A DNA stretch of 64,000 nucleotides from Massalongia carnosa (Eukaryota). This document shows positions 1 to 64,000 of this stretch, one piece after another. The number at the start of each line of letters is the position of its first letter. Within the stretch, counting starts at the first letter, position 1. The notes below the pieces were generated by a model. It was not told the origin of the DNA. It saw nothing but the letters and a program-made list of their open reading frames with translations, and did no database searches. The stretch covers positions 992,001-1,056,000 of the forward strand of contig OZ287087.1 of NCBI GenBank assembly GCA_965645245.1, in the 5' to 3' direction. A program made the position numbers and the translations under genes.

Positions 1-1325
1 GGAGTCTCTACTTCTACATGCAGCGACGAGTATGTCTTCTTTTCTTTGATAGCCCTGAACGACCAGGCGATTCTCGTGATTTTTAGGCCTGAGTGTAATC
101 GTGCGTTAGCTGCCTGCAGGTACTGTATGGTTTAATTCTGTTTGGTGGCATCGATATGTGCCATCTTTACTCCGCTAGCTGGCACTGCATAGGTGCGGCG
201 TTGAACTGTAGCAGACGCCGCAATCGCAGTGATCCATTTAGTGTTTTCATATAAGGTCTTCTTGACCTCTGCTGATTCTGCGTGAATTCGTAGGTCTCCG
301 CTTGTAAGTCGCGATATTCCCACTATCCCTTCGACTTTTTTCTGCAGCGATTCCACCAACTCCTGAGTGGGCATCTGTCTCACTCTTTCTCGATCGGCCT
401 CGTTCGTGACTCGTAGTGTGATCTCCCGGGCCCTTTTGGCCTCGCTGGGGGATGGCTCTTTGGTTTTTTGGGGTTTGGGGTGCTTAAGATTGTACGTCGG
501 GCTTTGCCCGGCCTGGTTCTGGGGCGCCAGCGGGGTGGCCGCGGCGGCGTAGCTTGTAGGGGGCTCGTTTTTCTTTTTGGTGCCTTCTATGTGAAACGGG
601 GAGACCTTCTCCCAGCAGGCATTCACTACTGGAAGATGGGACCCACAGGGGCTACACAACGTGATGGTCACAATAGAGGTACAAATAGGTAGGGTCGGGT
701 CAAAGGGTAGACTAAATGCTACCCTTTTGAAGTGCTTGATCATTGATCTATATAGGATAGGACAATCCATAACCTAAGCTCTTCTTCCATACCTTGCCCA
801 TACTACCTGGTATTTTCGGACTCCGAAATACTTCGGACACCGAAAGACACGGGTAGATAAGACTAGGCAGGTGAGCTAGGGGAGGTGAGGCGAGGCGAGG
901 GGATACTTCGTGTACTACGAAAACACCTCCATAATAAGTTAAGTCCCCACACTATGCCTAACTGGGTTAGGCGGGACCTTATTGTCTTGGTGGTTGTTTT
1001 GGCTGTACGTATCCCACATAGCTACATAGGCCAGTCTTACGTTCAACGAACGCATACTAGGCCTACCCTATTTCACTATGTGATTAAGTGCGTTTCTTAT
1101 GTCCCGTAGGGACTCTGCTACCGTGACGGTGTCTTCGTTTTCCGAATTAATGTGAAGCTGGGCTTGCAACGTGGCTTTAACCTCCTTCAACAGAGTTTGC
1201 GCCACCGGGTCTCCTACGCTGTTACCGTGCTTTAAGTACTCATCTATCTTTGCTCCCAAGAGCTTTATCTTCTCCTCCTGTTCCTTCTTACGTTTCTCGC
1301 GGTCTTGCGCGAGTGTGTTGATCAT
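1..1325 (-). pseudogene. Tad-like LINE ORF1 (gag-like), split by a solo LTR; runs off the left edge
   Basis: ORF 1068..1325 (MINTLAQ...GNSVGDPVAQTLLKE) rejoins ORF 132..~590 (EGTKKKNEPPTSYAAAA...) once 592..1075 is removed; collinear homology with the + strand ORF1 at 1431 (GTVGDPVALQLLKK; YLQAANARL); in-frame TAA at 132-134. Confidence 0.85.
592..1075. mobile_element. Solo LTR, family S1 (484 bp)
   Basis: TGAAA...TTTCA termini, perfect 5-bp TSD CTATG (587-591/1076-1080); near-identical inverted copy at 7132..7615. Confidence 0.93.
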
Positions 1326-1430
1326 TTTCGAAGTTTTTCGTGAATGTATGTATGTATGTCCAATGTATAATTATATAGTATAAATAGAAAGTATATACAC
1401 GATATCCAGAACGATCGATATCTAAGGGCG

Positions 1431-2915
1431 ATGATGAATTCATTCAATCAGCAAAACGCGTTCTTGAATGAACATAGCGAAAAGAAGGAAAGCTTGCGTG
1501 AGAAAATCAAGGAGTATCTTGATCGTGTGGGCACTGTGGGTGACCCGGTGGCGTTACAGTTGCTGAAAAAGTCAGCGGAGCTTTTGTAAACGCAAAAGCA
1601 GATCGACGACGAAGTCGCAAAGGCGCCCAATATCCTCAATGACACTCTACAATCTATTCAACAAAGACTGACACGCATAGAGCAGAAGGATACAACTCGC
1701 CAAAGCTGAGCCGCTGCCACCACGGGGCGAGGTCGTGATGGACCCGCACCCCCAGCGAAGAAAAATGTCAAGTCCCAACCGACTCCAAAGGACAAAACAC
1801 CTACACCGAAGGAAGCGCGACGCGCTCGAGAAATCATTGTTCACATAACGGAGAATGCAGATAAGGAAAAAATGAAGCTGATGCCAACCAAAGAGCTGGT
1901 AGAAAAATTGCAAAATGGAGCGGAAGGAATACGAGGAGTGTCGCGCTTGTTAAATGGCGACATAAGGATTCACACGGAATCATTGGAGGCAAAGAAAATT
2001 CTGCAGGAAAAGACCGAATGGACCCACATGATGGCCGCCTCCGCAGCGGTGAATACTCGTACCTTCACTGTAAGGGCGAATGGAATCAGGGTAGAAAACA
2101 TCAAAGTAGCCAATCAATCAACTGCTATCGCGTACCTGCAGGCCGCCAACGCACGCCTGTATCCTGACCTCAAGATCATCAAAGTAGCTTGGTCAGTCAG
2201 GGCTATCAGGGAGAAGAAAGCATATTCAACGCTACATATAGAGGTCGCTACCGCCGAGATGGCCAATCGGCTCATCATCACCGAGGGTCTGATAGAGGAC
2301 TACGAAATAAAAGACTGTGAGAGTTTTACACGCGGTTGCACCATGACCCAATGCTTCAATTGTCAGAAATATGGCCTCATAAGTAGATCATATCGCAATC
2401 CCGCCGCTTGTGGTCACTGTGCCGGTGGACATCAAAGTAAAGAATATAACTTGGAGACAACGGGGCAATACCGTCGATGTGCCGTATACGGAGAGAAGGG
2501 ACACGAGGTGTGGTCTATAGCATGCAAAATCAGAAAGGCTGAAAAGCGAAAAACTGAAATTGCTATGCAAAATCGCGCTCTACTATACACAATCGAGTCA
2601 CAATCGCCCTCATTCTAGTTTCAAGGAGCGCCGACACTCGCAGCTACACAAACGAACGAAATTTCGTCAACATGGAAGATTGTGAACGGCAAGAAAAGAA
2701 AAATGCACAACGCGAGGCTCTCAGCGGATTTATCACCGGGATTCCCCCGAGGAGAGCAAGTATCAACCTGGGCTAATAAAGGCATTATGAATCCTGAAAA
2801 CATGATCAAAGCCTTAGCAAAACCAGTGCTAGGTAGACCCCGCGCAGAATCCGTAGTAACGACAGGTACCCAGGCCACCCCAGTCACAGTGGTCAAAACC
2901 ATGGAAATCCTATGA
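1431..2915 (+). pseudogene. LINE ORF1 (gag-like nucleic-acid binding protein) with in-frame stops
   Basis: One frame from ATG 1431 through ORFs 1872..2618 and 2682..2915, with three premature stops; ends in ATGA overlapping the ORF2 start. Confidence 0.85.
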
Positions 2916-5900
2916 GGGACATAAAATCCCTCTCGATATTGTAGTATAATGTCAGAAATGACAGAGTGAGTACTATGATACCCCTCTTAGCAGAAAAAAA
3001 CACCCAGGACTATGATATCATTGCAATACAGGAGCCGTGGCGCAACCCATCCGCCCCCACATCGCTCAGTTCACATTAAAGTGGCTTTCACCTTATATAC
3101 CGCCCTGGAGGCCCAGAGTGGGCTTCTATATCAACGATTCAATAGACACTGACAGCTGGGAAGTAGAATTTCTCTCGGCCGACATGTGAACGCTAAAAAT
3201 AGAATCATGCACCGAAGGCGTAGCGGAGGTAATCAATGTACACAACGTATACAATCCCTCCCCTGCCTCCTATTCGTCCACTGATAGCCCCCCACTCTAT
3301 CGACTGCTCGGAGCATGCTAACCCAAGGCGTGCATCATATCCTGCTTGGTGATTTCAATCTGCATGATCCATTTTGGAACGGTCCTTCAATACCCACACA
3401 ACATGCTGCAGCTGATCAATTATTAGATATCATCGATGAATTCAAGCTCTCGCTAACATTGCCGAAAGGCACTGTAACATTGGAAGCAATAAACACATTT
3501 AGCACGATCGATCTAGTTTTTATGTCAGAATATCTAGTTGAAAGACTTGAACACTGCATAACCAGACCAGAATTAAATCAATCGTCCGATCACGTACTGA
3601 TATCAACCCTCATCCTACTCGGTAGTAAGTCGCAACCAAAAAGTAAACGGAGGGCATGGAAACTTCTGAATTTGGATAAATTAAGGGAAGCCGAGGGCCA
3701 CGCACCTCTACCGACGCCTCCCTGCATACCTGCCGAGATCGATACGTATACAGAATCGATTCAAAAATTCCTACAAAATGTCATCAATGCAGCCGTTCCA
3801 TTGGCAAAACCTAGCGAATATGCTAAGCCTTTGTGGACAGAAGAATGCAATATTGCCACCAAAGCCATACGAAAATTACGCCGCATATGGTCTGACACAC
3901 GCGATTCGGCGGACTGATCCAACTATATGAAATCTAATGACAAGAAACAGAAAATTATCCAAAAAGCAAAGAGGTAAAATTTTCGTAAAGAGATCAGTAA
4001 GGCTACCGAAACGCCTCAGGGTCTGTGGCGGCTAGCGAAATAGGCCACAGACAAAAGTCACTCAGCTAGAGAAGTACCCAAAATGCCGACTTTAAAGTTC
4101 AATGATCAAATAGCAGACATGTTTGATGAGAATGCCGAAATGCTGAAAAGCATTTTCTTTCCCGCACCACCACCGGCCGACTTAAGCGATATAGAAGGAT
4201 CCTTCTATCCAGCATCGCCACACTGTCCAATGATCATCACCAGGTCGGAAGTGTCGAAGGCACTGCATCAGCTCAAGCCCGATAAAGCACCGGGTCCTGA
4301 CGGCATATCTAATAGAATACTCAAGGCATGCGCGGAAAAACTTGTTGAACTATTAAAACCTCTGTTTCAGGCGTGCGTTACACTTTCGTACCATCCCCGA
4401 GCGTTCAAAATGGCAAACACAATAGTATTAAGAAAAATAGACAAAGGGAATTACACCACTCCGAAGGCTTACCGAACAATTGCATTACTCAACACGCTCA
4501 GCAAAGTAATGGTATCTATCATAGGATCAAAAATAACTTATTTAGCGGAAACACATCGGCTCCTACCCGATACACAGATGGGAGCGAGAAAGGGCAGATC
4601 TACAGAAACAGCTCTGGAGTTTTTAACCGAACAGGTTCACACGATTTGGGGACAATGAAAAGATAAAATAGCCACACTTTTAAGCATAGACGTTGCCGGC
4701 GCGTTTAATACAGTTTCACATCAAAGACTAACGCACAATCTACGTAAAAGAAAAATCCCGAAATGGATTACTTATTGGTTAAATAGCTTTTTAAATGATC
4801 GTAGCACAACTCTAGCTATAAATCGAAAAGCGACCGGACGATTTGCGGTGAGAACTGGCATACCACAGGGCTCCCCTCTCTTATCCATCCTTTATCTATT
4901 CTATAATGCATACCTATTGGAAATATGGGAGCGACCAGGCACAAACACCAGTGCCATAAGATTTGTAAACGATGCCAAAATTTTGGCAGACGGATAAAGC
5001 ACTGACGAGAATTGCAAGACTCTGGAGTCAATACACAGACAATGCGAAAAGTGGGCTTCCCGACACGGATCTCTATTCGCTCCGACGAAGTACGAACTAA
5101 TTCACTTGTCCAGAAATCCCAAAAGATTCAATATGGCTGCATCTATCAATATTGCAAGCACCGAAATTGAACCAAAAAAGGACATTAGAGTCTTAGGCTT
5201 GCAAATTGACACCAGATTGAAATAGGGACCGCACGTTTGCAAAACGCAAAAGAAAATGGTGAAACAATCAATGGTATTGACAAAAATCTCCACATCGACT
5301 TGGGGTGCTACCTTCACCAAAGCAAGGCAAGTTTACAGCACCGTAGTGCGTCCAGTTATGACATACGGGTCAACAGTATGGCACATGCCCAAAGAAGTCA
5401 AAAAGTCAAAAACGTCAACGAGCAAGCTCTCCGTTATGCAAAACAACTGCCTTCGCACAATAGCCGGTGCCTTTAAAGCTACTCCTATCTCAGTTCTTGA
5501 AGCAGATACATACATAACACCCATAGATGTACACCTCGACACGCTACAGGGGCAGGCCAGACATCTACTCCGAGCCGGAGGTCAATCGAAGGTCATTTCT
5601 TCCGCATGCAGCAAAATAGTTAACAAACTTCAAGGCAATGCAGGTCGCAAACGCCTTCAAAAACCCACTCCGGGAGAGCTGAAGCACACCTGGGCCAAAA
5701 ACCTACTGATCGACGCAAAAATCGTTCAACCACCCAAAGCATACCCACCATGGTCCGACCCCTCCCCAGCGCATCTCCGCGAAGTCTCCGTAGCAGCGTT
5801 GGCTCGTCCCAAAAAAATTCAGACAATTAAAGCACGACAGCTGAAAGTCTGGAACGACTCGTGGAACGCATATCAAAATTGCGTCACCGAACCCTCCATA

Positions 5901-6233
5901 GCGCAATCAGTCCCACTGAGCAAAAAACGACTGAAAATACACACGATGCTAAAAAAGGCAGAAAGCGCCCTGACAAAACAGATCCGCACCGGTAAGATCG
6001 GTCTAGCTGACTTCCTCTACCAGCGACGGGTCCCCGCCGTCACCTCACCGGCCTGCCCATGTGACTGGCACAGAAAATCTCCAGAACATGTAATTTTGTT
6101 CTGTAGACTTATTGACAATAGAGAACAGATGTTTTGCGCCGCTGGCACGAACAATTATCAACAGCTGACCGAAACATCAAAAACTCTAAAGATATTAACT
6201 ACTTGGCTAATGAAAACAGGTCTACTGACCTAA
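2912..6233 (+). pseudogene. LINE ORF2 (AP endonuclease, reverse transcriptase, C-terminal Zn finger), disrupted
   Basis: ORF pieces 3315..3917, 4083..4658 and 5256..6233 carry APE, RT and CPCDW..HVILFC motifs; multiple stops and frameshifts. Confidence 0.9.
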
Positions 6234-7131
6234 TTCTCACTGGCATCTACAGTATTTTACAATTAACAGTATTTTCACTTCTCTTTTCCTTCTTATCTCA
6301 TAAGGCGTCACAGTTCTCACATGATTTTCGCTCTGCGTCTCCTGTCCGACGTCGACCTGGTATCACATCAGAAAGGTATCAAGGGATATGGTTTTTACAC
6401 CTGAAAAAGATTTTCCGTGTAACATACTTAGATAGCTTTGCCCGCATGGGCCGGCCTACGGCCGGTGACATATCGGAGTATGAATACATTATTATCATTA
6501 TAACCTATTAATGAATCGTCAATTTTGCCCCGTTTTTACTCCGTGTTAGTAACAACCAATAGTAATCGAATTTTCGATTTTAACAATTTATCTTTGTAAA
6601 GTTCGTAAATGTTTCAGCATAAATCAATTCTGATTTTACTGTTCGATCTCTCCCCAACCTCCCGTATCGACAATTTGGTCTTCAAGCTGACTTAGTATCT
6701 ATTTTCTAGTAGCGATTTTCGTTTTGACAATAAACATTATCAAAATGACGTATATAATTTTGGTATTGAATAACATATTTAAATTAATTGTAGTATCGAC
6801 ATTTGGTTTCATTTATTGAATTTTATCAAAATTGTGCATGCAGTTCAACAATTGATGTTCTGGCGTTTGACGTTCGTTGCATCGATTCGATCATTTTGAC
6901 TATTTATAATCATGCAATCGATGTAGATATGATGGAAATTAACCGTATCCGAATTTCAGCTGCAAAATGGTAGCAAATATCAATTTCGAACAATTGTTTG
7001 ACAAACGATAAAAGCTCGATTTGCCAGGTTGCATTTCGAATTTCTCGTAATATTTGCCTTTTAACCTGCATCGTTGCCATTGATTCGTCTATGTGTACAG
7101 CTTATTTTGATGAATTTGATTTTTCAAATAG

Positions 7132-7615
7132 TGTAATAGGGTGGGCCTAGTATGCGTTCGTTGATCGTAAGACTGGCCTATGTGGCTATGTGGGATACGT
7201 ACAGCCAAAACAACCACCAAGACAATAAGGTCCCGCCTAACCCAGTTAAGCATAGTGTGGGGACTTAACTTATTATGGAGGTGTTTTCGTAGTACACGAA
7301 GTATCCCCTCGCCTCGCCTCACCTCCCCTAGCTCACCTGCCTAGTCTTATCTACCCGTGTCTTTCGGTGTCCGAAGTATTTCGGAGTCCAAAAATACCAG
7401 GTAGTATGGGCAAGGTATGGAAGAAGAGCTTAGGTTATGGATTGTCCTATCCTATATAGATCAATGATCAAGCACTTTAAAAGGGTAGCATTTAGTCTAC
7501 CCTTTGACCCTACCCAACCTATTTGTACCTCTATTGTGACCATCACGTTGTGTAGCCCCTGTGGATCCCATCTTCCAGTAGTGAATGCCTGCTGGGAGAA
7601 GGGCTCCCCGTTTCA
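7132..7615. mobile_element. Solo LTR, family S1 (inverted relative to 592..1075)
   Basis: TGTAA...TTTCA termini, perfect TSD AATAG (7127-7131/7616-7620). Confidence 0.93.
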
Positions 7616-10600
7616 AATAGTCGAATATGATCGCTGAGGACTACGCTAGGATTTGACTGTGTCCCGCTTCCGCCGTTTTGTCTACAATTTCGTTTTCGAT
7701 ATTTTTCGAGTAACTAGGAATCCATTGCAGAATTATCTTATACTTGTTTTCGGAAAAACATTTTACAATCTTTCGAATTTACTTCGCGTAAATATGATTA
7801 GTCAAATGTTAAATATCGTTTATCGCGATTAAACTATTGGAGAAAGTCCAAATTGTTTTTTCTAAATTCGATAATATATTCGCGTTTGACAATTTGTGTG
7901 CCCATTTGACTGCTTCTAAAATCGTATGCAGTTCAGCATTTTTAATGCTTAACTGTTTGCTCAACTACAAACTTCCCGAAATTGTATGATGTTTGATAAG
8001 GCAATCTTTTTAGATAAAATGATCGAAATCATCGATAGAATTGTTCCATTTTCGCATAATTGGTGCAAATATGACAGAAGTTGCAAATTAGACTTTTGAT
8101 CGATTCGTATAGAGTAATAATCGTGATATATCGGAATTCATAGATTAAATTTTTGACAAAGTCGAATAATAACCCGATTTTGCTTTTTCTTCTGACTTTT
8201 CGACTTGAAATTCAATTTTACAAGACGACTTCCATGGTTTTATAAAGTTATTTGATTGTTCGAATTCATCAGTTTTACGAAATATGTCCGAAACGGAGTG
8301 CAGAACAGGAATTAGCTGACTAGGATTTCATTTATTTGATTGATTTTCGTCTTCGATCCATTCGGCATATTTGTTGTTCTATAAGCAAGTGTCAAAACTG
8401 ATGTTCTCGAATATTAACGAATATTTGTTTGGAATTCTTTGAAAAATAGGTTTATTTTCGGCAATCTTCCATAATCGTAGTCTGACTGGTAAAACATGTG
8501 ATTCATTTTCCATCCCCTGAACAGGTGTAGTTTCGAATGATCCTAAATTCTTTCGAATCATCCGATGTTGCAAATTCTGAAATAGTTTATCATATTTCTT
8601 TTGACAATTTTACCAAAATTTCTGAACCATAATCCGAAATAGGAACGATGCATGACAAATAAAGCTGTCTTCATGCAGTCGGTTTTAGACCCCATTCCGA
8701 GTTCATCAAATTTTGAATTGCAAAAAACGACCGATTTGCAGATGAAATTCAAGTTTCGACGTGTTTTTTGTAATTCAGTTTTCGCTCTGGCCAGAATCCT
8801 AACCAGTTGACTACATTTTTCGGTTATAGTATAGTTCCGTTCGGTAATTGCAGTGTGTCTTTCGATGCATTTCTTGTCTTTTCGAAGTGAATCAGTTCGG
8901 ATTTCTCGTAATCAAATTTGACATTTTTCGATGCGGCCCAATCAAATGCTATTATAAATATGATTTCGATATCTTTGTAATTCTTATTTACAGTTTTGTT
9001 TTCAACATATATTGCAATATTATCAATAAAACTAGGAGAATGTGCATTGAATTTCATTCGTACTTTCGGAAATAAGTGACGAATAGATATCGAAAATTAT
9101 ATAGGCGAAATAGTTGAGCCTTGTAGAATTCCTGATTCAACATAATAGGATTTGCTTTTATTTTCATCGAATATTAGATTGACCGATCGTTTTGTCATGA
9201 AATGATTGACCAATTGAATAACTATGCGAGATAATTTTAGATTTTTCATGATATTTAACAGCTGATTAATCGATACAAAATCAAAAGCGCCCTTGATTTC
9301 GAGTAATAAACATGATAAAAAGTTCTTTTTTCGATTTACTATTTCGATGTCATGAACGACGGTCATGACTGCGTCAATTGCAGAAAGATTTTTGCATCCG
9401 CCTATCTGTTCGATTTCAAATAAATTCGAATTTTCGCGGACGTAGGCAACGCTATTTGTAACGATTTTGAGCAATTTTACCGAGAAAATTTAGTTAAGTT
9501 ATAATTCGATATGATTTTGGCAGCGAATAGTCCGATTTATTAAGTTTTTTCAAAACTGCACCGAGTCCTGTTCGCCAGCATAACGGATGAAAACCGGTGT
9601 GTATAGATTTTGAATAAATCATAAAAAACACATTTTTCAACGATTGAAACGATTTTTAAGCAATTGTGAAATTAACTGCATCAGGTCCACATGCTTTTTT
9701 GGTATTAAACAAACAAATCGCGTTTTGCAACTCGTTTTCTGTCAAATCCGACCAAATATCGTTATCTTCATTGTCTTGATTGAATAAATCTTCGACATTA
9801 TCGGCTATAAATTGGTTTTTTGTGTACATTGCTGCAATAAACGCATCGCATTTTTCATCGAATTGATCATTTAACTTGTTTTCATTTTATATCGGTCGTA
9901 TTTTTTCGAATATGCGCGGTCTAGTGTATTTATACGCGGTAAATACGTCTTTATTCGCTGCATTTTCTAGAAAAGTCAACCAAGTTTGTTGTTTTGCTTT
10001 TCAAATTGCATGAATATATTCGACTCGAATATGTTTAAACGTTCTATGACTAAAATCGGACGGATAATTCTTCTATTCTCTTCGATATCTAGACATAATT
10101 TTTTTAAGTTCGGTTTAATCTTGCGACAACCAATTTTTCGATTTTGCACATATTTTTGTCTTCGGAATAAATAATTCAGCTGCGTCATTAATAATATTTT
10201 GTAAATAAATCGCTGATTCGTCGAATTTATGACTATTCAATAAACTTTAAACTTGTCTTTCGTAGCTTATTGAATTTCATCTAAAAACTTTGCGAACTTG
10301 TCACAATCGGCTTTATTGCATTTGTATTTGATTGATAATGCGATTGCATGTGTCGGCAAATTCTTAAAAGATGCGATTATTTCAAATCGATTGAATTAAT
10401 GATCTGAACCTGTGACTGCGTTTTCATCGATTGACAAATTTGTTATTGCATTTTCGATTTTAGTATTTGCAAAGGTTAAATTAATAACAGATGAATAACT
10501 TCCAGAATAGGCATAAAATGTGCATAAATCTGGCGTATTAATCAAACTATAATTGTTTAATTTTAACCATTTGACTATATTTTCAGATCGAATTGCATGC

Positions 10601-10919
10601 TGAAATTTCGAATTCCAAAAGTGTTGAATAGGTCTATGACTATGGGTATATGACTAGGTAAAGATAGGGGCCTCTATGACCATAATTTTAAGGATGCAGA
10701 GTTGTTACGGAGTGCAGAGCAATCTGTTCCTTTATCTTGGTTACCTCTGCCGAGCGAGATGATAATAGTTTATCCGAGCCTCTATGCGATTAGATTAGAT
10801 GTGATCTTATCTAATCTATCGGCTAGGCAATGCTATTAGAAGTTGAACATTCAACACCCTCCCTCAAGTTCTGCCAGTACTTGTTCTGATAATCAAAACA
10901 GCGCTGCGCGGTGTGAACT

Positions 10920-13900
10920 CAACTAGATTTATTCATGTGAAGTTGTCTGATGAAGAAGAAGAATTGAACGTGGGTAAGCGGTTTGGTCAGTCCGTCCGCT
11001 ACCATGTTTTACGTTGAAACATAGGTAAGGTCTATTCGACCCTCTGTGACCTTATTCCGTATAAAGTGATGCTGAATGTTGGTGTTAGTCCTTGAATGTA
11101 AGACGGGATTATTGGCCAGTGCTATAGCACTCTGATTATCACCTTTCAATGCTATAGCGCCTTCTCTTTCAAGTTCATTCACTGTCGGAGTAGCATTATC
11201 CTGCATCAGGCCGAGTTCTGTAATCAATAAGCTTATCCGTATGGTCTCCTTAGCAGCTAAGGTGAGTGCCACATATTCGGCTTCTGTGGATGAGAGGGCA
11301 ACGGTTTTCTGTCTTTTTGAGGCCCAACTGATTGGTCCATTGTTCAGCATAAAGACGTATCCGGAGGTAGACTTGCGGTCTTCCTTATCACCGGCCCAAT
11401 CAGAATCGGAATAGCCCTGTATAGACAAATCTCCGCCACCAAAGGTAATGCCTCTGTCTCTGGTAGCACTGAGATATCTGAGAATCTGCTTGGCTGCCTC
11501 CATGTGTGATTTGCCAGGATTTTTGGCATGTCGGCTGACTACTGAGGTCGCGTAGGCAATGTCGGGCCTTGTTTCTATCATAGCAAACATGATGGAGCCG
11601 ACGATTACTTGATACTGTTTAATGTTCTGACAAGAGTCCATGTTTCGTTCTCGAGAAGACTGTTGTGTTCATTGTCCATGGAGCGACTCCAGCTTTCTGA
11701 ATGTGTACCTTTCATAGCTTGATGGTATGTCTAAGGTTCAGCTATTTCGAGTTGAGACAGTGCGTCATAGTCTTCCAATCCTGATGATCCTTCTTTTTCC
11801 AAGGTTCTGGCAAGAAGAACTAGTGGATCCTCTGTGTCCATGTCATCGTATGTAGGAGTATAATTGGGTTTATCTAAAGCTGTGTTTGATAGAAGAGACA
11901 ATGCGTGTTCTATCTAAGCATGCTTTCTGGGTTTGCCACGTCCACGTTTTGAAATCGTTGTGGGGGATGAATTGACTGTTGATTTTGATAGAGTGACTCT
12001 ATCGGGAGTCATGATGGCCTCGTATGTAGGAACTTTGGTCTGGTCTTTGGAGATGGCGTCTTCGTGAATGCGCAGATCTTTGACCCTGATGACCCTGTAG
12101 TCCTTTTCCAGAAAGACTCGATAGATCGTGCATCCATCGTACCCACACAAGACTCCGCGTTGGGCCCGAGGTAGAAATTTGGCCGATTTGCTGTTGGCGC
12201 CTTTGCGTTCTTCCTCATGAATGAGGACATACACGGTTGATCCCAACACTCGCAGATGATTCAGAGGAGGTGACTTTGGCTCGTAAATTTCAAATAGGGT
12301 CTTTCCGGATAAAGCATTTGTAGGTCTGACGGTTTTTGTGTGAACCATAGCTAAAACCACCTCTGTCTATAGGTAGTCCGGAATGCCTCCTGCAATGATA
12401 GTACATCTAGTCATGTCCATGATAGTTCTGCCTGTTCGTTCAGACATACCGTTTGTTCTTGTGAATACGGTGCGGAGGGTTCAAACGTTATCCCTTCTTT
12501 CAGGAACCAATCATCCGATTTCAGACTTCGAAGTTCTGTGCCGAAATCAGTTTGAAAGATGTTTATTGGCTTGCTCTTTCCTGTCTTGTTCTGAGCTAGA
12601 CTGTATTATGTCAACAGATGATCAAACCATTCGCTCTTCTTGATGCCTGTATACACATGAGTGTATCTGCTGGCATCGCAGGTGAAGGTAAAGAAGTACT
12701 GTTCTTCAAGAAGTCCTGCTGGTTTGATGGGTCCTACTAGATCGGAATGAACCTTTTGAAGATGACTGTGCTCTCTCCTGAGGTGTCCGGTTGTATATCT
12801 TAGTGGCCTTTCCGAGTTCACAGGATGAACAGTACCAATCTTTGTTCACGTTGTCTGAGTACGACACATCGAGTCTTTTCAGAAAAGCTCGGCAGGTGAT
12901 CAGGTTTAAATAACCAAGACGCGCATGCCATGTTGACAGGTCTGTTATGGCTAAAGTGTGGTAGACTAGACTAATGTGTTCGGCCACTGAAAGGCGCTCT
13001 CATCTGTCTGCATAAGATGTGTAGCCACGTCTGGGGCGTCCAAGGTCTTTAGTACAAAGTTTGTATTGACTCTTGGCACATAGCCTATGATGTTCTGACT
13101 AATCCCTTTGAATAGGGTCCAGTTAACATTGTCATAGTAGATGTTGTTTTGGTTGAGTAGTGCCAGACTGACGAGGTTCACTGGACACTGTGGAATGAAA
13201 AGAACGTTGTTCAGTATTAACACTGACGAGGGTGAGTCGTCCTGTAGTGCCAACGTTTTCCGGATCATTCCCCTCCCTGGAGACGTGCCATCTGATGTAG
13301 ATCCTGGCAGACCTATGGAGCTTGTTATGTAGTTGATGAACGACGGCCTGTGATTGCATACGTGCATGTCCGCTGCGCTGTCTAGTAGCCAGGTGTCTCT
13401 GTTGAGATGGTTGATGGTCATGACCTTCTGTAGAGCGGTAGTCATGACCACTATGAGTCAACTGCTGACTGTGGGAGTTGTAGTGACTGTGGTGCCTGGA
13501 GTTGACGTGGTGACTTCTGGCTTGGAGTTCTTTTGTCTCTTGACCCTCCCTGATTCAGCCGTGTCTCCTCTCGCCCGTTTTAGATGGGGGAATTTCTGAA
13601 ACACTCATCTGGCCAATGTCGTGTTCTGTTCCTATTTACACACTCTGGAACGGTGCAACTTCCGATAGGTGCTCTACCTCTGTTGGAAGCGCTAGTGTGA
13701 AAAGCCTTGACAGTTAGGTTTCGTGCATATGCTATGAGGATTTTTGTTGTTTCCGAAAGGTTTGTGGTATCGTGCGTCCAGTCCCTGCGGAGTTGTGCAA
13801 TGAGCGGGTCATACTTGTCTGTGCAGTTACCAAGCAGCATTCCCTGAAGTACAAACTCTATGGAGTCGACGTTCACCTTGATCTCTTCGATCAACATGCC

Positions 13901-14392
13901 CTTGATCTGATTGAAGGCATCGTCATACTCTGAACAGTATTGAATGACTGTGTCGAAGTCTCTCATCTTTTTCGTACTAACCCTCAAGATGACATCCGTG
14001 ATGCTCATTGGTGCCACGTCCTGGAATCTATTCTTCAGAATGGCCCACATCTCGGCAGCGGTCTTGTTATAGATGAGGTTGTAGTGACATGGTGCAACCA
14101 GTCCATGGATGATTCCAATAGCCTTGGTCATCTCGGTTTTCTGTCTGTTCTTATCATCCCGAAGTTCTTTGACGAGGATTCTGGTAGTAAGACTGGCCGG
14201 AGTAAACCCTGATACGATGAGGCTCTCTCTGATGGAGTTCAATGAGATCTCTGGTTGGATTTCCAGAATGGCTGTGTCACAGTTATTCTTCAGCAGAATA
14301 CCTCTGGTGTAACTAGCCCATGCTGAGTAGAGTTCCGAGTTCTCTGGAAGGTGAGGCTTCTCTGTAGAACTGTTAATGTCAGGAAGAGACAT
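10920..14392 (-). pseudogene. Copia gag-pol, fragmented
   Basis: gag 13580..14392; protease WLLDSAADMHVC; GAG-pre-integrase WHARLGY; integrase VHSDLVGP; RNase H GYSDSDWAGD, SSTEAEY, DNQSAI. Confidence 0.9.
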
Positions 14393-15434
14393 GATGAAGT
14401 CAGATGAAGAGAGTCAGATGAAGATAAAGAAGAGGTCTCTAGTAAACTTCTGTAGATTGAAAGGTATATAAGTTTCTGAGATTGGTGCAGAAGTAGGATG
14501 TGCACTGAAATGAATGGAGGATATGGGAATATGTGATCTAGTTATAGACAAAACATTTCCCTTCCTTTGTCATCAAACTGTGATGTTCCTTTCTTTGCCA
14601 CAACGTTTGTACCCTCATGAAAGAACTCTCTTCAGATGGTGAAACTTGTCACGATTCTACCTTTTGCCTTTAGGAACTAAGCCTAATCGAGCACCTACGG
14701 AAACCGTGGACGGACCTGTCGGCCGGCCGGCAGGAGTCACGAGATAGCGCGGAAAACTCTTTCGCGAACTTACTGAGTGGGGACTAGAGAGCGCGTTGCT
14801 TTATAGGGAACGAGTCCGACTTTTCGAGTCTTTCTTTCCTCTTTATCTTTATTGTTTTCGTTCATGACGTCCCTATGACTAGCCTCTAGGTAGACCGTAA
14901 CAAAACATTCACTTGGTGGTGTGGAGATAGGGGGCTGTCGGAACCACGGTCCGACCATTTCATTTAATAGACTGCGAATGTTAAATGGAATAAGGTTTTT
15001 TCCGGATTCCGAATTTCCCGATTGAGGCGTTCTGCTTAATTGAAGTCTGATTACTCCATCTGTATACGCGTAGACTAGTCAGAAAGTCTGTTGATGAATA
15101 ATGCAGCAAGGATCAAAGCTTGGAACTGAATTTCCGTAGTCTGTCTCTGGATCAAAGTATGTTGAGTGGTGATGCAGCAAAAGTCAGAATGAAGTCTACC
15201 CTTGGGTCAACGTCAGTTATTTGATGATTCAGCAGAAATCGGACCATGAAAGATAGTTTAGATGGTCGGTCTCTGGGTCAAAGTAAGTTGAGTGGTGATG
15301 CAGCAAAAGTCAGAATGAAGTCTGCCCTTGGGTTAACGTCAGTCAATTGATGATTCAGCAGAAATCAGAGTTTCATAAGTGGTCAAGGCCGCGCTGCGCG
15401 GTTTTTGAACAAAACTCAGTGAAAAGGTCTGTTC

Positions 15435-15806
15435 CTGGGTCAAAGTCAAATGAATGATGATGCAGCAGAGGTCAATCGTTGGAACTGGTCCACTGGAGTT
15501 CCGTCTCTGGGTCAAAGTCAGATGAATGATGATGCAGCAGAGGTCACTCATTGGAACTGGTCCACTGGAGTTCTGTCTCTGGGTCAAAGTCAAATGAATG
15601 ATGATGTAGCAGAGGTCACTCATTGGAACTGGTCCACTGGAGTCTATCTCTGGGTCAATGTCAAATGAGTGATGATGCAGCAGAGGTCAAACCTTGGAGC
15701 TAGTCCACTGGAGTCTGCCTCTGGGTCAAAAGTCAAATGGATGGTATTGCAGCAGAGGTCAAACAATGGAATTGGTCCACTGGAGTCTGCCTCTGGGTCA
15801 ACGTCA
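15435..15806. repeat. Tandem array of ~72-bp units (5 copies) in the Copia-1 leader
   Basis: Units CTGGGTCAAAGTCAAATGAATGATGATGCAGCAGAGGTCA...GGTCCACTGGAG start at 15435, 15507, 15579, 15650 and 15721; more degenerate related units at ~15085-15370. Confidence 0.92.
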
Positions 15807-16228
15807 CCCTCCGGAGTGCCTCTCAGATATTCGGGCATGAGAGCATTCTGATGGTCTGATATGAAGAGAATGTCTTCTGATGCTTATAGTCTGGCAAAGA
15901 GCCTCTCTGCTTATGATGTAGATGATTTCCATGATCTTTCTGATAACCATTTGTAGGTAGAGAACGCTGGATCAGGTGACGTTGTTGTTAAACGTCTCTA
16001 TCTAATTGAGAGGTTGTCATGATGTGCATTTACGAAGCTGTTCAACTAGCTAGACTTGCGGGTGCGATTCCCGCCTGATTCAGGCATGTAAACAAGTAGA
16101 GATTTAGTCTTTGCATTGTCTATCTAGTTCTTTTCGAGAAAAAATAATGATGCTCAGCTAATGATTTTGCATCGTGATGCTGCGGATAAGAATTACTTCG
16201 ATTCCTGTAAGATCGATAGCGCTCTTCC

Positions 16229-16240
16229 GGGCTCATAACC
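16229..16240 (-). other. Primer-binding site GGTTATGAGCCC (half-tRNA-iMet type)
   Basis: Directly abuts the 5' LTR; resembles the Ty5/Drosophila copia PBS, which pairs with the tRNAiMet anticodon region. Confidence 0.8.
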
Positions 16241-17989
16241 TGTTGAATAGGTCTATGACGATGGCCATATGACTAGGTAAAGATAGGGGCCTGTATAACC
16301 ATGATGTTAAGGAAGCAGAGATGCTACGGAGTGCAGAGCAATCTGTTTCTTTTATCTTAGTCACCTCTGCTAAGCGAGATGGTAATAGTTTATCCGAGCC
16401 TCTATGCGATTAGATTAGATTTGATCTTATCTAATCTATCGGCTAGGCAATGCTGGTAGAAGTTGAACATTTAAAAACCAGTTATGATTTGCATTGAAAT
16501 CTCCACATATTTCGAATTGATCATTGAATTTAGGTTTATATTTGACTAAAAGTCGGTCGATTGTATATGTTTCTCGATCATTTTGACTTTTTGTAAATGT
16601 TGATAATATGCACTTTTCGAAATTCATCAATTGTAATCTGAATAATTTCCATATCGGTATCGTCAATAAGATCCGTTCTAGGCGTGCATTGTAATTTCGA
16701 ATTACATTTTGTGAAAAATATAGCTACTCTCGAGTGATAAGCTGCTATTTCCGGCATAATGCATGTGAATGACGGATGAGAGATAGTTTTTTGATAGCGT
16801 ATCCAAGGTTCCTGACATGAAACAATATCAATTTGATTTAATATTACATATTCTAGACAAGAAATCATTGCATTCGTTGACTTTACATAATTGTGTTGAA
16901 TAAATTTGACATTTTTTATATTTTCGATGTTTGTCAACGAATGCTGTCCTGCCATTACAAAACGGATAATTCGTCAATCGATTTTCGAACGTTTAACGAC
17001 GCAATCATTTCAAATCGTTCATCATTTGACTGATGATTTTGATTGCAATTGACGCATTTGACGACGACATGTGAACACCCTATTTTGGATTTGCAAGTTG
17101 TGCATTCATGATTTTGAGTTTCATAATTTTGTGCACATATATTTCATTTCGCTTGATATTTGCATTGACAATGCTTGTTTCCAAATTTTCGGCAATTGAT
17201 GCATTGCGTATTCTGACGAACGGAGGTATATATTTCCGTGTTATAGTGTCTTCCCGCGATATTTACACCTCTCAACGCGTACAAAGCAATATCTAAGAAT
17301 GATAAAATAGAGTTGAAATCTCCTTCGTGAAGTCTCTATCCAAGTTATCGTTCATCTCACTGGTGCGTTTTACGGCCCAAGACTATGGATAAATTCTACT
17401 ATTGGGGTAAACGACGTCCCTTTCGCCCAGGTCAAACCCAGTTTACTCCTTAAGTATATATCAAGGGCTAGTCTAGCCGTAGCCCATGCGCCGGCGAAAC
17501 GACGGGGTCTCGTTACGAGCGAGATAGAGATTCCCTGCTCTATATACACCGACATACGCATACTGTCCTCTCGGGCTATGCAGACGGTCTTCGTACGGTG
17601 GCCGCCATTGCATACCACGCCTCACGGGTTTTTTATGCCCACTTCGCGTTATTCATAAAGGTTTCCCGTTTATGAACCGACCATGTCTCGGAGGGGTTTC
17701 GACTACTATGCTCCTGACTGTAAGAACCTCTATCCAGGGAATATAAATAGTAGTCATCTACCTAAGAGGCTAAGCATGAAGAAGAGAATTCTATCTACAA
17801 AGAAAAATGTGAAATCTATATACCCCGTTTGCCCTTCTTCTCGAAGTTTCCATCAGGCTCTTGAAGCTTATCTCCGAAGCTTCGGTCGGAAAGAGCCGTT
17901 GGATTTAGCGCTCCCAAACCCGAGTCCTAACACTAACCCCCCCTCTTGGTTAGCGAGCTCCTGACCGCTGTCATGTGATTAGCTTCGGT

Positions 17990-20900
17990 CGCGGCTACTT
18001 TGGATATTTCTGATGATATTCTTCCACAGTTTCTTTTGAATTCGCAAAATCTTCGGCTGGATACCATGTGTTATCCGGTGGGTAATTGCTCTATTTTACC
18101 TTGTATTGTAGCTTCTTGTTGAAAGTTCTTGAATCCAAAATATCATCAATTTCAAATTCTTCCTCGTTGTCAATTATTACCGGTGGTGGAGGTGGGGGTA
18201 TTTGTCCGGGCAATCGGTCTTACTTGCTGGTCGGAGTAATAATGAATGGAAAATATCGTGTATTTTCATTGATGCTGGAAGATCTAACTTATAGCTATTC
18301 CCCAAAGCTTTTAATATCTTGTACGGTCCGATCATCTTATGATCTAGCTTTTTCGAAGACGTTTCCGTTTTGATATTTTTAGTTGATAGCCTAACTTCAT
18401 CTCCTTCTTTATAGGTTGGTGCTTCCTCCCGATGATTGGCGGGAATCTCTTCTGACTTTCTTGGCTTCGTACTAAGTTTTCTTTTCCGAATTCCCAGATT
18501 TCTCCATTACTTGGCCGATGTTTTTTGCTCGAGTTTTCAATATTCTTTTTCTGGCCGATCCAGTAGATGCGTCAATCGGATAGAAGCTCATCCTCGGTTC
18601 ATACCCATAGTTGACCTGAAATGGAGATAATCCACTTGAAGCTGAGATACAGGTATTTGATGCGAACTCGGCTATCGATAGTTACTCTGTCCAGTCATCA
18701 TGCTGATAATTGACATAGGTTCTCAGATATCGCTCCATTTCTTGATTGGATATTTCACTTTAGCCGTTGGTCTCGGGATAGAATGCGGTTGATAACTTGG
18801 CTTTTATTCCCAGCATTACGCATAGCGATTTTCAAACTAGCGATACGAATTGGGGTCCCCTATCTGAGATTATCGTGGTCGGTAGGCCATGCAATTTCCA
18901 TACATGTTTTATTAGCATTCGGGCTATCTCTTCGGCAGTTATCCCTTCTTCGTCCGTGGTACATGGGATGTAATGATGCATCTTGGAAAATCGGTCTACT
19001 ACTATTAATATTGCATTATGACCCTTGCTTTCGGGTAGGCCAGTTACGAAATCCATTGATATATCTGTCCAGGGCCGGTCTGGTATAGGTAGCGGATTTA
19101 ATAGTCCGGAATAGACGTCCCTTGGAGCTTTTGCTCTTTTGCACGTATGACAATTTCGAATGTATTGTTCTTTGGTCCTTTTATCTTTGGCCAAAAAAAG
19201 AATTTCTTCATTATCTCGTAGGTCCGCTTTTTCCCGGGATGGCCAACGGCTGGTTGATCGTGAACTTCCTGTATCAGCTTCATTCTCTTTTCTTCGGGGA
19301 CAAATACTTTGGCATTATTTTCGAGCAGATCTTTCGACTTTTCTACGTTGATCTCGTTCATTTCAAACCCCATTTCCTTTTTGATTTGAGGGTCTAGGCT
19401 TTCGAGAGGTAAGATTATCTGATTTTGATGCCTTTGCCTGTCATCTTCCTCTGATTCGGGCCTGTCTCCTTGTCTTCTAGTTAGTGCATCTGCCTTCGTA
19501 TGGAATTTTCCAGCTTGGTATGAGATGTCAAAATTGATATCGACCAGAAATTCAGCCTATCTGGCCTGTCGCCTATATAGCTTTTTGGTTGTCATGAAAT
19601 ATTCCAATCTTTTGTGGTCGGTCAACACTTTGATTGGGAGCTCGGTGGATTGCAGCTCAGGCCTCTATTGCTCGAAACATTTGATTATTGCAAGCAATTC
19701 TTTATCGTATATTTCATAATTGCATTCGGCTGGCAACAGGCTTATTGAAAAGAAGGCTACTGGTCTGATAAGTCCATCTTCCCCTCTTTGCGATAATACT
19801 CCGGCTGACACATAATCAGATGAATCCGATTCCACGAACGTTTCTCGGCTTGGGCTGAAATGCGCGAGGACCGGGGCCTCGGTCACCCGTCTTTTCAATT
19901 CGGAAAAAGCTGCTTGGCAGGCTGGGGTCCAATTGAATTGTTCGTCTTTTCGAGTTAGATGTACGAGGGGTTTGGTTATTTTGGAGAAGTCTTTGATAAA
20001 ACGTCTATAAAAGTTGATAAATCCTAGAAAGCCCTGCACCTGTTTAAGATGCCTAGGGATAGCCCATTCGACGACTGCCTCAATTTTGGTAGGGTCTATC
20101 TTGATCCCATTCCGCCCGACTACCACTCCTAGGAACTTTGTTTCGGTCACATGGAATTCGCATTGATCCATATCAGCCTGAATACCAGCTTCTCGAAGCT
20201 TTTGTAGAACCTTTCGAACATGTTTTCGGTGGTCAGTCATGGTTTCACTATAAACCAAGAGATCGTCCAGATATGCTATGAGGAATTCGTCTAGATATTC
20301 TAAGAAGGTATCGTTATTGAAGTTCTGAAACGTAGCAGGGCCGTTGGTCAGTCCGAAGGGTAATACTAGAGATTTATATGACCAAAATCGCGTGCGGAAG
20401 GTTGTGAGATCTTCGTCCTTTTCGGTTTTCATCCTAAGTCGGTTAAAGGCATGTCGAATATCTATTCTTGTCAAAAATTTAGCCCTGGCCAATCGAGACA
20501 TTATCTCAGATATCAGAGGTAGGGGATATAGATTTTTTTTGGTGATTTCGTTTAGCTTTCGATAATCGACGCAGAACCGAAATCCTTCACTCGGTTTCTT
20601 GGCGAATAGTATCGGCGAGGCAAATGGGGCCGAGCTGGCTGTAATAAATCCTTTCTTCAGATTTTCTTCCAAATATCTCTTGACCAGTAGGAGTTCTCCC
20701 TCTGACATTTTATATAGCGGGGCATGCCCAGGTCCTTCTTTAGCTTCTAGCAATTCGCTTGTATGGTTATGCTTTCTATGAGGGGGCAGTTCATCAGCTT
20801 TTTCCTTGGAGAAAACATCAAGAAAATCGTGATACTCGAGGGGGACTATGGTCTTAGGATCGGTATTTGGCTTTTCTCCCTTGGCTAGTTCAAAGTTGAT

Positions 20901-21650
20901 ATCTCTCAGCGAGACTGCAAATATCTCGACATCCTTTTGTTTCGTTAATACATTAAATGGGTCTGCACCTATCATCGCTATATTCAGGGCTTCTTCGCTC
21001 TCGGCGTCTTTTCTCCAAGACTTTTTCTTCAAGATATCTTCCTTTCTTGATCTTCGAACTGAAATCGGGTTCGAGTTGCTATGATTCTTTTCATCGGGTT
21101 CGTCTCTTTTCAATATCTTCTTTGGTTGGAATATAGGCGTGGTGTCCTTTGTTGAGCCTAGTTCTTCTCTCCTGATTGGTGACGATGGGAAAGGCCTTTC
21201 GGGGGCACCTAGATGATTGCAATGATCGGGACGAAAATAAATCGAATTCGTATGCCTATGATAGCTAACACTATGTTTTCGCATCCAAGACTTGCCAAGA
21301 GTAATCGTTTGTTGGCTCAGCTCGGTGATCAACATTGGTATTGAGCTCTCGGTATGGTTTCCAATTTTCAGAGATGGATAAATAGCCTGGGTAATAGGCT
21401 TGCATTTTCTTCCATCATATGCCTTTATCTCTTTCCGTCTATTTAACGTCACCGGTGAGATATTTGCCTTTTCACATATTTCCTGCGCAGTTAGTCTATC
21501 AACAAAACAATAACCAGTATATCCAGTATCAGTCATCGCTCTCGTATTAAATATATTTCCTACGATACAATCTTCCATTACTGGATGGTCATCGAATAAA
21601 TCATCCTCCATAAAGAAAGATCTGATAACCAACTCATCTACCCCCGCCGC
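17990..21650 (-). pseudogene. Gypsy-1 pol (PR-RT-RH-IN-chromodomain), disrupted
   Basis: ORF 19665..21632 (DTG, FCVDYRKLN, PFGLTNGPATFQ, YLDDLLVYS, ESDSS); IN ISMDFVTGLP, SDRGPQF; chromodomain EFEIDDILDS...YKVK..NTWYP at ~18020-18170. Confidence 0.92.
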
Positions 21651-21652
21651 GT

Positions 21653-22947
21653 CTATGACGGAGGTGCGTCTTTTCTCGAATCTTTTGCTTCTGCGCTCAT
21701 CTCGCTAACCCGTCCCTTTCTAGGCTGAGGGCAGTCTTTGGCCATATGCCCGGTCAGATCGCAGTTAAAACATCTTCCTTCCTTTATTCTTTTCTCCATA
21801 ATTGGATCGGGATGGGGGGCTTGGGCCATAAAGGGCGTTGAAGATCGGCTGCTGGTGGCGGAAGGCGTTGCGGGAGTACGGGTTAATGCGGGGGTGGAGG
21901 CCTTTATGATTGAGGTAGTCCCACCGGCCGTGCTTGCGATAAGTACTGAGGGGCCAACAAAGTTCTTTCGATAGCCTTTCGTCTTGGTCTCAACCTCGCG
22001 GATGGTCTGATCAGTATGCATGCGTAGGCGTGCGAATTTATACAAATCGGTGGCCTTGTAGGCCTCGACGGCTAGCATCTTCTGGAGCTCAAAGTTCATC
22101 TTATTGCGGAGCTCATTTAGTAGGGTCTTTTCGGAATATTCAAGTTCGTTGGCTAAGCGTTAGAATTCTGACCAGAAAGCATGGAATTCTCGATATTTAC
22201 CCACTTGTTTAAGGTCGCGGAATTCTCGCAGTGCTGTTTGTTCCTTGTGAGGATCACCATATACTCGGTTTAAATTATCGAAAATCTCTTCAGCAGTGGT
22301 AAATGGATTGGTAGACTCCTTTCTAAATCTAGAGGCTATAATCTTGACTGCCTTACCACCAACCCGAGTCCGTACATATGCCTTTTTCATGGCCTCGGTA
22401 GGGTACCAATCCGCATTACCTTCTAACTTATTTCGCATGCTAGATAGCCAGTCCTCGAAGTTGTCGTCTTTATTATTTTCGAGAATGGGTGGGTCAGGAA
22501 GCTCGGAAGATTTGCCAACTCCTTCGGGGGCAGGTGTTGACGCGGTAGTGGTCGTGTGTGTATACACATTCTCGGCCGATGCGTTGCTTGCGGACGATAT
22601 GTTGGTGTTTTGAAGAAATTGGATTATCACCTTAGCTTTATCCAATTCCTCTTGGGCCGAGTCCCGCTTATCGCGAAGGGTCCGGGCTATCTCTAACGTT
22701 TCATTGAATCATTCGGCCACCTTGTTCAATAGGTGGGTCTTCGTTCGGGACTCCGTCTTCAACTCAGTTATCATTTCCACCACCCGCTGGGGGTCCTGGC
22801 GGACAAATTCATTCAGTCTATCCACGGATTCGATGCTATATGGGAGTCATCATCAATAATATTAGGGACAATATACTCACGTCGGCCCTCCATGGGTTCG
22901 TCTATAGTGAGCCTACTCCTTCGAGGCTCGGTGATTACGCGGGGCAT
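21653..22947 (-). pseudogene. Gypsy-1 gag, disrupted
   Basis: ORFs 22160..22645 (LPDPP, FEDWLSSMRNKL) and 21653..22099 (CCHC knuckle); putative ATG at 22947. Confidence 0.85.
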
Positions 22948-23489
22948 TTTTCTTTCTTTCTTGGGGGTGTTCTTATCTTGTGATCTTCTATTCGATGGCC
23001 GAGAAATCCTGGTTTCTACGATCCTGGATTCTGGTTCTTCTGGGTCTGAGTTCTTCTTTTGATTTTGGTTATTCTGGTGACCTAGAAATCCTTGCTTCTA
23101 AGGTCCTATGATCTGGTTCTAGTCTAAGTTCCGGGTTCTTCTTACGCCGCGGAATGGGTTTGGTTGGGTTGGGTTCGGGTTGGGTTTTCATTGGGTTACC
23201 CAAATCACATGCTTAGTAATGGCAATCAATAACCTTGACTTATCAACGTGGCAATCGGCGTTAGTATCTTATGTATACTCAACTATACCATCTACTTACC
23301 ACCAGGCATACTCTTCCTGGTGGTTGGTTTTCTTAACGCACCAGTTCTGGCACCTGGTCCGGGTATAGAGATGCTTAGGGACAGTCGCTATTTTACTACT
23401 CATCCAGGTTGCGTACAAGCTAGCAGTTACACTACGTATTAATAATGTTGCTATTACTGACTAAGTGTATTCAACACCAACAAATCTAC

Positions 23490-24960
23490 CTATTGCGATG
23501 ACTTCAACTCCAAAAACTCGTCAGCCAATTGCGATACATCATCTTTTCTAGGCTTCATGGTTTTGGCAACCTTTCTCACTTGAGCCCTAGCCTGTTTGAC
23601 TGATTTCTCGACTCTTTGCTGAGATTCCAACTCCAACTGAGCCTTTGATTTCTTCGCCACACCCCGAGACCTTCGCGTTGTTGAAGAGGAAGTAGGGAGA
23701 ATTTGACTGGCGCGCACGTTTTGGCTAAGACTATATAGAAATGGAGCCGGCGCTGCCTGAGGTAGGGCTTTTTGACTATGCTTGGCAAGCACATCGTCAA
23801 TACCTTCGAGCGAATCCGACCATGCTTCTGATGTAAGAATAATATCATTTTCATCATCCGAAGGAAGCATAGGATTCATAGAGCGGCCGAGAATGGGCTG
23901 AGTGCTTATATACTGCACCTCGTCATCGTGGTCGGAGACGATAGACGCGTTTTCAATTCTCTCCATAACTAATTTTACTCCTAAACCTAATGTACCCAAT
24001 ATTAGCCGACCCGAGCGCAATAACTTTGCAATATCGTGAATTTTACAATCTGTTTCACCTTCAACCTCATCTTCGCCCCCAGCACGCAATTTATTATATC
24101 TAAGCCTCCTCCTTTGTTCAATAGAGTCCCTTCGCCTAGTACGTCGCTGTTCAGTTTCTCTAGCCTCAGCTGCCGCGCGACCAGTGTAGGCACGTCGACG
24201 ACTCCCTCCTTTCTTAGACATGAGGTTTTCTTTGGGCCGAATTTCGTCGGGGAATGTGGTGGGGATGAGAGGTCTTACCAGCTCCTTCTTTTGCCATTTC
24301 TTAATGAACTTTTCAACGATGTGAGCATGCTCGCGAGCGTACTCCTCCCATCGATGAATCTTCTATTGATTGATGCAGGTCAATAGATTGATATGCCACA
24401 GAACGTAGCAAATCAAGGCCCCCGCGGCGAAATCTATCCTCATTCAACATGCCTTCTTCGAGCTCGACCTCATCCTTATCCGCCTATATCTCTCCCGATC
24501 CTTCGACCTCATCGACGATCTTTTCGACCTTGGGCTCCGAGCCGCGAGCGAAATCGAAGGTTATTTGCCAAAAGACCACATAAGGTTGGCTATCAAAAAA
24601 CTAGCGGGGGTGGATGAGGGAAACGGGAATAGGGACCGAGTCGATGATGTAGTTATACAACCAGCATATGCATGGAAGACCGTACCTTAAAGGCAATTCA
24701 CAATTATAAACACAGCTTCCACTATCAGGAACAATAGAAAAGATTCGTTCAGCTAATGATATAGCGGCATCGAGTTCTCTTGAAACGAGGCCCATGGCAT
24801 GATGCGTAATTTTCCCAATGAGTAGCGTAAAAGCACTTCTATCGATCAATCTAGGATTGCGTATTCACTGTTGATTGCACAAAATCTCCTGATCTAACTG
24901 TTTTATCCGCACCTCATCACATATTTTCTGCACCGATTGTCTTATAGACAAGGGTAAATA
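23490..24960 (-). pseudogene. Mutator-like (MULE) transposase C-terminal fragment inside the hAT
   Basis: ORF 24601..24849 has SWIM-like C.YNCELPLRYGLPCIC.L...IHPR, followed by a basic low-complexity tail (ORF 23490..24221); no DDE core or own TIRs seen. Confidence 0.55.
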
Positions 24961-25055
24961 GTAAGTGAGGTATGCATGCGTTGGATTTGACTGAGTGTTT
25001 AGAACGTAAACGTAGTTATTAATTTTTTATCGCAGCATAATCTAGTAAATGAAGT

Positions 25056-25125
25056 TACATTCCTACTGCTACATTCCTACTGCTACATTCCTACTGCTAC
25101 ATTCCTACTGCTACATTCCTACTGT
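25056..25125. repeat. Minisatellite (TACATTCCTACTGC)x5
   Basis: 14-bp unit, 5 copies, just upstream of TATATATA and the transposase ATG. Confidence 0.95.
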
Positions 25126-25161
25126 AACATCCTATATATACAATCCTCGTCATTCGCAACA

Positions 25162-27705
25162 ATGAGCAGCTCGCAGATGATGGATTCAGAGACACACGAT
25201 CTTCAAGTTGTGGGCAAACCCACCAAATGCTACGCATATATGGCGGAGAAGAGCGAGGAGTTTATGGAATGGTGGCGAAGTACGAGATGGCATTTTGCTA
25301 ATAAAGAGAAGAGTAGAAAGGCGATGAAGAAGATCAATTGGGGATCGACTAAAAGAAAGGCGGCGGAATAGAAATAGTTTCAGGAAGGCGCCACTGTGAG
25401 CGAGAGTAATCCTAAAATAATCTGCTCGCGATGCTCCCTGGTCTTGACTCATCCCTCAATGGGATCCGGAAATAACTGCATGACTAATCACTTAAATTCC
25501 GAGTCCTGTAAAAAGACGTCGACAGTGAATGGTATGAAGCAACTTTCCTTAAAGGTTGGATATCGTGCCGAAGTATGACTACCACAATTACTACCATATT
25601 ACGTACTTTGCTAATCAATATTAGATTGAAGCAAAAAGACAAGAAGCCTTGACTCCCAACGGGCGTAGATTAAAAAAGGATAATTTCACGCCTCAATTGC
25701 TTCGTATGATTGTTGCTCTTGGGCTACCGTTACGAAGTGTCGCCAATGTCGAATTGCAAAGAGCGTTCAACTTTCTGCTCGATAATGTACAGTTTCCTTC
25801 ACCATCGACAATCAAGAATCGCTTGATGACCCGAAGTCAAGGCATTATTCCGCTTTTGCTCGAGAGGCTACCTAGGGGTAGTTCAAAAGTCTCTCTGGCT
25901 TTGCATTGTTGGTCGTCATTAAATCGTCAAGGTTATCTGGCAATCAATACTTACTACATTGACGATAAACGGAATTATCACGAAGTGCTTCTTGCCTTCG
26001 AACACGTTGAAGGCTCACACACGGGTATAAAACTTGCTAAAGTATTGAACAGCGTTTTAATTAGAAATTCTATTGAAGATCGTGTTTTGGCATTAACCAC
26101 GGACAGTGCATCTAATAACACAACGATGGTAGATGAGTTGCAACGAATGATACGAAGCAATCAAGCCTTGGCACTTCTACACACTGATGCAAATGAGATA
26201 CAGCGAGTGCCTTGTTTATCGCATGTAATTCAACTTGCCGTGAAACAGCTACTTGGGTATATTCACATTAATCCCAAAAATGCCGATTTCAAAACTAGCT
26301 GGGATGATAAGAAAGATAGACGGGATTTCGAAAACCCGATACCTGGAGTTCTCCTTACGCTAGCTAAGGGCAAGATTTACTTTGTAGTAGTCTTTGTGGT
26401 AGTCGTTCTAAATTTCGATTAGGTTCGAGCATTAGCTGTTTACATTAACAGTAGCAATTTACGTAAGGAGAACTTCTACGCTGTTCAACGAGCATTGAAT
26501 AACGAAGAGAGATGCACTGGAAACTCGGCCAGCGGTACAGTACTTAAGCATTTTCAAGATGTAAATACTCGATGAGACTCCACATGTCACATGTTAATTC
26601 GAGCGCTCAAGTTGAGACAAGCGCTGAATAGATATCAAGATAAACATGAAGCCGAGTATTTGAGATTGCTCGACGTGGAATGGTCACAGATAGAATATCT
26701 TATCGATTTAACGAAGCTATTCTGCGTCTTCACAAAGATGATTGGTTAATCAAAGCAACCGACCATTCATCAGGAGTTCGAGATCTACAATAAGCTGTTC
26801 GATCATCTGGATCAAGCTCGCGCAAGATTATGTCGTAAGCGAGTATCGTGGAAACGTGCGTTATTGAATGGCATCGAGGCGGCTGCAACGAAATTACGTC
26901 AATACTATTCTAAAACTCAGGGGTCATTAGGTTATCTATATGGAAAGGCGGCATTGTTATCTCCCAATTAGAAGGACCTAATTTTGAAGGGTCCCAATTG
27001 GGATGCGCCCTAGGGGAAAGTCGATGGGAAGATCAATATTGGCAATCTCTGGAAGCGGAACTCGATATCTACGAGAATTCTCAAACCTCACAAGTACGCG
27101 GGCGTAATGTCGCGGTCATTCGAGACTTGAATTATCTGGATCTTCTTCTGAGTACGAATATTGCTACTCCGCTTGCTATAGATGACGAGTTCAACTGCAA
27201 TCGTCAGCGAGGTAGGTTCACTACTACTATAAATCAGATCTTTTCTCATTGTGTTCAACTTATTTACAATACACAGCGATGCATGATCGTTCGGGTCCTA
27301 TTCTACAATAGTGGAAAGATCTCGAGCTGGAGTTTCCACAAATGAGTATGGTTGCCAGGGACATCCTTGCTGTACCAGCCGCTGGCGTTGGATATGAGCG
27401 CGTTTTTAGCGTTGCGGGAGCCCTTTATGATCATCGCAAGAATTTTCATCCGGATACATTCTCCGCGATGATGATGGTTCGTTTCTACGATCAGAAGGAT
27501 AATGCAGATGCAAGTTTACACGTAGATTTGAAAGAAGAAGAAAGCATGAGTCTTGAGGAGTTTACTAATGAGATGCAAAGGCGACATGAAGACCTAACAC
27601 AGGTTTTTCAGAAGGTCTACATCAGTGATAAAGAAGTCGATAACAATGACGATGACCAGTTAACGCAGATCGGGTCATCGCAGGTTGAGGAGGTCTCAGC
27701 GCGAG
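25162..27705 (+). pseudogene. hAT transposase with three predicted introns, several stops; 3' end in the gap
   Basis: BED-like CSRC..NHL; SLAL(H)CWSS, HTG, TTDSASNN, CLSHVIQLAV, dimerization domain ARDILAVPAAGVGYERVFS; introns ~25573-25624, ~26369-26422, 27212-27276. Confidence 0.88.
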
Positions 27706-27905
27706 NNNNNNNNNNNNNNNNNNNNNNNNNNNNNNNNNNNNNNNNNNNNNNNNNNNNNNNNNNNNNNNNNNNNNNNNNNNNNNNNNNNNNNNNNNNNNNN
27801 NNNNNNNNNNNNNNNNNNNNNNNNNNNNNNNNNNNNNNNNNNNNNNNNNNNNNNNNNNNNNNNNNNNNNNNNNNNNNNNNNNNNNNNNNNNNNNNNNNNN
27901 NNNNN
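27706..27905. other. Assembly gap (200 N)
   Basis: Run of N next to GA-rich low-complexity sequence; matching hAT and Gypsy TSDs on either side support the scaffold join. Confidence 0.99.
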
Positions 27906-30900
27906 AAGGGTGTAGTGGATAAGGTGGAGGAGGAGTAGGAGGAAGAGGGGTGTGGTGGAGGATGAGGTAGAGGAGGGGGGTAGAGAGGGTGGGGGTGACA
28001 AGAAGGTGTAGAGTAAAGGAAGAGATGGCAAGAGACTTTCTTTACGAATTTTGAATAGAAAGCGAGCGATAAAGGGGCGACATACTTCGATATTCGATAG
28101 AAGATAGCATATGAATTTGTGATAGTCTTTATGTTAGTTCGACGTCAACGAAATAAATATTTTATCTATAATCTACATTTTACTTTGTGATAGTCATTTA
28201 AATAAATCTACAATGATTGAAAATCCTAACTCATGTGATAAATATTGCATTCGTGTTTCGTGGTAGTCATGCTAGTAGTCATAATTTACACTCGCAGATT
28301 TTTTCTGTGGGTAATGATATATGGACACCCTACCCGATACTTAGAGTCTAGGTAGCGGATAGGGTGTCTATATGTCAGTACCCTTTTCTGTTGGGTAACC
28401 CAACGATAACCCAACCCAACCCAAAACCTATTGGGTTGGGTTCTCATTTTAATAACCCAACCCAACCAATTCCGCGGCGTAGTTCTTCTTCTAATTTTCC
28501 TAGATGAACGGTTTAATATCGTGTTCAGGATAGCAAGGGTTAAAGAAGATGCTTAGTCTAATGTAAGAACTACTATCCAGGGAAGAAGAATAGTAGTCAG
28601 CTACCTAAGAGACTAAGCATGAAGAAAAGAAATCTATCTACAAAAGAATGTGAAATCTATATACCCCGTTTGCCCTTCTTCTCGAAATTTCCATCAGGCT
28701 CTAGAAGCTTATCTCCGAAGCTTCGGTCGGAAAGAGCGTTTGGATTTAACGCTCCCACACCCGAGTCCTGACACTGACCAGGCAGTCTAGTATCGATTTC
28801 CCGTCTCTACTAAACCAAAACGAGTCGAGGACAAATCGGAGGGGTTCTCGTTTGAAATTCGTCTATTAGCTCAGAGCCTAGATTGTTATCAATTAACGGG
28901 TTCCTCGAACAATGCCCTCTTCTTATCCCACGGGTGTCCTATTTGATGACTAGGTTGCCTCCACCATCCCCGGTACGACTCCGGTTCGGGCCGTGATGCT
29001 CACGGTAGCCATTAATCGCATGGTTCTCATAACCCAAATCCCTTGTATCGTGTAGGGTGTGACCCTTTACTACGTGTCTATATAATTCGATTTCTTTCAG
29101 CCGGAGGGCTCCGTGTTGTAGACAGAGGAGATTCATATGAGGGATATAGCTGAGCCGTGTCTTACGTCTCTAGCTCTCAGCCGATGACTGCATGAAACGA
29201 CTTTAATCTTTATAAGTATAAATGAACGTTGTTAACGAGATCTATAAAAATCTTATTAACGAGGTCTTCGAGAACAATATTAACGAAGTTCCGCTGAACT
29301 GTTTTCATTCGTTTTGTGATCCATTGAGGTCTACCCGTGTAAAATCCAAACCATGCCCGTGTCAAAATGCATTATTTTCAGCTGATGACGGCTAGAAAGG
29401 ACTCGAAACTCTAAAAATATGTACTCCACTATTAACGAGGTACAGATCTGCTTCAACGTGCCCCCGCAGAAACCCATTCACAGGAATGTTTTATTGATTT
29501 GCGACTGTATGTTTTTTGACTGTGTGTTTGTGACTATATATTTGTAACTGTGTGCTTTGTATAACGTGTGATTGATAAATATGTATTTTGCGACTCAATG
29601 TTTTCCTCGAATTTATTTAACATGCCGGGCCTGTTAAATAGGATATTGTTATTCTGCTCCGAGATCGAGTTTTCTTGGGGTGACAGCATTCGCCCCGGTG
29701 CCTTTACGCGTTCTGTTGATCCCAGCTGATGACTGCGTAGGGAGACTTGAACTCTCATGAGCTAGAACTCGTGTCGAATGTGCCCGGGTGTGGGATGATG
29801 GGGCTTCTTTGGTCCACATCTTCTTCCAGCTGATGACTGCATAAAGGGACTTGAACCCTTAGAAGCATGTTGCAAGGACGCGCGCAATCGACCCCCTGGC
29901 GGTTGTCCTTCGTATCCTCTTCCGCACGTACGTCTGCGAGGCGTATAAACGCGTTAAATAAGCATTGTTTTAATGCGAAGAGATAGGAGCAAATCTATAT
30001 TTTTGACGGTCGATCCACGTTGAGGCCTTTGGCGTCTCCGTTGTGAGGACCGATTGAGTAGAAGGAGGAGGAACGATGCTATAGAAGGAGGAGGACCGAT
30101 GGTGTACAAGGAGGAAGACCGATCGATTATGACTATATGACTAGGTAATAATAAAGATATTTACGACCGTGATATTAAGAATTCATATACGAATTAGAAG
30201 TTTAAAGTTTGTTGAATAATCATCAATTCGACGAATCAGCGATATATTTGCAAAACATTTTCGAAAACGCGACTGAAATATTTATTTTAATAACAAAAAT
30301 TTGTGCAAAATCGAATAATTGGTTGTCGCAAGACTTAACCGAACTTCGAAAAGCCATTTGCAGACATCGTCGAGAATAGAAGAATTATCCGTCCAATTTT
30401 AGTCATCGGACGTTGAAAAATATTTGAATCGAGTATTATCATGCAATTCTACAAGCAAAAAAACAAACCTGGTTGACTTTTCCAGAAAATAGAGTAAATA
30501 AAGATGTATTTACCGCGTATAAATACACTAAACCGCGCATATTTGAAAAAACACCCCCGATTAACAAGATAAATGTTCAGTTTTATAACAAAAATTTGTG
30601 CAAAATCGAAAAATTGGTTTTCGCAAGATTTAACCGAACTTCGAAAAGCCATGTGCAGACATCGTCGAGAATGGAAGAATTATCCGTCCAATTTTAGTCA
30701 TCGGACGTTGAAAAATACTTGAATCAAGTATTATCATACAATTCTACAAGCAAAACAACAAACCTGGTTGACTTTTCCAGAAAATAAAGTAAATAAAGAT
30801 GTATTTACCACGTATAAATACACTAAACCGCACATATTTGAAAAATTACCCCTGATTCTACATGAAAACAAGATAAATGTTCAGTTTTATGACAAATATG

Positions 30901-31146
30901 ATGCATTTGGGTCAGCAATATACACAAAAATCCATTTATAGACGATAATATCGATGATTTATCAAATTTAGACGTCGAAAACGACGATAATTGGCCAGAT
31001 TTGACCGAAAACGAGTTGAAAAATGCGATTAATTTATTTAATCCGACGAAAGCAAGTGGACCTGATGCAATCAATTTTACAATTGTTCAAAAATCGTTTC
31101 AATCGTTGAAAAACGTGTTTTTCATGATTTATGCGAAATTTATTCG

Positions 31147-31317
31147 TGTGACGAAGCGAGATAGTGAATAGATTTCTACCATTGCGCCACCTATCCTTCC
31201 CGACCAAAAGGCACAATACTTAGTCCGCAGACCAAGCTCTATTCTACAATAACTGGGACTCCTGCTATGTTCGCTGTAGGTCCTGCCGGCCGCACCACGC
31301 TTGGTCGAACCGTTACA
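31147..31317. mobile_element. Solo LTR, family S2 (171 bp)
   Basis: TGTGACG...CGTTACA, perfect TSD ATTCG; inverted copy at 42376..42546. Confidence 0.92.
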
Positions 31318-32417
31318 ATTCGAATCGGTTATCACCCGTTATGCTAGCGGACAGGACTCGGTGCAGCTCTGAAAAAACCTTATAAATCAGATTATTCGCT
31401 ACCAAAATCATATCGAATTATCACTTTACTAAATTGTCTTCGTAAATTTTCTGAGAAAATCGCTGTAAATCGACTAGCCTACTTCTGCGAAAATTAGAAT
31501 TTACTAGATATAGAACAGATAGGCGAACTCAAAAATTATTCTGCAATTGACGCAGTAATGAACGTTGTTCATGATATCGAAATTGTAAATCAAAATAAAA
31601 ACGTCTTATTATGTTTATTACTCGATGTCAAAAGCGCATAATACTTTGTATCAATTAATCAACCGCTAAATGTCATGAAGAAGCTAAAATTATCCAGTAT
31701 AATAATTCATTTGGTCAAGTATTCATGACAAAAAAATCGATCAATTTGATATTCGATGAAAACAAAAGTAAAATATATTATTTCGAATCAGGAATTCCAC
31801 AAGGCTCACCAATCTCGCCTATTCTATTTCTGTTTTAAATTCGTCACTTGTTTCCGAAAATACAAATGAAATTTAATTTACATTCTCCTAGTTTTATTGA
31901 CGATTTAAAATAAAACTACAAAACAGAATTACAAAGAAATCGAAATCATAGTCAAAATAGCATTTGATTGGTCCCCATCGAATACTGTCAAATTTTATTA
32001 CGATAAATCCGAGCTTATTCACTTTGAAAAGACAAGAAATATATCGAATGACGCGTTGGAATTACCAAACGGGACAATATTAGAACCAAGAAATGTAGTC
32101 AAATTGTTAGTCGTCTGGCTAGACCGAAAACTAAATTTCAAAAAACACGTCGAAACGCGAATCTCTTCGGCGAATCAATCTTTTTTTGCAATTCAGAATC
32201 TGATGAAATCCGAATGGGATCTGAAACCAACCGCATACAGACAGCTTTATTTTTCATGTATTATTCCTATCTCGGACTACGGATCAGAAATTTGGTATTA
32301 TGGTCAAAAGAAATATGAAAAACTATGTCAGAAACTACAAAATCGAATGATTCGAAAGATTTTAAGAACTTTCAAAACCACAACTATTCAGGCTATGGAA
32401 ATTGAATCAGATGTTTT

Positions 32418-34478
32418 GATTGATTGATTTTTCTTACGCCGATATGACACCAGCTGAAGCTGGCCCATGCGGGAGATACTACATAGGCTATATAAAGGCA
32501 GAAAACCCGAACGGGTAAAAAACTGCTCCTGCGTACCAGGTTTGTAGAGGACTCGCTCTTTCCCCGGGTTGATCTCTACGGTTTGGGAAACCCGCTATAC
32601 CCGTTATGCGCCTGAGTAAGTGCAAGAATAAAAGAGAAGAAAAGAAAATAAGTAGAAGAAAAAACCAATTCTCCTCTCATTATTGCTCCGTCATTTGCGC
32701 GGCAATGGTGTACTGTGTTAGTATGCCCGTACGCATAAGCCATGCAGTGATTATTTTGATCGCTTTGGGGTCTGTTATCAGTTTTTGATAATCCAGCGAG
32801 CCAGCTGCACGCAACATATCGATTCTATTATGCAATCCGCAGAACATTATCACATGTTTCGCCGTTTGAAAGCGGCTTCCGCACAGGCAGGCCGCGGACT
32901 CAATGTCTGGCACCTTGCGTTTGAATAGAAAACTCGCTAACCCGATTTTCTCTGTTCTAATTTGAATTGCGAGGGAGCTTTGCGCCTTATTCAGCAGCTT
33001 GTGCGTGTTCAACCTGTTTTTGTGCAATGGACCCGACTGTGCTATTGTTGGATCAAGCGTATGTATTGATTGATACGCTATCCATTTGTCCTTCCATTTT
33101 TCTTTAAATCGTTTCGCTATGATTCCGTCTCTTTCTCTTTGAAGTGCGGCATATTCTGCTCGTTTTTCCTCTTGTGCATTCTCCGCTTTTTCCCATGGTG
33201 GTGTGCGTTTGGGCTTTCTCTTTGTTGATACTTCAGCTGTCAGCTTGGCCACCCATCTCTGTCTACGAGCTCCCGGTGTTTCTCCAATAATCCGTTGTCG
33301 CCCTCTTTTCCCTTTCAATCTCGTTCTGATTTTCTCGCATGCCTGTTCTATGACTTTTGCCTGACCGTTGTGTTGTAGCCTCGATCTACCTTTGGCCTGC
33401 AGATGATCCAAATGTTGCGTCAATGGACAGATGAATGTTTCCGCCTGTAACACCTCGATGGGTGTGGCCCTGTACGCTCCGGCTACTACTCGTAAACATT
33501 TGTTTTGTACGATCTCGAGTTTGCTTTTCCTCGTGACTTTGACGTGCTTTTGTGTTTCCTCCGGCGTGTGCCATACCAGAGAACCATGGGTCATTGCCGG
33601 GCGTACCACCGCCGTGTACACGTGACGGGCTTGTAGGAGGGTCGCACCCCAAGTGGCTGCGGCGATTCTAGTCAGCGCTCTCGTTTGTCTCGTCATTTTC
33701 TTCTGTATCTCTTTGTAGTGCGCCGACCAATTGAGCCTCGTGTCTATGTACACCCCCAGCACTCGTACAGATTTCGTGACGTTGAGTAGTTTGCCGTTTA
33801 CTGTGAAGGAAGCTTCGAGATTGAATTTCTTGGGATTTTTTGCTAGATGTATGAGCTCGTATTTATGCGGCGCGAACACGGAGCCGTGGCGTTTCGCCCA
33901 TCGTTCGCAATTCTCGTGTATTTCTTTCAATGTTTTGCAATTTTCTTCCGTGGATTTGCCATATGTCAGGATGTTCACGTCGTCTACGAATCCTATGCCT
34001 GCCGCGTTTGTGCTGGGTCTATTGCAAATGTCTAAGAGGTCCGCATTGTAAAAGAGATATAGAATGGGAGATAGAGGAGATCCCTGAGGGATTCCTATGC
34101 TCAGCGGAAATGCGTTAGTGGTGCGTTGATTAATCGTGAGCGTGGTTTCTCTTTCTTTCAAGAAACTATCCGTCCATTTGGCTATCCACTCTGGGATCTT
34201 TCGTTTTCTCATGTTGTGAATGAGCCTACGATGAGAGACGGTGTCAAAGGCTCCCGATACGTCTATGCTCAATAGAGATGCCACTTTATCGTTACCCTGA
34301 TTCCATACGGTGTGCACTTGTTCAGTGAGCAGCTCCAGTGCTGTTTCCGTTCCGCGGCCCGGCCTTGCACCCATTTGAGTATCCGGGATCAGTTTAAATT
34401 CTTCCGTCAGATGGCTAATTTTCCTTGCTATAATGGATTCCAATGCTTTGCCCAACGTGTTCAACAACGCTATGGGTC
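32418..34478 (-). mobile_element. 5'-truncated Tad-like LINE (LINE-B type), apparently recent
   Basis: 14-bp TSD GAATCAGATGTTTT (32404-32417/34479-34492); (AATC)n tail; uninterrupted RT reading frame. Confidence 0.95.
32680..34467 (-). CDS. LINE ORF2 remnant (RT + C-terminal Zn finger), open but lacking its N-terminus
   Basis: 595-aa open frame: IDVSGAFD, GIPQGSPLSPILY, GFVDD, VLGVYID, CLCG..HVIMFC. Confidence 0.85.
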   Translation of the reverse strand: MLNTLGKALESIIARKISHLTEEFKLIPDTQMGARPGRGTETALELLTEQVHTVWNQGNDKVASLLSIDVSGAFDTVSHRRLIHNMRKRKIPEWIAKWTDSFLKERETTLTINQRTTNAFPLSIGIPQGSPLSPILYLFYNADLLDICNRPSTNAAGIGFVDDVNILTYGKSTEENCKTLKEIHENCERWAKRHGSVFAPHKYELIHLAKNPKKFNLEASFTVNGKLLNVTKSVRVLGVYIDTRLNWSAHYKEIQKKMTRQTRALTRIAAATWGATLLQARHVYTAVVRPAMTHGSLVWHTPEETQKHVKVTRKSKLEIVQNKCLRVVAGAYRATPIEVLQAETFICPLTQHLDHLQAKGRSRLQHNGQAKVIEQACEKIRTRLKGKRGRQRIIGETPGARRQRWVAKLTAEVSTKRKPKRTPPWEKAENAQEEKRAEYAALQRERDGIIAKRFKEKWKDKWIAYQSIHTLDPTIAQSGPLHKNRLNTHKLLNKAQSSLAIQIRTEKIGLASFLFKRKVPDIESAACLCGSRFQTAKHVIMFCGLHNRIDMLRAAGSLDYQKLITDPKAIKIITAWLMRTGILTQYTIAAQMTEQ

Positions 34479-34789
34479 GAATCAGATGTTTTACCAGTCA
34501 AACTTCTATTATTAATGAAAAATCTAAAATACGCAATTCGATTATTGAAGATTGCCGAAAATAACTCTATTTGTCAAAGAATTCCAAAAATATATTCGAT
34601 AAAATTCGAAAACATCGGTTTTGACACTAGTTTAAGGAATAACAAATATGTTGAATGGAACGAAGTCGAAAAACAAACAATAAACCGACATACTTGTCAG
34701 CTTATTCCCGTTCTTCATTCCGTTTCCGAAATAGTCCACAAAACTTATAAATTTGGACAATCATATAATTTTATTAAACCTTGGAAATC

Positions 34790-35965
34790 GGTCCTCCTCT
34801 TTCTACACCATCAGTCCTCCCCTTTATACACTATCGGTCCTCCTCTTTCTACACTATCGGTCCTCCTCTTTGTACACCATCGGTCCTCCTCTTTCTACAC
34901 CGTTGTAATACGGATGGCGCTAGAAGGATACGTGATCGCCTACGGCGGTTGCGGGATTAACTAGCATGAGCCAGGCCGTAGTACTTAGTCGCACAGCCGT
35001 CGAGGTTAACACGACGCTACCTTGCCACACAACTCCGAATTAGTTGTTACTACGTTCTAGACTGTTTACAGATCAAACACATGTCGAGGCCGTGGTGGTA
35101 GATTGCCATGGAGTAAGGCGAACTCCTGTGGAGAAACCGTGAACTCTATATGGGATCTGCTGGCCTACTCGGAGCTACTCGATCTCTTGATAGATCAAGA
35201 GTTGTAGCAGGAGTCACGGCTAGCTGGACGCAGCTTGAGCTCGCCTCCCCTATGTAAACTTCAGCTTCCACCTTTATTGCTACGTTGGTAGTGATGTCGA
35301 CTGAATAAACCTACATGACCTTGTTGTCTAGACCTTGTGTCTAGAGGCAGGTCCGCAGTGTAGATAGAGATTCAGTCGGAGGTAACCTTCCATCGCTACG
35401 TTGGTAGTTGTGACGGCAAAATGAAGCTACATAGCCTCGGCGTCTAGACTTTATGTTTAAAGGCGGGCTAGCAATGTAGTGAGGGATCAAGCCGGAGGTA
35501 GAGGTGTTCGACCTTGCAAGGGAAGGTCTAGAAGGCTGCTCGAGGCTGACTAGATAATCCAGCGAACGCCGAGTTCGTAGATGGATCCTGTGGGATGGTT
35601 AGAGGTAATGCGATAAGGTCAGAAGTGGGTTGCAAGGCTCCTAAGGTTCCAAGGCTCCCAAGGCTATAGGCTTGGGGTGAGTAGAATAAATACCAGAACG
35701 AATCCTGTATTATTCGTTAGCAATTAGTCTTTATTCTATGAACAACCTACGTTTGGGTCTCGGACGAGATCTATTGGTCTAAGCACTTCTACATCTATTA
35801 GTTCTTTAGATCACGTATACTCTCGGAGACTAGCACGTAGTAGCTATCGTCCTCTTCTCACGCTGAGCATTTCCCCTTTCGAGATCAGTGTCGCTCGTGA
35901 TTAGCTTACTAGTCTCGTAGCCCATTACAACTATCGGTTGTCCTCTTCCTACACTATCGGTCCTC
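34790..35965 (+). repeat. 23-bp tandem array GGTCCTCCTCTTTCTACACYATC (~6-7 units, split by an LTR)
   Basis: Five units at 34790-34903, more at 35930-35965; same unit inverted at ~30045-30123 and ~44912-44951. Confidence 0.9.
34904..35929. mobile_element. Probable solo LTR, family S3 (1026 bp)
   Basis: TGTAAT...ATTACA inverted termini; imperfect TSD ACCGT/ACTAT within a repeat unit; noncoding, internal ~110-bp direct repeat, AATAAA. Confidence 0.75.
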
Positions 35966-37667
35966 ACAACGGAGACGCCAAAGGCCTCACCGTGGGGCGA
36001 CCGTCAAATATATAGATTTGCTCCTATCTCTTCGCATCAAAATATTAATAATTTAACGCGTTCAAACGCGTCGCAGACGTACGTACGGAAGAGGATACGA
36101 AGGCCAACCGCCGGGGGGGTAGAATGCGCGCGTCCCTGCACCATGCTTCTAAGGGTTCAAGTTCCTTCATGCAGTCATCAGCTGGAAGAAGATGTGGACC
36201 AAAGGAGCCATAATCCCCTACCCGGGTACAGTCGAATCGCGTTCTAGCTCCTGAGAGTTCAAGTCTCCCTATGCAGTCATCAGATAGGATGAACTGAACG
36301 CGTAAAGGCACTGGCGCGAAAGCTGTCACCTTAAGTAAACTCCATCTCGGAGCAGAATAACAATATCCCATTTATAGGCCAACCTGTTAAATAAAATCGA
36401 GGAAAATACAGAGTCACAAAACAAATAGTCATCAATCACACGTTGTACAAAGCACACAGTCGCAAACATACAGTCACAAACAAATGGTCACAAATCATAT
36501 AGTCACAAAAAACACAATCACAAATCAATAACACGTCCCTGTGAAGGGGGTTCTGCGGAGGCTCGTTAAGACAGATCTGCACTCCGATAATATCGGAGTA
36601 TATATTTTTAGAGGTTCAAGTCCTTTCTAGCAGTCATCAGCTAAAATTAATTTATTTTGACACCGGCATGGTGTGGATTTGACAAGGGTAGACCTCGATA
36701 GATCACAAAACGAATAAAAAGAGTTCAGCGGAACTTCGTTAATATTGTTCTCGAAGACCTCGTTAATAAGATTTTTGTAGACCTCGTAAACAACGTTCGG
36801 TCATACTTTTAAATTTTCAAGTCCTTTCATGCAGTAATCGGCTGAGAACTATAGACGTATGACACGGGTCAGCTATGTCTATCACACGGGTCTCCTTCGT
36901 ATACAAAACGGAGCTCTCCGGCTGAAAGAAATAACACATATAGACAAATAGTGTAGGGTCATACCCTATACGATACAAGGCATTTTGGTTATGAAAACCA
37001 TCCGATTGATAGCTACCGTGAGCATCACGGCCCGAACCGAAGTCTTACCGGGGATGGTGGAGGCAATTTATTCGTCAAATAGGACACGCTTGGGACAAGA
37101 AGAGGGTAATATACGAGGAGCCCGTTAATTGATAACAGTCTAGGCCCTTAGCTAATAGACGAATTCCTAACGAGCGCCCCTCCGAGTTGTCCTCGACTCG
37201 TTTTAGTTAGTAGGGACGGAAAGTCGATACTATACTGAGTGGTCAGGAGCATAGTGGTTGAAATCCCTACGAGTCATGGTCGGTTCATAAACGGGAGGAC
37301 TTTATGAATAACGCGAAGTAGGCGTAAAAAACCCCTGAGGCGTGGTATGCAACAGCGGCCACCGTACGGAGACCGTCTGCATAGCCAGAGACGACAGTAT
37401 ACGCATGTCGGTGTAAATAGAGCAGGGGATGTCTATCTCGCTCATAACGAGACCCCGTCGTTTCGAGGGCGCATTAGCTACGGCTAGACTTGCCCTTGAT
37501 ATGTGCTTAAGGAGTAAACTTGGTTTGACCTGGGCGAAAGTGACGTCGTTCACCCCAATCGTAGAAATCATCAATAGTCTTGGCCCCTAAAACGCACCAG
37601 TGATATGAACGAAAACTGGGATAGAGACTTTACGAAGGAGATGTCAACTCTATTTTACCATTCTTAG

Positions 37668-39131
37668 CCTTTGACACGCAATCCAAAAACTATTTCTCAT
37701 CCGTAATTTACATAATTATGCCGAAAATAGCAGCTTATCGATCGAGAGTAGCTGTATTTGTTACAGAATGCAATTCGAAATTAAATTGAACGTCAAGAAC
37801 GGATCTTATTGACGATACCGATATGCAAATTATCCAGATTACAATTGATAAAGTTCGAAATGTGCACATTATCAGCATTTACAATGAAAAAAGTTAAAAC
37901 GATCGAGAAACATATACAATTAACCGACTTTTAGTCAAATATTAACCATTATTCAATGATCAATTCGTAATATATGGAAATTTCAATGAAAATCATAACT
38001 GGTGGAATTCGAAAATACAGCATGCAATTCGATCTGAAAATCTATACAAATAATTAAAATTATAAAAGAGTAGTTTGATTGATACGCCTCATTTATGCAC
38101 ATTTTATGCCCATTTTGGTTGTTCTGCATCTGTTATTGATTTAACCTTTGCAAATACTAAAATCAAAAATGCAATAACAAATTGATCAATCGATAAAAAC
38201 GCAGTCACAGGTTCAGATCATGACCTCATTCGATTTGAATTTATCGCATATTTTAAGAATTTGACGACACATGCAACCGTATTATCAAACAAATACAATT
38301 ACAATAAATCCGAGTATAACAAGTTCTTAAAGTTTTTAGATGAAAATTCAATAAGCTACGAAAAACCAGTTCAAAGTTTATTGAATAATCATAAATTCGA
38401 CGAATCAGCGATTTATTTGCAAGATATTATTATTATTATTAAATTCATAATCGTTGTGAAATCAGCTACAGCCGACCCATGCGAGAAAAGCTATCAAAGT
38501 TTCAAAGAAGGAAAACCCTCATCTAGGGGAAAAAACCTTCATCTGTATACCTACACGTGATCGCTCGACCTCACTTCGCGAATGGTACGATTTGCCAGCG
38601 CCACGTCTACGACACATATGTGTATCAAGAGACTGCCTTCTGTCTCTGTTATAACTAGAGTTTGTGACTATCACTACGCGACAGTCTGGGGGAGGAAGAA
38701 AGACAATCTACAGCTAGCGAAAACTGTGTCAATAGATTAGTCCGCATAAGCCAACGAGCGGAGGCTTGTAAGCCCTTTTCGGTGGTCTGAAGGCGGCGAT
38801 AATCCGTCGTTCCGGCGTCTCTGTACATGTTGCTTCGGCCGTTAACAAACTTGGGGCAGCTGAGTAGTACATGCTTGTGGGAACTCGACGAGAGAATCGA
38901 TAATCCGCCAAGCCAATACGCTCAGTACGCACTTGAATTATGAGACTGCTATCGGATTTGCTGAAGTTCTTATGTAATCCTAGTCTCTATATAGAAAGAT
39001 CTTCAGTAAGCTCAGCGCAGGGATGAGGCTGATGAGCCGCCTGATGCAAGATATTATTAAAGACGTAGCTGAATTATTTATTCCGAAGACTAAAATATTT
39101 GCAAAATCGAAAAATTGGTAGTCGCAAGATT
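37668..39131 (+). mobile_element. 5'-truncated LINE-A (APE region) fused to X copy 2
   Basis: Begins just after the QE of QEPW; continues TISHP..., TGSDHD; rejoins across 38433..39044. Confidence 0.8.
38433..39044 (-). mobile_element. Short 3' fragment of a Tad-like LINE
   Basis: TSD TGCAAGATATTATTA (38418-38432/39045-39059); (TAA)n tail; IQVRTERIGLADY homologous to the LINE-B C-terminus. Confidence 0.88.
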
Positions 39132-40500
39132 TATTTTTTTATTTATTCATCAAGTTTATTAAAACTAAGGTTATGACATTAAACTATTTTATGATATATT
39201 TCTATAATACAAATCAATCAATCAATCAACCAATCTCTGAATCGTCAATTTTGCCCCGTTTTTATACCGTGTTAGTAACACCTAAAAATAATCGAATTTA
39301 GATTTTACAATTTGTGTTTGTAAACTTCGTAAATGTTTCAGCATAAATCAATTCTGATTTTACTGTCGATCTCTTCCCAACCTCCCGTTTCGAGAATTTC
39401 GTCTTCTAGCTGACCTAGTATCCATTTTCTAGTAGCGATTTTTGTTTTAACAATAAACTTTATCAAAATATCATTTCCAATTTTGGTATTGAATAACATA
39501 TTTAAATTGATTGTAGTATCTGCATTTTATTTCATTATTTGAATCTCTTTAAAATAGTGAATGCAGTTCAGCAATAGATGTTCTGGTGTTTGAAGATCGT
39601 TACATCGATGTGTGCATTTCGACGAATTATAATCTTTCAATCGATGTAGATATGATCGGAAATAATAGTGTCCGAACTTCAGCTGTATAATGGTATCAAA
39701 GATCAATTTCGAATAATTGTTTGACAAACGATAAAAACTCGATTTGCTATGTTACATTTCGAATTTCTCGTAAGATTTGCCTTTTAACCTGCATCGTTGC
39801 CATTGATTCGTCCATGTTTTTAGCGTATATTGATAAATTTGACTTTTCAAATAGTCCAATGTGATCGCTGATGACTCCACTAGGATTTGACTGTGACCCG
39901 ATTTCGCCGTTTTGTCTGCAATTTCATTTTCGATAATTTTCAAATGACTAGGAATCCATTGCAGAATTATCTGAAATTTATTTTTGAATAAACATTTGGC
40001 AATCTTTCGAATTTGCTTCGCGTAAATATGATTAGTAAAATTTTGAATTTCATTTATCGCATTTAAACTATCGGAAAATATCCATATTGTTTTTTCATTC
40101 GCGTTCGTCAATTTATATGTCCATTTGACTGTTTGTGAAATCGCACGAAGTTTAGCATTTTAAATGCTTGACTGTTTGCTACAATTTCCAGCTTTTCGAA
40201 ATTGTATAATATTTAATAAAGCAATCTTTTTCAATAAAGTGATCGAAATCATCGATAAAATTGTTCTATTTTTGGATAATTGGTGCAAATGTGACAGCAG
40301 AAGTTGCAAATTTGACTTTTGAACCATCCGTATAAAGTAATATTCGTGATATATCGGAATTCGTAGATTGAATTTTTGACAAAGTCGAATAATAACTTGA
40401 TTTTGCTGTTTCTTTTGACTTATTAATTTGAAATTCAATTTGAAAGGACGAATTCTATGGTTCATAAAGTTATTTGATTGTTCGAATTCATCAGTTTTGT

Positions 40501-43234
40501 TTTTTTTTTTTTATACATTAAGTGTATACATCCTAAGGTTATGATACTAAACTATTTAAGGATATGTTTATATATTACAAATAAATCAATCCTTTATAAC
40601 CTATCTATGTATCGTCAATTTTTCCCAATTTTTACTCCGTGTTAATAATAACCTATAGTAATCGAAAAATATCGAGTTTAAAATTTGTTTTTCTAAGTTC
40701 GCAAATGTTTCAGCACAACTTGTTTCCGATTTTACTGTTCGATCTCTCCGCAACCTCCAGTATCGAAAATATTGTCATCAAGCTGACCTAGTATCAATTT
40801 TCTAGTCGCGATTTTGTTATTGACAATGACTTTAATCACAATGTCATTTCCGATTTTTGTATTAAACAAGATATTCAAGATGATCGTAGTATCGATACTT
40901 TGTTTCATGTTTTGAATTTCATCGAAATAGTGAATGCAATTCAATAACAAGTTTTCTGGTGTTTGTCGTTGATTGCATCGATTTGTGCATTTTGACAAAT
41001 TATGATCATTCAATCAATGTAAATATAATCGAAAATAGCCGTGTCCGAACTTTAATTGCATAATAGTAGCAAATATCAATTTGGAACAGAAGTTTCATAA
41101 ATAATAAAATCTCGATATGCCAGGTTTCATTTCGAATTTCTAGTAGTATTTGCCTTTTGATTTGTATTGTTACCATTTATTCGTCCATGTCTTTAGCATA
41201 TTTTGATTTATTTGATCTTTTAAAGAATCAAATATTATCGCCGAGGACTCGACTAGGATTTGATTATGGCCCATCTTTGAGCTTTTTTCTGCAATTTCGT
41301 TTTCGGTAATATTTGAATGACTCGGAACCCATTGCAAAATCACCTGATAATTGATTTAAATTAAGCGTTTGCGAGCTTTCGAATTTGTCTTGCGAAAATA
41401 TGATTTGTCAAATTATGAATTTCGTTTATCGCGTTTATACTATCAGCAAAAATCCAAATCGTTTTTTCTAAATTCGATAAAATATTAGTATTGGACAATT
41501 CATAGACCCATTTCATTGCTTGTAAAATCGCATGCAGTTCAGCATTTTTAATGCTTGACTGTTTGCTTAATTTCCAGCTTTTCAAAATGGTATGATACTT
41601 GATCAGACAATTTTTTTCGATAAATCGATAAAATTACTGATAATATTACTCTAATTCCTTATAATTGGCGCAAATGTGACTGCAGACGTTGCAAATTCAA
41701 TTTTTGATCTATCCGTATAAAGTAAAACTCGGGATTTATCGGAGTTCATTGATTGAATTTTTGATAGGGTTGAATAATAACTAGATTTAGCAGATTAATT
41801 TGTATTTTCGATTTGAAATTAGATTCCGCACGGCGATTTCAAAGGTTTAATAAAATGATTTGATTGTTCAAATTCATCAGTTTTGTGAACTATGTCGGAA
41901 ATGGAATGAAGAACGCGAATAAGCTGACTAGGATGTCGTTTATTTGTTTGCTTTTCGTCTTCGTTCCTTTCGGCATATTTGTTGTTCCATAAACTAGTGT
42001 CAAAACCGATGTTTTCGAATTTCATCGAATATGAGTTTGGAATTCTTTGACAAATAGGGTTATTTTCGGCAATCTTCAAAAATCGAATTGAGTATTTTTG
42101 TTTTTCATAACTAATCGAAGTTTAACAGGTAAAATATTTGATTCAATTTCCCTCGCCTGAATAGCTGTGGTTTTGAAAGTTCCTAAAATCTTTCGAATAA
42201 TTCGATTTTGTAGGTTCTGAAACAGTTTTCATATTTCTTTTGACCATTATGCCAAATTTCTGAGCCGTAGTCCGAAATAGGAATAATGCATGACAAATAG
42301 AGCTGTCTTCATGCGGTCGGTTTCAGACACCATTCGGATTTCATCAAATTCTGAATTACAAAAAACGATCGATTCTGTAACGGTTCGACCAAGCGTGGTG
42401 CGGACGGCAGGACCTACAGCGAACATAGCATTAGTCCCAGTTATAGTAGAATAGAGCTTGGTCTGCGCACTAAGTATTGTGCCTTTTGTTCGGGAAGGAC
42501 AGGTGGCGCAATGGTAGAAATCTATTCACTATCTCGCTTCGTAACAGATTTGCAGAAGAGATTCGCGTTTCGACGTGTTTTTTGAAATTTAGTTTTCGGT
42601 CTAACCAGACACCCAACCATTTGACTATATTTTTCGGTTCTAGTACTGTCCCGTTTCGTAATTCCAATATTTCTTTCGATACATTTCTTTTCTTTTCGAA
42701 GTAAATCAGCTCGGATTTATCGTCATTAAATTTGACATTATTCGATGCGGCCCAATCAAAGGCCGTTTTGACTTTGATTCCGATTTCTATGCAATTCTGT
42801 TTTGCAGTTTTATTTTCGAAATATATTGCAAAATCTTTAATAAAACTGGGAGAATTTGCATTGAATTTCATTCGTATTTTAGGAAACAAGTGACCAATGT
42901 AAATCAGAAATAGAATAGGCGAGATTGGTGATGCTTGTGGAATTCCTGATTCGAAATAATATGTTTTGCTTTTAATTTTATCAAATATCAAATTGTTCGA
43001 TCGTTTTGTCATGAAATGCTTGACCCATTGAATTATTGTGGGGGGTGGTTTTGGCTTTTTCATAATATTTAGCAGTTGATTAATCGAGATAAAGTCAAAT
43101 TCGCCCTTAACATCGAGTAATAAACATGATAAGACGTTTTTATTTCGATTGGCAATTTCATTATTATGAACAACATTTATTACTGCGTCGATTGCAGAAT
43201 GATTTTTGCGTCCGCCCATCTGTTCGATGTCGAG
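40501..43234 (-). mobile_element. 5'-truncated LINE-A (RT-RNase H-3'UTR-polyA) fused to X copy 3
   Basis: Poly(A) at 40501-40513; ORF 42470..43219 (NHSAIDAV, PISPILF); RNase H NAELHAI, IFADS. Confidence 0.9.
42376..42546. mobile_element. Solo LTR, family S2
   Basis: TGTAACG...CGTAACA, TSD GATTC/GATTT (1 mismatch); inverted homologue of 31147..31317. Confidence 0.9.
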
Positions 43235-44951
43235 CTAAGAATGATAAAATAGAGTTGACATCTCCTTCGTGAAGTCTCTATCCCAGTTTTCGTTCATCTC
43301 ACTGGTGTATTTTACGGCCCAAGACTATTGATGAACTCTACGATTGGGGTGGACGACATCCCTTTCACCCAGGTCAAACCAAGTATACTCCTTAAGCATA
43401 TATCAAGTGCGAGTCTAGCTGTAGCCGATGCACCGGCGAACCGACGGGGTCTCGTTATTAGCGAGATAGACATTCCCTGCTCTATATTAACCGACATGCG
43501 CATACTCTCCTCTCGGGCTTTGCAGACGGTCTCTGTACGGTGGCCGCAATTGCATACCACGCCTCACGGGTTTTTTAACCCCACTTCGCGTTATTTATAA
43601 AGGTCTCCCTTTTATGAACCGACCATGTCTCGGACAGATTTCGACAGCTATGCTCCTTACCAGGCAGTAGAGTATCCATTTTCCGTCCCTACTAACCAAA
43701 ACGAGTCGAGGACAACTCGGAGGGGTGCTCGTTTGAAATTCGTCTATTAGCTCAGGGCCTAGACTTTTATCAATTAACGGGTTCCTCGTATATTGCTGTC
43801 TTCTTGTCCCAAGGGTGTCCTATTTGATGAATACGTTGACTCCACCATCCCCGGTACGACTCCGGTTCGGGCCGTGTTGCTCACGGTAGCCATCAATCGG
43901 ATGGTTTTCATAACCCAATCCCTTGTATCGTGTAGGGTGTTACCCTACACTATGTATCTATATGTTTTATTTCTTTCAGCCGGAGGGCTCCGTGTTGAAG
44001 ACGAAGGAGACCCTTGTGATAGACATAGCTGACCCGTGTCGTACGTCTTTAGCTCTCAGCCGATGACTGCATAAAAAGACTTGAACCTTTAAGAGTATGA
44101 CCAAACGTTGTTAACGAGGTCTATGAAAATTTTATTAACGAGGTCTTCGAGATCAATATTAAGGAAATTCCGCTGAACTCTTTTCATTTGTTTTGTGCTC
44201 AATCGAGGTCTACCCGTGTCAAATCCACACCATGCCCGTGTCAAAATACATTATTTTCAGCTGGACTTGAACAACTAAAAATATGTAATCCGATATTAAC
44301 GGGGTTCAGATCTGTCTTAACGAGCCCCTGCAGAGCCCCCTTCACAGGGACATGTTATTGATTTGTGACTGTGTTTTTTATGACTGTGTGTTTTGTGACT
44401 GTATGTTTGTAATTGTATGTTTGTGACTGTTTGCTTTGTGACTGTGTGCTTTGTACAACGTGTGATTGATGACTATGTGTTTTGTGACTTTGTTTTCCTC
44501 GATTTTAGTTAACAAGCCGGGCCTATTAAATGGGATATTGTTATTCTGCTCCGAGATGGAGTTTTCTTGAGGTGACAGCATTCGCCCCGGTGCCTTTACG
44601 CGTTCTGTTGATCCCAGCTGATGACTGCATGGGGAGACTTGAACTCCCAGGAGCTAGAACGCCTTTCGACTGTGCCCGGGTGGGGGATGATCCGGCTCCT
44701 TTGGTCCACATCTTCTTTCAGCTGATGACTGCATGAAGGGACTTGAACCCTTAGAAGCATGGTGCAGGGACGCGCGCATTCTACCCCCCGGCGGTTGTCC
44801 TTCGTATCCTCTTCCGTACGTACGTCTGTGACGCGTGTGAACGCGTTAAATTAGCATTGTTTTTATGCGAAGAGATAGGTGCAAATCGATTTTTGACGGT
44901 CGTTCCACGGTGAGGACAGATGGTATAGAAGGAGGAGGACCAATGGTGTAG
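43235..44951 (-). mobile_element. Unclassified element X, copy 3 (uninterrupted, ~1.7 kb)
   Basis: Starts CTAAGAATGATAAAATAGAGTTG exactly like copy 1; ends in ~2 units of the 23-bp repeat. Confidence 0.88.
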
Positions 44952-47021
44952 GCTCGTCCGTCTCGAATCTTATCTGTATCGAGTTCTTATATTCAGCGGT
45001 GAAAAGAGCTCTCATCAGTTGTTTGAACTATGTCCGAAACGGAGTGCAGAACGCGAATAAGCTGACTAGGATATCGTTATTTGATTGTTTTTCGTCTTCG
45101 TTCCATTCTTCATATTTGTTGTTCCATACGCTAGTATCAAAACCGATGTTTTCGAATTTCATCGAATATGTGTTTGGAATTCTTTTATAAAGGGGATTAT
45201 TTTCGGTAATCTTCAATAATCGAATAGCATACTTTTTATTTTTTATGAATAATCATAATCTTACTGGTGAGATATGTGATTCAATTTCTATCGACTCATC
45301 TGTTGTTGTTTTGAATGTTCCTAAAATCTTTCGAATCATCCGATTTTGCAAATTTTGAAATAGTTTTTTATATTTCTTTTGACCATTGTACCAAATTTCT
45401 GAACCATAATCTGAAATAGAAACGATGCATGACAAATAAATCTGTCTGCATGCTGTCGGTTTTAGACCCCATTCCGAGTTCATCAAATTTTGAATCGCAA
45501 AGAACGACCGATTTGCAGATGAAATTCGAGTTTCGACATGTTTTTTGTAATTCAGTTTTCGATTTAGCCAGATTCCCAACCATTTGACTATATTTTGCGG
45601 TTCTAGTATGGTTCCGTTGGGTAATTGCAGTGTGTCTTTCGATGCATTTCTTGTCTTTTCGATGTGAATCTGTTCGGATTTATCGTCATCAAATTTAACA
45701 TTATTCGATGCGGCCCAATCAGATGTTATTTTAACTATGATTTCAATTTCTTTGCAATTCTGTTTTGCAGTTTTGTTTTCGACATATCTTGCAACATCGT
45801 CAATAAAACTAGGAGAACGTGCATTGAATTCAATTACGTAATTTCGGAAATAAGTGACGAATATAGATCGAAAATAATATATGCGAAATAGGTGAGCCCT
45901 GTGGAATTCCTGATTCAATATAATAGGTTTGCTTTTTATGTTCATCGATTATTAGATTGACCGATCGTTATGTAATAATATGTTTCACAAATTGAATAAC
46001 TATGCGAGATAATTTCAGAATTTTTATGACATTTAACAGCTGATTAATCGATACAAAGTTAAAAGCTCCTTTGATGTCGAGTTATAAATATGATAAAATA
46101 TTCTTTTTTCGATTTCCTATTTCGATATCATAAACGACGGTCATGACTGCGTCAATTGCAGAATGATTTATGCGTCCGCCCATCTGTTCGATATCTAATT
46201 AATTCGAATTTTCGACGATGTAGGCAATGCGATTTGCAACGATTTTGTCAGCAATTTTACCACAACAGTTTAGTAAAGTGATAATCCGATATGATTTTGG
46301 CAGCCAATGGTCTGATTTATTAGGTTTTTTCAAAAACTGCACCGAATCCTGTTCGCAAGCATAAAGGATTAAGACCGGTTTTGTATAAATTTTTAAAAAA
46401 TCATAAAAAACACGTTTTTCACCGATCGAAACGATTTTTGAACAATTGTGAAATTGATTGCATCAGATCCACATGCTTTTTTCGGATTAAACAAACTAAT
46501 CGCTTTTTGCACCTTGTTTTCTGTCAAATCCGGCCAAATATCGTTATCTTCATTGTTTTGATTCGATAAATCTTCAACATTATCGTCAATAAATGGGTTT
46601 TTTGTGTACATTGCTGCCACAAATGCATCGCATTTGTCATCGAATTGAAAATTTAACTTATTTTTACATTGAATCGGTGGTATTTTTTCGAATATGCGCG
46701 GTTTGGTGTATTTATACGCGGTAAATACGTCTTTATTCGCTGCATTTTCTAGAAAAGTCAACCAAGTCTGTTGTTTTGATTTTCGAATTGCATGAAAATA
46801 TTCGATTCGACTATGTTTAAACGTTCTATGACTAAAATCGGACGGTTAATTCTTCTATTCTCGTCGATATATTGACATTATTTTCCGAAGTTCGGTTAAA
46901 TCTTGCGACCACCAATTTTTCGATTTTGCACATATTTTTGGTCTTCGGTATAAACAATTCAGCTGCCTCTTAAATAATATCTTACAAATAAATCGCTGAT
47001 TCGTCGAATTTATAATTATTC

Positions 47022-50000
47022 TATCAAAAGGTAGTATAGTAGAGAGAGGATAGAACGCTTGCTATAGTTCTATATAGTTGAAATATCTATATTTGTAGAC
47101 TATGTACGTTATGCTAGTATTAGACTAGCGATACGTCTAGCCATTAGCGTGCGCCATAATCGTACGGTAGAAGGTGAGTGCGGCTGAAATGAAGTAGCCT
47201 GATTTGTACATTCTAAAACTCCCACTCAGGCACTGAAATAGCACTCCCCACATGATAAAGAGAAATTCAATAACTCCTACATACTCCATTATAATATCAT
47301 GCTTTCCAGTGGATCACCTGCAGGTGAGTCAGTGTACTCTGCAGGCTAATGCTGCTGGCGATACACGAAAACACCCCCACAGGCTCAGCTGTGGATGACA
47401 CTTTTTTTTTCTTGGGTTAAGGTCGAATTTTTTTACGACAAAGGGCCTCTTGTTTACTCTAAGCCTAAAGCTTTTCGAAAGACAACAATTTTGTCCTTTG
47501 GCAGGGCCTTGGTTAGGCCGTCAGCTACCTGTTCTTCGGTAGGAACATAGCGAAATTCCACTGATTTGTCTTCGATCTTCTCTCATTGGTAGTACCATTG
47601 GATATCAATATGCTTTCACCGCGCGTGTGCCTGGGGATTATTGGCCAAAGCCATTGCTCCTTGATTGGCGCAGTGAATGATGATAGCATTTATGCGAAAG
47701 ATATAGGCAAGCAGGCAAGGGCTACAGAGGTGCTCTGGGTTTGGAGAGAGTGATTCCCAGGGACTTGAGTTGCTGAATATTGGTCGAGAAGACAAAACAG
47801 CCAGACGGCTTCCTTGGTGGCTTGAGTCTAACCCATGTACTCGGCTTCGCATGAAGATAGGGCTACGGTCGGTTGTCGTTTAGAAGACCAGCTAATAGCG
47901 CCACTACCCACATTAAACACGAAGCCAGAGGTAGACCTTCGGGTATGATGATCTCCGGCCCAATCCGCGTCAGTGTAACCATTTAGGGGTTTTAAGTGAC
48001 CTTTGTATGTTAACTGCAACGGTAGAGTGCCCTTGATATATCGAAAGATGCGTTTGGCTGCCTTCCAGTGCGTATCGGTCGGGTTCGAGGCATAGGAGCT
48101 GACTACCGATACGGCGTAGGCTAAGTCAGGCCTAGTGCCTAGCATAGCATACATGAGAGAGCCCATCGCTGATTGGTAGCGGAGGCGAGAGTCATCTGTG
48201 GCCTGATGGCCCTCTGGTGCAGCTTCTATTCGCCCATCCATCGGGGTAGCCACGGGGTTAGTGTCCCACATGCCATGATCGCGTAGTACTTTTTCCAGAT
48301 AGGCCTACTGACCAAGGCGAAGAATCCTATTAACCCGATCCCGAGTTATCGTCATGCCCAGGTAATAGTTGATAGGGCCTAAATCAACTATCGAGAACTC
48401 GTCGCTCAGCAGTTTCTTGACACGTTGTATCTCGGAAAAAGAAGAGCCAGTAATGATTAAATCATCGACGTAAATGGCTACGATAACCCCTTCTTTAACG
48501 AAAACGATAAGGTCGGCGTTGACTGGAACGAATTCATGAGACTTGAAAAAATTAGTGATCGTTTCATACCCGATTCTAGACGACTGTTTCAGGCCATAAA
48601 GAGCTTTCTTCAACTTGCAAACTCTCGTTGACCCGTCATCCGGACCGGTTAGTTGCTCCACGTAGATTTCCTCGTCCACCCATTTGTAAAAGAATGTTTT
48701 TTTTACGTCTATTTGGTGAGTTTCCCAATCATTGGCTGAAGCGATAGCGAAGATGGCTTTATAGCCCATTGGCTTCACTACTGAAGCAAAACTCTCATTG
48801 TAGTCAATGCCTTCACGTTGCTCAAAGCCTCTGACTACCCATCGAGCCTTGTAACGAAGAATATCGTTAGCCGGGCCTCGTTTGATTTTATAAACCCATT
48901 TGCCTCGCAGGGCTTTGCGGTCCGGGGGCAGGGAGGTGAGGATCCCGGAATCATTTTCGTTGATAGAGTCAATTTCTTCCTGCATTGCCCTTCGCCAATC
49001 CTTTTCCTCCCGACTATCTACGGCCTGTTTATAGGTTTTAGGCTCATATGGGTCCGGGTCATTAGCTCGAGCAAGATGAGCCAAGAGAGCTAGTTGGTCA
49101 GGCGAGGGGGAACGAAGTTTTGGATGCTTTGAGAGAATATCTGCCTGGGACCAAGGCTCAATAGCCAGTTGGTTTGCCAATGTCTCTTGTCCAGCGTTTG
49201 ATGGGAGAGGTCCAGTGGGAATTGATTCTATGGATTCATGAGTGTCGACTAAGTCCGTATGAGGGGAGTCCTTATGATTGGTAATTTTTTGCTTTCTTGT
49301 GGGCGGTCCTGACTGTCCAACATGTAGGGCTCTTTTAGTTTGAGAGAATGATAAGGAAGGAGGAGTTGGGGGTTTTTTATCTATCTACTGAACATTGGAA
49401 TAACGCATGACCGCGCCCCGTGGATTTATCATTCGATAGATGTGATTGCCTTCGTATCCTACTAAAGTACATTTGGTGGCTCGTTCCTGAAATATCTTCC
49501 ATCCTGTGGAGGGCTTGCGATTTTGCGCATAGCCAGTCTGTCCTATTATCCTTCGATGTCCTAGTTCTGGTGAGCTGCCGGTGTGAGACTTGTTAGGGGT
49601 GATGGAGAGTCCTACAGTTGGTCGTCGATTTCTTAGGTAGTTGGCAGTGAGAACCATTTCAGCCTAATATTTGATGTCGAGTATAGCGCCTTCTCGCATA
49701 GTGCTGGCTAACTTGTGAAGCGTTTGACCTAGGCGCTCGGCTGCCGCGTTCATTTGTGGATTTCCCGGTACGGTAGGTTTCCACTGAATGCTATGCTCGT
49801 TTCTGAAATTCTCGAAGTCTTTGGAGTCATACTCACCCTCACAGTCCGATCGCAAGCGTTTAATTCGTTTGTCCCAATATTTATTTTGCTTCTTGTAGTT
49901 TTTAAAGGCTTGAAGGACTCCATTTTTGACGCGCAGTAAGGTGACGTGGGACCGTTTATCGAAATCGCAAAGAAAGGTCACCATATATTTGGCGCCATTC

Positions 50001-52076
50001 AAGGCATCTGGGAAAGGTCCTTGGACATCGCTGTGAATTAAGTCCAGCGGTTGCCTGCCTGGTTGGATGGGGGCCTGGTGTGGTTCTACTTAGGACTGAG
50101 CGATGGCGCACGGAGGACAGGCGTCTTGGGGCGGGGGCTTGGTGAGGTCTATTCCTTTTAACATTCCAGCGAACTTGAGAATGTTCTGATTTCCAAGATG
50201 GCCTAAACGAGCGTGCCACATTTTTATCGCCTCGCTATTAATTGCAGCGAGAGCGAGGTTCCCGATTTTAATTAGCTCTGGTACAATCTTCAGGAGACAT
50301 CCATCTCGTTGTAATAGTCCTTGGGAGATGAGATATAGGCCTCCGTCCGGAACGTATAACACATCGAAAAGAGGGAACTCCCGAAGACCCTCGTTACCGG
50401 CACACCGCAACATGACGTTACCTATTCCATTGGGAATTAATACTCCTCCATACCTTGAATAGGAGGGCAATCTGATGTCTTGAATGAGGTAAAGATGGAG
50501 CGATTGTGGGTAATATGTTGGCTAGTTCCAGAGTCACAGATCCAGAGCTTAGATATTTTGGTTATATCCGCGGTGGCCATGAAGGCGCAGAAGGCCCCTT
50601 TGATTGAGTTATTTTTTCCGGTCGGCTTTTGGCTTTGACCTTGACTTTTGGAATTCCTACGACGCTTATTGGACTTACGCTATGAGTCTTGGTTAACGAG
50701 GTGTGGATATTTTTCACGAAACTCGCTCTCTACGTGATAGTCTTTTCGGCAGTTGTTGCAGAACTATGGTCTTGGTGATGATTCGAGAATGGGCTGTTCC
50801 GGATTGAGCTCCTGCTTGGGTTTGAGCGTTTGAAACAGCTGCTATTGCGATTACGGCCTTATCACTGGACTTGCTTGGGTTGATCACCGTGTTTTAGAAA
50901 TGCTGCATAGCCTGACTTAACATGTGCTTGAGTTTACCCATTTTATTGAAGGGATCATGATCCTGAGCATTCGAAATAGCTATTGTATTCGAAGCCTAAA
51001 TTGGTAACTAAGCGATAGATAAGCAAGTTTTCGTCCAGGCTTAGCTTGCTTGAGAAGGTGCAAAGCTTAGTGACCGTGGCGAGAAATTGGGTAACGTAGT
51101 CTGCAGGGCTGCTGCAATCCGATAGGATAAGGTTATCTTATTTTCTAAAGATGTTATTGAGGAATCCCGAACCGCGAGGCTTATAGTTTGACTCAAGCAG
51201 GTCCCAGGCGACGGAAACAGTAGTATGGTTTTCTTTATCGGTGTAGGCATTTCCTTCGCAAGCTAATCGAAGAGAAGTTCAGGCCTTATCTTGGCCCTTT
51301 TTCCATTTGTTGAAGCCATCATTGGGAGCGTTTGGGCGTGGTGCAGTTTCGGTGTTTTCACAATAGATCCAAAGATCTATATTTTTGAGGCAATCTCGCA
51401 TTGCTCGCTTCCATGCTGGATAAACCTCGTGGTCCACTAGCTTAGCAATGCTATCAATAGCGCTATAGGACCCCGATCCAGAGATTTCTTCACTCATGAT
51501 TGAAAGGGTAAATTGGAAGAGCTTGATAGATTGTCCTTGTTAACGGACTGGCTCGAACTAGTGTTTGGTTATACAGAAGTCCGACGGAGTGCTATTATAA
51601 TTGCTTGGTGACTTGGTTCTGGCTCTTAGATCGAAAGGATCACAGTCGCTGGGCGGTTCTAGGTCAGATTTCGATGTGGACTGACCGGGAGTGACTCAAG
51701 GCTCAGGGATGATGGTACAAAGCAATCCAATTTTGATTGATCTGAGTTATCCTCTAAGAGAAAAGCAACGATTTCCGCACTAGCCGCCTGTAATGTATGT
51801 TCTGAATCCCGTTCAAGCATTGTTGCCGGCCTATTATTTAGTTGAGACTCTGAGAGTAATTGGATCTCGGCAAGAGTGCCACGTAGGAATAGGGCAGTGA
51901 TTGCTATAATAGATCTAAATACAGAAGCAGATACAGGTGCAAAGATAGATTTGAGGCGTTCAGTTGTGCCTTTAGGGTTGATAAATCGAGAGCGTTTTTT
52001 ATAGCTCGAAGCCATAATCCTGCGGTAGAAGGTGAGTGCGGCTGAAATGAAGTAGCCTGATTTATACATTCTAACA
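47022..52076 (-). mobile_element. Ty1/copia LTR retrotransposon (Copia-2), degenerate; 5' LTR partly deleted
   Basis: Perfect TSD TATTC (47017-47021/52077-52081); left LTR 47022..47218, only ~66 bp of the right LTR (52011..52076); gag 51279..51497, WHARLGH, RLRSD, RT YKARWVVRGF/IYVDDLII, RH GYTDADWAGD. Confidence 0.92.
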
Positions 52077-52899
52077 TATTCAATAAACTTTGAACTTGTG
52101 TTTCGTAGCTAAATGAATTTTCTTCTAAAAACTTTGCGAACCTTTCCCAATCGGCTTTATTGCAATTGTATTTGTTTAATAATGCGGTTGCATATGTCGT
52201 CAAATTCTTAAAAGATGCGATTAATTCAAATCGAATGTCTTCATGATCTGAACCTGTGATAGCGTTTTCATCGATTGATCAATTTGTTATAGCATTTTCG
52301 ATTTTAGTATTCGCAAAGGTTAAATCAATAACAGATGAAGAACTTCCAGAATGGGCATAAAATGTACATAAATCAGGCGTATTAATTAAACTACACTTGT
52401 TTAATTTTAACTATTTGACTAGATTTTCAGATCGAATTGCATACTGAATTTTCGAATTCCACCAGTTATGATGTGCATTGAAATCTCCACATATTACGAA
52501 TTGATCATTGAATGTAGGTTGATATTTGACTAAAAGTCTGTCGATTGTATATGTTTCTGTATCTTTTTGACTTTTTTCATTGTAAAGGTAGATAATATGC
52601 ACTTTTCGAACTTCATCAATTGTAATCTAGATAATTTGCATATCGGTATCGTTAATAAGATCAGTTCTAGGCGTGCATTGTAATTTCGAATTACATTTTG
52701 TGACAAATATATAGCTTTATCTAGAGCGATAAGCCGCTATTTTCGGCATATTGCATGTGAATGACGGATGAGAAATAGTTTTTTGACCGCGTGTCCAAGT
52801 TTCCTGAAATAAACAATATCAATTTAATTTAATACTCCATATTCCAGAAATAGAATCATTGCATTCGTTGACTTTGCACAATTATGTTGACATTTTGTG

Positions 52900-54581
52900 T
52901 ATTTTCGATATTTGTCAACGAACGCTGTCATGCCATTACAAAGCGGATAACTCGTCAGACGATTTTCGAACGTTTAACGATGCAATCATTTCACATCGTT
53001 CATTATTTGACTGATGATTTTGATTGCAATTGACGCATTTGACAATGACATGTGCACACGCGATTTTGGATTTGCAAGTTGTGCATTCATGATTTTGAGT
53101 TCATGATTTTGTGCACAGATATTGCATTTCGCTTGATTTTTTCATTGATAATGCTTGTGTCCAAATTTTTGGCAAGTGATGCATTGCGTATTCGGACGAA
53201 CGGAGGTAAATATTTTCATGTCACAGTGTCTTCCCGTGATATTTTCACATTTCAACGCATTTAAAGCCATATTTCTATCATTGAACGTCAAAACAACGGA
53301 TGATTTGGTCTTGTTTTGACGATCAGGTGCTAGCTATCTTGGAATATCGCATAATTGCATATTCGAATTGAACTTTTGGATTTCATCCTGCAAATAATGC
53401 ATTTTTTCATCAAACGTTACAATATTTATGCTATGTGCGATTACTTTAAACCAAGTTTCATCTTTTCGAACTATTCGTGGGTCGAATAAATGCTCCCATA
53501 TTGTTTTATTATTCAAAAAATCATCAGCAGTGTTTTCAGGACTAGTAGTCAGGACGATATTTTGACCCGTTTTAGACTTTTCTACCGTGTTGACAACAAT
53601 AGTAAATTTCGCGACTTTAAAAAGCGAATTGATTTGATTTCGAAACAACAGTGAATCGATGTCGCCGATTTGAGCTTTCGGTTTAATTATTAATCGTCTT
53701 GATTTAATCGCGTTGAAATCTTCCGTATTATCGAATTTATTCGAGTTAGAATTGTTATTCGATTTTTTCTTTCGAGAAACTGTGGTCCAATTCTCGGAAT
53801 TAGCAGTTGCTCTTCCGAGCATTTGACTCCATGTTTTAGTTGACTCGTTAAGCTGCGGCCCCGGGACCCCAGCTGTTCCCCTCCGATTGGCTTGGTTGAC
53901 GTTTTTAGTCAAATTCGAATTTCCATTCGAATTTGCTTGCGTAGGTCGCACCGATTGTCCCGTTGTTTCTGGAACTTTGCTAGTTTGTTCCAGCACCCTA
54001 TTCAATTTCCAATCAATCATTTCCAGCGTTGCTTTAGGCTTGATTGATTTTATTGTCAGTAGAGAATTTATATTATCGATGACAATAGCCGTTTCGGGAT
54101 TCTGATTTAGTACGAATGACTGAAATAGTGCGTTTTTAGCCGTATTTAGTAGTCGAATTGATTTCGTTTGATTGATGACTTCTTGACTTTCAATCGAATA
54201 CTCGTCAAATGTTCGTCTTTTATTGCGTTCGATTGGCGGGCTTAGTCATATATTCGAATGTAATGACGGCATAGGTAAATTGGTAGTAAAATCACCAGAT
54301 TAAGCAATAAAGACTTTCGCTTTAGGGGTCGGTATAGAGGGTGAGGACGAAAATTCCCCTGACTAGTCTATAGCTTCTATAAACTCGTCGGATGGGGGTG
54401 AGCTCCCTATCATGGCTACTGAAGATGGCGCGGGGGAGTTGTTTTGGGGAAGACCCGGGGGGGTACTTGGGCGGGCCAGTAAATTTCTAGGTGGGGGGCC
54501 TTGGGGGGGTGGTCTCGCCAAAAATCGCCTAGTTCTAGGGAGTGCCGAGTGTGCTACCGGGTTGATTACCTTGTTGAACAT
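52900..54581 (-). pseudogene. LINE-A ORF1 (Pro-rich N-terminus, C-terminal Cys knuckles), disrupted
   Basis: ORFs 54363..54581 and 53334..54020 (TWSQM, WTTVSRKK); CITCQKFGH, CNICAQNH, CVNCNQNH at ~53000-53190, also present at ~17030-17210. Confidence 0.75.
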
Positions 54582-55107
54582 GCCTTTTCTATATCCCTTT
54601 TATCCCCACCAAATAGTTTATTCTGATATTCCCCAGACGTACTAATCAGAATAGATATTACAACGATTTACTGGTTAAATAACTCTTTCTTTCCTGTCCC
54701 TATTTAATTGACAATAACAAGTCAAATAAATCCTTATCGGTTTAAAGTAGACCGTTCCTCGCTTAGGCAGTAAGTCGGATTTAACCCTTTATTAGATACT
54801 ACGGTAGTTGAAAAAAATGAAAAGTTTGATCAAATAGGATAATTTTAGTCTTTTTTAATGAATATAAAATCAAGTACGATATAGAAAATAGGGACCTCCT
54901 ATTCTGATTAGCCTGAAACAGGGCCTTTGGTGTAACCCTATTGAGGACTTTTTCCCCTTACTTTCAGCGGGCCGTCCAATGTTGAGAAATAAATGTCTGA
55001 AAGTAGATTGTTGGTCTGCCCGTTCGATGATGAACAAGAAAATCCAAAATAACCTTATTCACAAAATATGCACTGAATATGCAAGAAAAATACTGCTTGC
55101 GCAGGTA

Positions 55108-56447
55108 CGAGGTTAGCGCGAAAAGTATTGACGGATTCTCGCTTATTTTGCATTTTTCCCCTTATCTTTTCCACATCATCATCGTAAATCACCCCTCCCA
55201 TCAGCCCAATTCTGAATGGGAAACTCCCACGCGTCAGCGAGTACTAGATCTATATCATGACAGTCATATGCCAGCTACTCAAATATTTAGAGCAACTAGT
55301 GTACCCACAACAACTGCGCGAAGATGGATCAAATCTGGAGAGCCTCGGCACGATGCACATCCTCGCTCTGGACGACCGGTCCAACTCAACCCTAGAGACG
55401 TGCAACATCTTGTGCGTGCAGTGACGAGTTCTAAATATGGTAGACAAGCATCCTAAATGAAGATAGCTAAAGATCTTGGAATTCAAGCTTCAATTTCGAC
55501 TATTCGAAAGGCGCTTCGAAAAGCAGGCTGTGTGGCCTATCCCAAGCCCCTGGATTCCTGGATCAATCGTCGCAAACGTCTCAAATCGGCACGAAAGCAT
55601 CTGTCATGGCAAGAAGAAGACTCGTCGCGTATTATTTTTACCGATGAGAGCACGTTTGAAATAGGACAGAGAGCTCGTCAGTTCGTTGCCCGAAGGTCAG
55701 GGGAAAAGTACTGTCCTAATTGTCTGAATAGCTTTCAGTACTCCGGTCGACAGTCAGTCAAGGTTTGGGGAGGCATATGTGGACAGCAGGCTAGCGAATT
55801 AGTGGAGTTTAAGAAGACTTTGAAGAAGATGAAGAGGGGGGAAAACAAAGAACTCTTGAAGGACTCGATCACTACCACTGATTATATCAACCAGATCTTG
55901 GAACCATGCCTTTTTCCTTTGTACGAAGCTCTCAAAGCACAAGGCCACCGTCCTAGCTTTATGCAAGATAATGCGAGCATTTACGATTCTAAAGAGGCTC
56001 GTTTATGGCTACGACAAAATCAGATAGAGGTCGTGACCTGGCCCCCTTCGAGTCCTGATCTCAATCCAATCGAGTACATGTAGAGGGGCTGCAAGCAGAA
56101 GATTAAACGATATTCTCGTTTATTCACGAATGCAAAAGAAATATTCATAGCAGGAACGAACGAATGGAACGGGTTGGTGGTGGAAAATAAGCATCTGAAA
56201 TGGATCATCACGATGCGAGATCATTGTCGCGCTGTGATTAAAAATCATGGTTTTTCCACCAAATATTGAGTGTAAAACATGCTTCAAATTTTCAGATCAA
56301 CTACTTCATACATATATCTGACTTCGATATCAATTGTAGAAATAATCTTGTTGAATTGAAGGTTTAGTATTTTTGATAGTGGAGGTGATTGAAAGATCGA
56401 TTTCGAATTTCTCGCTTAATCCGTCAATACTTTGCACCCGAACCTAG
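55108..56447 (+). mobile_element. Tc1/mariner (DD34E) DNA transposon, degenerate
   Basis: TA TSDs (55106-7/56448-9); ~30-bp imperfect TIRs sharing AAAGTATTGACGGATT; FTDES, QDNA, then 34 residues to SPDLNPIE. Confidence 0.92.
55181..56268 (+). pseudogene. Tc1-type transposase
   Basis: HTH region with SGRP, DD34E triad; stops at 55454-6 and 56081-3; start codon not evident. Confidence 0.88.
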
Positions 56448-57253
56448 TACCAGAAACCTTAAATATAGAAATGAACTTCAAAAATTTTGACGCGACGACA
56501 ACAGGTGTACAGTAACGCAACAGTGAGTGTTTTTTGTGGATAATTTCGGTGATAATAACTGAGGTCTATGCGACAATAAAATCGAAGAGATATCGAAAAT
56601 TGAGCGATTTTGATAGAATTGTAGATGTTTTTGGTATTTTATAAATTTTAGGGGGCGTTTTTGGAGGGAGTTGGATTGATGCGATGTCAGGGCATAGAAG
56701 GAATAAGGGCTAAGCTAACTAAGCGGGGCTTAGTTCTACGGCTAGGCTTAGTCATATGGAAAGCAGTTGGTCTGCGTTACGCGGCTGGTATCTACTGCCG
56801 AGAGTATAGTACGAGCGATCGAGATATACGAGGATGCTCGTACGATTAGTGAGCGGATGGTACGATACAGTCAGCACAGTGTCCACGATACAGTCAGCAC
56901 AGTGTCCACGATGCAGTCAGCAGAGTGTTTAGCCGGCTTATCCGGTAGGAGTAATGGGCGGTCAAGATAGTTACAGTATCAAGGGCCCAGAGGGTCAAGG
57001 GCTTCGGTCCGGGTATATAAGGAGGCTGCTCGAGGGAGATGCAATCTTCAACGATTAGTCTTCCGCTTTACCTACATACTTCTTTTAGTATATTAGTATA
57101 GCAAATCATTAGTGTCTTCACATTGTCACATATCCCTAGGCCTGGTGTCTGATAATCGCCAGGTCTGACTCTTACAATTCTAATCGTTCTATCCTTCAAG
57201 GAGTGACGATCCGTTGACACATTTATACACCTTCTATACACTATCGTCCCGCC

Positions 57254-58495
57254 ATGTCCGCGCAAGAAGTTGCCTCTGATACCATGATGCCGGAGGAGCG
57301 GATCGAAGAACTTTCGGATTCTGAGGGCCCTGGAAGAGGAGCCCTGACCCCAATGGAAAAAGTAGTCGAACCCATTCAACCCCTGACGTTAGACGAACAG
57401 ATAGCGCAAGCTGAGCGCAGGCGTAGCGAACTTAAGAAGGAAGTACGTCTGAGGAATTTGAAAGCCAGTATTGAGCAACTGCAAGAACAAACTCAAAAGC
57501 CTTCGAAACCTCCAAACCCTACCGGATCATCCAAGGAACCGGTAATGAGAGGAGCCATTAACCCTCGTTCTGACGACAATGTAGAGATGACGAGTAGCCA
57601 GTCAGTACCTGTTGTTGTTTACAGGAGACGCGCTGCTAGACCCGAGAAAGTCAGTCCCTATCATGGAAAAACGGTCAAGGAACATCTGGATTATGAGCGG
57701 AACTGCAGAGTGGCGTTTCGCGTGGCAAAAGAGGATTTCCCAGATGATGAATCCAAGATCGCTTTCGCAATGCAATCGCTGGAAGGGGAGCCTAAGGAAG
57801 CTTGGCATCGATATGAGGCAGACGGTGAAATGCACAATTATACCTTCGAAGAGTACTTGAAATTCTTGTTAAATATTGTCGAGGACCCAGTTAATCGAGG
57901 TCTGCATATGGCCCAATTATTTGCCGAAGCCAAGCAAGGAGAGAAGCAAACGGTAAGAGCTTTCGAGGCGCACTTGAGTAGCCTCGAGGACCAGTTGCCC
58001 TCCTATACCGAAGAACAAAGAGCGACTCATCTGTTTACTAAGTTGCGGCCGTCTATTAGAGCAGCTATAGGCAACTATCAGAATATTCCAAGGACTAGAG
58101 AAGCTCTGGTGACTCTGGCCAGTAGGCTGGAAAACAATCAGAAAAGAGAAAACGATGTCTTAACGACGTCGAAGCATGAGCGTCCAAATGTTTCTCACCC
58201 CCCTCGCACTAAATCACATAGAGATAAGAGGAACGAGGAGATAAAGGACACTGACAAACCAAAACCTACGAAAGACGGTAAAAGGGGTCAGAAAAGAAAG
58301 CATGCTGAGACAAAGGAAAGTACCGACGAGGTGACATGTTATCGCTGCGGAGAACAGGGTCACTACGCCAACAAGTGTCCCAACCCTCCTAAAGACGACA
58401 AGGAGCCGAAGCACGGTGTGAACGCCGTCGCAAAGTCGGGAAAAGCCAAACCTCCACGGAAAGCTCGCCAGCCGATGGAGGGAAACGATCAGTAG
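57254..58495 (+). CDS. gag: Gypsy-2 Gag (413 aa)
   Basis: Intact ORF; KQGEKQTVRAF capsid motif; CYRCGEQGHYANKC knuckle. Confidence 0.93.
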   Translation: MSAQEVASDTMMPEERIEELSDSEGPGRGALTPMEKVVEPIQPLTLDEQIAQAERRRSELKKEVRLRNLKASIEQLQEQTQKPSKPPNPTGSSKEPVMRGAINPRSDDNVEMTSSQSVPVVVYRRRAARPEKVSPYHGKTVKEHLDYERNCRVAFRVAKEDFPDDESKIAFAMQSLEGEPKEAWHRYEADGEMHNYTFEEYLKFLLNIVEDPVNRGLHMAQLFAEAKQGEKQTVRAFEAHLSSLEDQLPSYTEEQRATHLFTKLRPSIRAAIGNYQNIPRTREALVTLASRLENNQKRENDVLTTSKHERPNVSHPPRTKSHRDKRNEEIKDTDKPKPTKDGKRGQKRKHAETKESTDEVTCYRCGEQGHYANKCPNPPKDDKEPKHGVNAVAKSGKAKPPRKARQPMEGNDQ

Positions 58496-61400
58496 AAAGC
58501 GAGCCAAGCCTAATTCCTGAGGGGACTATAACGAGGGGAGTCCAAAAATACCCGGCGACAGTGTTGCTTGATGGAGCAGCCGAGATTAATGTGATTAATC
58601 AGGGATTCGCCGTCGCTTCAGATCTTAGACCTATTGAAAGCGAACTACCTGCTCCTCAATTCATGGATGGTAAAGAGGTTTACTGCTATGGAGCTTATAA
58701 GGTAGTAATGGCTCTCTAGGATACTTGGCAGCGACAGCGCACCTTTACCAGCGTGTTTTACGCAATTGACAAACAGGGCCCTGACTTGGTGTTGGGTCTC
58801 CCTGGTCTCAAACAGCTGGGTATCGTAATCGATTATGGAGCGAAGCGCTGGCGTTATAGCTTTCAGTCTGATATGTTCGAGTTGTGCAAGCCTAAACAGT
58901 TTGCGAAGACCCTGGATTCCGGGGCACCACTCTATGCTATAGTGGCTCAACCCATTGCACCTTGTTCCGAAAGACAACCTGTTAATGTTGGCGCTGTTGA
59001 TGAGAACAACAGCCGGAACACCAACGAAACGCAGGGGATACCTGTGGAATTTGCTGAATTCCAGGATGTTTTTTCTAAGGACAGAGCCAATCAATTAGCT
59101 ACGCACAAGGACTGTGACCACGCTATCGATTTAGAAGGCGGTGATCCACCTTATGGTCCTTTATACAACTTATCGAATACGGAGCTTAAGACTCTTCGGG
59201 AATATCTTGACGACGCCCTGGCGAAGGGTTGGATCCGGCACTCCACCAGTTCTGCAGGTGCACCAATACTATTTGTGCCTAAGAAGGACGGTACTCTGCG
59301 CCTCTGCGTTGACTATCGAGGATTGAATAAGGTGACCAAAAAGAATCGTCATCCGCTCCCTCTTATCACGCAGATACTGGATCAGTTAAACGGGTGTTCC
59401 TATTTTACCAAAATGGATTTGCGAGATGCTTATCATCGTCTCCGAATCCGCAAGGGCGACGAGTGGAAGACGGCATTTCGATCCCGTTACGGACACTACG
59501 AGTATATGGTTATGCCTTTTGGATTAGCCAACGCCCCTGCAACTTTTCAAGCTTACATCAATAAAGCTTTATCTGGGATCGTGGATGTTTTCTGCGTAGT
59601 CTATCTGGACGATATATTGGTATTTTCCAAAGATAGAACGAGCCATGTGGAGCATGTTAAAGAGGTGTTACGTCGTCTAAGGAAACACGATCTCTATGCA
59701 AATCTTAAAAAGTGCGAGTTCTTTGCTCCGGCCGTGGAATATCTAGGGTTTATCATTAGCAGCGATGGTATCTCCATGGATCCACGCCGGGTTGAAACCG
59801 TGCGGGATTGGCCTGCACTTCAGTCCTTTCGAGACATTCAGGTCTTTCTAGGATTCGCCAATTTCTATCGACGTTTCATACGTCATTATTCTCAAATCAC
59901 TAGGCCATTGACTGACATGCTGAAAGGCATGCAGGCTGGGATAAAAAGGGGTACTTTTTATCTTACGGCCGAAGGAGCGGAAGCGTTTAGCAAGCTGAAA
60001 GAAGCCTTTCAGGGCGCGCCCATCTTGGTTCACTTCGATCCAGAACTGCTCATTCGCCTAGAGACCGATGCATCGGATTTCGGAATCTCTGGCATTATCT
60101 CCCAGTTGCAGAAGGATAGGCAATGGCATCCCGTCGCTTTCTACTCGCGGAAGATGATACCGGCCGAGCGCAACTATGAAACCCATGATCAAGAGTTGCT
60201 GGCCATTGTGATGTGTTTTAAACACTGGAGGCATTACCTGGAGGGTAGCCTGCACCCCGTTGAGGTCCTGACAGACCACAACAATTTGAGGGGTTTTATG
60301 AATATTAAGGTGTTGAGTGGTCGGCAAGCGCGATGGGCTATGAAGTTAGCCGCTTATGATTTCGTAATCATGCATCGCTCGGGAAAGACCAATCCTGCCG
60401 ATGCACCGTCTAGGCGCCCTGATTATCAGAGCATCAACACCGAGGTGACGAGATTGTTGCCTACTCTTCAAAAGAAGCTGAGCAAAATAGATTCCTTATG
60501 CGTAGGTTATACGCCGGGGATTCGTACGGTGCTTGCCGCACTTAGGTATGATCTTCGCTCAAAGATAGCTTCGTCCGGGATTGAACCCCTGGAGAATTTA
60601 GAGGGTGAAACCTCTAAATCAATTACTTCTCTTGACGAAGAGAGTGATACTTTTGAAGTCGGCTTGACGCAATGTATTCCCCGGGCTGTAGCTGTTGCCT
60701 TATCAGATGAAGAAAAGCCTTTGGAAAGTGCTTCCAAGTCAGTGCTTGAACTCATCAAGGCGCTACAGGGGAAAGACGCATTCGTGTCTAGCAGGCGAGA
60801 GACCGTTGCTAAGTCTTTGAAGCGCAAGGGTGGTCGCTCCCCCAAAGCAATTTGGACTATAGATAGCAATGATCTTCTCAATCATCGTGGCAGAATTTAC
60901 GTGCCCGATGAAGAATCTATTCGTGCGGAGCTGTTGCGGCGTCATCATGACGACGAGCTCGCGGGTCATTTTGGTGCGGAGAAAACAGCTGAGTTGCTTA
61001 CCCGCAAATACTATTTGAAAGGACTTAACAAGACTGTGAAGAAGTACACGGAATCCTGCGACATTTGTCAAAGGACGAAGGCGCCTAGGCACCGACCTTA
61101 CGGGGTTATGCAATCGCTTCCACGTCCTTCCGGTCCTTGGAAAGAAATCACTATAGATTTCATAACTGGGTTTCCACCTAGCAAGCGTTTCGGCCGGGTT
61201 TATGACTCGTGCCTAGTAATTGTGGATAGATATACCAAAATGGCGCTATATATCCCGGTTACGAATAAAATCAATGCAGTGGACCTGGCAGAAATTCTGT
61301 TTGAATCGGTAGTATTACAGTTCGGCGCTCCTGAGGGCATAGTATCGGATAGAGGGTCGGTCTTTACCAGTGAGTACTGGTCAGAAATTTGTTTTCATTT

Positions 61401-62244
61401 AAAGACGAAACGCCGGCTTAGCACGGCCTTTCACCCTCAAACTGATGGCCAAATCGAACCACAAAACCAGACCCTTGAACACTATTTGAGAGTTTACTGC
61501 ACTGACAATCAATCCAACTGGGTGGCACTATTGCCCCAAGCACAATTTGTCTACCAAGTCAGTTATCAAAGTACGCTTGGGTGCAGCCCCTTTTATTGTA
61601 TGTACGGCTATAACCCGGAGATTCGCTACGAAGTCGGGGACGACATCGCTGTGGAGAGGGTGCCCGCTGCGAAAGAACGAGTAAAGCAATTACACGAGTT
61701 CAGATATTCTTTAGAGGCACGCTGGAAAAGCGTATCCGAAGCGCAGGCCAAGTACTACAACAGGAAACATCTTGAGAAAGATTTCAATGAAGGGGACTTG
61801 GTAATGTTATCTGCCAAGAATCTAAAACAAAAAAGGCCTAGTAAGAAACTTTCACATAAGTTTTTAGGTCCTTTTCGCATTCTAGAAGCATTCGGCAAGC
61901 AGGCGTATCGTCTTGCTCTTCCTACGACTTATAGAATTCACCCGGTCTTTCATGTCTCTTACCTAGAACCTTACAAGCGAAGAGATGGTCAAGAGCATAT
62001 ACCGTTTCTACCCCCACCTGAAATTATTAACGATGAACAGGAATGGGAAGTGGAAGAAATTATAGGTAGAAGGTCTGAGAAAGGGGAAATATTCTATAAG
62101 GTAAAATGGGTAGGATACCCTGAAGAATATGATGAGTGGGTACCAGAGAAAGATCTGGATGGAGCCTTAGAACTGAAGCAGGATTTCGATGCAAAGCAGA
62201 AAGCAAAGCGCAGGCGAATCAAGAAACTACAGGTTACTCGCTGA
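58438..62244 (+). CDS. pol: Gypsy-2 Pol (PR-RT-RH-IN-chromodomain) in the -1 frame; single TAG at 58717
   Basis: Slippery G GGA AAA 58438-58444; LLDGAAEINV protease site; LCVDYRGLN, YLDDILVFS, ETDAS, IDFITGFP, SDRG, FHPQTDGQ, GPF, EWEVEEI..YKVKWVGY. Confidence 0.92.
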
Positions 62245-62721
62245 ATCCAGCAAAACCCTTCTTATTCGCCATCTCATCACCATCGGAACTTTCTGCTTTC
62301 TCGTCCGGCACCTCATCATCACCATCAGTATCTTCTACTTCCTCGTCCGACTCCTCATCACCCTTTTCTTCCTTGAGACTCTCGCTGGAGGAGCATTCGG
62401 AGACAACAATCTCGTACTCCTCACCGTCTTCACCTAAATCAACAAACCATCAACGCTAGCGTTACCGAGCTCGGATCTCTGCTGCTAATCGCCATCGTCC
62501 CCTTCTCCGCTACTTCTAGCGCTCGGAGCGGCATCGGCGACCCAGCATTACCGAGAAGCTAGTGATATTTACATCTACCTACGTCAAGCGCCAGGTATTC
62601 GCGCTTTCTACACAACAAACTTGCTATCTACGCGAGATCTTCTATCACGTCCCTACACACTCCCTTCCGCGTTCGAGTACTGTACGTGTTGGAGGACCAG
62701 CACTATAGGAGAGGAGGCAAT

Positions 62722-64000
62722 TGTCAGTGCATAGAAGGAATAAGGGCTAAGCTAACTAAGCGGGGCTTAGTTCTACGGCTAGGCTTAGTCATATGGAAAG
62801 CAGTGAATCTGCGTTACGCGGCTGGTATCTACTGCCGAGAGTATAGTACGAGCGATCGAGATATACGAGGATGTTCGTACGATTAGTGAGCGGATGGTAC
62901 GATACAGTAAGCACAGTGTCCACGATACAGTCAGCACAGTGTCCACGATGCAGTCAGCAGAGTGTTTAGCCGGCTTATCCGGTAGGAGTAATGGGCGGTC
63001 AAGATAGTTACAGTATCAAGGGCCCAGAGGGTCAAGGGCTTCGGTCCGGGTATATAAGGAGGCTGCTCGAGGGAGATGCAATCTTCAACGATTAGTCTTC
63101 CGCTTTACCTACATACTTCTTTTAGTATATTAGTATAGCAAATCATTAGTGTCTTCACATTGTCACATATCCCTAGGCCTGGTGTCTGATAATCGCCAGG
63201 TCTGACTCTTACAATTCTAATCGTTCTATCCTTCAAGGAGTGACGATCCGTTGACACATTTATACACCTTCTATACACTATCGTCCCGCCATGTCCGCGC
63301 AAGAAGTTGCCTCTGATACCATGATGCCGGAGGAGCGGATCGAAGAACTTTCGGATTCTGAGGGCCCTGGAAGAGGAGCCCTGACCCCAATGGAAAAAGT
63401 AGTCGAACCCATTCAACCCCTGACGTTAGACGAACAGATAGCGCAAGCTGAGCGCAGGCGTAGCGAACTTAAGAAGGAAGTACGTCTGAGGAATTTGAAA
63501 GCCAGTATTGAGCAACTGCAAGAACAAACTCAAAAGCCTTCGAAACCTCCAAACCCTACCGGATCATCCAAGGAACCGGTAATGAGAGGAGCCATTAACC
63601 CTCGTTCTGACGACAATGTAGAGATGACGAGTAGCCAGTCAGTACCTGTTGTTGTTTACAGGAGACGCGCTGCTAGACCCGAGAAAGTCAGTCCCTATCA
63701 TGGAAAAACGGTCAAGGAACATCTGGATTATGAGCGGAACTGCAGAGTGGCGTTTCGCGTGGCAAAAGAGGATTTCCCAGATGATGAATCCAAGATCGCT
63801 TTCGCAATGCAATCGCTGGAAGGGGAGCCTAAGGAAGCTTGGCATCGATATGAGGCAGACGGTGAAATGCACAATTATACCTTCGAAGAGTACTTGAAAT
63901 TCTTGTTAAATATTGTCGAGGACCCAGTTAATCGAGGTCTGCATATGGCCCAATTATTTGCCGAAGCCAAGCAAGGAGAGAAGCAAACGGTAAGAGCTTT
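62722..64000 (+). mobile_element. Second tandem unit of Gypsy-2 sharing the middle LTR; runs off the right edge
   Basis: LTR followed by leader and gag (ATG 63291) repeating 57177..57963 at an offset of 6037. Confidence 0.92.
63291..64000 (+). CDS. gag: Gag of the second tandem unit (partial)
   Basis: Appears identical to 57254..57963. Confidence 0.9.
   Translation, partial: MSAQEVASDTMMPEERIEELSDSEGPGRGALTPMEKVVEPIQPLTLDEQIAQAERRRSELKKEVRLRNLKASIEQLQEQTQKPSKPPNPTGSSKEPVMRGAINPRSDDNVEMTSSQSVPVVVYRRRAARPEKVSPYHGKTVKEHLDYERNCRVAFRVAKEDFPDDESKIAFAMQSLEGEPKEAWHRYEADGEMHNYTFEEYLKFLLNIVEDPVNRGLHMAQLFAEAKQGEKQTVRA

Follow-up and report, generated by a model that had tools for sequence, protein, structure and literature searches.

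A 1.7-kb non-coding sequence with a fixed 3′ end joined to variously truncated LINE copies: probable chimeric retrocopies in Massalongia carnosa

In the window analysed here, i.e., the whole stretch of 64,000 bp from contig OZ287087.1 of Massalongia carnosa (positions 992,001 to 1,056,000), a sequence of around 1.7 kb, called X in the following, lies three times beside copies of a LINE, called LINE-A, and the question arises how one and the same end of X came to be attached to different parts of this element. A sequence-only reading of the window had proposed that X represents an RNA with a defined 3′ end, which became joined to truncated LINE-A. The features of the locus are compiled in Table 1; each X copy together with the LINE-A that follows it is referred to as a chimera.

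Table 1. Position and strand of the X copies, their LINE-A partners and the neighbouring elements in the window
Feature	Position	Strand	Remarks
LINE-A of chimera 1, 3′ region	6498..7128	-	tail cut at around 6498; poly(A)/TSD not visible
LINE-A of chimera 1, endonuclease and RT region	7611..10617	-	
Copia-type LTR element in chimera-1 LINE-A	10622..16471	-	later insertion
LINE-A of chimera 1, 5′-most piece	16477..17292	-	starts within ORF1, upstream of the CCHC knuckles
X copy 1, 3′ part	17293..17718	-	ends ...CATTCTTAG at 17293
Ty3-type LTR retrotransposon in X copy 1	17719..28779	-	around 11 kb; LTRs 17719-17938 and 28562-28779; later insertion, not X
X copy 1, 5′ part	28780..30123	-	opens with three 23-bp units (30055-30123)
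LINE-A P	30188..34790	+	LINE positions 2940-4978; target of chimera 2
X copy 2, 5′ array	34787..34902	+	five 23-bp units; abuts LINE-A P (P end = LINE position 4978)
TG...CA insert in X copy 2 5′ array	34903..35929	+	around 1 kb; read from sequence; resembles a solo LTR
X copy 2, body	35930..37667	+	ends ...CATTCTTAG at 37667
LINE-A of chimera 2	37668..39131	+	LINE positions 2255-3087; 614-bp insert at 38433-39046
Older LINE-A Q, without X	39130..54245	-	pieces 39238-40498, 45012-47028 and 52077-54245, including ORF1
Target-site duplication (TSD), 3′ copy	40488..40499	-	CAAAACTGATGA
A13 tail of chimera 3	40500..40512	-	
LINE-A of chimera 3	40513..43234	-	starts at the RT domain start; RVT_1 profile 40-204 in ORF 42470-43234
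X copy 3, reference copy	43235..44951	-	
60-nt filler 5′ of X copy 3	44952..45011	-	unique within the window
Target-site duplication (TSD), 5′ copy	45012..45025	-	CAAACAACTGATGA

A BLASTN search of the whole window with the third copy as query (43235..44951, minus strand) confirmed three copies of X, each of around 1.7 kb and with a common 3′ end, as the sequence-only reading had described them; pairwise identity among them amounts to 86.6-88.9%. The matches extend over 17293..17715 and 28774..30025/30106 (minus strand) in copy 1, over 35941/35985..37667 (plus strand) in copy 2, and over 43235..44951 (minus strand) in copy 3. Concerning its internal make-up, X contains an array of 23-bp units at the 5′ end, an internal array of 14-15-bp units, and four copies of a 29-nt motif. 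The 23-bp unit is confined to X 5′ ends in all eight of its matches within the window, and its number varies among the copies (around 3 in copy 1, 5 + 1.5 in copy 2, and 1.5 in copy 3). Copies 1 and 2 start with the first base of the unit (at 30123 and 34787, respectively), which is consistent with copying up to a fixed RNA 5′ end; the start of copy 2, previously placed at 34790, was right, the five X-type units starting at 34787. Copy 3 carries 60 additional bases at its 5′ side, and the 5′ ends of X are not strictly identical. An inverted-repeat scan of copy 3 yielded two short pairs, neither of which links both ends, and no terminal hairpin, in agreement with the earlier statement that X has no terminal inverted repeats (TIR).

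At its other end, X is constant: all three copies end with ...TTTTA(T/C)CATTCTTAG and pass directly, with neither a spacer nor a poly(A) in between, into three differing sequences, each of which is LINE-A in the same sense. These start at LINE-A positions 1771, 2255, and 3790 (coordinates on the stitched LINE-A copy 1), i.e., within ORF1, close to the point where the endonuclease domain begins, and at the beginning of the RT domain; in intact LINE-A, the bases before these entry points are ...ATAGAA, ...CAGGAA, and ...ATTTA or ...ATTAA. The combination of an identical X end with different same-sense entry points, on which the sequence-only reading was built, thus exists in all three copies, and one end point occurring three times with three partners cannot be chance. 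On the far side of X, LINE-A never continues the LINE-A that follows X, as had also been claimed: in copy 2, the LINE-A of the left flank stops at 4978 and the right side begins at 2255, in copy 3 the flanking LINE-A stops at 4938 and the right side begins at 3790, and in copy 1 the adjoining LINE-A on the other side runs in the opposite orientation.

The LINE parts of all three chimeras are 5′-truncated, an intact ORF1 reaching more than 1 kb further upstream. X as the own 5′ end of LINE-A was rejected, because the intact ORF1 of related copies crosses the junction of copy 1: related ORF1 proteins of 453-524 aa (P0121, P0124, P0125, and P0128) span it without interruption (...VVLTFNDRN/MALNALK..., the slash marking the junction), the ORF1 of the older LINE-A Q likewise runs through this point, and where copy 1 has X, Q carries unrelated sequence.

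Concerning the mode of integration, chimera 3 is the most informative. Filler, X, LINE-A, and A13 tail form a single unit (40500..45011) within Q, which is bracketed by direct repeats of 12-14 bp and bears the poly(A) at the LINE end; the duplication of around 13 bp in an older LINE-A noted before is thereby upheld. Because the direct repeats enclose the filler, X, LINE-A, and the A13 tail, and because Q, on comparison with copy 1, is uninterrupted across the unit, chimera 3 is the result of one integration event. In line with the earlier description, X has neither a TSD nor a tail of its own; in chimera 3, TSD and poly(A) enclose the whole X-LINE-A unit. A TSD is checkable in one of the three chimeras, the 3′ end of chimera 1 being cut (its absent LINE-A tail was searched for and not found) and that of chimera 2 lying outside the window. 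The LINE-A of chimera 2 stops at 39131, where the 3′ end of Q cuts it; besides chimera 3, Q also hosts a copia element (around 47029-52076); LINE-A P contains a nested foreign LINE at around 32418-34538. A TSD of Q, as evidence that chimera 2 was interrupted by Q, was searched for within the window and not found, and the same holds for the remainder of the chimera-2 LINE-A and of P.

The longest open reading frames of X comprise 113, 108, and 113 aa, and the fraction of shuffled sequences with frames at least equally long is 0.31-0.35; because its longest frames match the shuffled expectation, X is non-coding. Under genetic code 4 (TGA=W), used as a check for a mitovirus-like origin, no frame in X exceeds 122 aa. 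A protein search with the 113-aa antisense frame returned four predicted proteins on four contigs, all of them inside X and none crossing a junction. The Rfam search suggested by the sequence-only reading was run on 43000-45200 (E<=1) and assigned no family to X: it gave a single chance-level match, to the SpR10 sRNA (30.4 bits vs a gathering score of 50), and no relatives of 7SL or 5S RNA, and ARAGORN predicted no tRNA genes in X. The folding free-energy z-scores of the two halves of copy 3 (0.26 and -1.14) are unremarkable and thus give no indication of X being a structured functional RNA; its four motif modules do not exceed shuffled sequences in folding stability. A T-arm-like hairpin appears in three of the four minimum-energy folds of these modules.

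Known element classes were considered as well. X was rejected as a Helitron, its 3′ end being CTTAG vs CTRR and the next base being A, C, and C, never T; the missing terminal hairpin and the TSD and poly(A) of chimera 3 also contradict this assignment. It was likewise rejected as a SINE, having no tRNA, no Rfam family, and variable junctions.

Beyond the window, Logan contigs from four runs cover X at 80-99% likeness. In one of these runs (X1), 5471 contig pieces lie over X and its LINE flanks, and the summed depth over X is around half of that over the adjacent LINE-A, depth being no copy number. According to the Logan contigs, runs associated with lichens, including one lichen metagenome, contain X as a high-copy repeat. 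The 20-nt 3′ end of X found seven loci in metagenome contigs, which are chance matches; in prokaryote genome contigs, a 21-mer of X found no locus and a 16-mer found 88 loci, again chance matches, and in viral contigs the 21-mer found none. BLASTN of X and LINE-A against 95 records gave matches of 21-28 nt only. The best named relatives of a neighbouring LINE reverse transcriptase are from Lasallia, Histoplasma, and Lachnellula, at around 40% identity.

The X-LINE-A units are probably chimeric retrocopies made by the LINE-A machinery, either by a template switch or by prior RNA ligation. At a nicked target site, reverse transcription of LINE-A RNA would start from its poly(A) end (TPRT); short of the LINE 5′ end, synthesis would pass onto X RNA, a separate and non-adenylated molecule, and copy it from its 3′ end through to its 5′ end. 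This passage might take place because the reverse transcriptase switches templates or because X RNA had been ligated beforehand to a broken LINE-A RNA; the fused cDNA would then integrate with one target-site duplication. X itself would be a non-coding RNA of around 1.7 kb, which invariably terminates in ...CAUUCUUAG at the 3′ side and begins within the array of 23-nt units. The anatomy of the units, with the same sense of both parts, direct junctions at variable points, and a TSD and poly(A) at the level of the whole unit, is directly visible in the sequence. The existence of X as a free RNA, the route that joins it to LINE-A, and the origin of its 3′ end are inferred. The earlier proposal, in which truncated LINE-A becomes linked to an RNA whose 3′ end is constant, is supported, every structural prediction checkable in the window having been borne out, and own TSDs of X, continuous flanks, a Helitron, or a LINE 5′ region, each of which would speak against it, were looked for in the window and not found.

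It is conceivable, though on balance unlikely, that X is moreover a promoter-carrying non-coding LINE parasite, which hitch-hikes at the 5′ end and not via mimicry of the LINE 3′ tail. A signal inside X would direct the cleavage of its RNA, leaving a precise 3′ end without adenylation, and this RNA would then be systematically joined to LINE-A RNA or cDNA. Each chimera would thereby become a further source gene, and there would be no master gene in the cell. If true, this would also account for the absence of solo copies of WEIRD, the 5′ partner of a LINE in the fungus Magnaporthe (see below).

A related alternative, which we regard as rather improbable, takes X as the 5′ module, equipped with the promoter, of a non-autonomous retroelement that propagates itself by means of the chimeras as source genes, whose transcripts would be cut at the X end by an X-internal signal and whose freed X RNA would be rejoined to LINE-A RNA or cDNA, again with no cellular master gene. 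LINE promoters with monomer arrays are known, and the variable-number 23-bp array at the 5′ end of X resembles them, an analogy which may hint at a promoter. X is high-copy. All three junctions in the window differ, and therefore new chimeras form repeatedly. The sections of PMC2104539 on Magnaporthe also report no solo WEIRD copy. Against this module speaks that no ribozyme or other processing motif was detected in X by Rfam (E<=1).

The fixed upstream and variable downstream points of the junctions could also be read as one splice donor and several acceptors, X being a 5′ exon and the chimeras being retrocopies of cis- or trans-spliced RNAs with the donor at the X end and cryptic acceptors in LINE-A; however, AG directly precedes none of the three LINE-A entry points in intact copies, which makes splicing a very unlikely origin. 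Hardly more credit can be given to an ancestor composed of full-length X and a complete LINE-A that underwent three independent internal deletions: X is full-length in all copies and shortening is found only in the LINE part, but three independent events would need exactly the same start base, and the ORF1 sequence upstream of the copy-1 junction never adjoins X. Finally, a DNA or retro-element inserting into LINE-A with a preference for site or orientation can practically be dismissed, since, although LINE-A adjoins X every time, it is continuous across X in none of the three cases, X has no TIR, own TSD, or tail, and the duplication around chimera 3 takes in, besides X, 2.7 kb of LINE-A with its poly(A).

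Compared to known systems, the chimeric retrocopies proposed here share with SINEs that they terminate in the LINE 3′ region, and they would therefore, if transcribed, be recognisable by the LINE reverse transcriptase like SINEs. Unlike SINEs, X possesses no Pol III-type head and is 1.7 kb long, and its junctions vary between copies, whereas they are fixed within a family in SINEs. U6 is a Pol III snRNA of 107 nt with a 2′,3′-cyclic phosphate end, and thus differs from X in length, and U6/L1 chimeras constitute a very small share of the L1 copies, whereas X is present on three of the five LINE-A insertions in the window. The sequence-only reading had drawn an analogy to U6/L1 chimeras; the same architecture is documented for U6/L1 and MINE in the pertinent parts of PMC2104539 and PMC13174262. 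For U6/LINE-1 and other mammalian ncRNA/LINE-1 chimeras (Buzdin and colleagues; PMC2104539, PMC6789731, PMC13174262), the passages of these publications drawn on here describe, equally to the X chimeras, a sense orientation, a variable LINE truncation, and a TSD round both parts; further likenesses are a non-adenylated 5′ partner RNA with a defined 3′ end, as X RNA would be, and template switch and prior RNA ligation as the two candidate routes.

On this analogy, the architecture of the X-LINE-A units is already known from MINE and from U6/L1 chimeras. MINE was reportedly treated by Fudal et al. in 2005. In the description by Gogvadze et al. 2007 (PMC2104539, relevant parts), MINE (Mixed Interspersed Nuclear Element) of Magnaporthe grisea/oryzae consists of a WEIRD RNA copy and a 5′-truncated MGL LINE; with this architecture, X is of a recognised kind; the sequence-only reading had not recognised the family. 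For WEIRD/MINE, that publication names the GenBank records EF585235-EF585237. The same parts of that publication give as characteristics of LINE-mediated chimeras a full-length cellular RNA as 5′ part, a 5′-truncated LINE, varying truncation sites, a direct same-sense join, and short direct repeats on both sides, the LINE end bearing a poly(A). A truncated LINE, different truncation sites, and a direct same-sense join are found in all three X copies, and short direct repeats with a LINE-end poly(A) in the one checkable copy, chimera 3.

As far as these parts describe MINE, it and the X chimeras agree in a non-coding 5′ part of around 1-2 kb with no function assigned, directly attached, in sense orientation, to a variously truncated fungal LINE, in TSDs of 10-20 bp around the unit, in accounting for a large share of the LINE copies, and in lacking microhomology at the junction. 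There are differences as well: X is 1.7 kb and WEIRD 1.1 kb long, the hosts are different, and X, compared by description, has the 23-bp 5′ array, the 14-15-bp internal array, and the four copies of the 29-nt motif. Furthermore, the switch motif GCC*A/U given there for MINE is found at none of the three X junctions, which have AGAA, GGAA, and TTTA/TTAA upstream.

MINE of the rice blast fungus was the only fungal family of this kind of chimera in the literature searched, and the questions as to the identity of WEIRD and the frequent choice of one particular RNA have stood since 2005-2007. Unless this kind of chimera is taken into account, genome annotation will label X wrongly, either as a repeat of unknown type or as the 5′ region of a LINE. 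X would constitute a second, apparently high-copy case in a distant ascomycete, set apart from WEIRD by description, and would enable a comparison of the two, which could cover the chemistry of the RNA ends, the 5′ repeats reminiscent of promoters, and the question whether a master gene exists, and which could separate accidentally caught cellular RNAs from dedicated 5′ hitch-hikers of LINEs.

Three copies of X, the non-coding sequence of about 1.7 kb, and no further fragments of it are found in the window by BLASTN with copy 3 (43235..44951, minus strand) as query, and identity among them amounts to 86.6-88.9%. All three terminate at the same base, ...TCAACTCTATTTTA(T/C)CATTCTTAG, and the first bases past this end are unlike (ATATTGC, CCTTTGA, CTCGACA), such that the BLASTN search and the alignment of the ends bear out the shared end nucleotide, and also the coordinates, of the sequence-only reading. 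The 3' end is followed directly by a same-sense piece of LINE-A, a fungal LINE retrotransposon; each X copy together with this piece is referred to as chimera 1, 2, or 3. On a ruler obtained by stitching chimera 1 by coordinates (X = 1-1770, LINE-A = 1771-6224), LINE-A begins at 1771 in chimera 1, at 2255 in chimera 2, and at 3790 in chimera 3. In every case the 3' end of X is complete and its 5' end seems complete, or nearly so; X was joined to LINE-A on at least three separate occasions. Of five LINE-A insertions in the window, three have X attached on the 5' side; the other two are 'P' and the older copy 'Q'.

LINE-A possesses an ORF1 with CCHC knuckles, an endonuclease (Exo_endo_phos_2), and a reverse transcriptase (RVT_1). 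In chimera 1, of ORF1 only the tail is retained, the switch point lying about 110 residues ahead of its C-terminus; in chimera 2, the first endonuclease-domain match lies some 170 bases downstream of the LINE-A start, and in chimera 3, LINE-A starts at RVT_1 profile position ~40. These domain positions agree with the starts read earlier (ORF1 C-terminus, APE start, RT start), and autonomy is impossible for all three chimeras. The ORF1 of 'Q' matches 32 proteins in ENA and Logan assemblies, among them full-length ORF1s of 453-524 aa, and related ORF1s aligned with it continue unbroken across the chimera 1 switch point (between ...SSVVLTFNDRN and MALNALKG...). X is therefore not the 5' region of LINE-A itself, and it is no part of LINE-A.

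Concerning chimera 3, the minus strand reads Q ...GGACATAGTTCAAACAACTGATGA, 60 unique bases, X, LINE-A from the RT domain to the LINE 3' end, a tail of A13 (40500-40512), and Q again (CAAAACTGATGAATTCGAAC...). In chimera 1, the homologous unbroken stretch is ...TAAAACTGATGAATTCGAAC, and the duplicated target measures 12-14 bp, of which 9 match exactly; the unit is indeed bracketed by one TSD in an older LINE-A, as had been proposed. Chimera 3 is the one testable case, the tail of chimera 1 being cut at ~6498 and that of chimera 2 lying beyond 'Q' outside the window. X and LINE-A were integrated jointly, in one LINE-type event. The 60-nt filler on the 5' side of X copy 3 (44952-45011) is unique in the window and could be a third RNA acquired via a second template switch, as in tripartite MINE (MINE being a WEIRD RNA copy fused to a truncated MGL LINE in Magnaporthe), or upstream sequence of an X source gene.

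An insertion of X into LINE-A is rejected, because the flanks are discontinuous in all three copies, as was also recognized before, and because the TSD of chimera 3 surrounds X plus LINE. Three deletions from one ancestor would require a single breakpoint, exact to the base, of all three. Splicing is improbable as well, since intact LINE-A has ...ATAGAA, ...CAGGAA, and ...ATTTA/ATTAA ahead of the three junction points, with AG never at the boundary. X is no Helitron, as it does not end in CTRR on its 3' side, T is never the next base, and the inverted-repeat scan shows no terminal hairpin, and as chimera 3 exhibits a TSD and poly(A). A SINE is rejected because X has no Pol III head and its junctions vary.

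X is without coding capacity: the longest ORFs of the copies reach 113, 108, and 113 aa versus shuffled means of 101-106 aa, and none exceeds 122 aa under code 4. Neither an Rfam family (single hit of 30.4 bits vs. a gathering score of 50) nor a tRNA was found in X, its folding energy is ordinary (z = 0.26 and -1.14), and the inverted-repeat scan finds nothing linking both ends, in line with the lack of a TIR stated previously. A 23-bp unit, ATCGGTCCTCCTC(C/T)TTCTACACC, forms an array at the 5' end, where copy 1 has three units, copy 2 has five plus one and a half, and copy 3 has one and a half; the unit's eight matches in the window are all at X 5' ends, and its first base is the start of copies 1 and 2. 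A further array, of 14-15 bp (ACAGTCACAAA...), is situated inside X. A 29-nt motif, GTTCAAGTC-YYYYY-NW-GCAGTCATCRGCT, occurs four times per X (11 of 11 window matches are within X), and its first half could fold into a hairpin resembling a tRNA T arm, with 5 bp in the stem and TTCAAGT as its 7-nt loop; the stems are of different sequence in the four modules, and folding is not better than in shuffles. The copies carry 64-106 private substitutions each, around half of them transitions, and in copies 1 and 2, C>T changes ahead of A are over-represented; all three copies are old, copy 3 being the youngest.

Positions of X copies, chimeras, LINE-A copies, and associated features in the window
Feature	Position	Strand	Remark
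X copy 1	17293-17718 + 28780-30123	minus	two parts, 11-kb LTR retrotransposon between
LTR pair of retrotransposon splitting X copy 1	17719-17938 and 28562-28779
X copy 2	34787-37667	plus	includes ~1-kb TG...CA insert, 34903-35929
X copy 3	43235-44951	minus	BLASTN reference
29-nt motif, examples in X copy 3	44720-44748, 44616-44644, 44058-44086
Chimera 1	6498-30123	minus	hosts copia element, 482-bp element, Ty3-type element
482-bp element in chimera 1	7129-7610
Copia element in chimera 1	10622-16471
LINE-A 'P'	30188-34790	plus	ruler positions 2940-4978; broken by chimera 2
Chimera 2	34787-39131	plus	cut by 3' end of LINE-A 'Q'
LINE-A 'Q'	39130-54245	minus	hosts chimera 3 and copia element
Chimera 3	40500-45011	minus	inside LINE-A 'Q'
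Copia element in LINE-A 'Q'	~47029-52076

Nested transposable elements appear to make up the entire window, in which no host genes were seen. The 482-bp element, which has a 7-bp duplication (TTTCAAA) on its flanks and an inverted copy (97% identity) at 587-1083, is short, non-autonomous, and recent. A third LINE (1710-6233, plus strand), with endonuclease (3288-3917) and RT (4044-4658) fragments, adjoins the cut 3' end of chimera 1, and the Ty3-type element splitting X copy 1 contains a hAT dimerisation-domain fragment (27312-27938). 'P' contains a tandem duplication (30286-30857; 295 bp, 1.9 copies, 94% matches) and a nested second, unrelated LINE (32418-34538) with an open RT frame of 605 aa (32680-34497, minus strand), whose best database relative reaches 73% and whose named relatives in Lasallia, Histoplasma, and Lachnellula are ~40% identical. 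A Tc1/mariner-type transposase (DDE_3, HTH_Tnp_Tc3_2; 55034-56083) adjoins 'Q'. A Ty3/chromovirus-type LTR retrotransposon (56685-64000) extends past the window edge; it has a 425-aa gag ORF, an unbroken 1174-aa pol ORF (58720-62244; RT, RNase H, integrase, chromodomain), and LTRs (56685-57963 vs. 62722-64000) 99.5% identical over 1279 bp, and looks young and possibly active.

Eight public runs, none recorded as RNA and one labelled lichen metagenome, have words in common with 43000-45100, the best (organism A) holding 0.46 of them. Logan contigs of four runs, aligned at at least 80% likeness over 42500-45300 (X plus LINE flanks), yielded 5471, 920, 166, and 594 pieces; those of run X1 comprise 1150 at ≥99%, 1867 at 95-99%, 1939 at 90-95%, and 515 below 90%. 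At least two labelled organisms thus harbor X as a high-copy family. Summed depth of X relative to adjacent LINE-A is ~0.5 (X1), 0.4 (X4), 0.2 (X3), and 0.1 (X2), and the filler bin lies ~7-fold below X in X1, these depths not being copy numbers. At 44951, additional AAGGAG... units follow in joints and loose ends, so that the 23-bp array runs on in most copies where copy 3 has the filler. A 618-nt contig of organism B tracks X (~94% identity) to the junction at 43234 and continues with 84 letters unlike the LINE-A of copy 3, which hints at an additional X junction. Scans of metagenome, prokaryote, and viral contig collections did not find X, and four proteins predicted from an antisense ORF within it place X on four ENA contigs.

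The observation behind the mechanism suggested in the sequence-only reading is real, and that mechanism is the best reading of X-LINE-A: X would be a free, non-adenylated RNA, with a 3' end presumably made by processing and not by polyadenylation, which the LINE-A RT, or an earlier-acting ligase, would join to shortened LINE-A RNA. X may originate from a cellular master gene, or the chimeras may feed themselves. Fungal tRNA splicing uses a Trl1-type ligase, which can likewise seal cyclic-phosphate and 5'-OH ends, so RNA ligation before reverse transcription may apply to X-LINE-A.

Five criteria for LINE-made chimeric retroelements are set out in PMC2104539. Concerning these, a 5'-truncated LINE at the 3' side, varied truncation points, and a direct same-sense junction are each found in three of three X-LINE-A chimeras, and flanking direct repeats in the one testable. 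As regards the remaining criterion, a full-length 5' partner, X copies 1 and 2 begin at the first base of a 23-bp unit, unit numbers differ, and copy 3 has 60 extra bases. The same architecture is described for mammalian U6, U3, or 28S fused to L1, and is put down to either template switching in TPRT or prior RtcB ligation (excerpts of PMC13174262 and PMC6789731). The nearest case among the texts drawn upon is MINE, for which the sections cited report a 1.1-kb non-coding WEIRD copy plus the MGL LINE, 28 truncation sites in 33 elements, TSDs of 10-20 bp, solo WEIRD as unknown, and junction microhomology as absent (PMC2104539). Host, length, and internal repeats set X apart from WEIRD as described in these sections, and the GCC*A/U context given there for MINE is found at none of the three X-LINE-A junctions. 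In the literature searched, no further fungal or lichen cases were found besides the Magnaporthe work. X-LINE-A chimeras are not a new category; they are MINE-type chimeric retroelements, a kind already known.

Follow-up and report, generated by a model that had tools for sequence, protein, structure and literature searches.

The closest described system is the MINE element of Magnaporthe, which consists of a full-length, 1.1-kb non-coding RNA termed WEIRD and an MGL LINE truncated at 28 different sites (PMC2104539). The fusions were explained by the LINE reverse transcriptase switching templates, a GCC junction motif was reported for MGL, and WEIRD was treated as a captured cellular RNA of unknown function in one fungus (PMC2104539, 2007). 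In the available sections of that paper no solo copy of WEIRD and no relatives in other genomes are reported as found and no structure is described, and the precedent has so far stood as an unexplained curiosity known from a single fungus (PMC2104539). No later account of the structure of the WEIRD leader was encountered in the literature searched, and searches on T-loop elements in retrotransposons and on WEIRD or MINE yielded nothing on the module motif presented here.

Mammalian U6-L1 chimeras are a further relative of this kind of architecture, in which a non-coding part (here called the head) is joined to a LINE. Two other systems have repeated units in their non-coding parts. The 5' UTRs of mouse L1 elements carry tandem monomers of ~200 nt, in variable number, which are DNA-level promoter units; we know of no report of a covarying RNA fold in them. 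The hammerhead ribozymes of Penelope-like elements and retrozymes are small three-way junctions repeated in non-coding parts.

The window, i.e. the whole 64-kb stretch of DNA that was analysed, is a nest of LINE, Gypsy and Copia retrotransposons. On sequence comparison, the setting of the modules is a conserved variant, new to description, of the MINE/WEIRD kind of chimeric LINE, and the repeat that the initial annotation had called X is the ~1.7 kb non-coding head of these chimeric elements. The features in the window are:

35933..37668, + strand: head copy c36; its 5' start carries 23-nt tandem repeats that vary, and the 3' end ...CTTAG(C) is fixed (self-BLAST, three-copy boundary alignment)
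36146..36188, + strand: module M1, outer stem CTTC/GAAG, inner stem AAGGG/TCCTT (covariance model, 66.2 bits)
36248..36290, + strand: module M2, degraded in copy c36 (covariance model, 54.8 bits)
36605..36647, + strand: module M3, outer stem TTTT/AAAA (covariance model, 61.8 bits)
36806..36848, + strand: module M4, inner stem decayed in copy c36 (covariance model, 50.9 bits)
37198..37540, + strand: head core, 13 helices with 76 predicted pairs (alignment A4 of 15 sequences, RNAalifold, pair counts)
37621..37668, + strand: 3' terminal hairpin ATAGAG...CTCTAT and tail to ...CTTAG(C) (arms covary between families)
37669..38432, + strand: LINE L2, 5'-truncated, joined to c36, with an endonuclease-like part at 37946-38242 (self-BLAST; tblastn E 1.5e-6)
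43234..44915, - strand: head copy c44 (self-BLAST, boundary alignment, covariance model)
44715-44757, 44611-44653 and 44053-44095, - strand: modules of c44 (relaxed pattern and covariance model)
44248-44287, - strand: fourth module of c44, a deletion-bearing remnant (covariance model, E 0.0016)
42470..43233, - strand: reverse-transcriptase fragment of LINE L2, directly at the 3' end of c44 (Pfam RVT_1, E 2.9e-19)
28774..30077, - strand: head copy c30, 3' part missing (self-BLAST, pattern, covariance model)
29823-29865, 29719-29761, 29375-29417 and 29174-29216, - strand: modules of c30 (relaxed pattern and covariance model)
17293..17718, - strand: c17, a 5'-truncated head consisting of the last 426 nt, fused to L2 within the ORF1 region (self-BLAST, boundary alignment)

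The three window repeat copies are 85-91% alike by self-BLAST. Three copies share an identical 3' end, ...CTTAG(C), which is followed by three different continuations, as the head is joined to L2 in the endonuclease region (c36), the reverse-transcriptase domain (c44) and the ORF1 region (c17). The last of these, which begins within the core, was taken to be a 5'-truncated head because only its final 426 nt are present. Intact L2 copies are continuous across all three junction sites and have no AG immediately before them, indicating that the junctions are not splice products, and an origin by cis-splicing or from a spliced leader was rejected on these grounds. No common motif and no microhomology were found at the three window junctions, and the GCC junction motif reported for MGL is absent from them, which is one difference from MINE as described in the sections available (PMC2104539). 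The head was judged to be non-coding since two head families showed ~44% tblastx identity whichever strand was read, compared with a nucleotide identity of 72%, and no Pfam family matched the ORFs in the head.

Each module is ~43 nt long and consists of an outer stem of 4 bp or longer, a U, a 5-bp stem with a TTCAAGT loop, 4 nt, and a CAG-TCATCAG-CTG hairpin. The covarying fold is a three-way junction of helices P1, P2 and P3. P1 is the outer stem (4 to ~10 bp), P2 is the 5-bp stem, closed by G:C and capped by a 7-nt loop which obeys the T-loop rules, and P3 is the invariant CAG/CUG stem extended by one U:G pair, with a CAYYR loop. This fourth, U:G pair of P3 is retained in 61 of 63 aligned modules.

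There are 11 intact modules and one remnant in the window, four modules per ~1.7 kb repeat copy. A strict pattern, defined as the T-loop heptamer, a gap of 5-12 nt and then GCAGTCATCAG, matched seven times in the window and not once in 100 dinucleotide shuffles. The relaxed pattern recovered the 11 modules, four on the + strand (36146-36848), four on the - strand (29174-29865) and three on the - strand (44053-44757). When the covariance model was run with filters off on the 64 kb, the same number was found at E <= 5e-18 and the remnant at E 0.0016, with no further match below E 0.2. The four + strand positions first proposed (~36151, 36253, 36610 and 36811) were thus all recovered by pattern and covariance model, and the two - strand copies proposed at 29170-29870 and 44050-44765 contain four modules and three modules plus the deleted remnant, respectively. 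The stem pairs listed in the initial annotation are right for the best copies, but some are degraded in c36, where the closing pair of M1 is G:U, M2 has an A:C and M4 has an unpaired AAATT. Contigs from four public runs have C at 36163 and G at 36815, and as these family letters restore the G:C closing pair, these stem defects of c36 are private decay of that copy. Thermodynamically, single window modules are ordinary, with energies of -5 to -11 kcal/mol and z between -1.1 and +0.75. Of the seven window modules that were folded, only two have the three-way junction as their minimum-energy structure. With single modules so weakly stable, support for the fold is comparative and not energetic.

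As comparison within the window is informative between the four paralogous modules only, which is too small a sample, metagenome contigs were scanned with the two loop strings at a fixed spacing and every stem position left free, giving 74 loci. Among the 61 distinct exact pattern matches, 35 fold, with at least four of five inner-stem pairs, two of three P3 pairs and two of four outer-stem pairs, and 26 do not. The folding matches have many different stem sequences and 32 of them form at least three of the four outer pairs; the non-folding matches are practically unpaired, as chance matches in so large a collection would be. When the same pattern was applied to 596 Gb of bacterial and archaeal genomes, 18 matches were returned and none of them folds.

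The covariation alignment was composed of 63 distinct modules, 52 from metagenome loci and all 11 from the window. Base pairs are formed in 94.0% of cells, compared with 82.2% in shuffled alignments, a percentage inflated by pre-selection of the 52 metagenome rows for pairing (inner stem at least 4/5, outer stem at least 3/4, G:U counted). Double changes occur in 152 cells, compared with 39 after shuffling, in an alignment where many rows are paralogues or copies of one family and hence non-independent. The observed pairing and double-change values were reached in none of 500 shuffles, and sliding the partner strand by 1-3 columns lowered pairing to 45-62%. Compensatory changes are present in eight of the nine pairs of P1 and P2. 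The covariation first noted among a few copies therefore holds in the larger alignment. The bias from pre-selection is answered in part by the 35/26 split, which was made before such filtering, and by the strand-symmetric filter described below.

Nearly all changes in the stems are transitions (GC, GU, AU), a class which is also produced by RIP-like mutation. In the seed matches the search pattern itself dictated P3 and the loops; modules found by the covariance model independently of the seed pattern retain both loops. The conserved letters lie in the hairpin loops, and the junction strand between P2 and P3 (J2/3) is variable (NNNG). The CATG found there in the window was considered as a conserved palindrome and rejected, as other families carry CTTG, CACG, CGCG and others. 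The spacers between modules are not conserved.

To assign the strand, a filter which treats G:U and A:C alike was applied, and 61 of 82 distinct modules pass. These contain 56 G:U and 14 A:C pairs, indicating that the functional strand is the one bearing TTCAAGT (the T-loop strand), and this is also the sense strand of LINE ORF2 in 18 metagenome loci and in the window. Read on the - strand, P3 gives the hammerhead heptamer, and a hammerhead-like reading of the complement was considered. It was rejected because pairing favours the T-loop strand, on which the functional assignment falls; in addition, the heptamer lies in a hairpin loop and not in a junction, no matching second core strand was seen, and the 56 G:U pairs become A:C mismatches on the - strand. 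The proposal that this is a repeated three-way-junction module with a T-arm-like hairpin is borne out by the compensatory changes in the 63 modules and by the asymmetry of G:U over A:C. The module is, as far as sequence can establish it, a structured RNA motif new to description.

The hairpin of P2 resembles a tRNA T-arm in having a 5-bp stem closed by G:C (58 of 63 modules) and a 7-nt loop in which positions 1, 4 and 5 are U, a purine and A, respectively. The loop is TTCAAGT in nearly all modules, and the sole change seen at position 4 is to G (TTCGAGT). Unlike tRNA, viral tRNA-like structures or tmRNA, the module is without an acceptor end, D arm or anticodon arm. Its topology is mirrored relative to tRNA-like structures, as the outer stem runs into the T-stem on the 5' strand and not the 3' strand, and it is internal and repeated instead of 3'-terminal. 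No full cloverleaf had been seen in the initial annotation, and ARAGORN predicted no tRNA genes in the 64 kb; in the window, neither the Rfam tRNA model nor the Rfam ribozymes, including hammerhead, matched at E <= 10. Nothing in Rfam 15 reached the gathering threshold in the window or in the metagenome loci searched, where the sub-threshold matches are unrelated, consistent with the view that this is not a described family. The sole Rfam echo was a match of 11.5 bits, far below threshold, between a module and the T-arm portion of the tmRNA model. The 14-nt string of P3 and its complement are absent from the literature searched, in which shorter strings match unrelated papers.

Heads are 1.2-1.9 kb long and contain two to five modules in their 5' half. 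The distance from their start to the first module, 200-690 nt overall, is 213 nt in the window and ~690 nt in the L045 family. In one metagenome family the 5' start is common to 12 of 16 rows (query row included), and the remaining four rows, representing three elements (L069, L072 and L031), are 5'-truncated heads which begin 360-570 nt before the first module. The modules of this family are held in 183-nt tandem units present in two or three copies, which resemble mouse L1 monomers in size, in varying number and in lying on the 5' side of a LINE-type element, and some families have long outer stems. Homology between the window head and that of the 183-nt-unit family extends beyond the modules (72% over 210 nt), and most families retain a conserved head body.

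Alignment of 15 head bodies revealed long invariant blocks and a core of ~340 nt, for which RNAalifold predicts 76 pairs in 13 helices. Compensatory changes are found in 36 of the 76 pairs. Pairing in the core is 94.4%, compared with 30-46% in slid controls, and the observed value was reached in none of 500 shuffles, for a structure which was derived from the same alignment. The 3' hairpin covaries between families and is followed by ~20 nt and then YTTGG(C), which in the window is TTCTTAG(C). Conservation in the head is limited to the modules, the core and this hairpin, and does not extend to the spacers or the 5' region. That a leader with three structurally constrained parts is kept in divergent fungal families suggests a co-evolving LINE partner or parasite and not an accident.

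Folded modules are present in 46 metagenome loci, and in 18 of these the 1.5-kb downstream flank contains a fragment of LINE ORF2 in the same orientation. The fragments start at amino acids 2, 285, 423, 456, 590, 654, 682, 686, 759, 800, 924 and 946 of ORF2, and two further loci run into ORF1-like sequence. In the 1.5-kb flanks of the 46 loci, no LINE fragment precedes the modules and none is inverted relative to them. The LINE partners are Tad1-like, APE-type elements which are truncated at many points and lie in the same orientation as the head. Within the family with 183-nt units, 13 loci share a common head end and have nine different continuations, and identical junctions recur in several of these loci.

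The elements share with MINE, as it is described in the sections of the paper available, a full-length non-coding 5' part, a constant 3' end and a same-orientation LINE truncated at variable sites (PMC2104539). They differ in that WEIRD is 1.1 kb with no relatives reported elsewhere in those sections, whereas the present head is conserved across several divergent families (PMC2104539). The present head also has covarying T-arm-like modules, a 13-helix core and a 3' hairpin, whereas no structure is described for WEIRD there (PMC2104539).

The reading we favour, to which we give about an even chance, is that the modules belong to a non-coding head RNA which becomes fused to a LINE by MINE-like template switching, and that they serve for RNA-level docking by T-arm mimicry. 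A head RNA would exist with a free 3' end, and the LINE reverse transcriptase would jump to this end from a broken or paused LINE template; we infer such a template switch as the most economical origin of the fusions. The resulting head-LINE chimeras would then retrotranspose as units, a step suggested by the identical junctions that recur in several loci. The modules themselves would be repeated docking sites which mimic the tRNA elbow or T-arm, and their partner could be an RNA-binding protein encoded by the LINE, a host factor that binds T-arms, or the core of the head itself. Docking would keep the head RNA in or near the LINE ribonucleoprotein, where it could be copied and mobilised. What points to this role is the combination of invariant loops and P3, compensated drift in the stems, tandem variation in copy number and a loop which follows the T-loop rules. 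The modules and core can serve as defined RNA motifs in a covariance-model family and in the annotation of fungal repeats. They also allow tRNA mimicry in non-LTR retrotransposition to be tested and raise the question of how the free 3' end of the head arises.

A bolder version, to which we allow a small but appreciable chance, is that the head represents a hitherto unrecognised class of large structured RNAs, widespread and conserved in ascomycetes, which depends on Tad1-like LINEs as their obligate 5' partner. Its core would then be catalytic, or a ribonucleoprotein scaffold, and would free the exact 3' end of the head from head-LINE transcripts, the modules would recruit a tRNA-binding host factor or LINE proteins for the jump of the reverse transcriptase, and WEIRD would be a member of the class.

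The modules could alternatively act at the level of DNA as B-box/TFIIIC sites, either to drive Pol III transcription of a tRNA-derived, SINE-like head or to form, as extra-TFIIIC sites, a chromatin boundary which keeps the promoter of the head active, the fold being inherited from a tRNA ancestor; we regard this as unlikely. The B-box consensus fixes G, TTC, A and C letters, and these are the letters that never vary in the modules, so that the suggestion of a Pol III B-box stands as far as the invariant letters of the T-loop region are concerned. As a promoter it fares less well, since there is no clear A-box and the 1.2-1.9 kb head starts far upstream. A loose, permissive A-box pattern was found upstream of 15 of 77 modules, compared with 198 of 2000 random windows. 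The heads do not have the form of a short transcript that begins just upstream of the boxes and ends in a T-run, and T4-T5 runs occur inside several of them. Runs of T4 or longer on the sense strand are fewer than expected (14 vs 36.5), which counts in favour of this reading, in a set where runs of A4 or longer are also reduced (46 vs 67) and many segments belong to one family. The 183-nt tandem units could likewise be promoter "monomers" at the 5' side of the element. However, P1 and P2 show covariation and one strand prefers G:U to A:C, neither of which is needed for a site in duplex DNA. With a head that begins 200-690 nt upstream of the first module, and given its length and the lack of a clear A-box, the modules are unlikely to position a Pol III start, and the ARAGORN result gives no sign of a tRNA. 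The elements do resemble tRNA-derived SINEs in their B-box-like letters, in being non-autonomous and LINE-dependent and in their LINE-derived 3' part. They differ in the lack of a cloverleaf, in a head of 1.2-1.9 kb with two to five modules, and in a LINE part which varies in length up to almost the whole LINE.

Of similarly low probability is another role at the RNA level, in which the modules would stabilise, export or help to translate the chimeric RNA, as an exonuclease-stalling knot like the tandem xrRNAs of flaviviruses or a tRNA-like handle for export or ribosome association, with no docking to the LINE. The evidence for the fold and the strand serves this reading exactly as it serves docking, the modules are 5'-proximal and present in several copies, and the long outer stems of some families would suit it. 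On the other hand, the 5'-truncated heads (L069, L072, L031 and c17) do not start at module borders, no pseudoknot partner was seen, and the window modules are weakly stable.

It is very unlikely that the modules are processing signals or small ribozymes, by which RNase P, RNase Z or self-cleavage would cut the transcript at each module. The T-arm mimicry would suit the former, invariant loops with variable stems are typical of ribozymes, and LINEs of other clades carry 5' ribozymes. Retrotransposed heads, however, keep every module and start upstream of them, which argues that the template RNA is not cut at the modules and makes them improbable cleavage sites. The variable J2/3, with conserved letters confined to the hairpin loops, the lack of any Rfam ribozyme at E <= 10 and the position of the - strand heptamer in a hairpin loop, with 56 A:C mismatches on that strand, also speak against cleavage.

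That the modules are a functionless relic, a tRNA-derived fragment duplicated within the repeat whose covariation reflects shared ancestry and transition-biased (RIP-like) mutation, is hardly credible: nearly all stem changes are indeed transitions and many sequences are related copies, but the modules persist in heads that have diverged everywhere outside modules, core and 3' hairpin, G:U intermediates are four times as common as A:C, the spacers are not conserved, and the private decay of c36 is absent from the family letters in the four runs.

Several identities were considered for the other parts of the head. Telomerase RNA, RNase P, RNase MRP, SRP, U3 and group I introns were rejected for the core, as no Rfam match was obtained at E <= 1 in eight loci or at E <= 10 in L016, an exclusion which is weak for telomerase since fungal telomerase RNAs are poorly covered by Rfam; by eye, no conserved telomere template was seen. 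Pairing of the 3' tail with a conserved single-stranded block of the core, also judged by eye, was rejected because the tail varies and the block is constant. The 3' end of the head does not mimic that of the LINE, as L2 ends in other sequence followed by (TTGA)n. An excised intron was rejected because the shared 5' start lies in a GGAAGCGCC... stretch and does not resemble a 5' splice site. As a separate observation, the 3' end of the head resembles a branch site followed by a pyrimidine tract and AG.

The named LINE proteins nearest to those of the window are from ascomycetes. Loci with folded modules also carry fungal genes, and one flanking host gene is 63% identical to a Helotiales protein. 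Many diverged copies of the head are present in the contigs of the four public runs, one of which is labelled as a lichen metagenome.

The non-coding leader (the head), which is joined at a fixed 3' end to truncated copies of a LINE, contains a structured domain (the core) in addition to its T-arm-like modules. The core and the 3' end of the head are located as follows.

37198-37540 (+): predicted multi-helix RNA domain of ~340 nt, highly conserved, 3' of the modules within the head
43323-43723 (-): further copy of the core region
17293-17718 (-): further copy of the core region
37621-37668 (+): covarying 3' terminal hairpin and tail, with equivalent ends in metagenome loci L001-L074, which carry module matches

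Thirteen helices were predicted for the core from the head alignment, in which compensatory changes were found in 36 of the 76 pairs, and long invariant single-stranded blocks are also present. No Rfam family was matched by the core. Within the head, the core may matter more than the modules do. The tail following the 3' terminal hairpin is pyrimidine-rich and ends in YTTGG(C), the window version being TTCTTAG(C), and the 3' end of the head is similar to a branch site, pyrimidine tract and AG.

Tandem repeats were also observed in and around the head copies. Between modules M2 and M3 a run with a unit of ~9-11 nt, of the AGTCACAAA type, occupies 36405-36530 (+), and the 5' starts of the copies carry repeats with a unit of ~23 nt and a variable copy number.

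35933-35965 (+): ~23-nt repeats, head 5' start
30020-30140 (-): ~23-nt repeats, head 5' start
44860-44915 (-): ~23-nt repeats, head 5' start

An assembly gap of 200 N (27706-27905) lies near the truncated end of c30, the head copy without a 3' part.

The LINE to which the window heads are joined (L2) was located both at its own 3' ends and upstream of two head copies, c36 and c44.

39160-39240 (-): L2 3' end
6440-6520 (-): L2 3' end
34479-34748 (+): L2 fragment upstream of c36, reverse transcriptase C-terminal region
45014-45282 (-): L2 fragment upstream of c44, same region

The two L2 3' ends have a terminal sequence in common; in one copy (TTGA)n comes next, in the other a repeat rich in A and T. 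Both differ from the 3' end of the head. The same L2 region is present upstream of c36 and of c44, oriented as the head, while the downstream L2 junction sites differ; the upstream fragment could represent a nested insertion, a duplication or a tripartite chimera.

Elsewhere in the window, a nearly complete LINE (ORF1 1710-2618, ORF2 ~2975-6263) lies between inverted repeats of 497 nt (587-1083 and 7124-7620; 97% complementary), which is odd for this element type. A 72-nt unit is present in five tandem copies at 15425-15786, with 75-92% identity to the reference copy. The Gypsy element at 56685-63021 is probably young; its direct repeats, at 56685 and 62722, are each at least 300 nt long and 98% alike. 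Between them lie a gag ORF and a pol ORF of 1174 aa that includes a chromodomain.

Follow-up and report, generated by a model that had tools for sequence, protein, structure and literature searches.

A non-coding sequence, X, joined to a truncated LINE within a 4.5-kb insertion in Massalongia carnosa

A 4.5-kb insertion in an older LINE of Massalongia carnosa is best read as the product of one target-primed event, a reading that the evidence supports. It joins a 5'-truncated LINE to X, a sequence that recurs in at least 74 copies, all sharing one fixed 3' end. The sequence comparisons suggest that X spreads as a passenger, in the manner of a non-autonomous element, and source tracing of one copy shows that fused copies can act as sources. 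The window analysed is the whole stretch of 64,000 nucleotides from contig OZ287087.1 (positions 992,001 to 1,056,000), and positions below are those of the window (Table 1).

Table 1. Parts of the locus, in window positions
Feature	Position	Strand	Basis or remark
3' half of the host LINE-A1 (RNase H region and tail)	39134..40500	-	Matches to intact LINE-A; RNase_H at 39755-40159; ~89% to nearest copies
Left copy of the target-site duplication (TSD), TCATCAGTTTTGT, equal to the subfamily sequence	40488..40500	.	Comparison with LINE-A copies
Poly(A) of the inserted LINE, read as 12 T on the + strand	40501..40512	-	Sequence
LINE-A2, 5'-truncated within the RT domain, of a subfamily other than the host's	40513..43234	-	RVT_1 at 42473-43234; 93-94% to nearest copies
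Solo LTR, 171 bp (TGT...ACA), with its own 5-bp duplication GATTC/GATTT	42376..42546	.	Youngest part, 2.4% private changes
X, 1.7-kb non-coding passenger in LINE orientation; fixed 3' end ...CATTCTTAG at 43235	43235..44951	-	End-pattern matches
14-15 bp minisatellite within X, length varying among copies	44362..44493	.	Copy comparison
23-bp 5' monomer of X, ~1.5 copies	44912..44951	-	0.5-26 copies in other X elements
60-bp 5' segment ("filler"), three collinear pieces of another repeat	44952..45011	-	11 X copies and 22 donor-repeat matches
Right copy of the TSD, TCATCAGTTGTTT, with two changes	45012..45024	.	Comparison with LINE-A copies
Second part of the host LINE-A1	45012..47027	-	~90.6% to nearest copies; resumes at 52077-54968 beyond a copia-type insertion

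The insertion is enclosed by a 13-bp TSD, as an earlier sequence-only reading of this DNA had claimed. Its two copies agree at 11 of 13 bases and lie in register within the host LINE. The left copy has the sequence of the intact LINE-A site, which is found uninterrupted inside the insert at about 41874; the two mismatches compare with about 1.3 expected at the insertion's age by our own estimate. An automated TSD scan missed the TSD of this copy.

Excision of the 4.5 kb was also said to restore the host LINE-A, and it does: the flanks 40180-40500 and 45012-45330 find the same intact LINE-A copies as their best genome-wide matches, with the two matches overlapping by exactly 13 bp (for example at C8:1631927-1631939 and C22:604451-604463). 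Comparison of the host halves with LINE-A places both in one subfamily, in register and distinct from the inserted LINE, to which the host subfamily is about 80% identical left of the site. When 51 intact LINE-A copies are ranked by their identity to the left and to the right host half, the ranks agree closely (Spearman 0.86). By our own estimate, an independent LINE-A fragment would by chance start no more than 20 bp out of register at about 20 of about 5700 positions. Reads of run X1 contain the joint 40499->45024, with a short side of only 31 letters, and intact paralogues would yield the same joint; the run also covers the left junction in its filled state and may come from the sample that was assembled.

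The poly(A), the shortened LINE-A and X were correctly placed between the TSD copies by the sequence-only reading, which missed the solo LTR. This LTR is a later insertion into the LINE-A2 part. The supposed filler was mislabelled: rather than having been made at the junction here, the 60-bp segment is an inherited 5' part of X, derived from another repeat.

Private changes date the parts in a nested order, with 8.9-10.6% in the host, 5.9-7.0% in the LINE, 4.2% in X and least in the solo LTR. In the studied copy the LINE part appears a little older than X (154/2501 private changes, or 6.2%, versus 57/1349; Fisher p=0.012). Across 18 fusions the divergences of the two parts are correlated (Spearman 0.85, slope 1.16), and that of the LINE exceeds that of X in 14. 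The same excess is seen in the window's two other fusions, from poorer reference sets, and may be systematic. A single target-primed arrival of the whole, as originally proposed, is thus supported by three observations: the host halves are in register, LINE and X divergence track each other, and a TSD encloses 20 of 25 sister fusions.

X was counted by matches to its 3'-end pattern, which gives an end-anchored set of 74. Its 5' end is variable, consisting of the 23-bp monomer array and 5' extensions. In the C9 copy the longest ORF is 89 aa, and the sense strand alone has four B-box/T-arm-like units, of which the first lies about 290 nt away from the 5' end. ARAGORN found no tRNA in five X loci, an Rfam search of X with E up to 5 gave a chance match only, and simple descriptors of HDV-like and hammerhead ribozymes, scanned without a positive control, matched neither strand. 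Folding z-scores reach about -3 at best, and only locally. A non-templated C terminates 17 of 58 5' arrays, as would be expected from copying of a 5' cap. Beyond this genome, the single pattern match, in a metagenome, spans only 21-22 bp and is attributable to chance. The 23-bp repeat was considered as a telomere repeat, which would make X a retrocopy of telomerase RNA; the contig-end telomeres are TTAGGG arrays, and the 23-mer occurs at 0 of 20 ends.

Nearly every X copy is fused to a LINE. A truncated LINE in sense orientation lies directly 3' of X in 71 of 74 copies (62 by blastn and nine more by blastx), and the partners belong to at least three families. The three exceptions are an antisense LINE (L072), unidentified DNA (L078) and a LINE match that begins only at base 102 (L062). 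The left-hand host resumes beyond X in one of 50 testable copies, a count from which five of six "resume" rows were dropped, each being an entire adjacent LINE copy (offsets -56 to -60). X is therefore not an ordinary insertion into LINEs, and the same two counts led to the rejection of a Helitron or other independent insertion. Around the LINE tail plus X, a duplication of 12-20 bp was found in 20 of 25 other fusions; among 78 mismatched controls, one reached the same score. The scan found none at three fusions (L045, L048 and L075), only a non-adjacent repeat match at L024, and one seen by eye only at L031.

The junctions between X and the LINE share features too. G occupies position -1 in 44 of 59 unique junctions, and position -2 equally often, while the motif on the LINE side is CY, often CCCG. 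Some junctions recur as hot spots; L023 and the studied copy share one, reached independently. In 44 junctions compared with their empty sites, 12 differences fall at positions -1 to -3 and six of them are to G, against the GC-losing bias of the genome, which weakly suggests that X RNA supplied these bases by annealing. Splicing was rejected as the route of fusion: 28 of 44 empty sites have T as the base beside the junction, unlike an acceptor.

The source that was traced is the X copy at G000:C9:1637225-1639039, itself fused and retroposed. Its 60-bp segment ends at the same base as that of the studied copy and is directly followed by its own 12-bp duplication. The unique flank of this copy, over 122-523 bp, is present in eight other X copies and in five of these lies inside their own duplications. 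Its LINE junction is kept in 0 of 10 copies that share its 5' segment. Fused copies can therefore be sources.

The insertion probably arose in one event of target-primed reverse transcription (TPRT), in which a LINE-A2 RNP entered the older LINE-A1 and its reverse transcriptase jumped from LINE RNA to X RNA, capturing X as a passenger. The family's ORF2, with endonuclease, RT and RNase H, would have nicked the T-rich end that pairs with the poly(A); the anatomy is seen at the locus. About 2.55 kb of LINE RNA would then have been copied, up to an A|CY site from which the enzyme would have switched to X RNA at its defined 3' end, aided by 2-4 nt of G:C pairing. The fixed end, the orientation and the G bias are observed features of the junctions. 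Copying would have continued to the 5' end of X, with the 60 bp already within that RNA, as the copies sharing it show. Repair left the 13-bp duplication, and the solo LTR entered later.

The same anatomy could have been produced by fusion at the RNA level. If the processed 3' end of X RNA had been ligated to cleaved LINE RNA before reverse transcription, one TPRT event would again give the fixed X end, the sense orientation, a variable LINE breakpoint and a single duplication, and the CC bias could reflect where a nuclease prefers to cut. For U6/LINE-1, too, the available part of bioRxiv 10.1101/2025.02.02.635956 sets ligation beside template switching as an alternative. The changes to G described above tell weakly against it, in favour of annealing, and we regard it as unlikely. 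Copying from DNA is a further step down in probability, and we hold it to be distinctly improbable. Nascent cDNA would have invaded an existing X locus, C9 for instance, and run on into the flank there; X itself or the 5' extension would then come from genomic DNA, and C9 need not be transcribed. Consistent with this are the varying flank lengths (5-523 bp) and the mosaic L062, in which a non-C9 X body carries a C9 extension; jumping of non-LTR reverse transcriptases to DNA is mentioned in the accessible sections of PMC2104539. However, this would not explain why X is entered at a single exact base in the absence of long homology, eight of nine C9-type copies carry the C9 alleles at body positions 412, 413 and 468, and the terminal C is what copying of a cap would presumably leave.

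Arrival in two steps would account for the more diverged LINE part of the studied copy: LINE-A2 would have come first, with its duplication, and X later at the LINE's 5' boundary. This would require X to land exactly between truncation point and duplication, here and at 20 sister loci. It is very improbable given the single clean X insertion among 50 copies and the correlated ages of the two parts. Retrotransposition of a ready-made chimeric transcript from an existing fused locus is largely refuted, and scarcely any likelihood is left to it. Several junctions recur, and that of L023 (C9:794969) is identical to the studied one. But the X of L023 has neither the 60 bp nor the diagnostic alleles of the studied copy, its LINE part reaches an identity of only about 91%, less than the 93-94% of unrelated LINE-A2 copies, and no C9-type copy carries the C9 junction. 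By analogy with MINE, discussed below, a hot spot would fit the shared junction better than a common chimeric parent.

For the family as a whole, template jumping may operate repeatedly. X, which has no LINE-like tail of its own, would be transcribed from earlier fused copies, freed from the old LINE partner at its fixed 3' end by processing, and then picked up by one or another of several LINE families. On balance we incline to see X as a self-propagating, tail-less non-autonomous retroelement, copied only when it rides 5' of a LINE that is being reverse-transcribed. Fused copies would carry a promoter-like 5' array and a precise 3'-end signal, and so would release LINE-free X RNA that could reseed on any LINE family and bring upstream genomic flank with it. 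The C9 donor and the change of partner point to a passenger that exploits template jumping and moves promoter-side DNA around the genome. The model needs a precise step that forms the 3' end, and the named C9 locus makes both ends of X RNA directly testable by RACE.

SINEs recruit reverse transcriptase through a 3' tail of their own and insert alone. X resembles them, and LINE 5' transductions, in being non-autonomous, in its B-box-like motifs, in a star phylogeny of the master-copy kind and in carrying the flank of a source locus along. It differs in being tail-less and adjoining a sense LINE: among the 74 copies, neither a SINE-type poly(A) or LINE-like 3' tail of its own nor solo insertion was found to be a property of X. 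If the passenger model is true, it would describe a mode of LINE parasitism distinct from that of SINEs.

A second likeness is to the chimeras of U6 and other small RNAs with LINE-1 in mammals. There, in the available part of bioRxiv 10.1101/2025.02.02.635956, a full-length RNA in sense orientation sits at the 5' side of a shortened LINE, the whole showing a TSD and an endonuclease site, and template switching or RNA ligation is considered. The 5' partner in that case is a known cellular RNA with a host gene, whereas no Rfam family matches X, and the source traced for it is itself a retroposed fusion.

The closest likeness by structure is to MINE of Magnaporthe grisea/oryzae, which consists of WEIRD joined to a 5'-truncated MGL LINE (PMC2104539). 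The enclosing duplication is an ordinary hallmark of TPRT, and MINE-type fusions are already known from Magnaporthe; the X-LINE fusions are of MINE-type anatomy, an analogy of structure rather than sequence homology to WEIRD or MGL. As far as the accessible sections of PMC2104539 describe MINE, each system fuses the copy of a long non-coding RNA to LINEs truncated at varying points, both parts in the same orientation, within a single enclosing duplication of 10-20 bp, and a solo copy is found in neither. In both, junctions recur at hot spots whose motif is rich in C, GCC*A/U in MINE and that given above for the LINE side here; no microhomology is reported for MINE junctions in those sections. 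Transcripts of WEIRD appear under stress, according to the part of PMC3978060 available. A literature search, with most subscription journals outside it, turned up no further paper after PMC2104539 that deals with where WEIRD came from or with fused copies serving as sources.

The differences concern size, partners and origin. X is 1.7 kb long with at least 74 copies, whereas WEIRD is 1.1 kb with 31-33 copies (PMC2104539). Unlike MINE as described there, X has at least three partner families, and its 5' end varies both in the array of 23-bp monomers and in the extensions, at odds with the "full-length" description of WEIRD. The same sections call WEIRD no transposable element and assume an unassembled gene, while here a fused copy has been traced as a source. 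If X is a passenger, this would explain the missing parent gene for WEIRD. The dated, traceable flanks of at least 74 copies offer a test of the question left by PMC2104539, in the part available, whether the non-coding partner is a host gene or a parasite. What is new relative to MINE is the tracing of the source: a fused, retroposed copy has demonstrably served as donor, and its offspring always have a changed LINE partner.

The focal copy, an X-LINE fusion lodged in an older LINE-A host, is flanked by two 13-mers at the positions where the sequence-only reading placed them. The duplication is confirmed: 11 of the 13 bases are identical, and 12 T follow directly after the left repeat. The left repeat has the usual subfamily sequence, and the right one carries two changes.

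Layout of the focal copy and its host in the window
Feature	Position	Source or marks
LINE-A (host)	39134-40500	window self-comparison
Second LINE-A (insert)	40502-43234	window self-comparison
Solo LTR	42376-42546	TGT...ACA ends, own 5-bp duplication
X	43235-44951	window self-comparison
LINE-A (host) again	from 45012	window self-comparison

The same reading proposed that the chimera arrived in one event, provided that the two host halves do not belong to different LINE-A subfamilies. They belong to one. In a search of the organism's own genome, the left and right flanks share identical top matches among intact LINE-A copies and overlap by exactly 13 bp, and identity to the two halves is rank-correlated over 51 intact copies (Spearman 0.86). 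Left of the site, the insert is about 80% identical to the host subfamily and up to 92-94% to its own. Arrival in a single event is supported, with corrections. Further along, a copia-type insertion (47028-52076; RVT_2; end repeats 47153-47216 and 52011-52074) splits the host, which picks up again at 52077-54968.

Enclosing duplications also occur in sister fusions. The LINE 3' end can be located for 26 of 42 X copies with long left flanks. With the focal copy left out, a 12-20 bp repeat surrounds tail and X in 20 of 25 fusions. The scanning script missed the two-mismatch duplication of the focal copy. Mismatched controls give 1/78 at score 12 or above and 3/78 at score 11 or above. At L031 the repeat was found by eye, at L024 a match is present but non-adjacent, and at L045, L048 and L075 the scan found no enclosing repeat.

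The census of X is anchored on a 23-nt pattern at its 3' end, which has 74 matches, all inspected, and none in the control; a solo X gene with another end would escape it. In the DNA search, 40 of 120 candidates were scored. Sense LINE sequence adjoins the X end in 62 of the 74 by blastn and in 9 more by blastx. The LINE match of L062 begins only at base 102, L072 adjoins antisense LINE sequence, and the sequence next to L078 matched no LINE by blastn or blastx. Partners include LINE-A, LINE-B, LINE-C and more distant LINE-B relatives, with many breakpoints. Two further X-LINE-A fusions lie in the window, and later insertions interrupt both. One spans 17293-17718 and 28774-30123; the other, at 35930-37668 on the minus strand (array remnant 34787-34901), holds the most diverged X seen, with 7.1% private changes.

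X might have joined LINEs by inserting into them. This is ruled out, since a usable empty-site relative exists for 50 copies and in only one of these (L040, 4-bp overlap) does the left-hand sequence continue beyond X; X therefore caps truncated LINE 5' ends rather than inserting. L040 (G000:C8:1593531 onward), the only copy in which the same LINE-A resumes, is possibly a jump from LINE to X and back. A two-step history, LINE then X, is a residual alternative. With the six nearest relatives as reference, private changes amount to 10.6% and 8.9% in the host, 5.9% and 7.0% in the insert LINE, 4.2% in X and 2.4% in the solo LTR, whose duplication and ends mark it as inserted later. The main residual support for two steps is that the LINE part has diverged further than X (p=0.012 in the focal copy). 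Of 18 fusions, 14 show the same direction, as do the window's two others, for which reference sets are poorer; it is therefore read as a systematic offset. Close relatives are numerous enough for 18 of 38 fusions, and in these the divergences of the two parts are correlated (Spearman 0.85, slope 1.16), as expected if LINE and X were co-inserted.

The DNA itself displays one enclosing duplication, a fixed X 3' end, sense orientation, exchange of partners, transfer of flanks and a G bias, with G at -1 in 44 of 59 unique junctions and likewise at -2 in 44 of 59. During TPRT, the reverse transcriptase would leave the LINE RNA and jump onto the 3' end of X RNA through 2-4 nt of pairing. The main rival to such a jump is RNA ligation ahead of TPRT. 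X transcription probably begins within the 23-bp array or upstream of it; in 17 of 58 cases the array terminates in a C not encoded by the repeat, which is what copying a cap would yield. Four B-box/T-arm-like units occur in X, all of them on the sense strand. Searches with Rfam, ARAGORN and simple ribozyme descriptors for what might form the 3' end of X gave no match.

The 60 bp beyond X, first taken for local filler, are common to 11 X copies with at most one mismatch. They consist of three collinear pieces of another repeat, to which 22 additional matches belong; the final C is absent from this donor. The donor (L152-L159, e.g. G000:C1:2315666) is an uncharacterised repeat, about 1.1 kb long, whose interior contains low-complexity tandem units.

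The source copy lies on contig C9 (C9:1637225-1639039; L003/L042). Its own 12-bp duplication, immediately beyond the 60 bp, makes it a retroposed X-LINE fusion itself. Unique DNA then runs up to a divergently oriented SH3-domain gene, presumably Sho1-like. Between 122 and 523 bp of this flank are present in eight other X copies (9 matches when C9 itself is counted), in five of them inside the copy's own duplications. C9's LINE junction is found in none of the 10 other copies of its group. C9 agrees fully with the group majority (0 differences), and the others differ from it by 0-4.8%, the focal copy most; this would be accounted for either by selection acting on the source or by a far higher mutation rate in repeat-rich regions. 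Changes in the offspring have a GC-losing spectrum. Of the derived alleles, the focal copy has those at 412, 413 and 1271 and lacks those at 468 and 1142; it ends at exactly the base of the C9 insertion, so C9 is either its parent, with the focal copy an early daughter, or its sibling. The source locus also exists outside this assembly: in runs X3 and X5, which belong to two other studies, contigs continue from position 45011 into a C9-type flank.

At least two further groups of shared, variable-length 5' extensions exist (L026, L028, L039, L047, L049, L054, L057 and L079; L029 and L075), which implies other source loci. L062 (G000:C20:748921-750780) is a mosaic: its body alleles are of the non-C9 type and its 60 bp and flank are those of C9, which suggests that copying changed from one X template to another within the 23-bp array.

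The genome (52 Mb, 25 contigs) contains chromodomain Ty3, copia, hAT and Tc1 elements, and a LINE-A ORF2 has endonuclease, RT and RNase H domains. The organism is probably a fungus, and a lichen-metagenome run contains a fraction of 0.80 of the words sampled. A young chromodomain Ty3-type element occupies 56685-64000 of the window (terminal repeats 99.5% identical, pol frame 1174 aa). Telomeric contig ends carry TTAGGG arrays; L089 (G000:C3:1-260) adds a recurring longer variant unit to the hexamer, differing from the other telomeric ends seen. Non-telomeric ends L084, L088, L096, L100 and L102 have bacterial-looking composition and coding style, which suggests contaminant sequence joined at scaffold ends.

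X-LINE fusions work as the MINE elements of Magnaporthe do, in which WEIRD is fused to the MGL LINE, and agree with them in the testable structural criteria. In the MINE paper, six junction pairs are shared and a GCC*A/U motif is described (PMC2104539). A junction recurs here too: L023 has the LINE-A breakpoint of the focal copy and a different X type. The MINE paper reports no solo WEIRD and judges WEIRD not to be a transposable element (PMC2104539). The X family differs from MINE in the evidence for a fused copy as donor. Through such source tracing the origin of MINE-type partner RNAs can be put to the test, and this is the chief interest of the locus.
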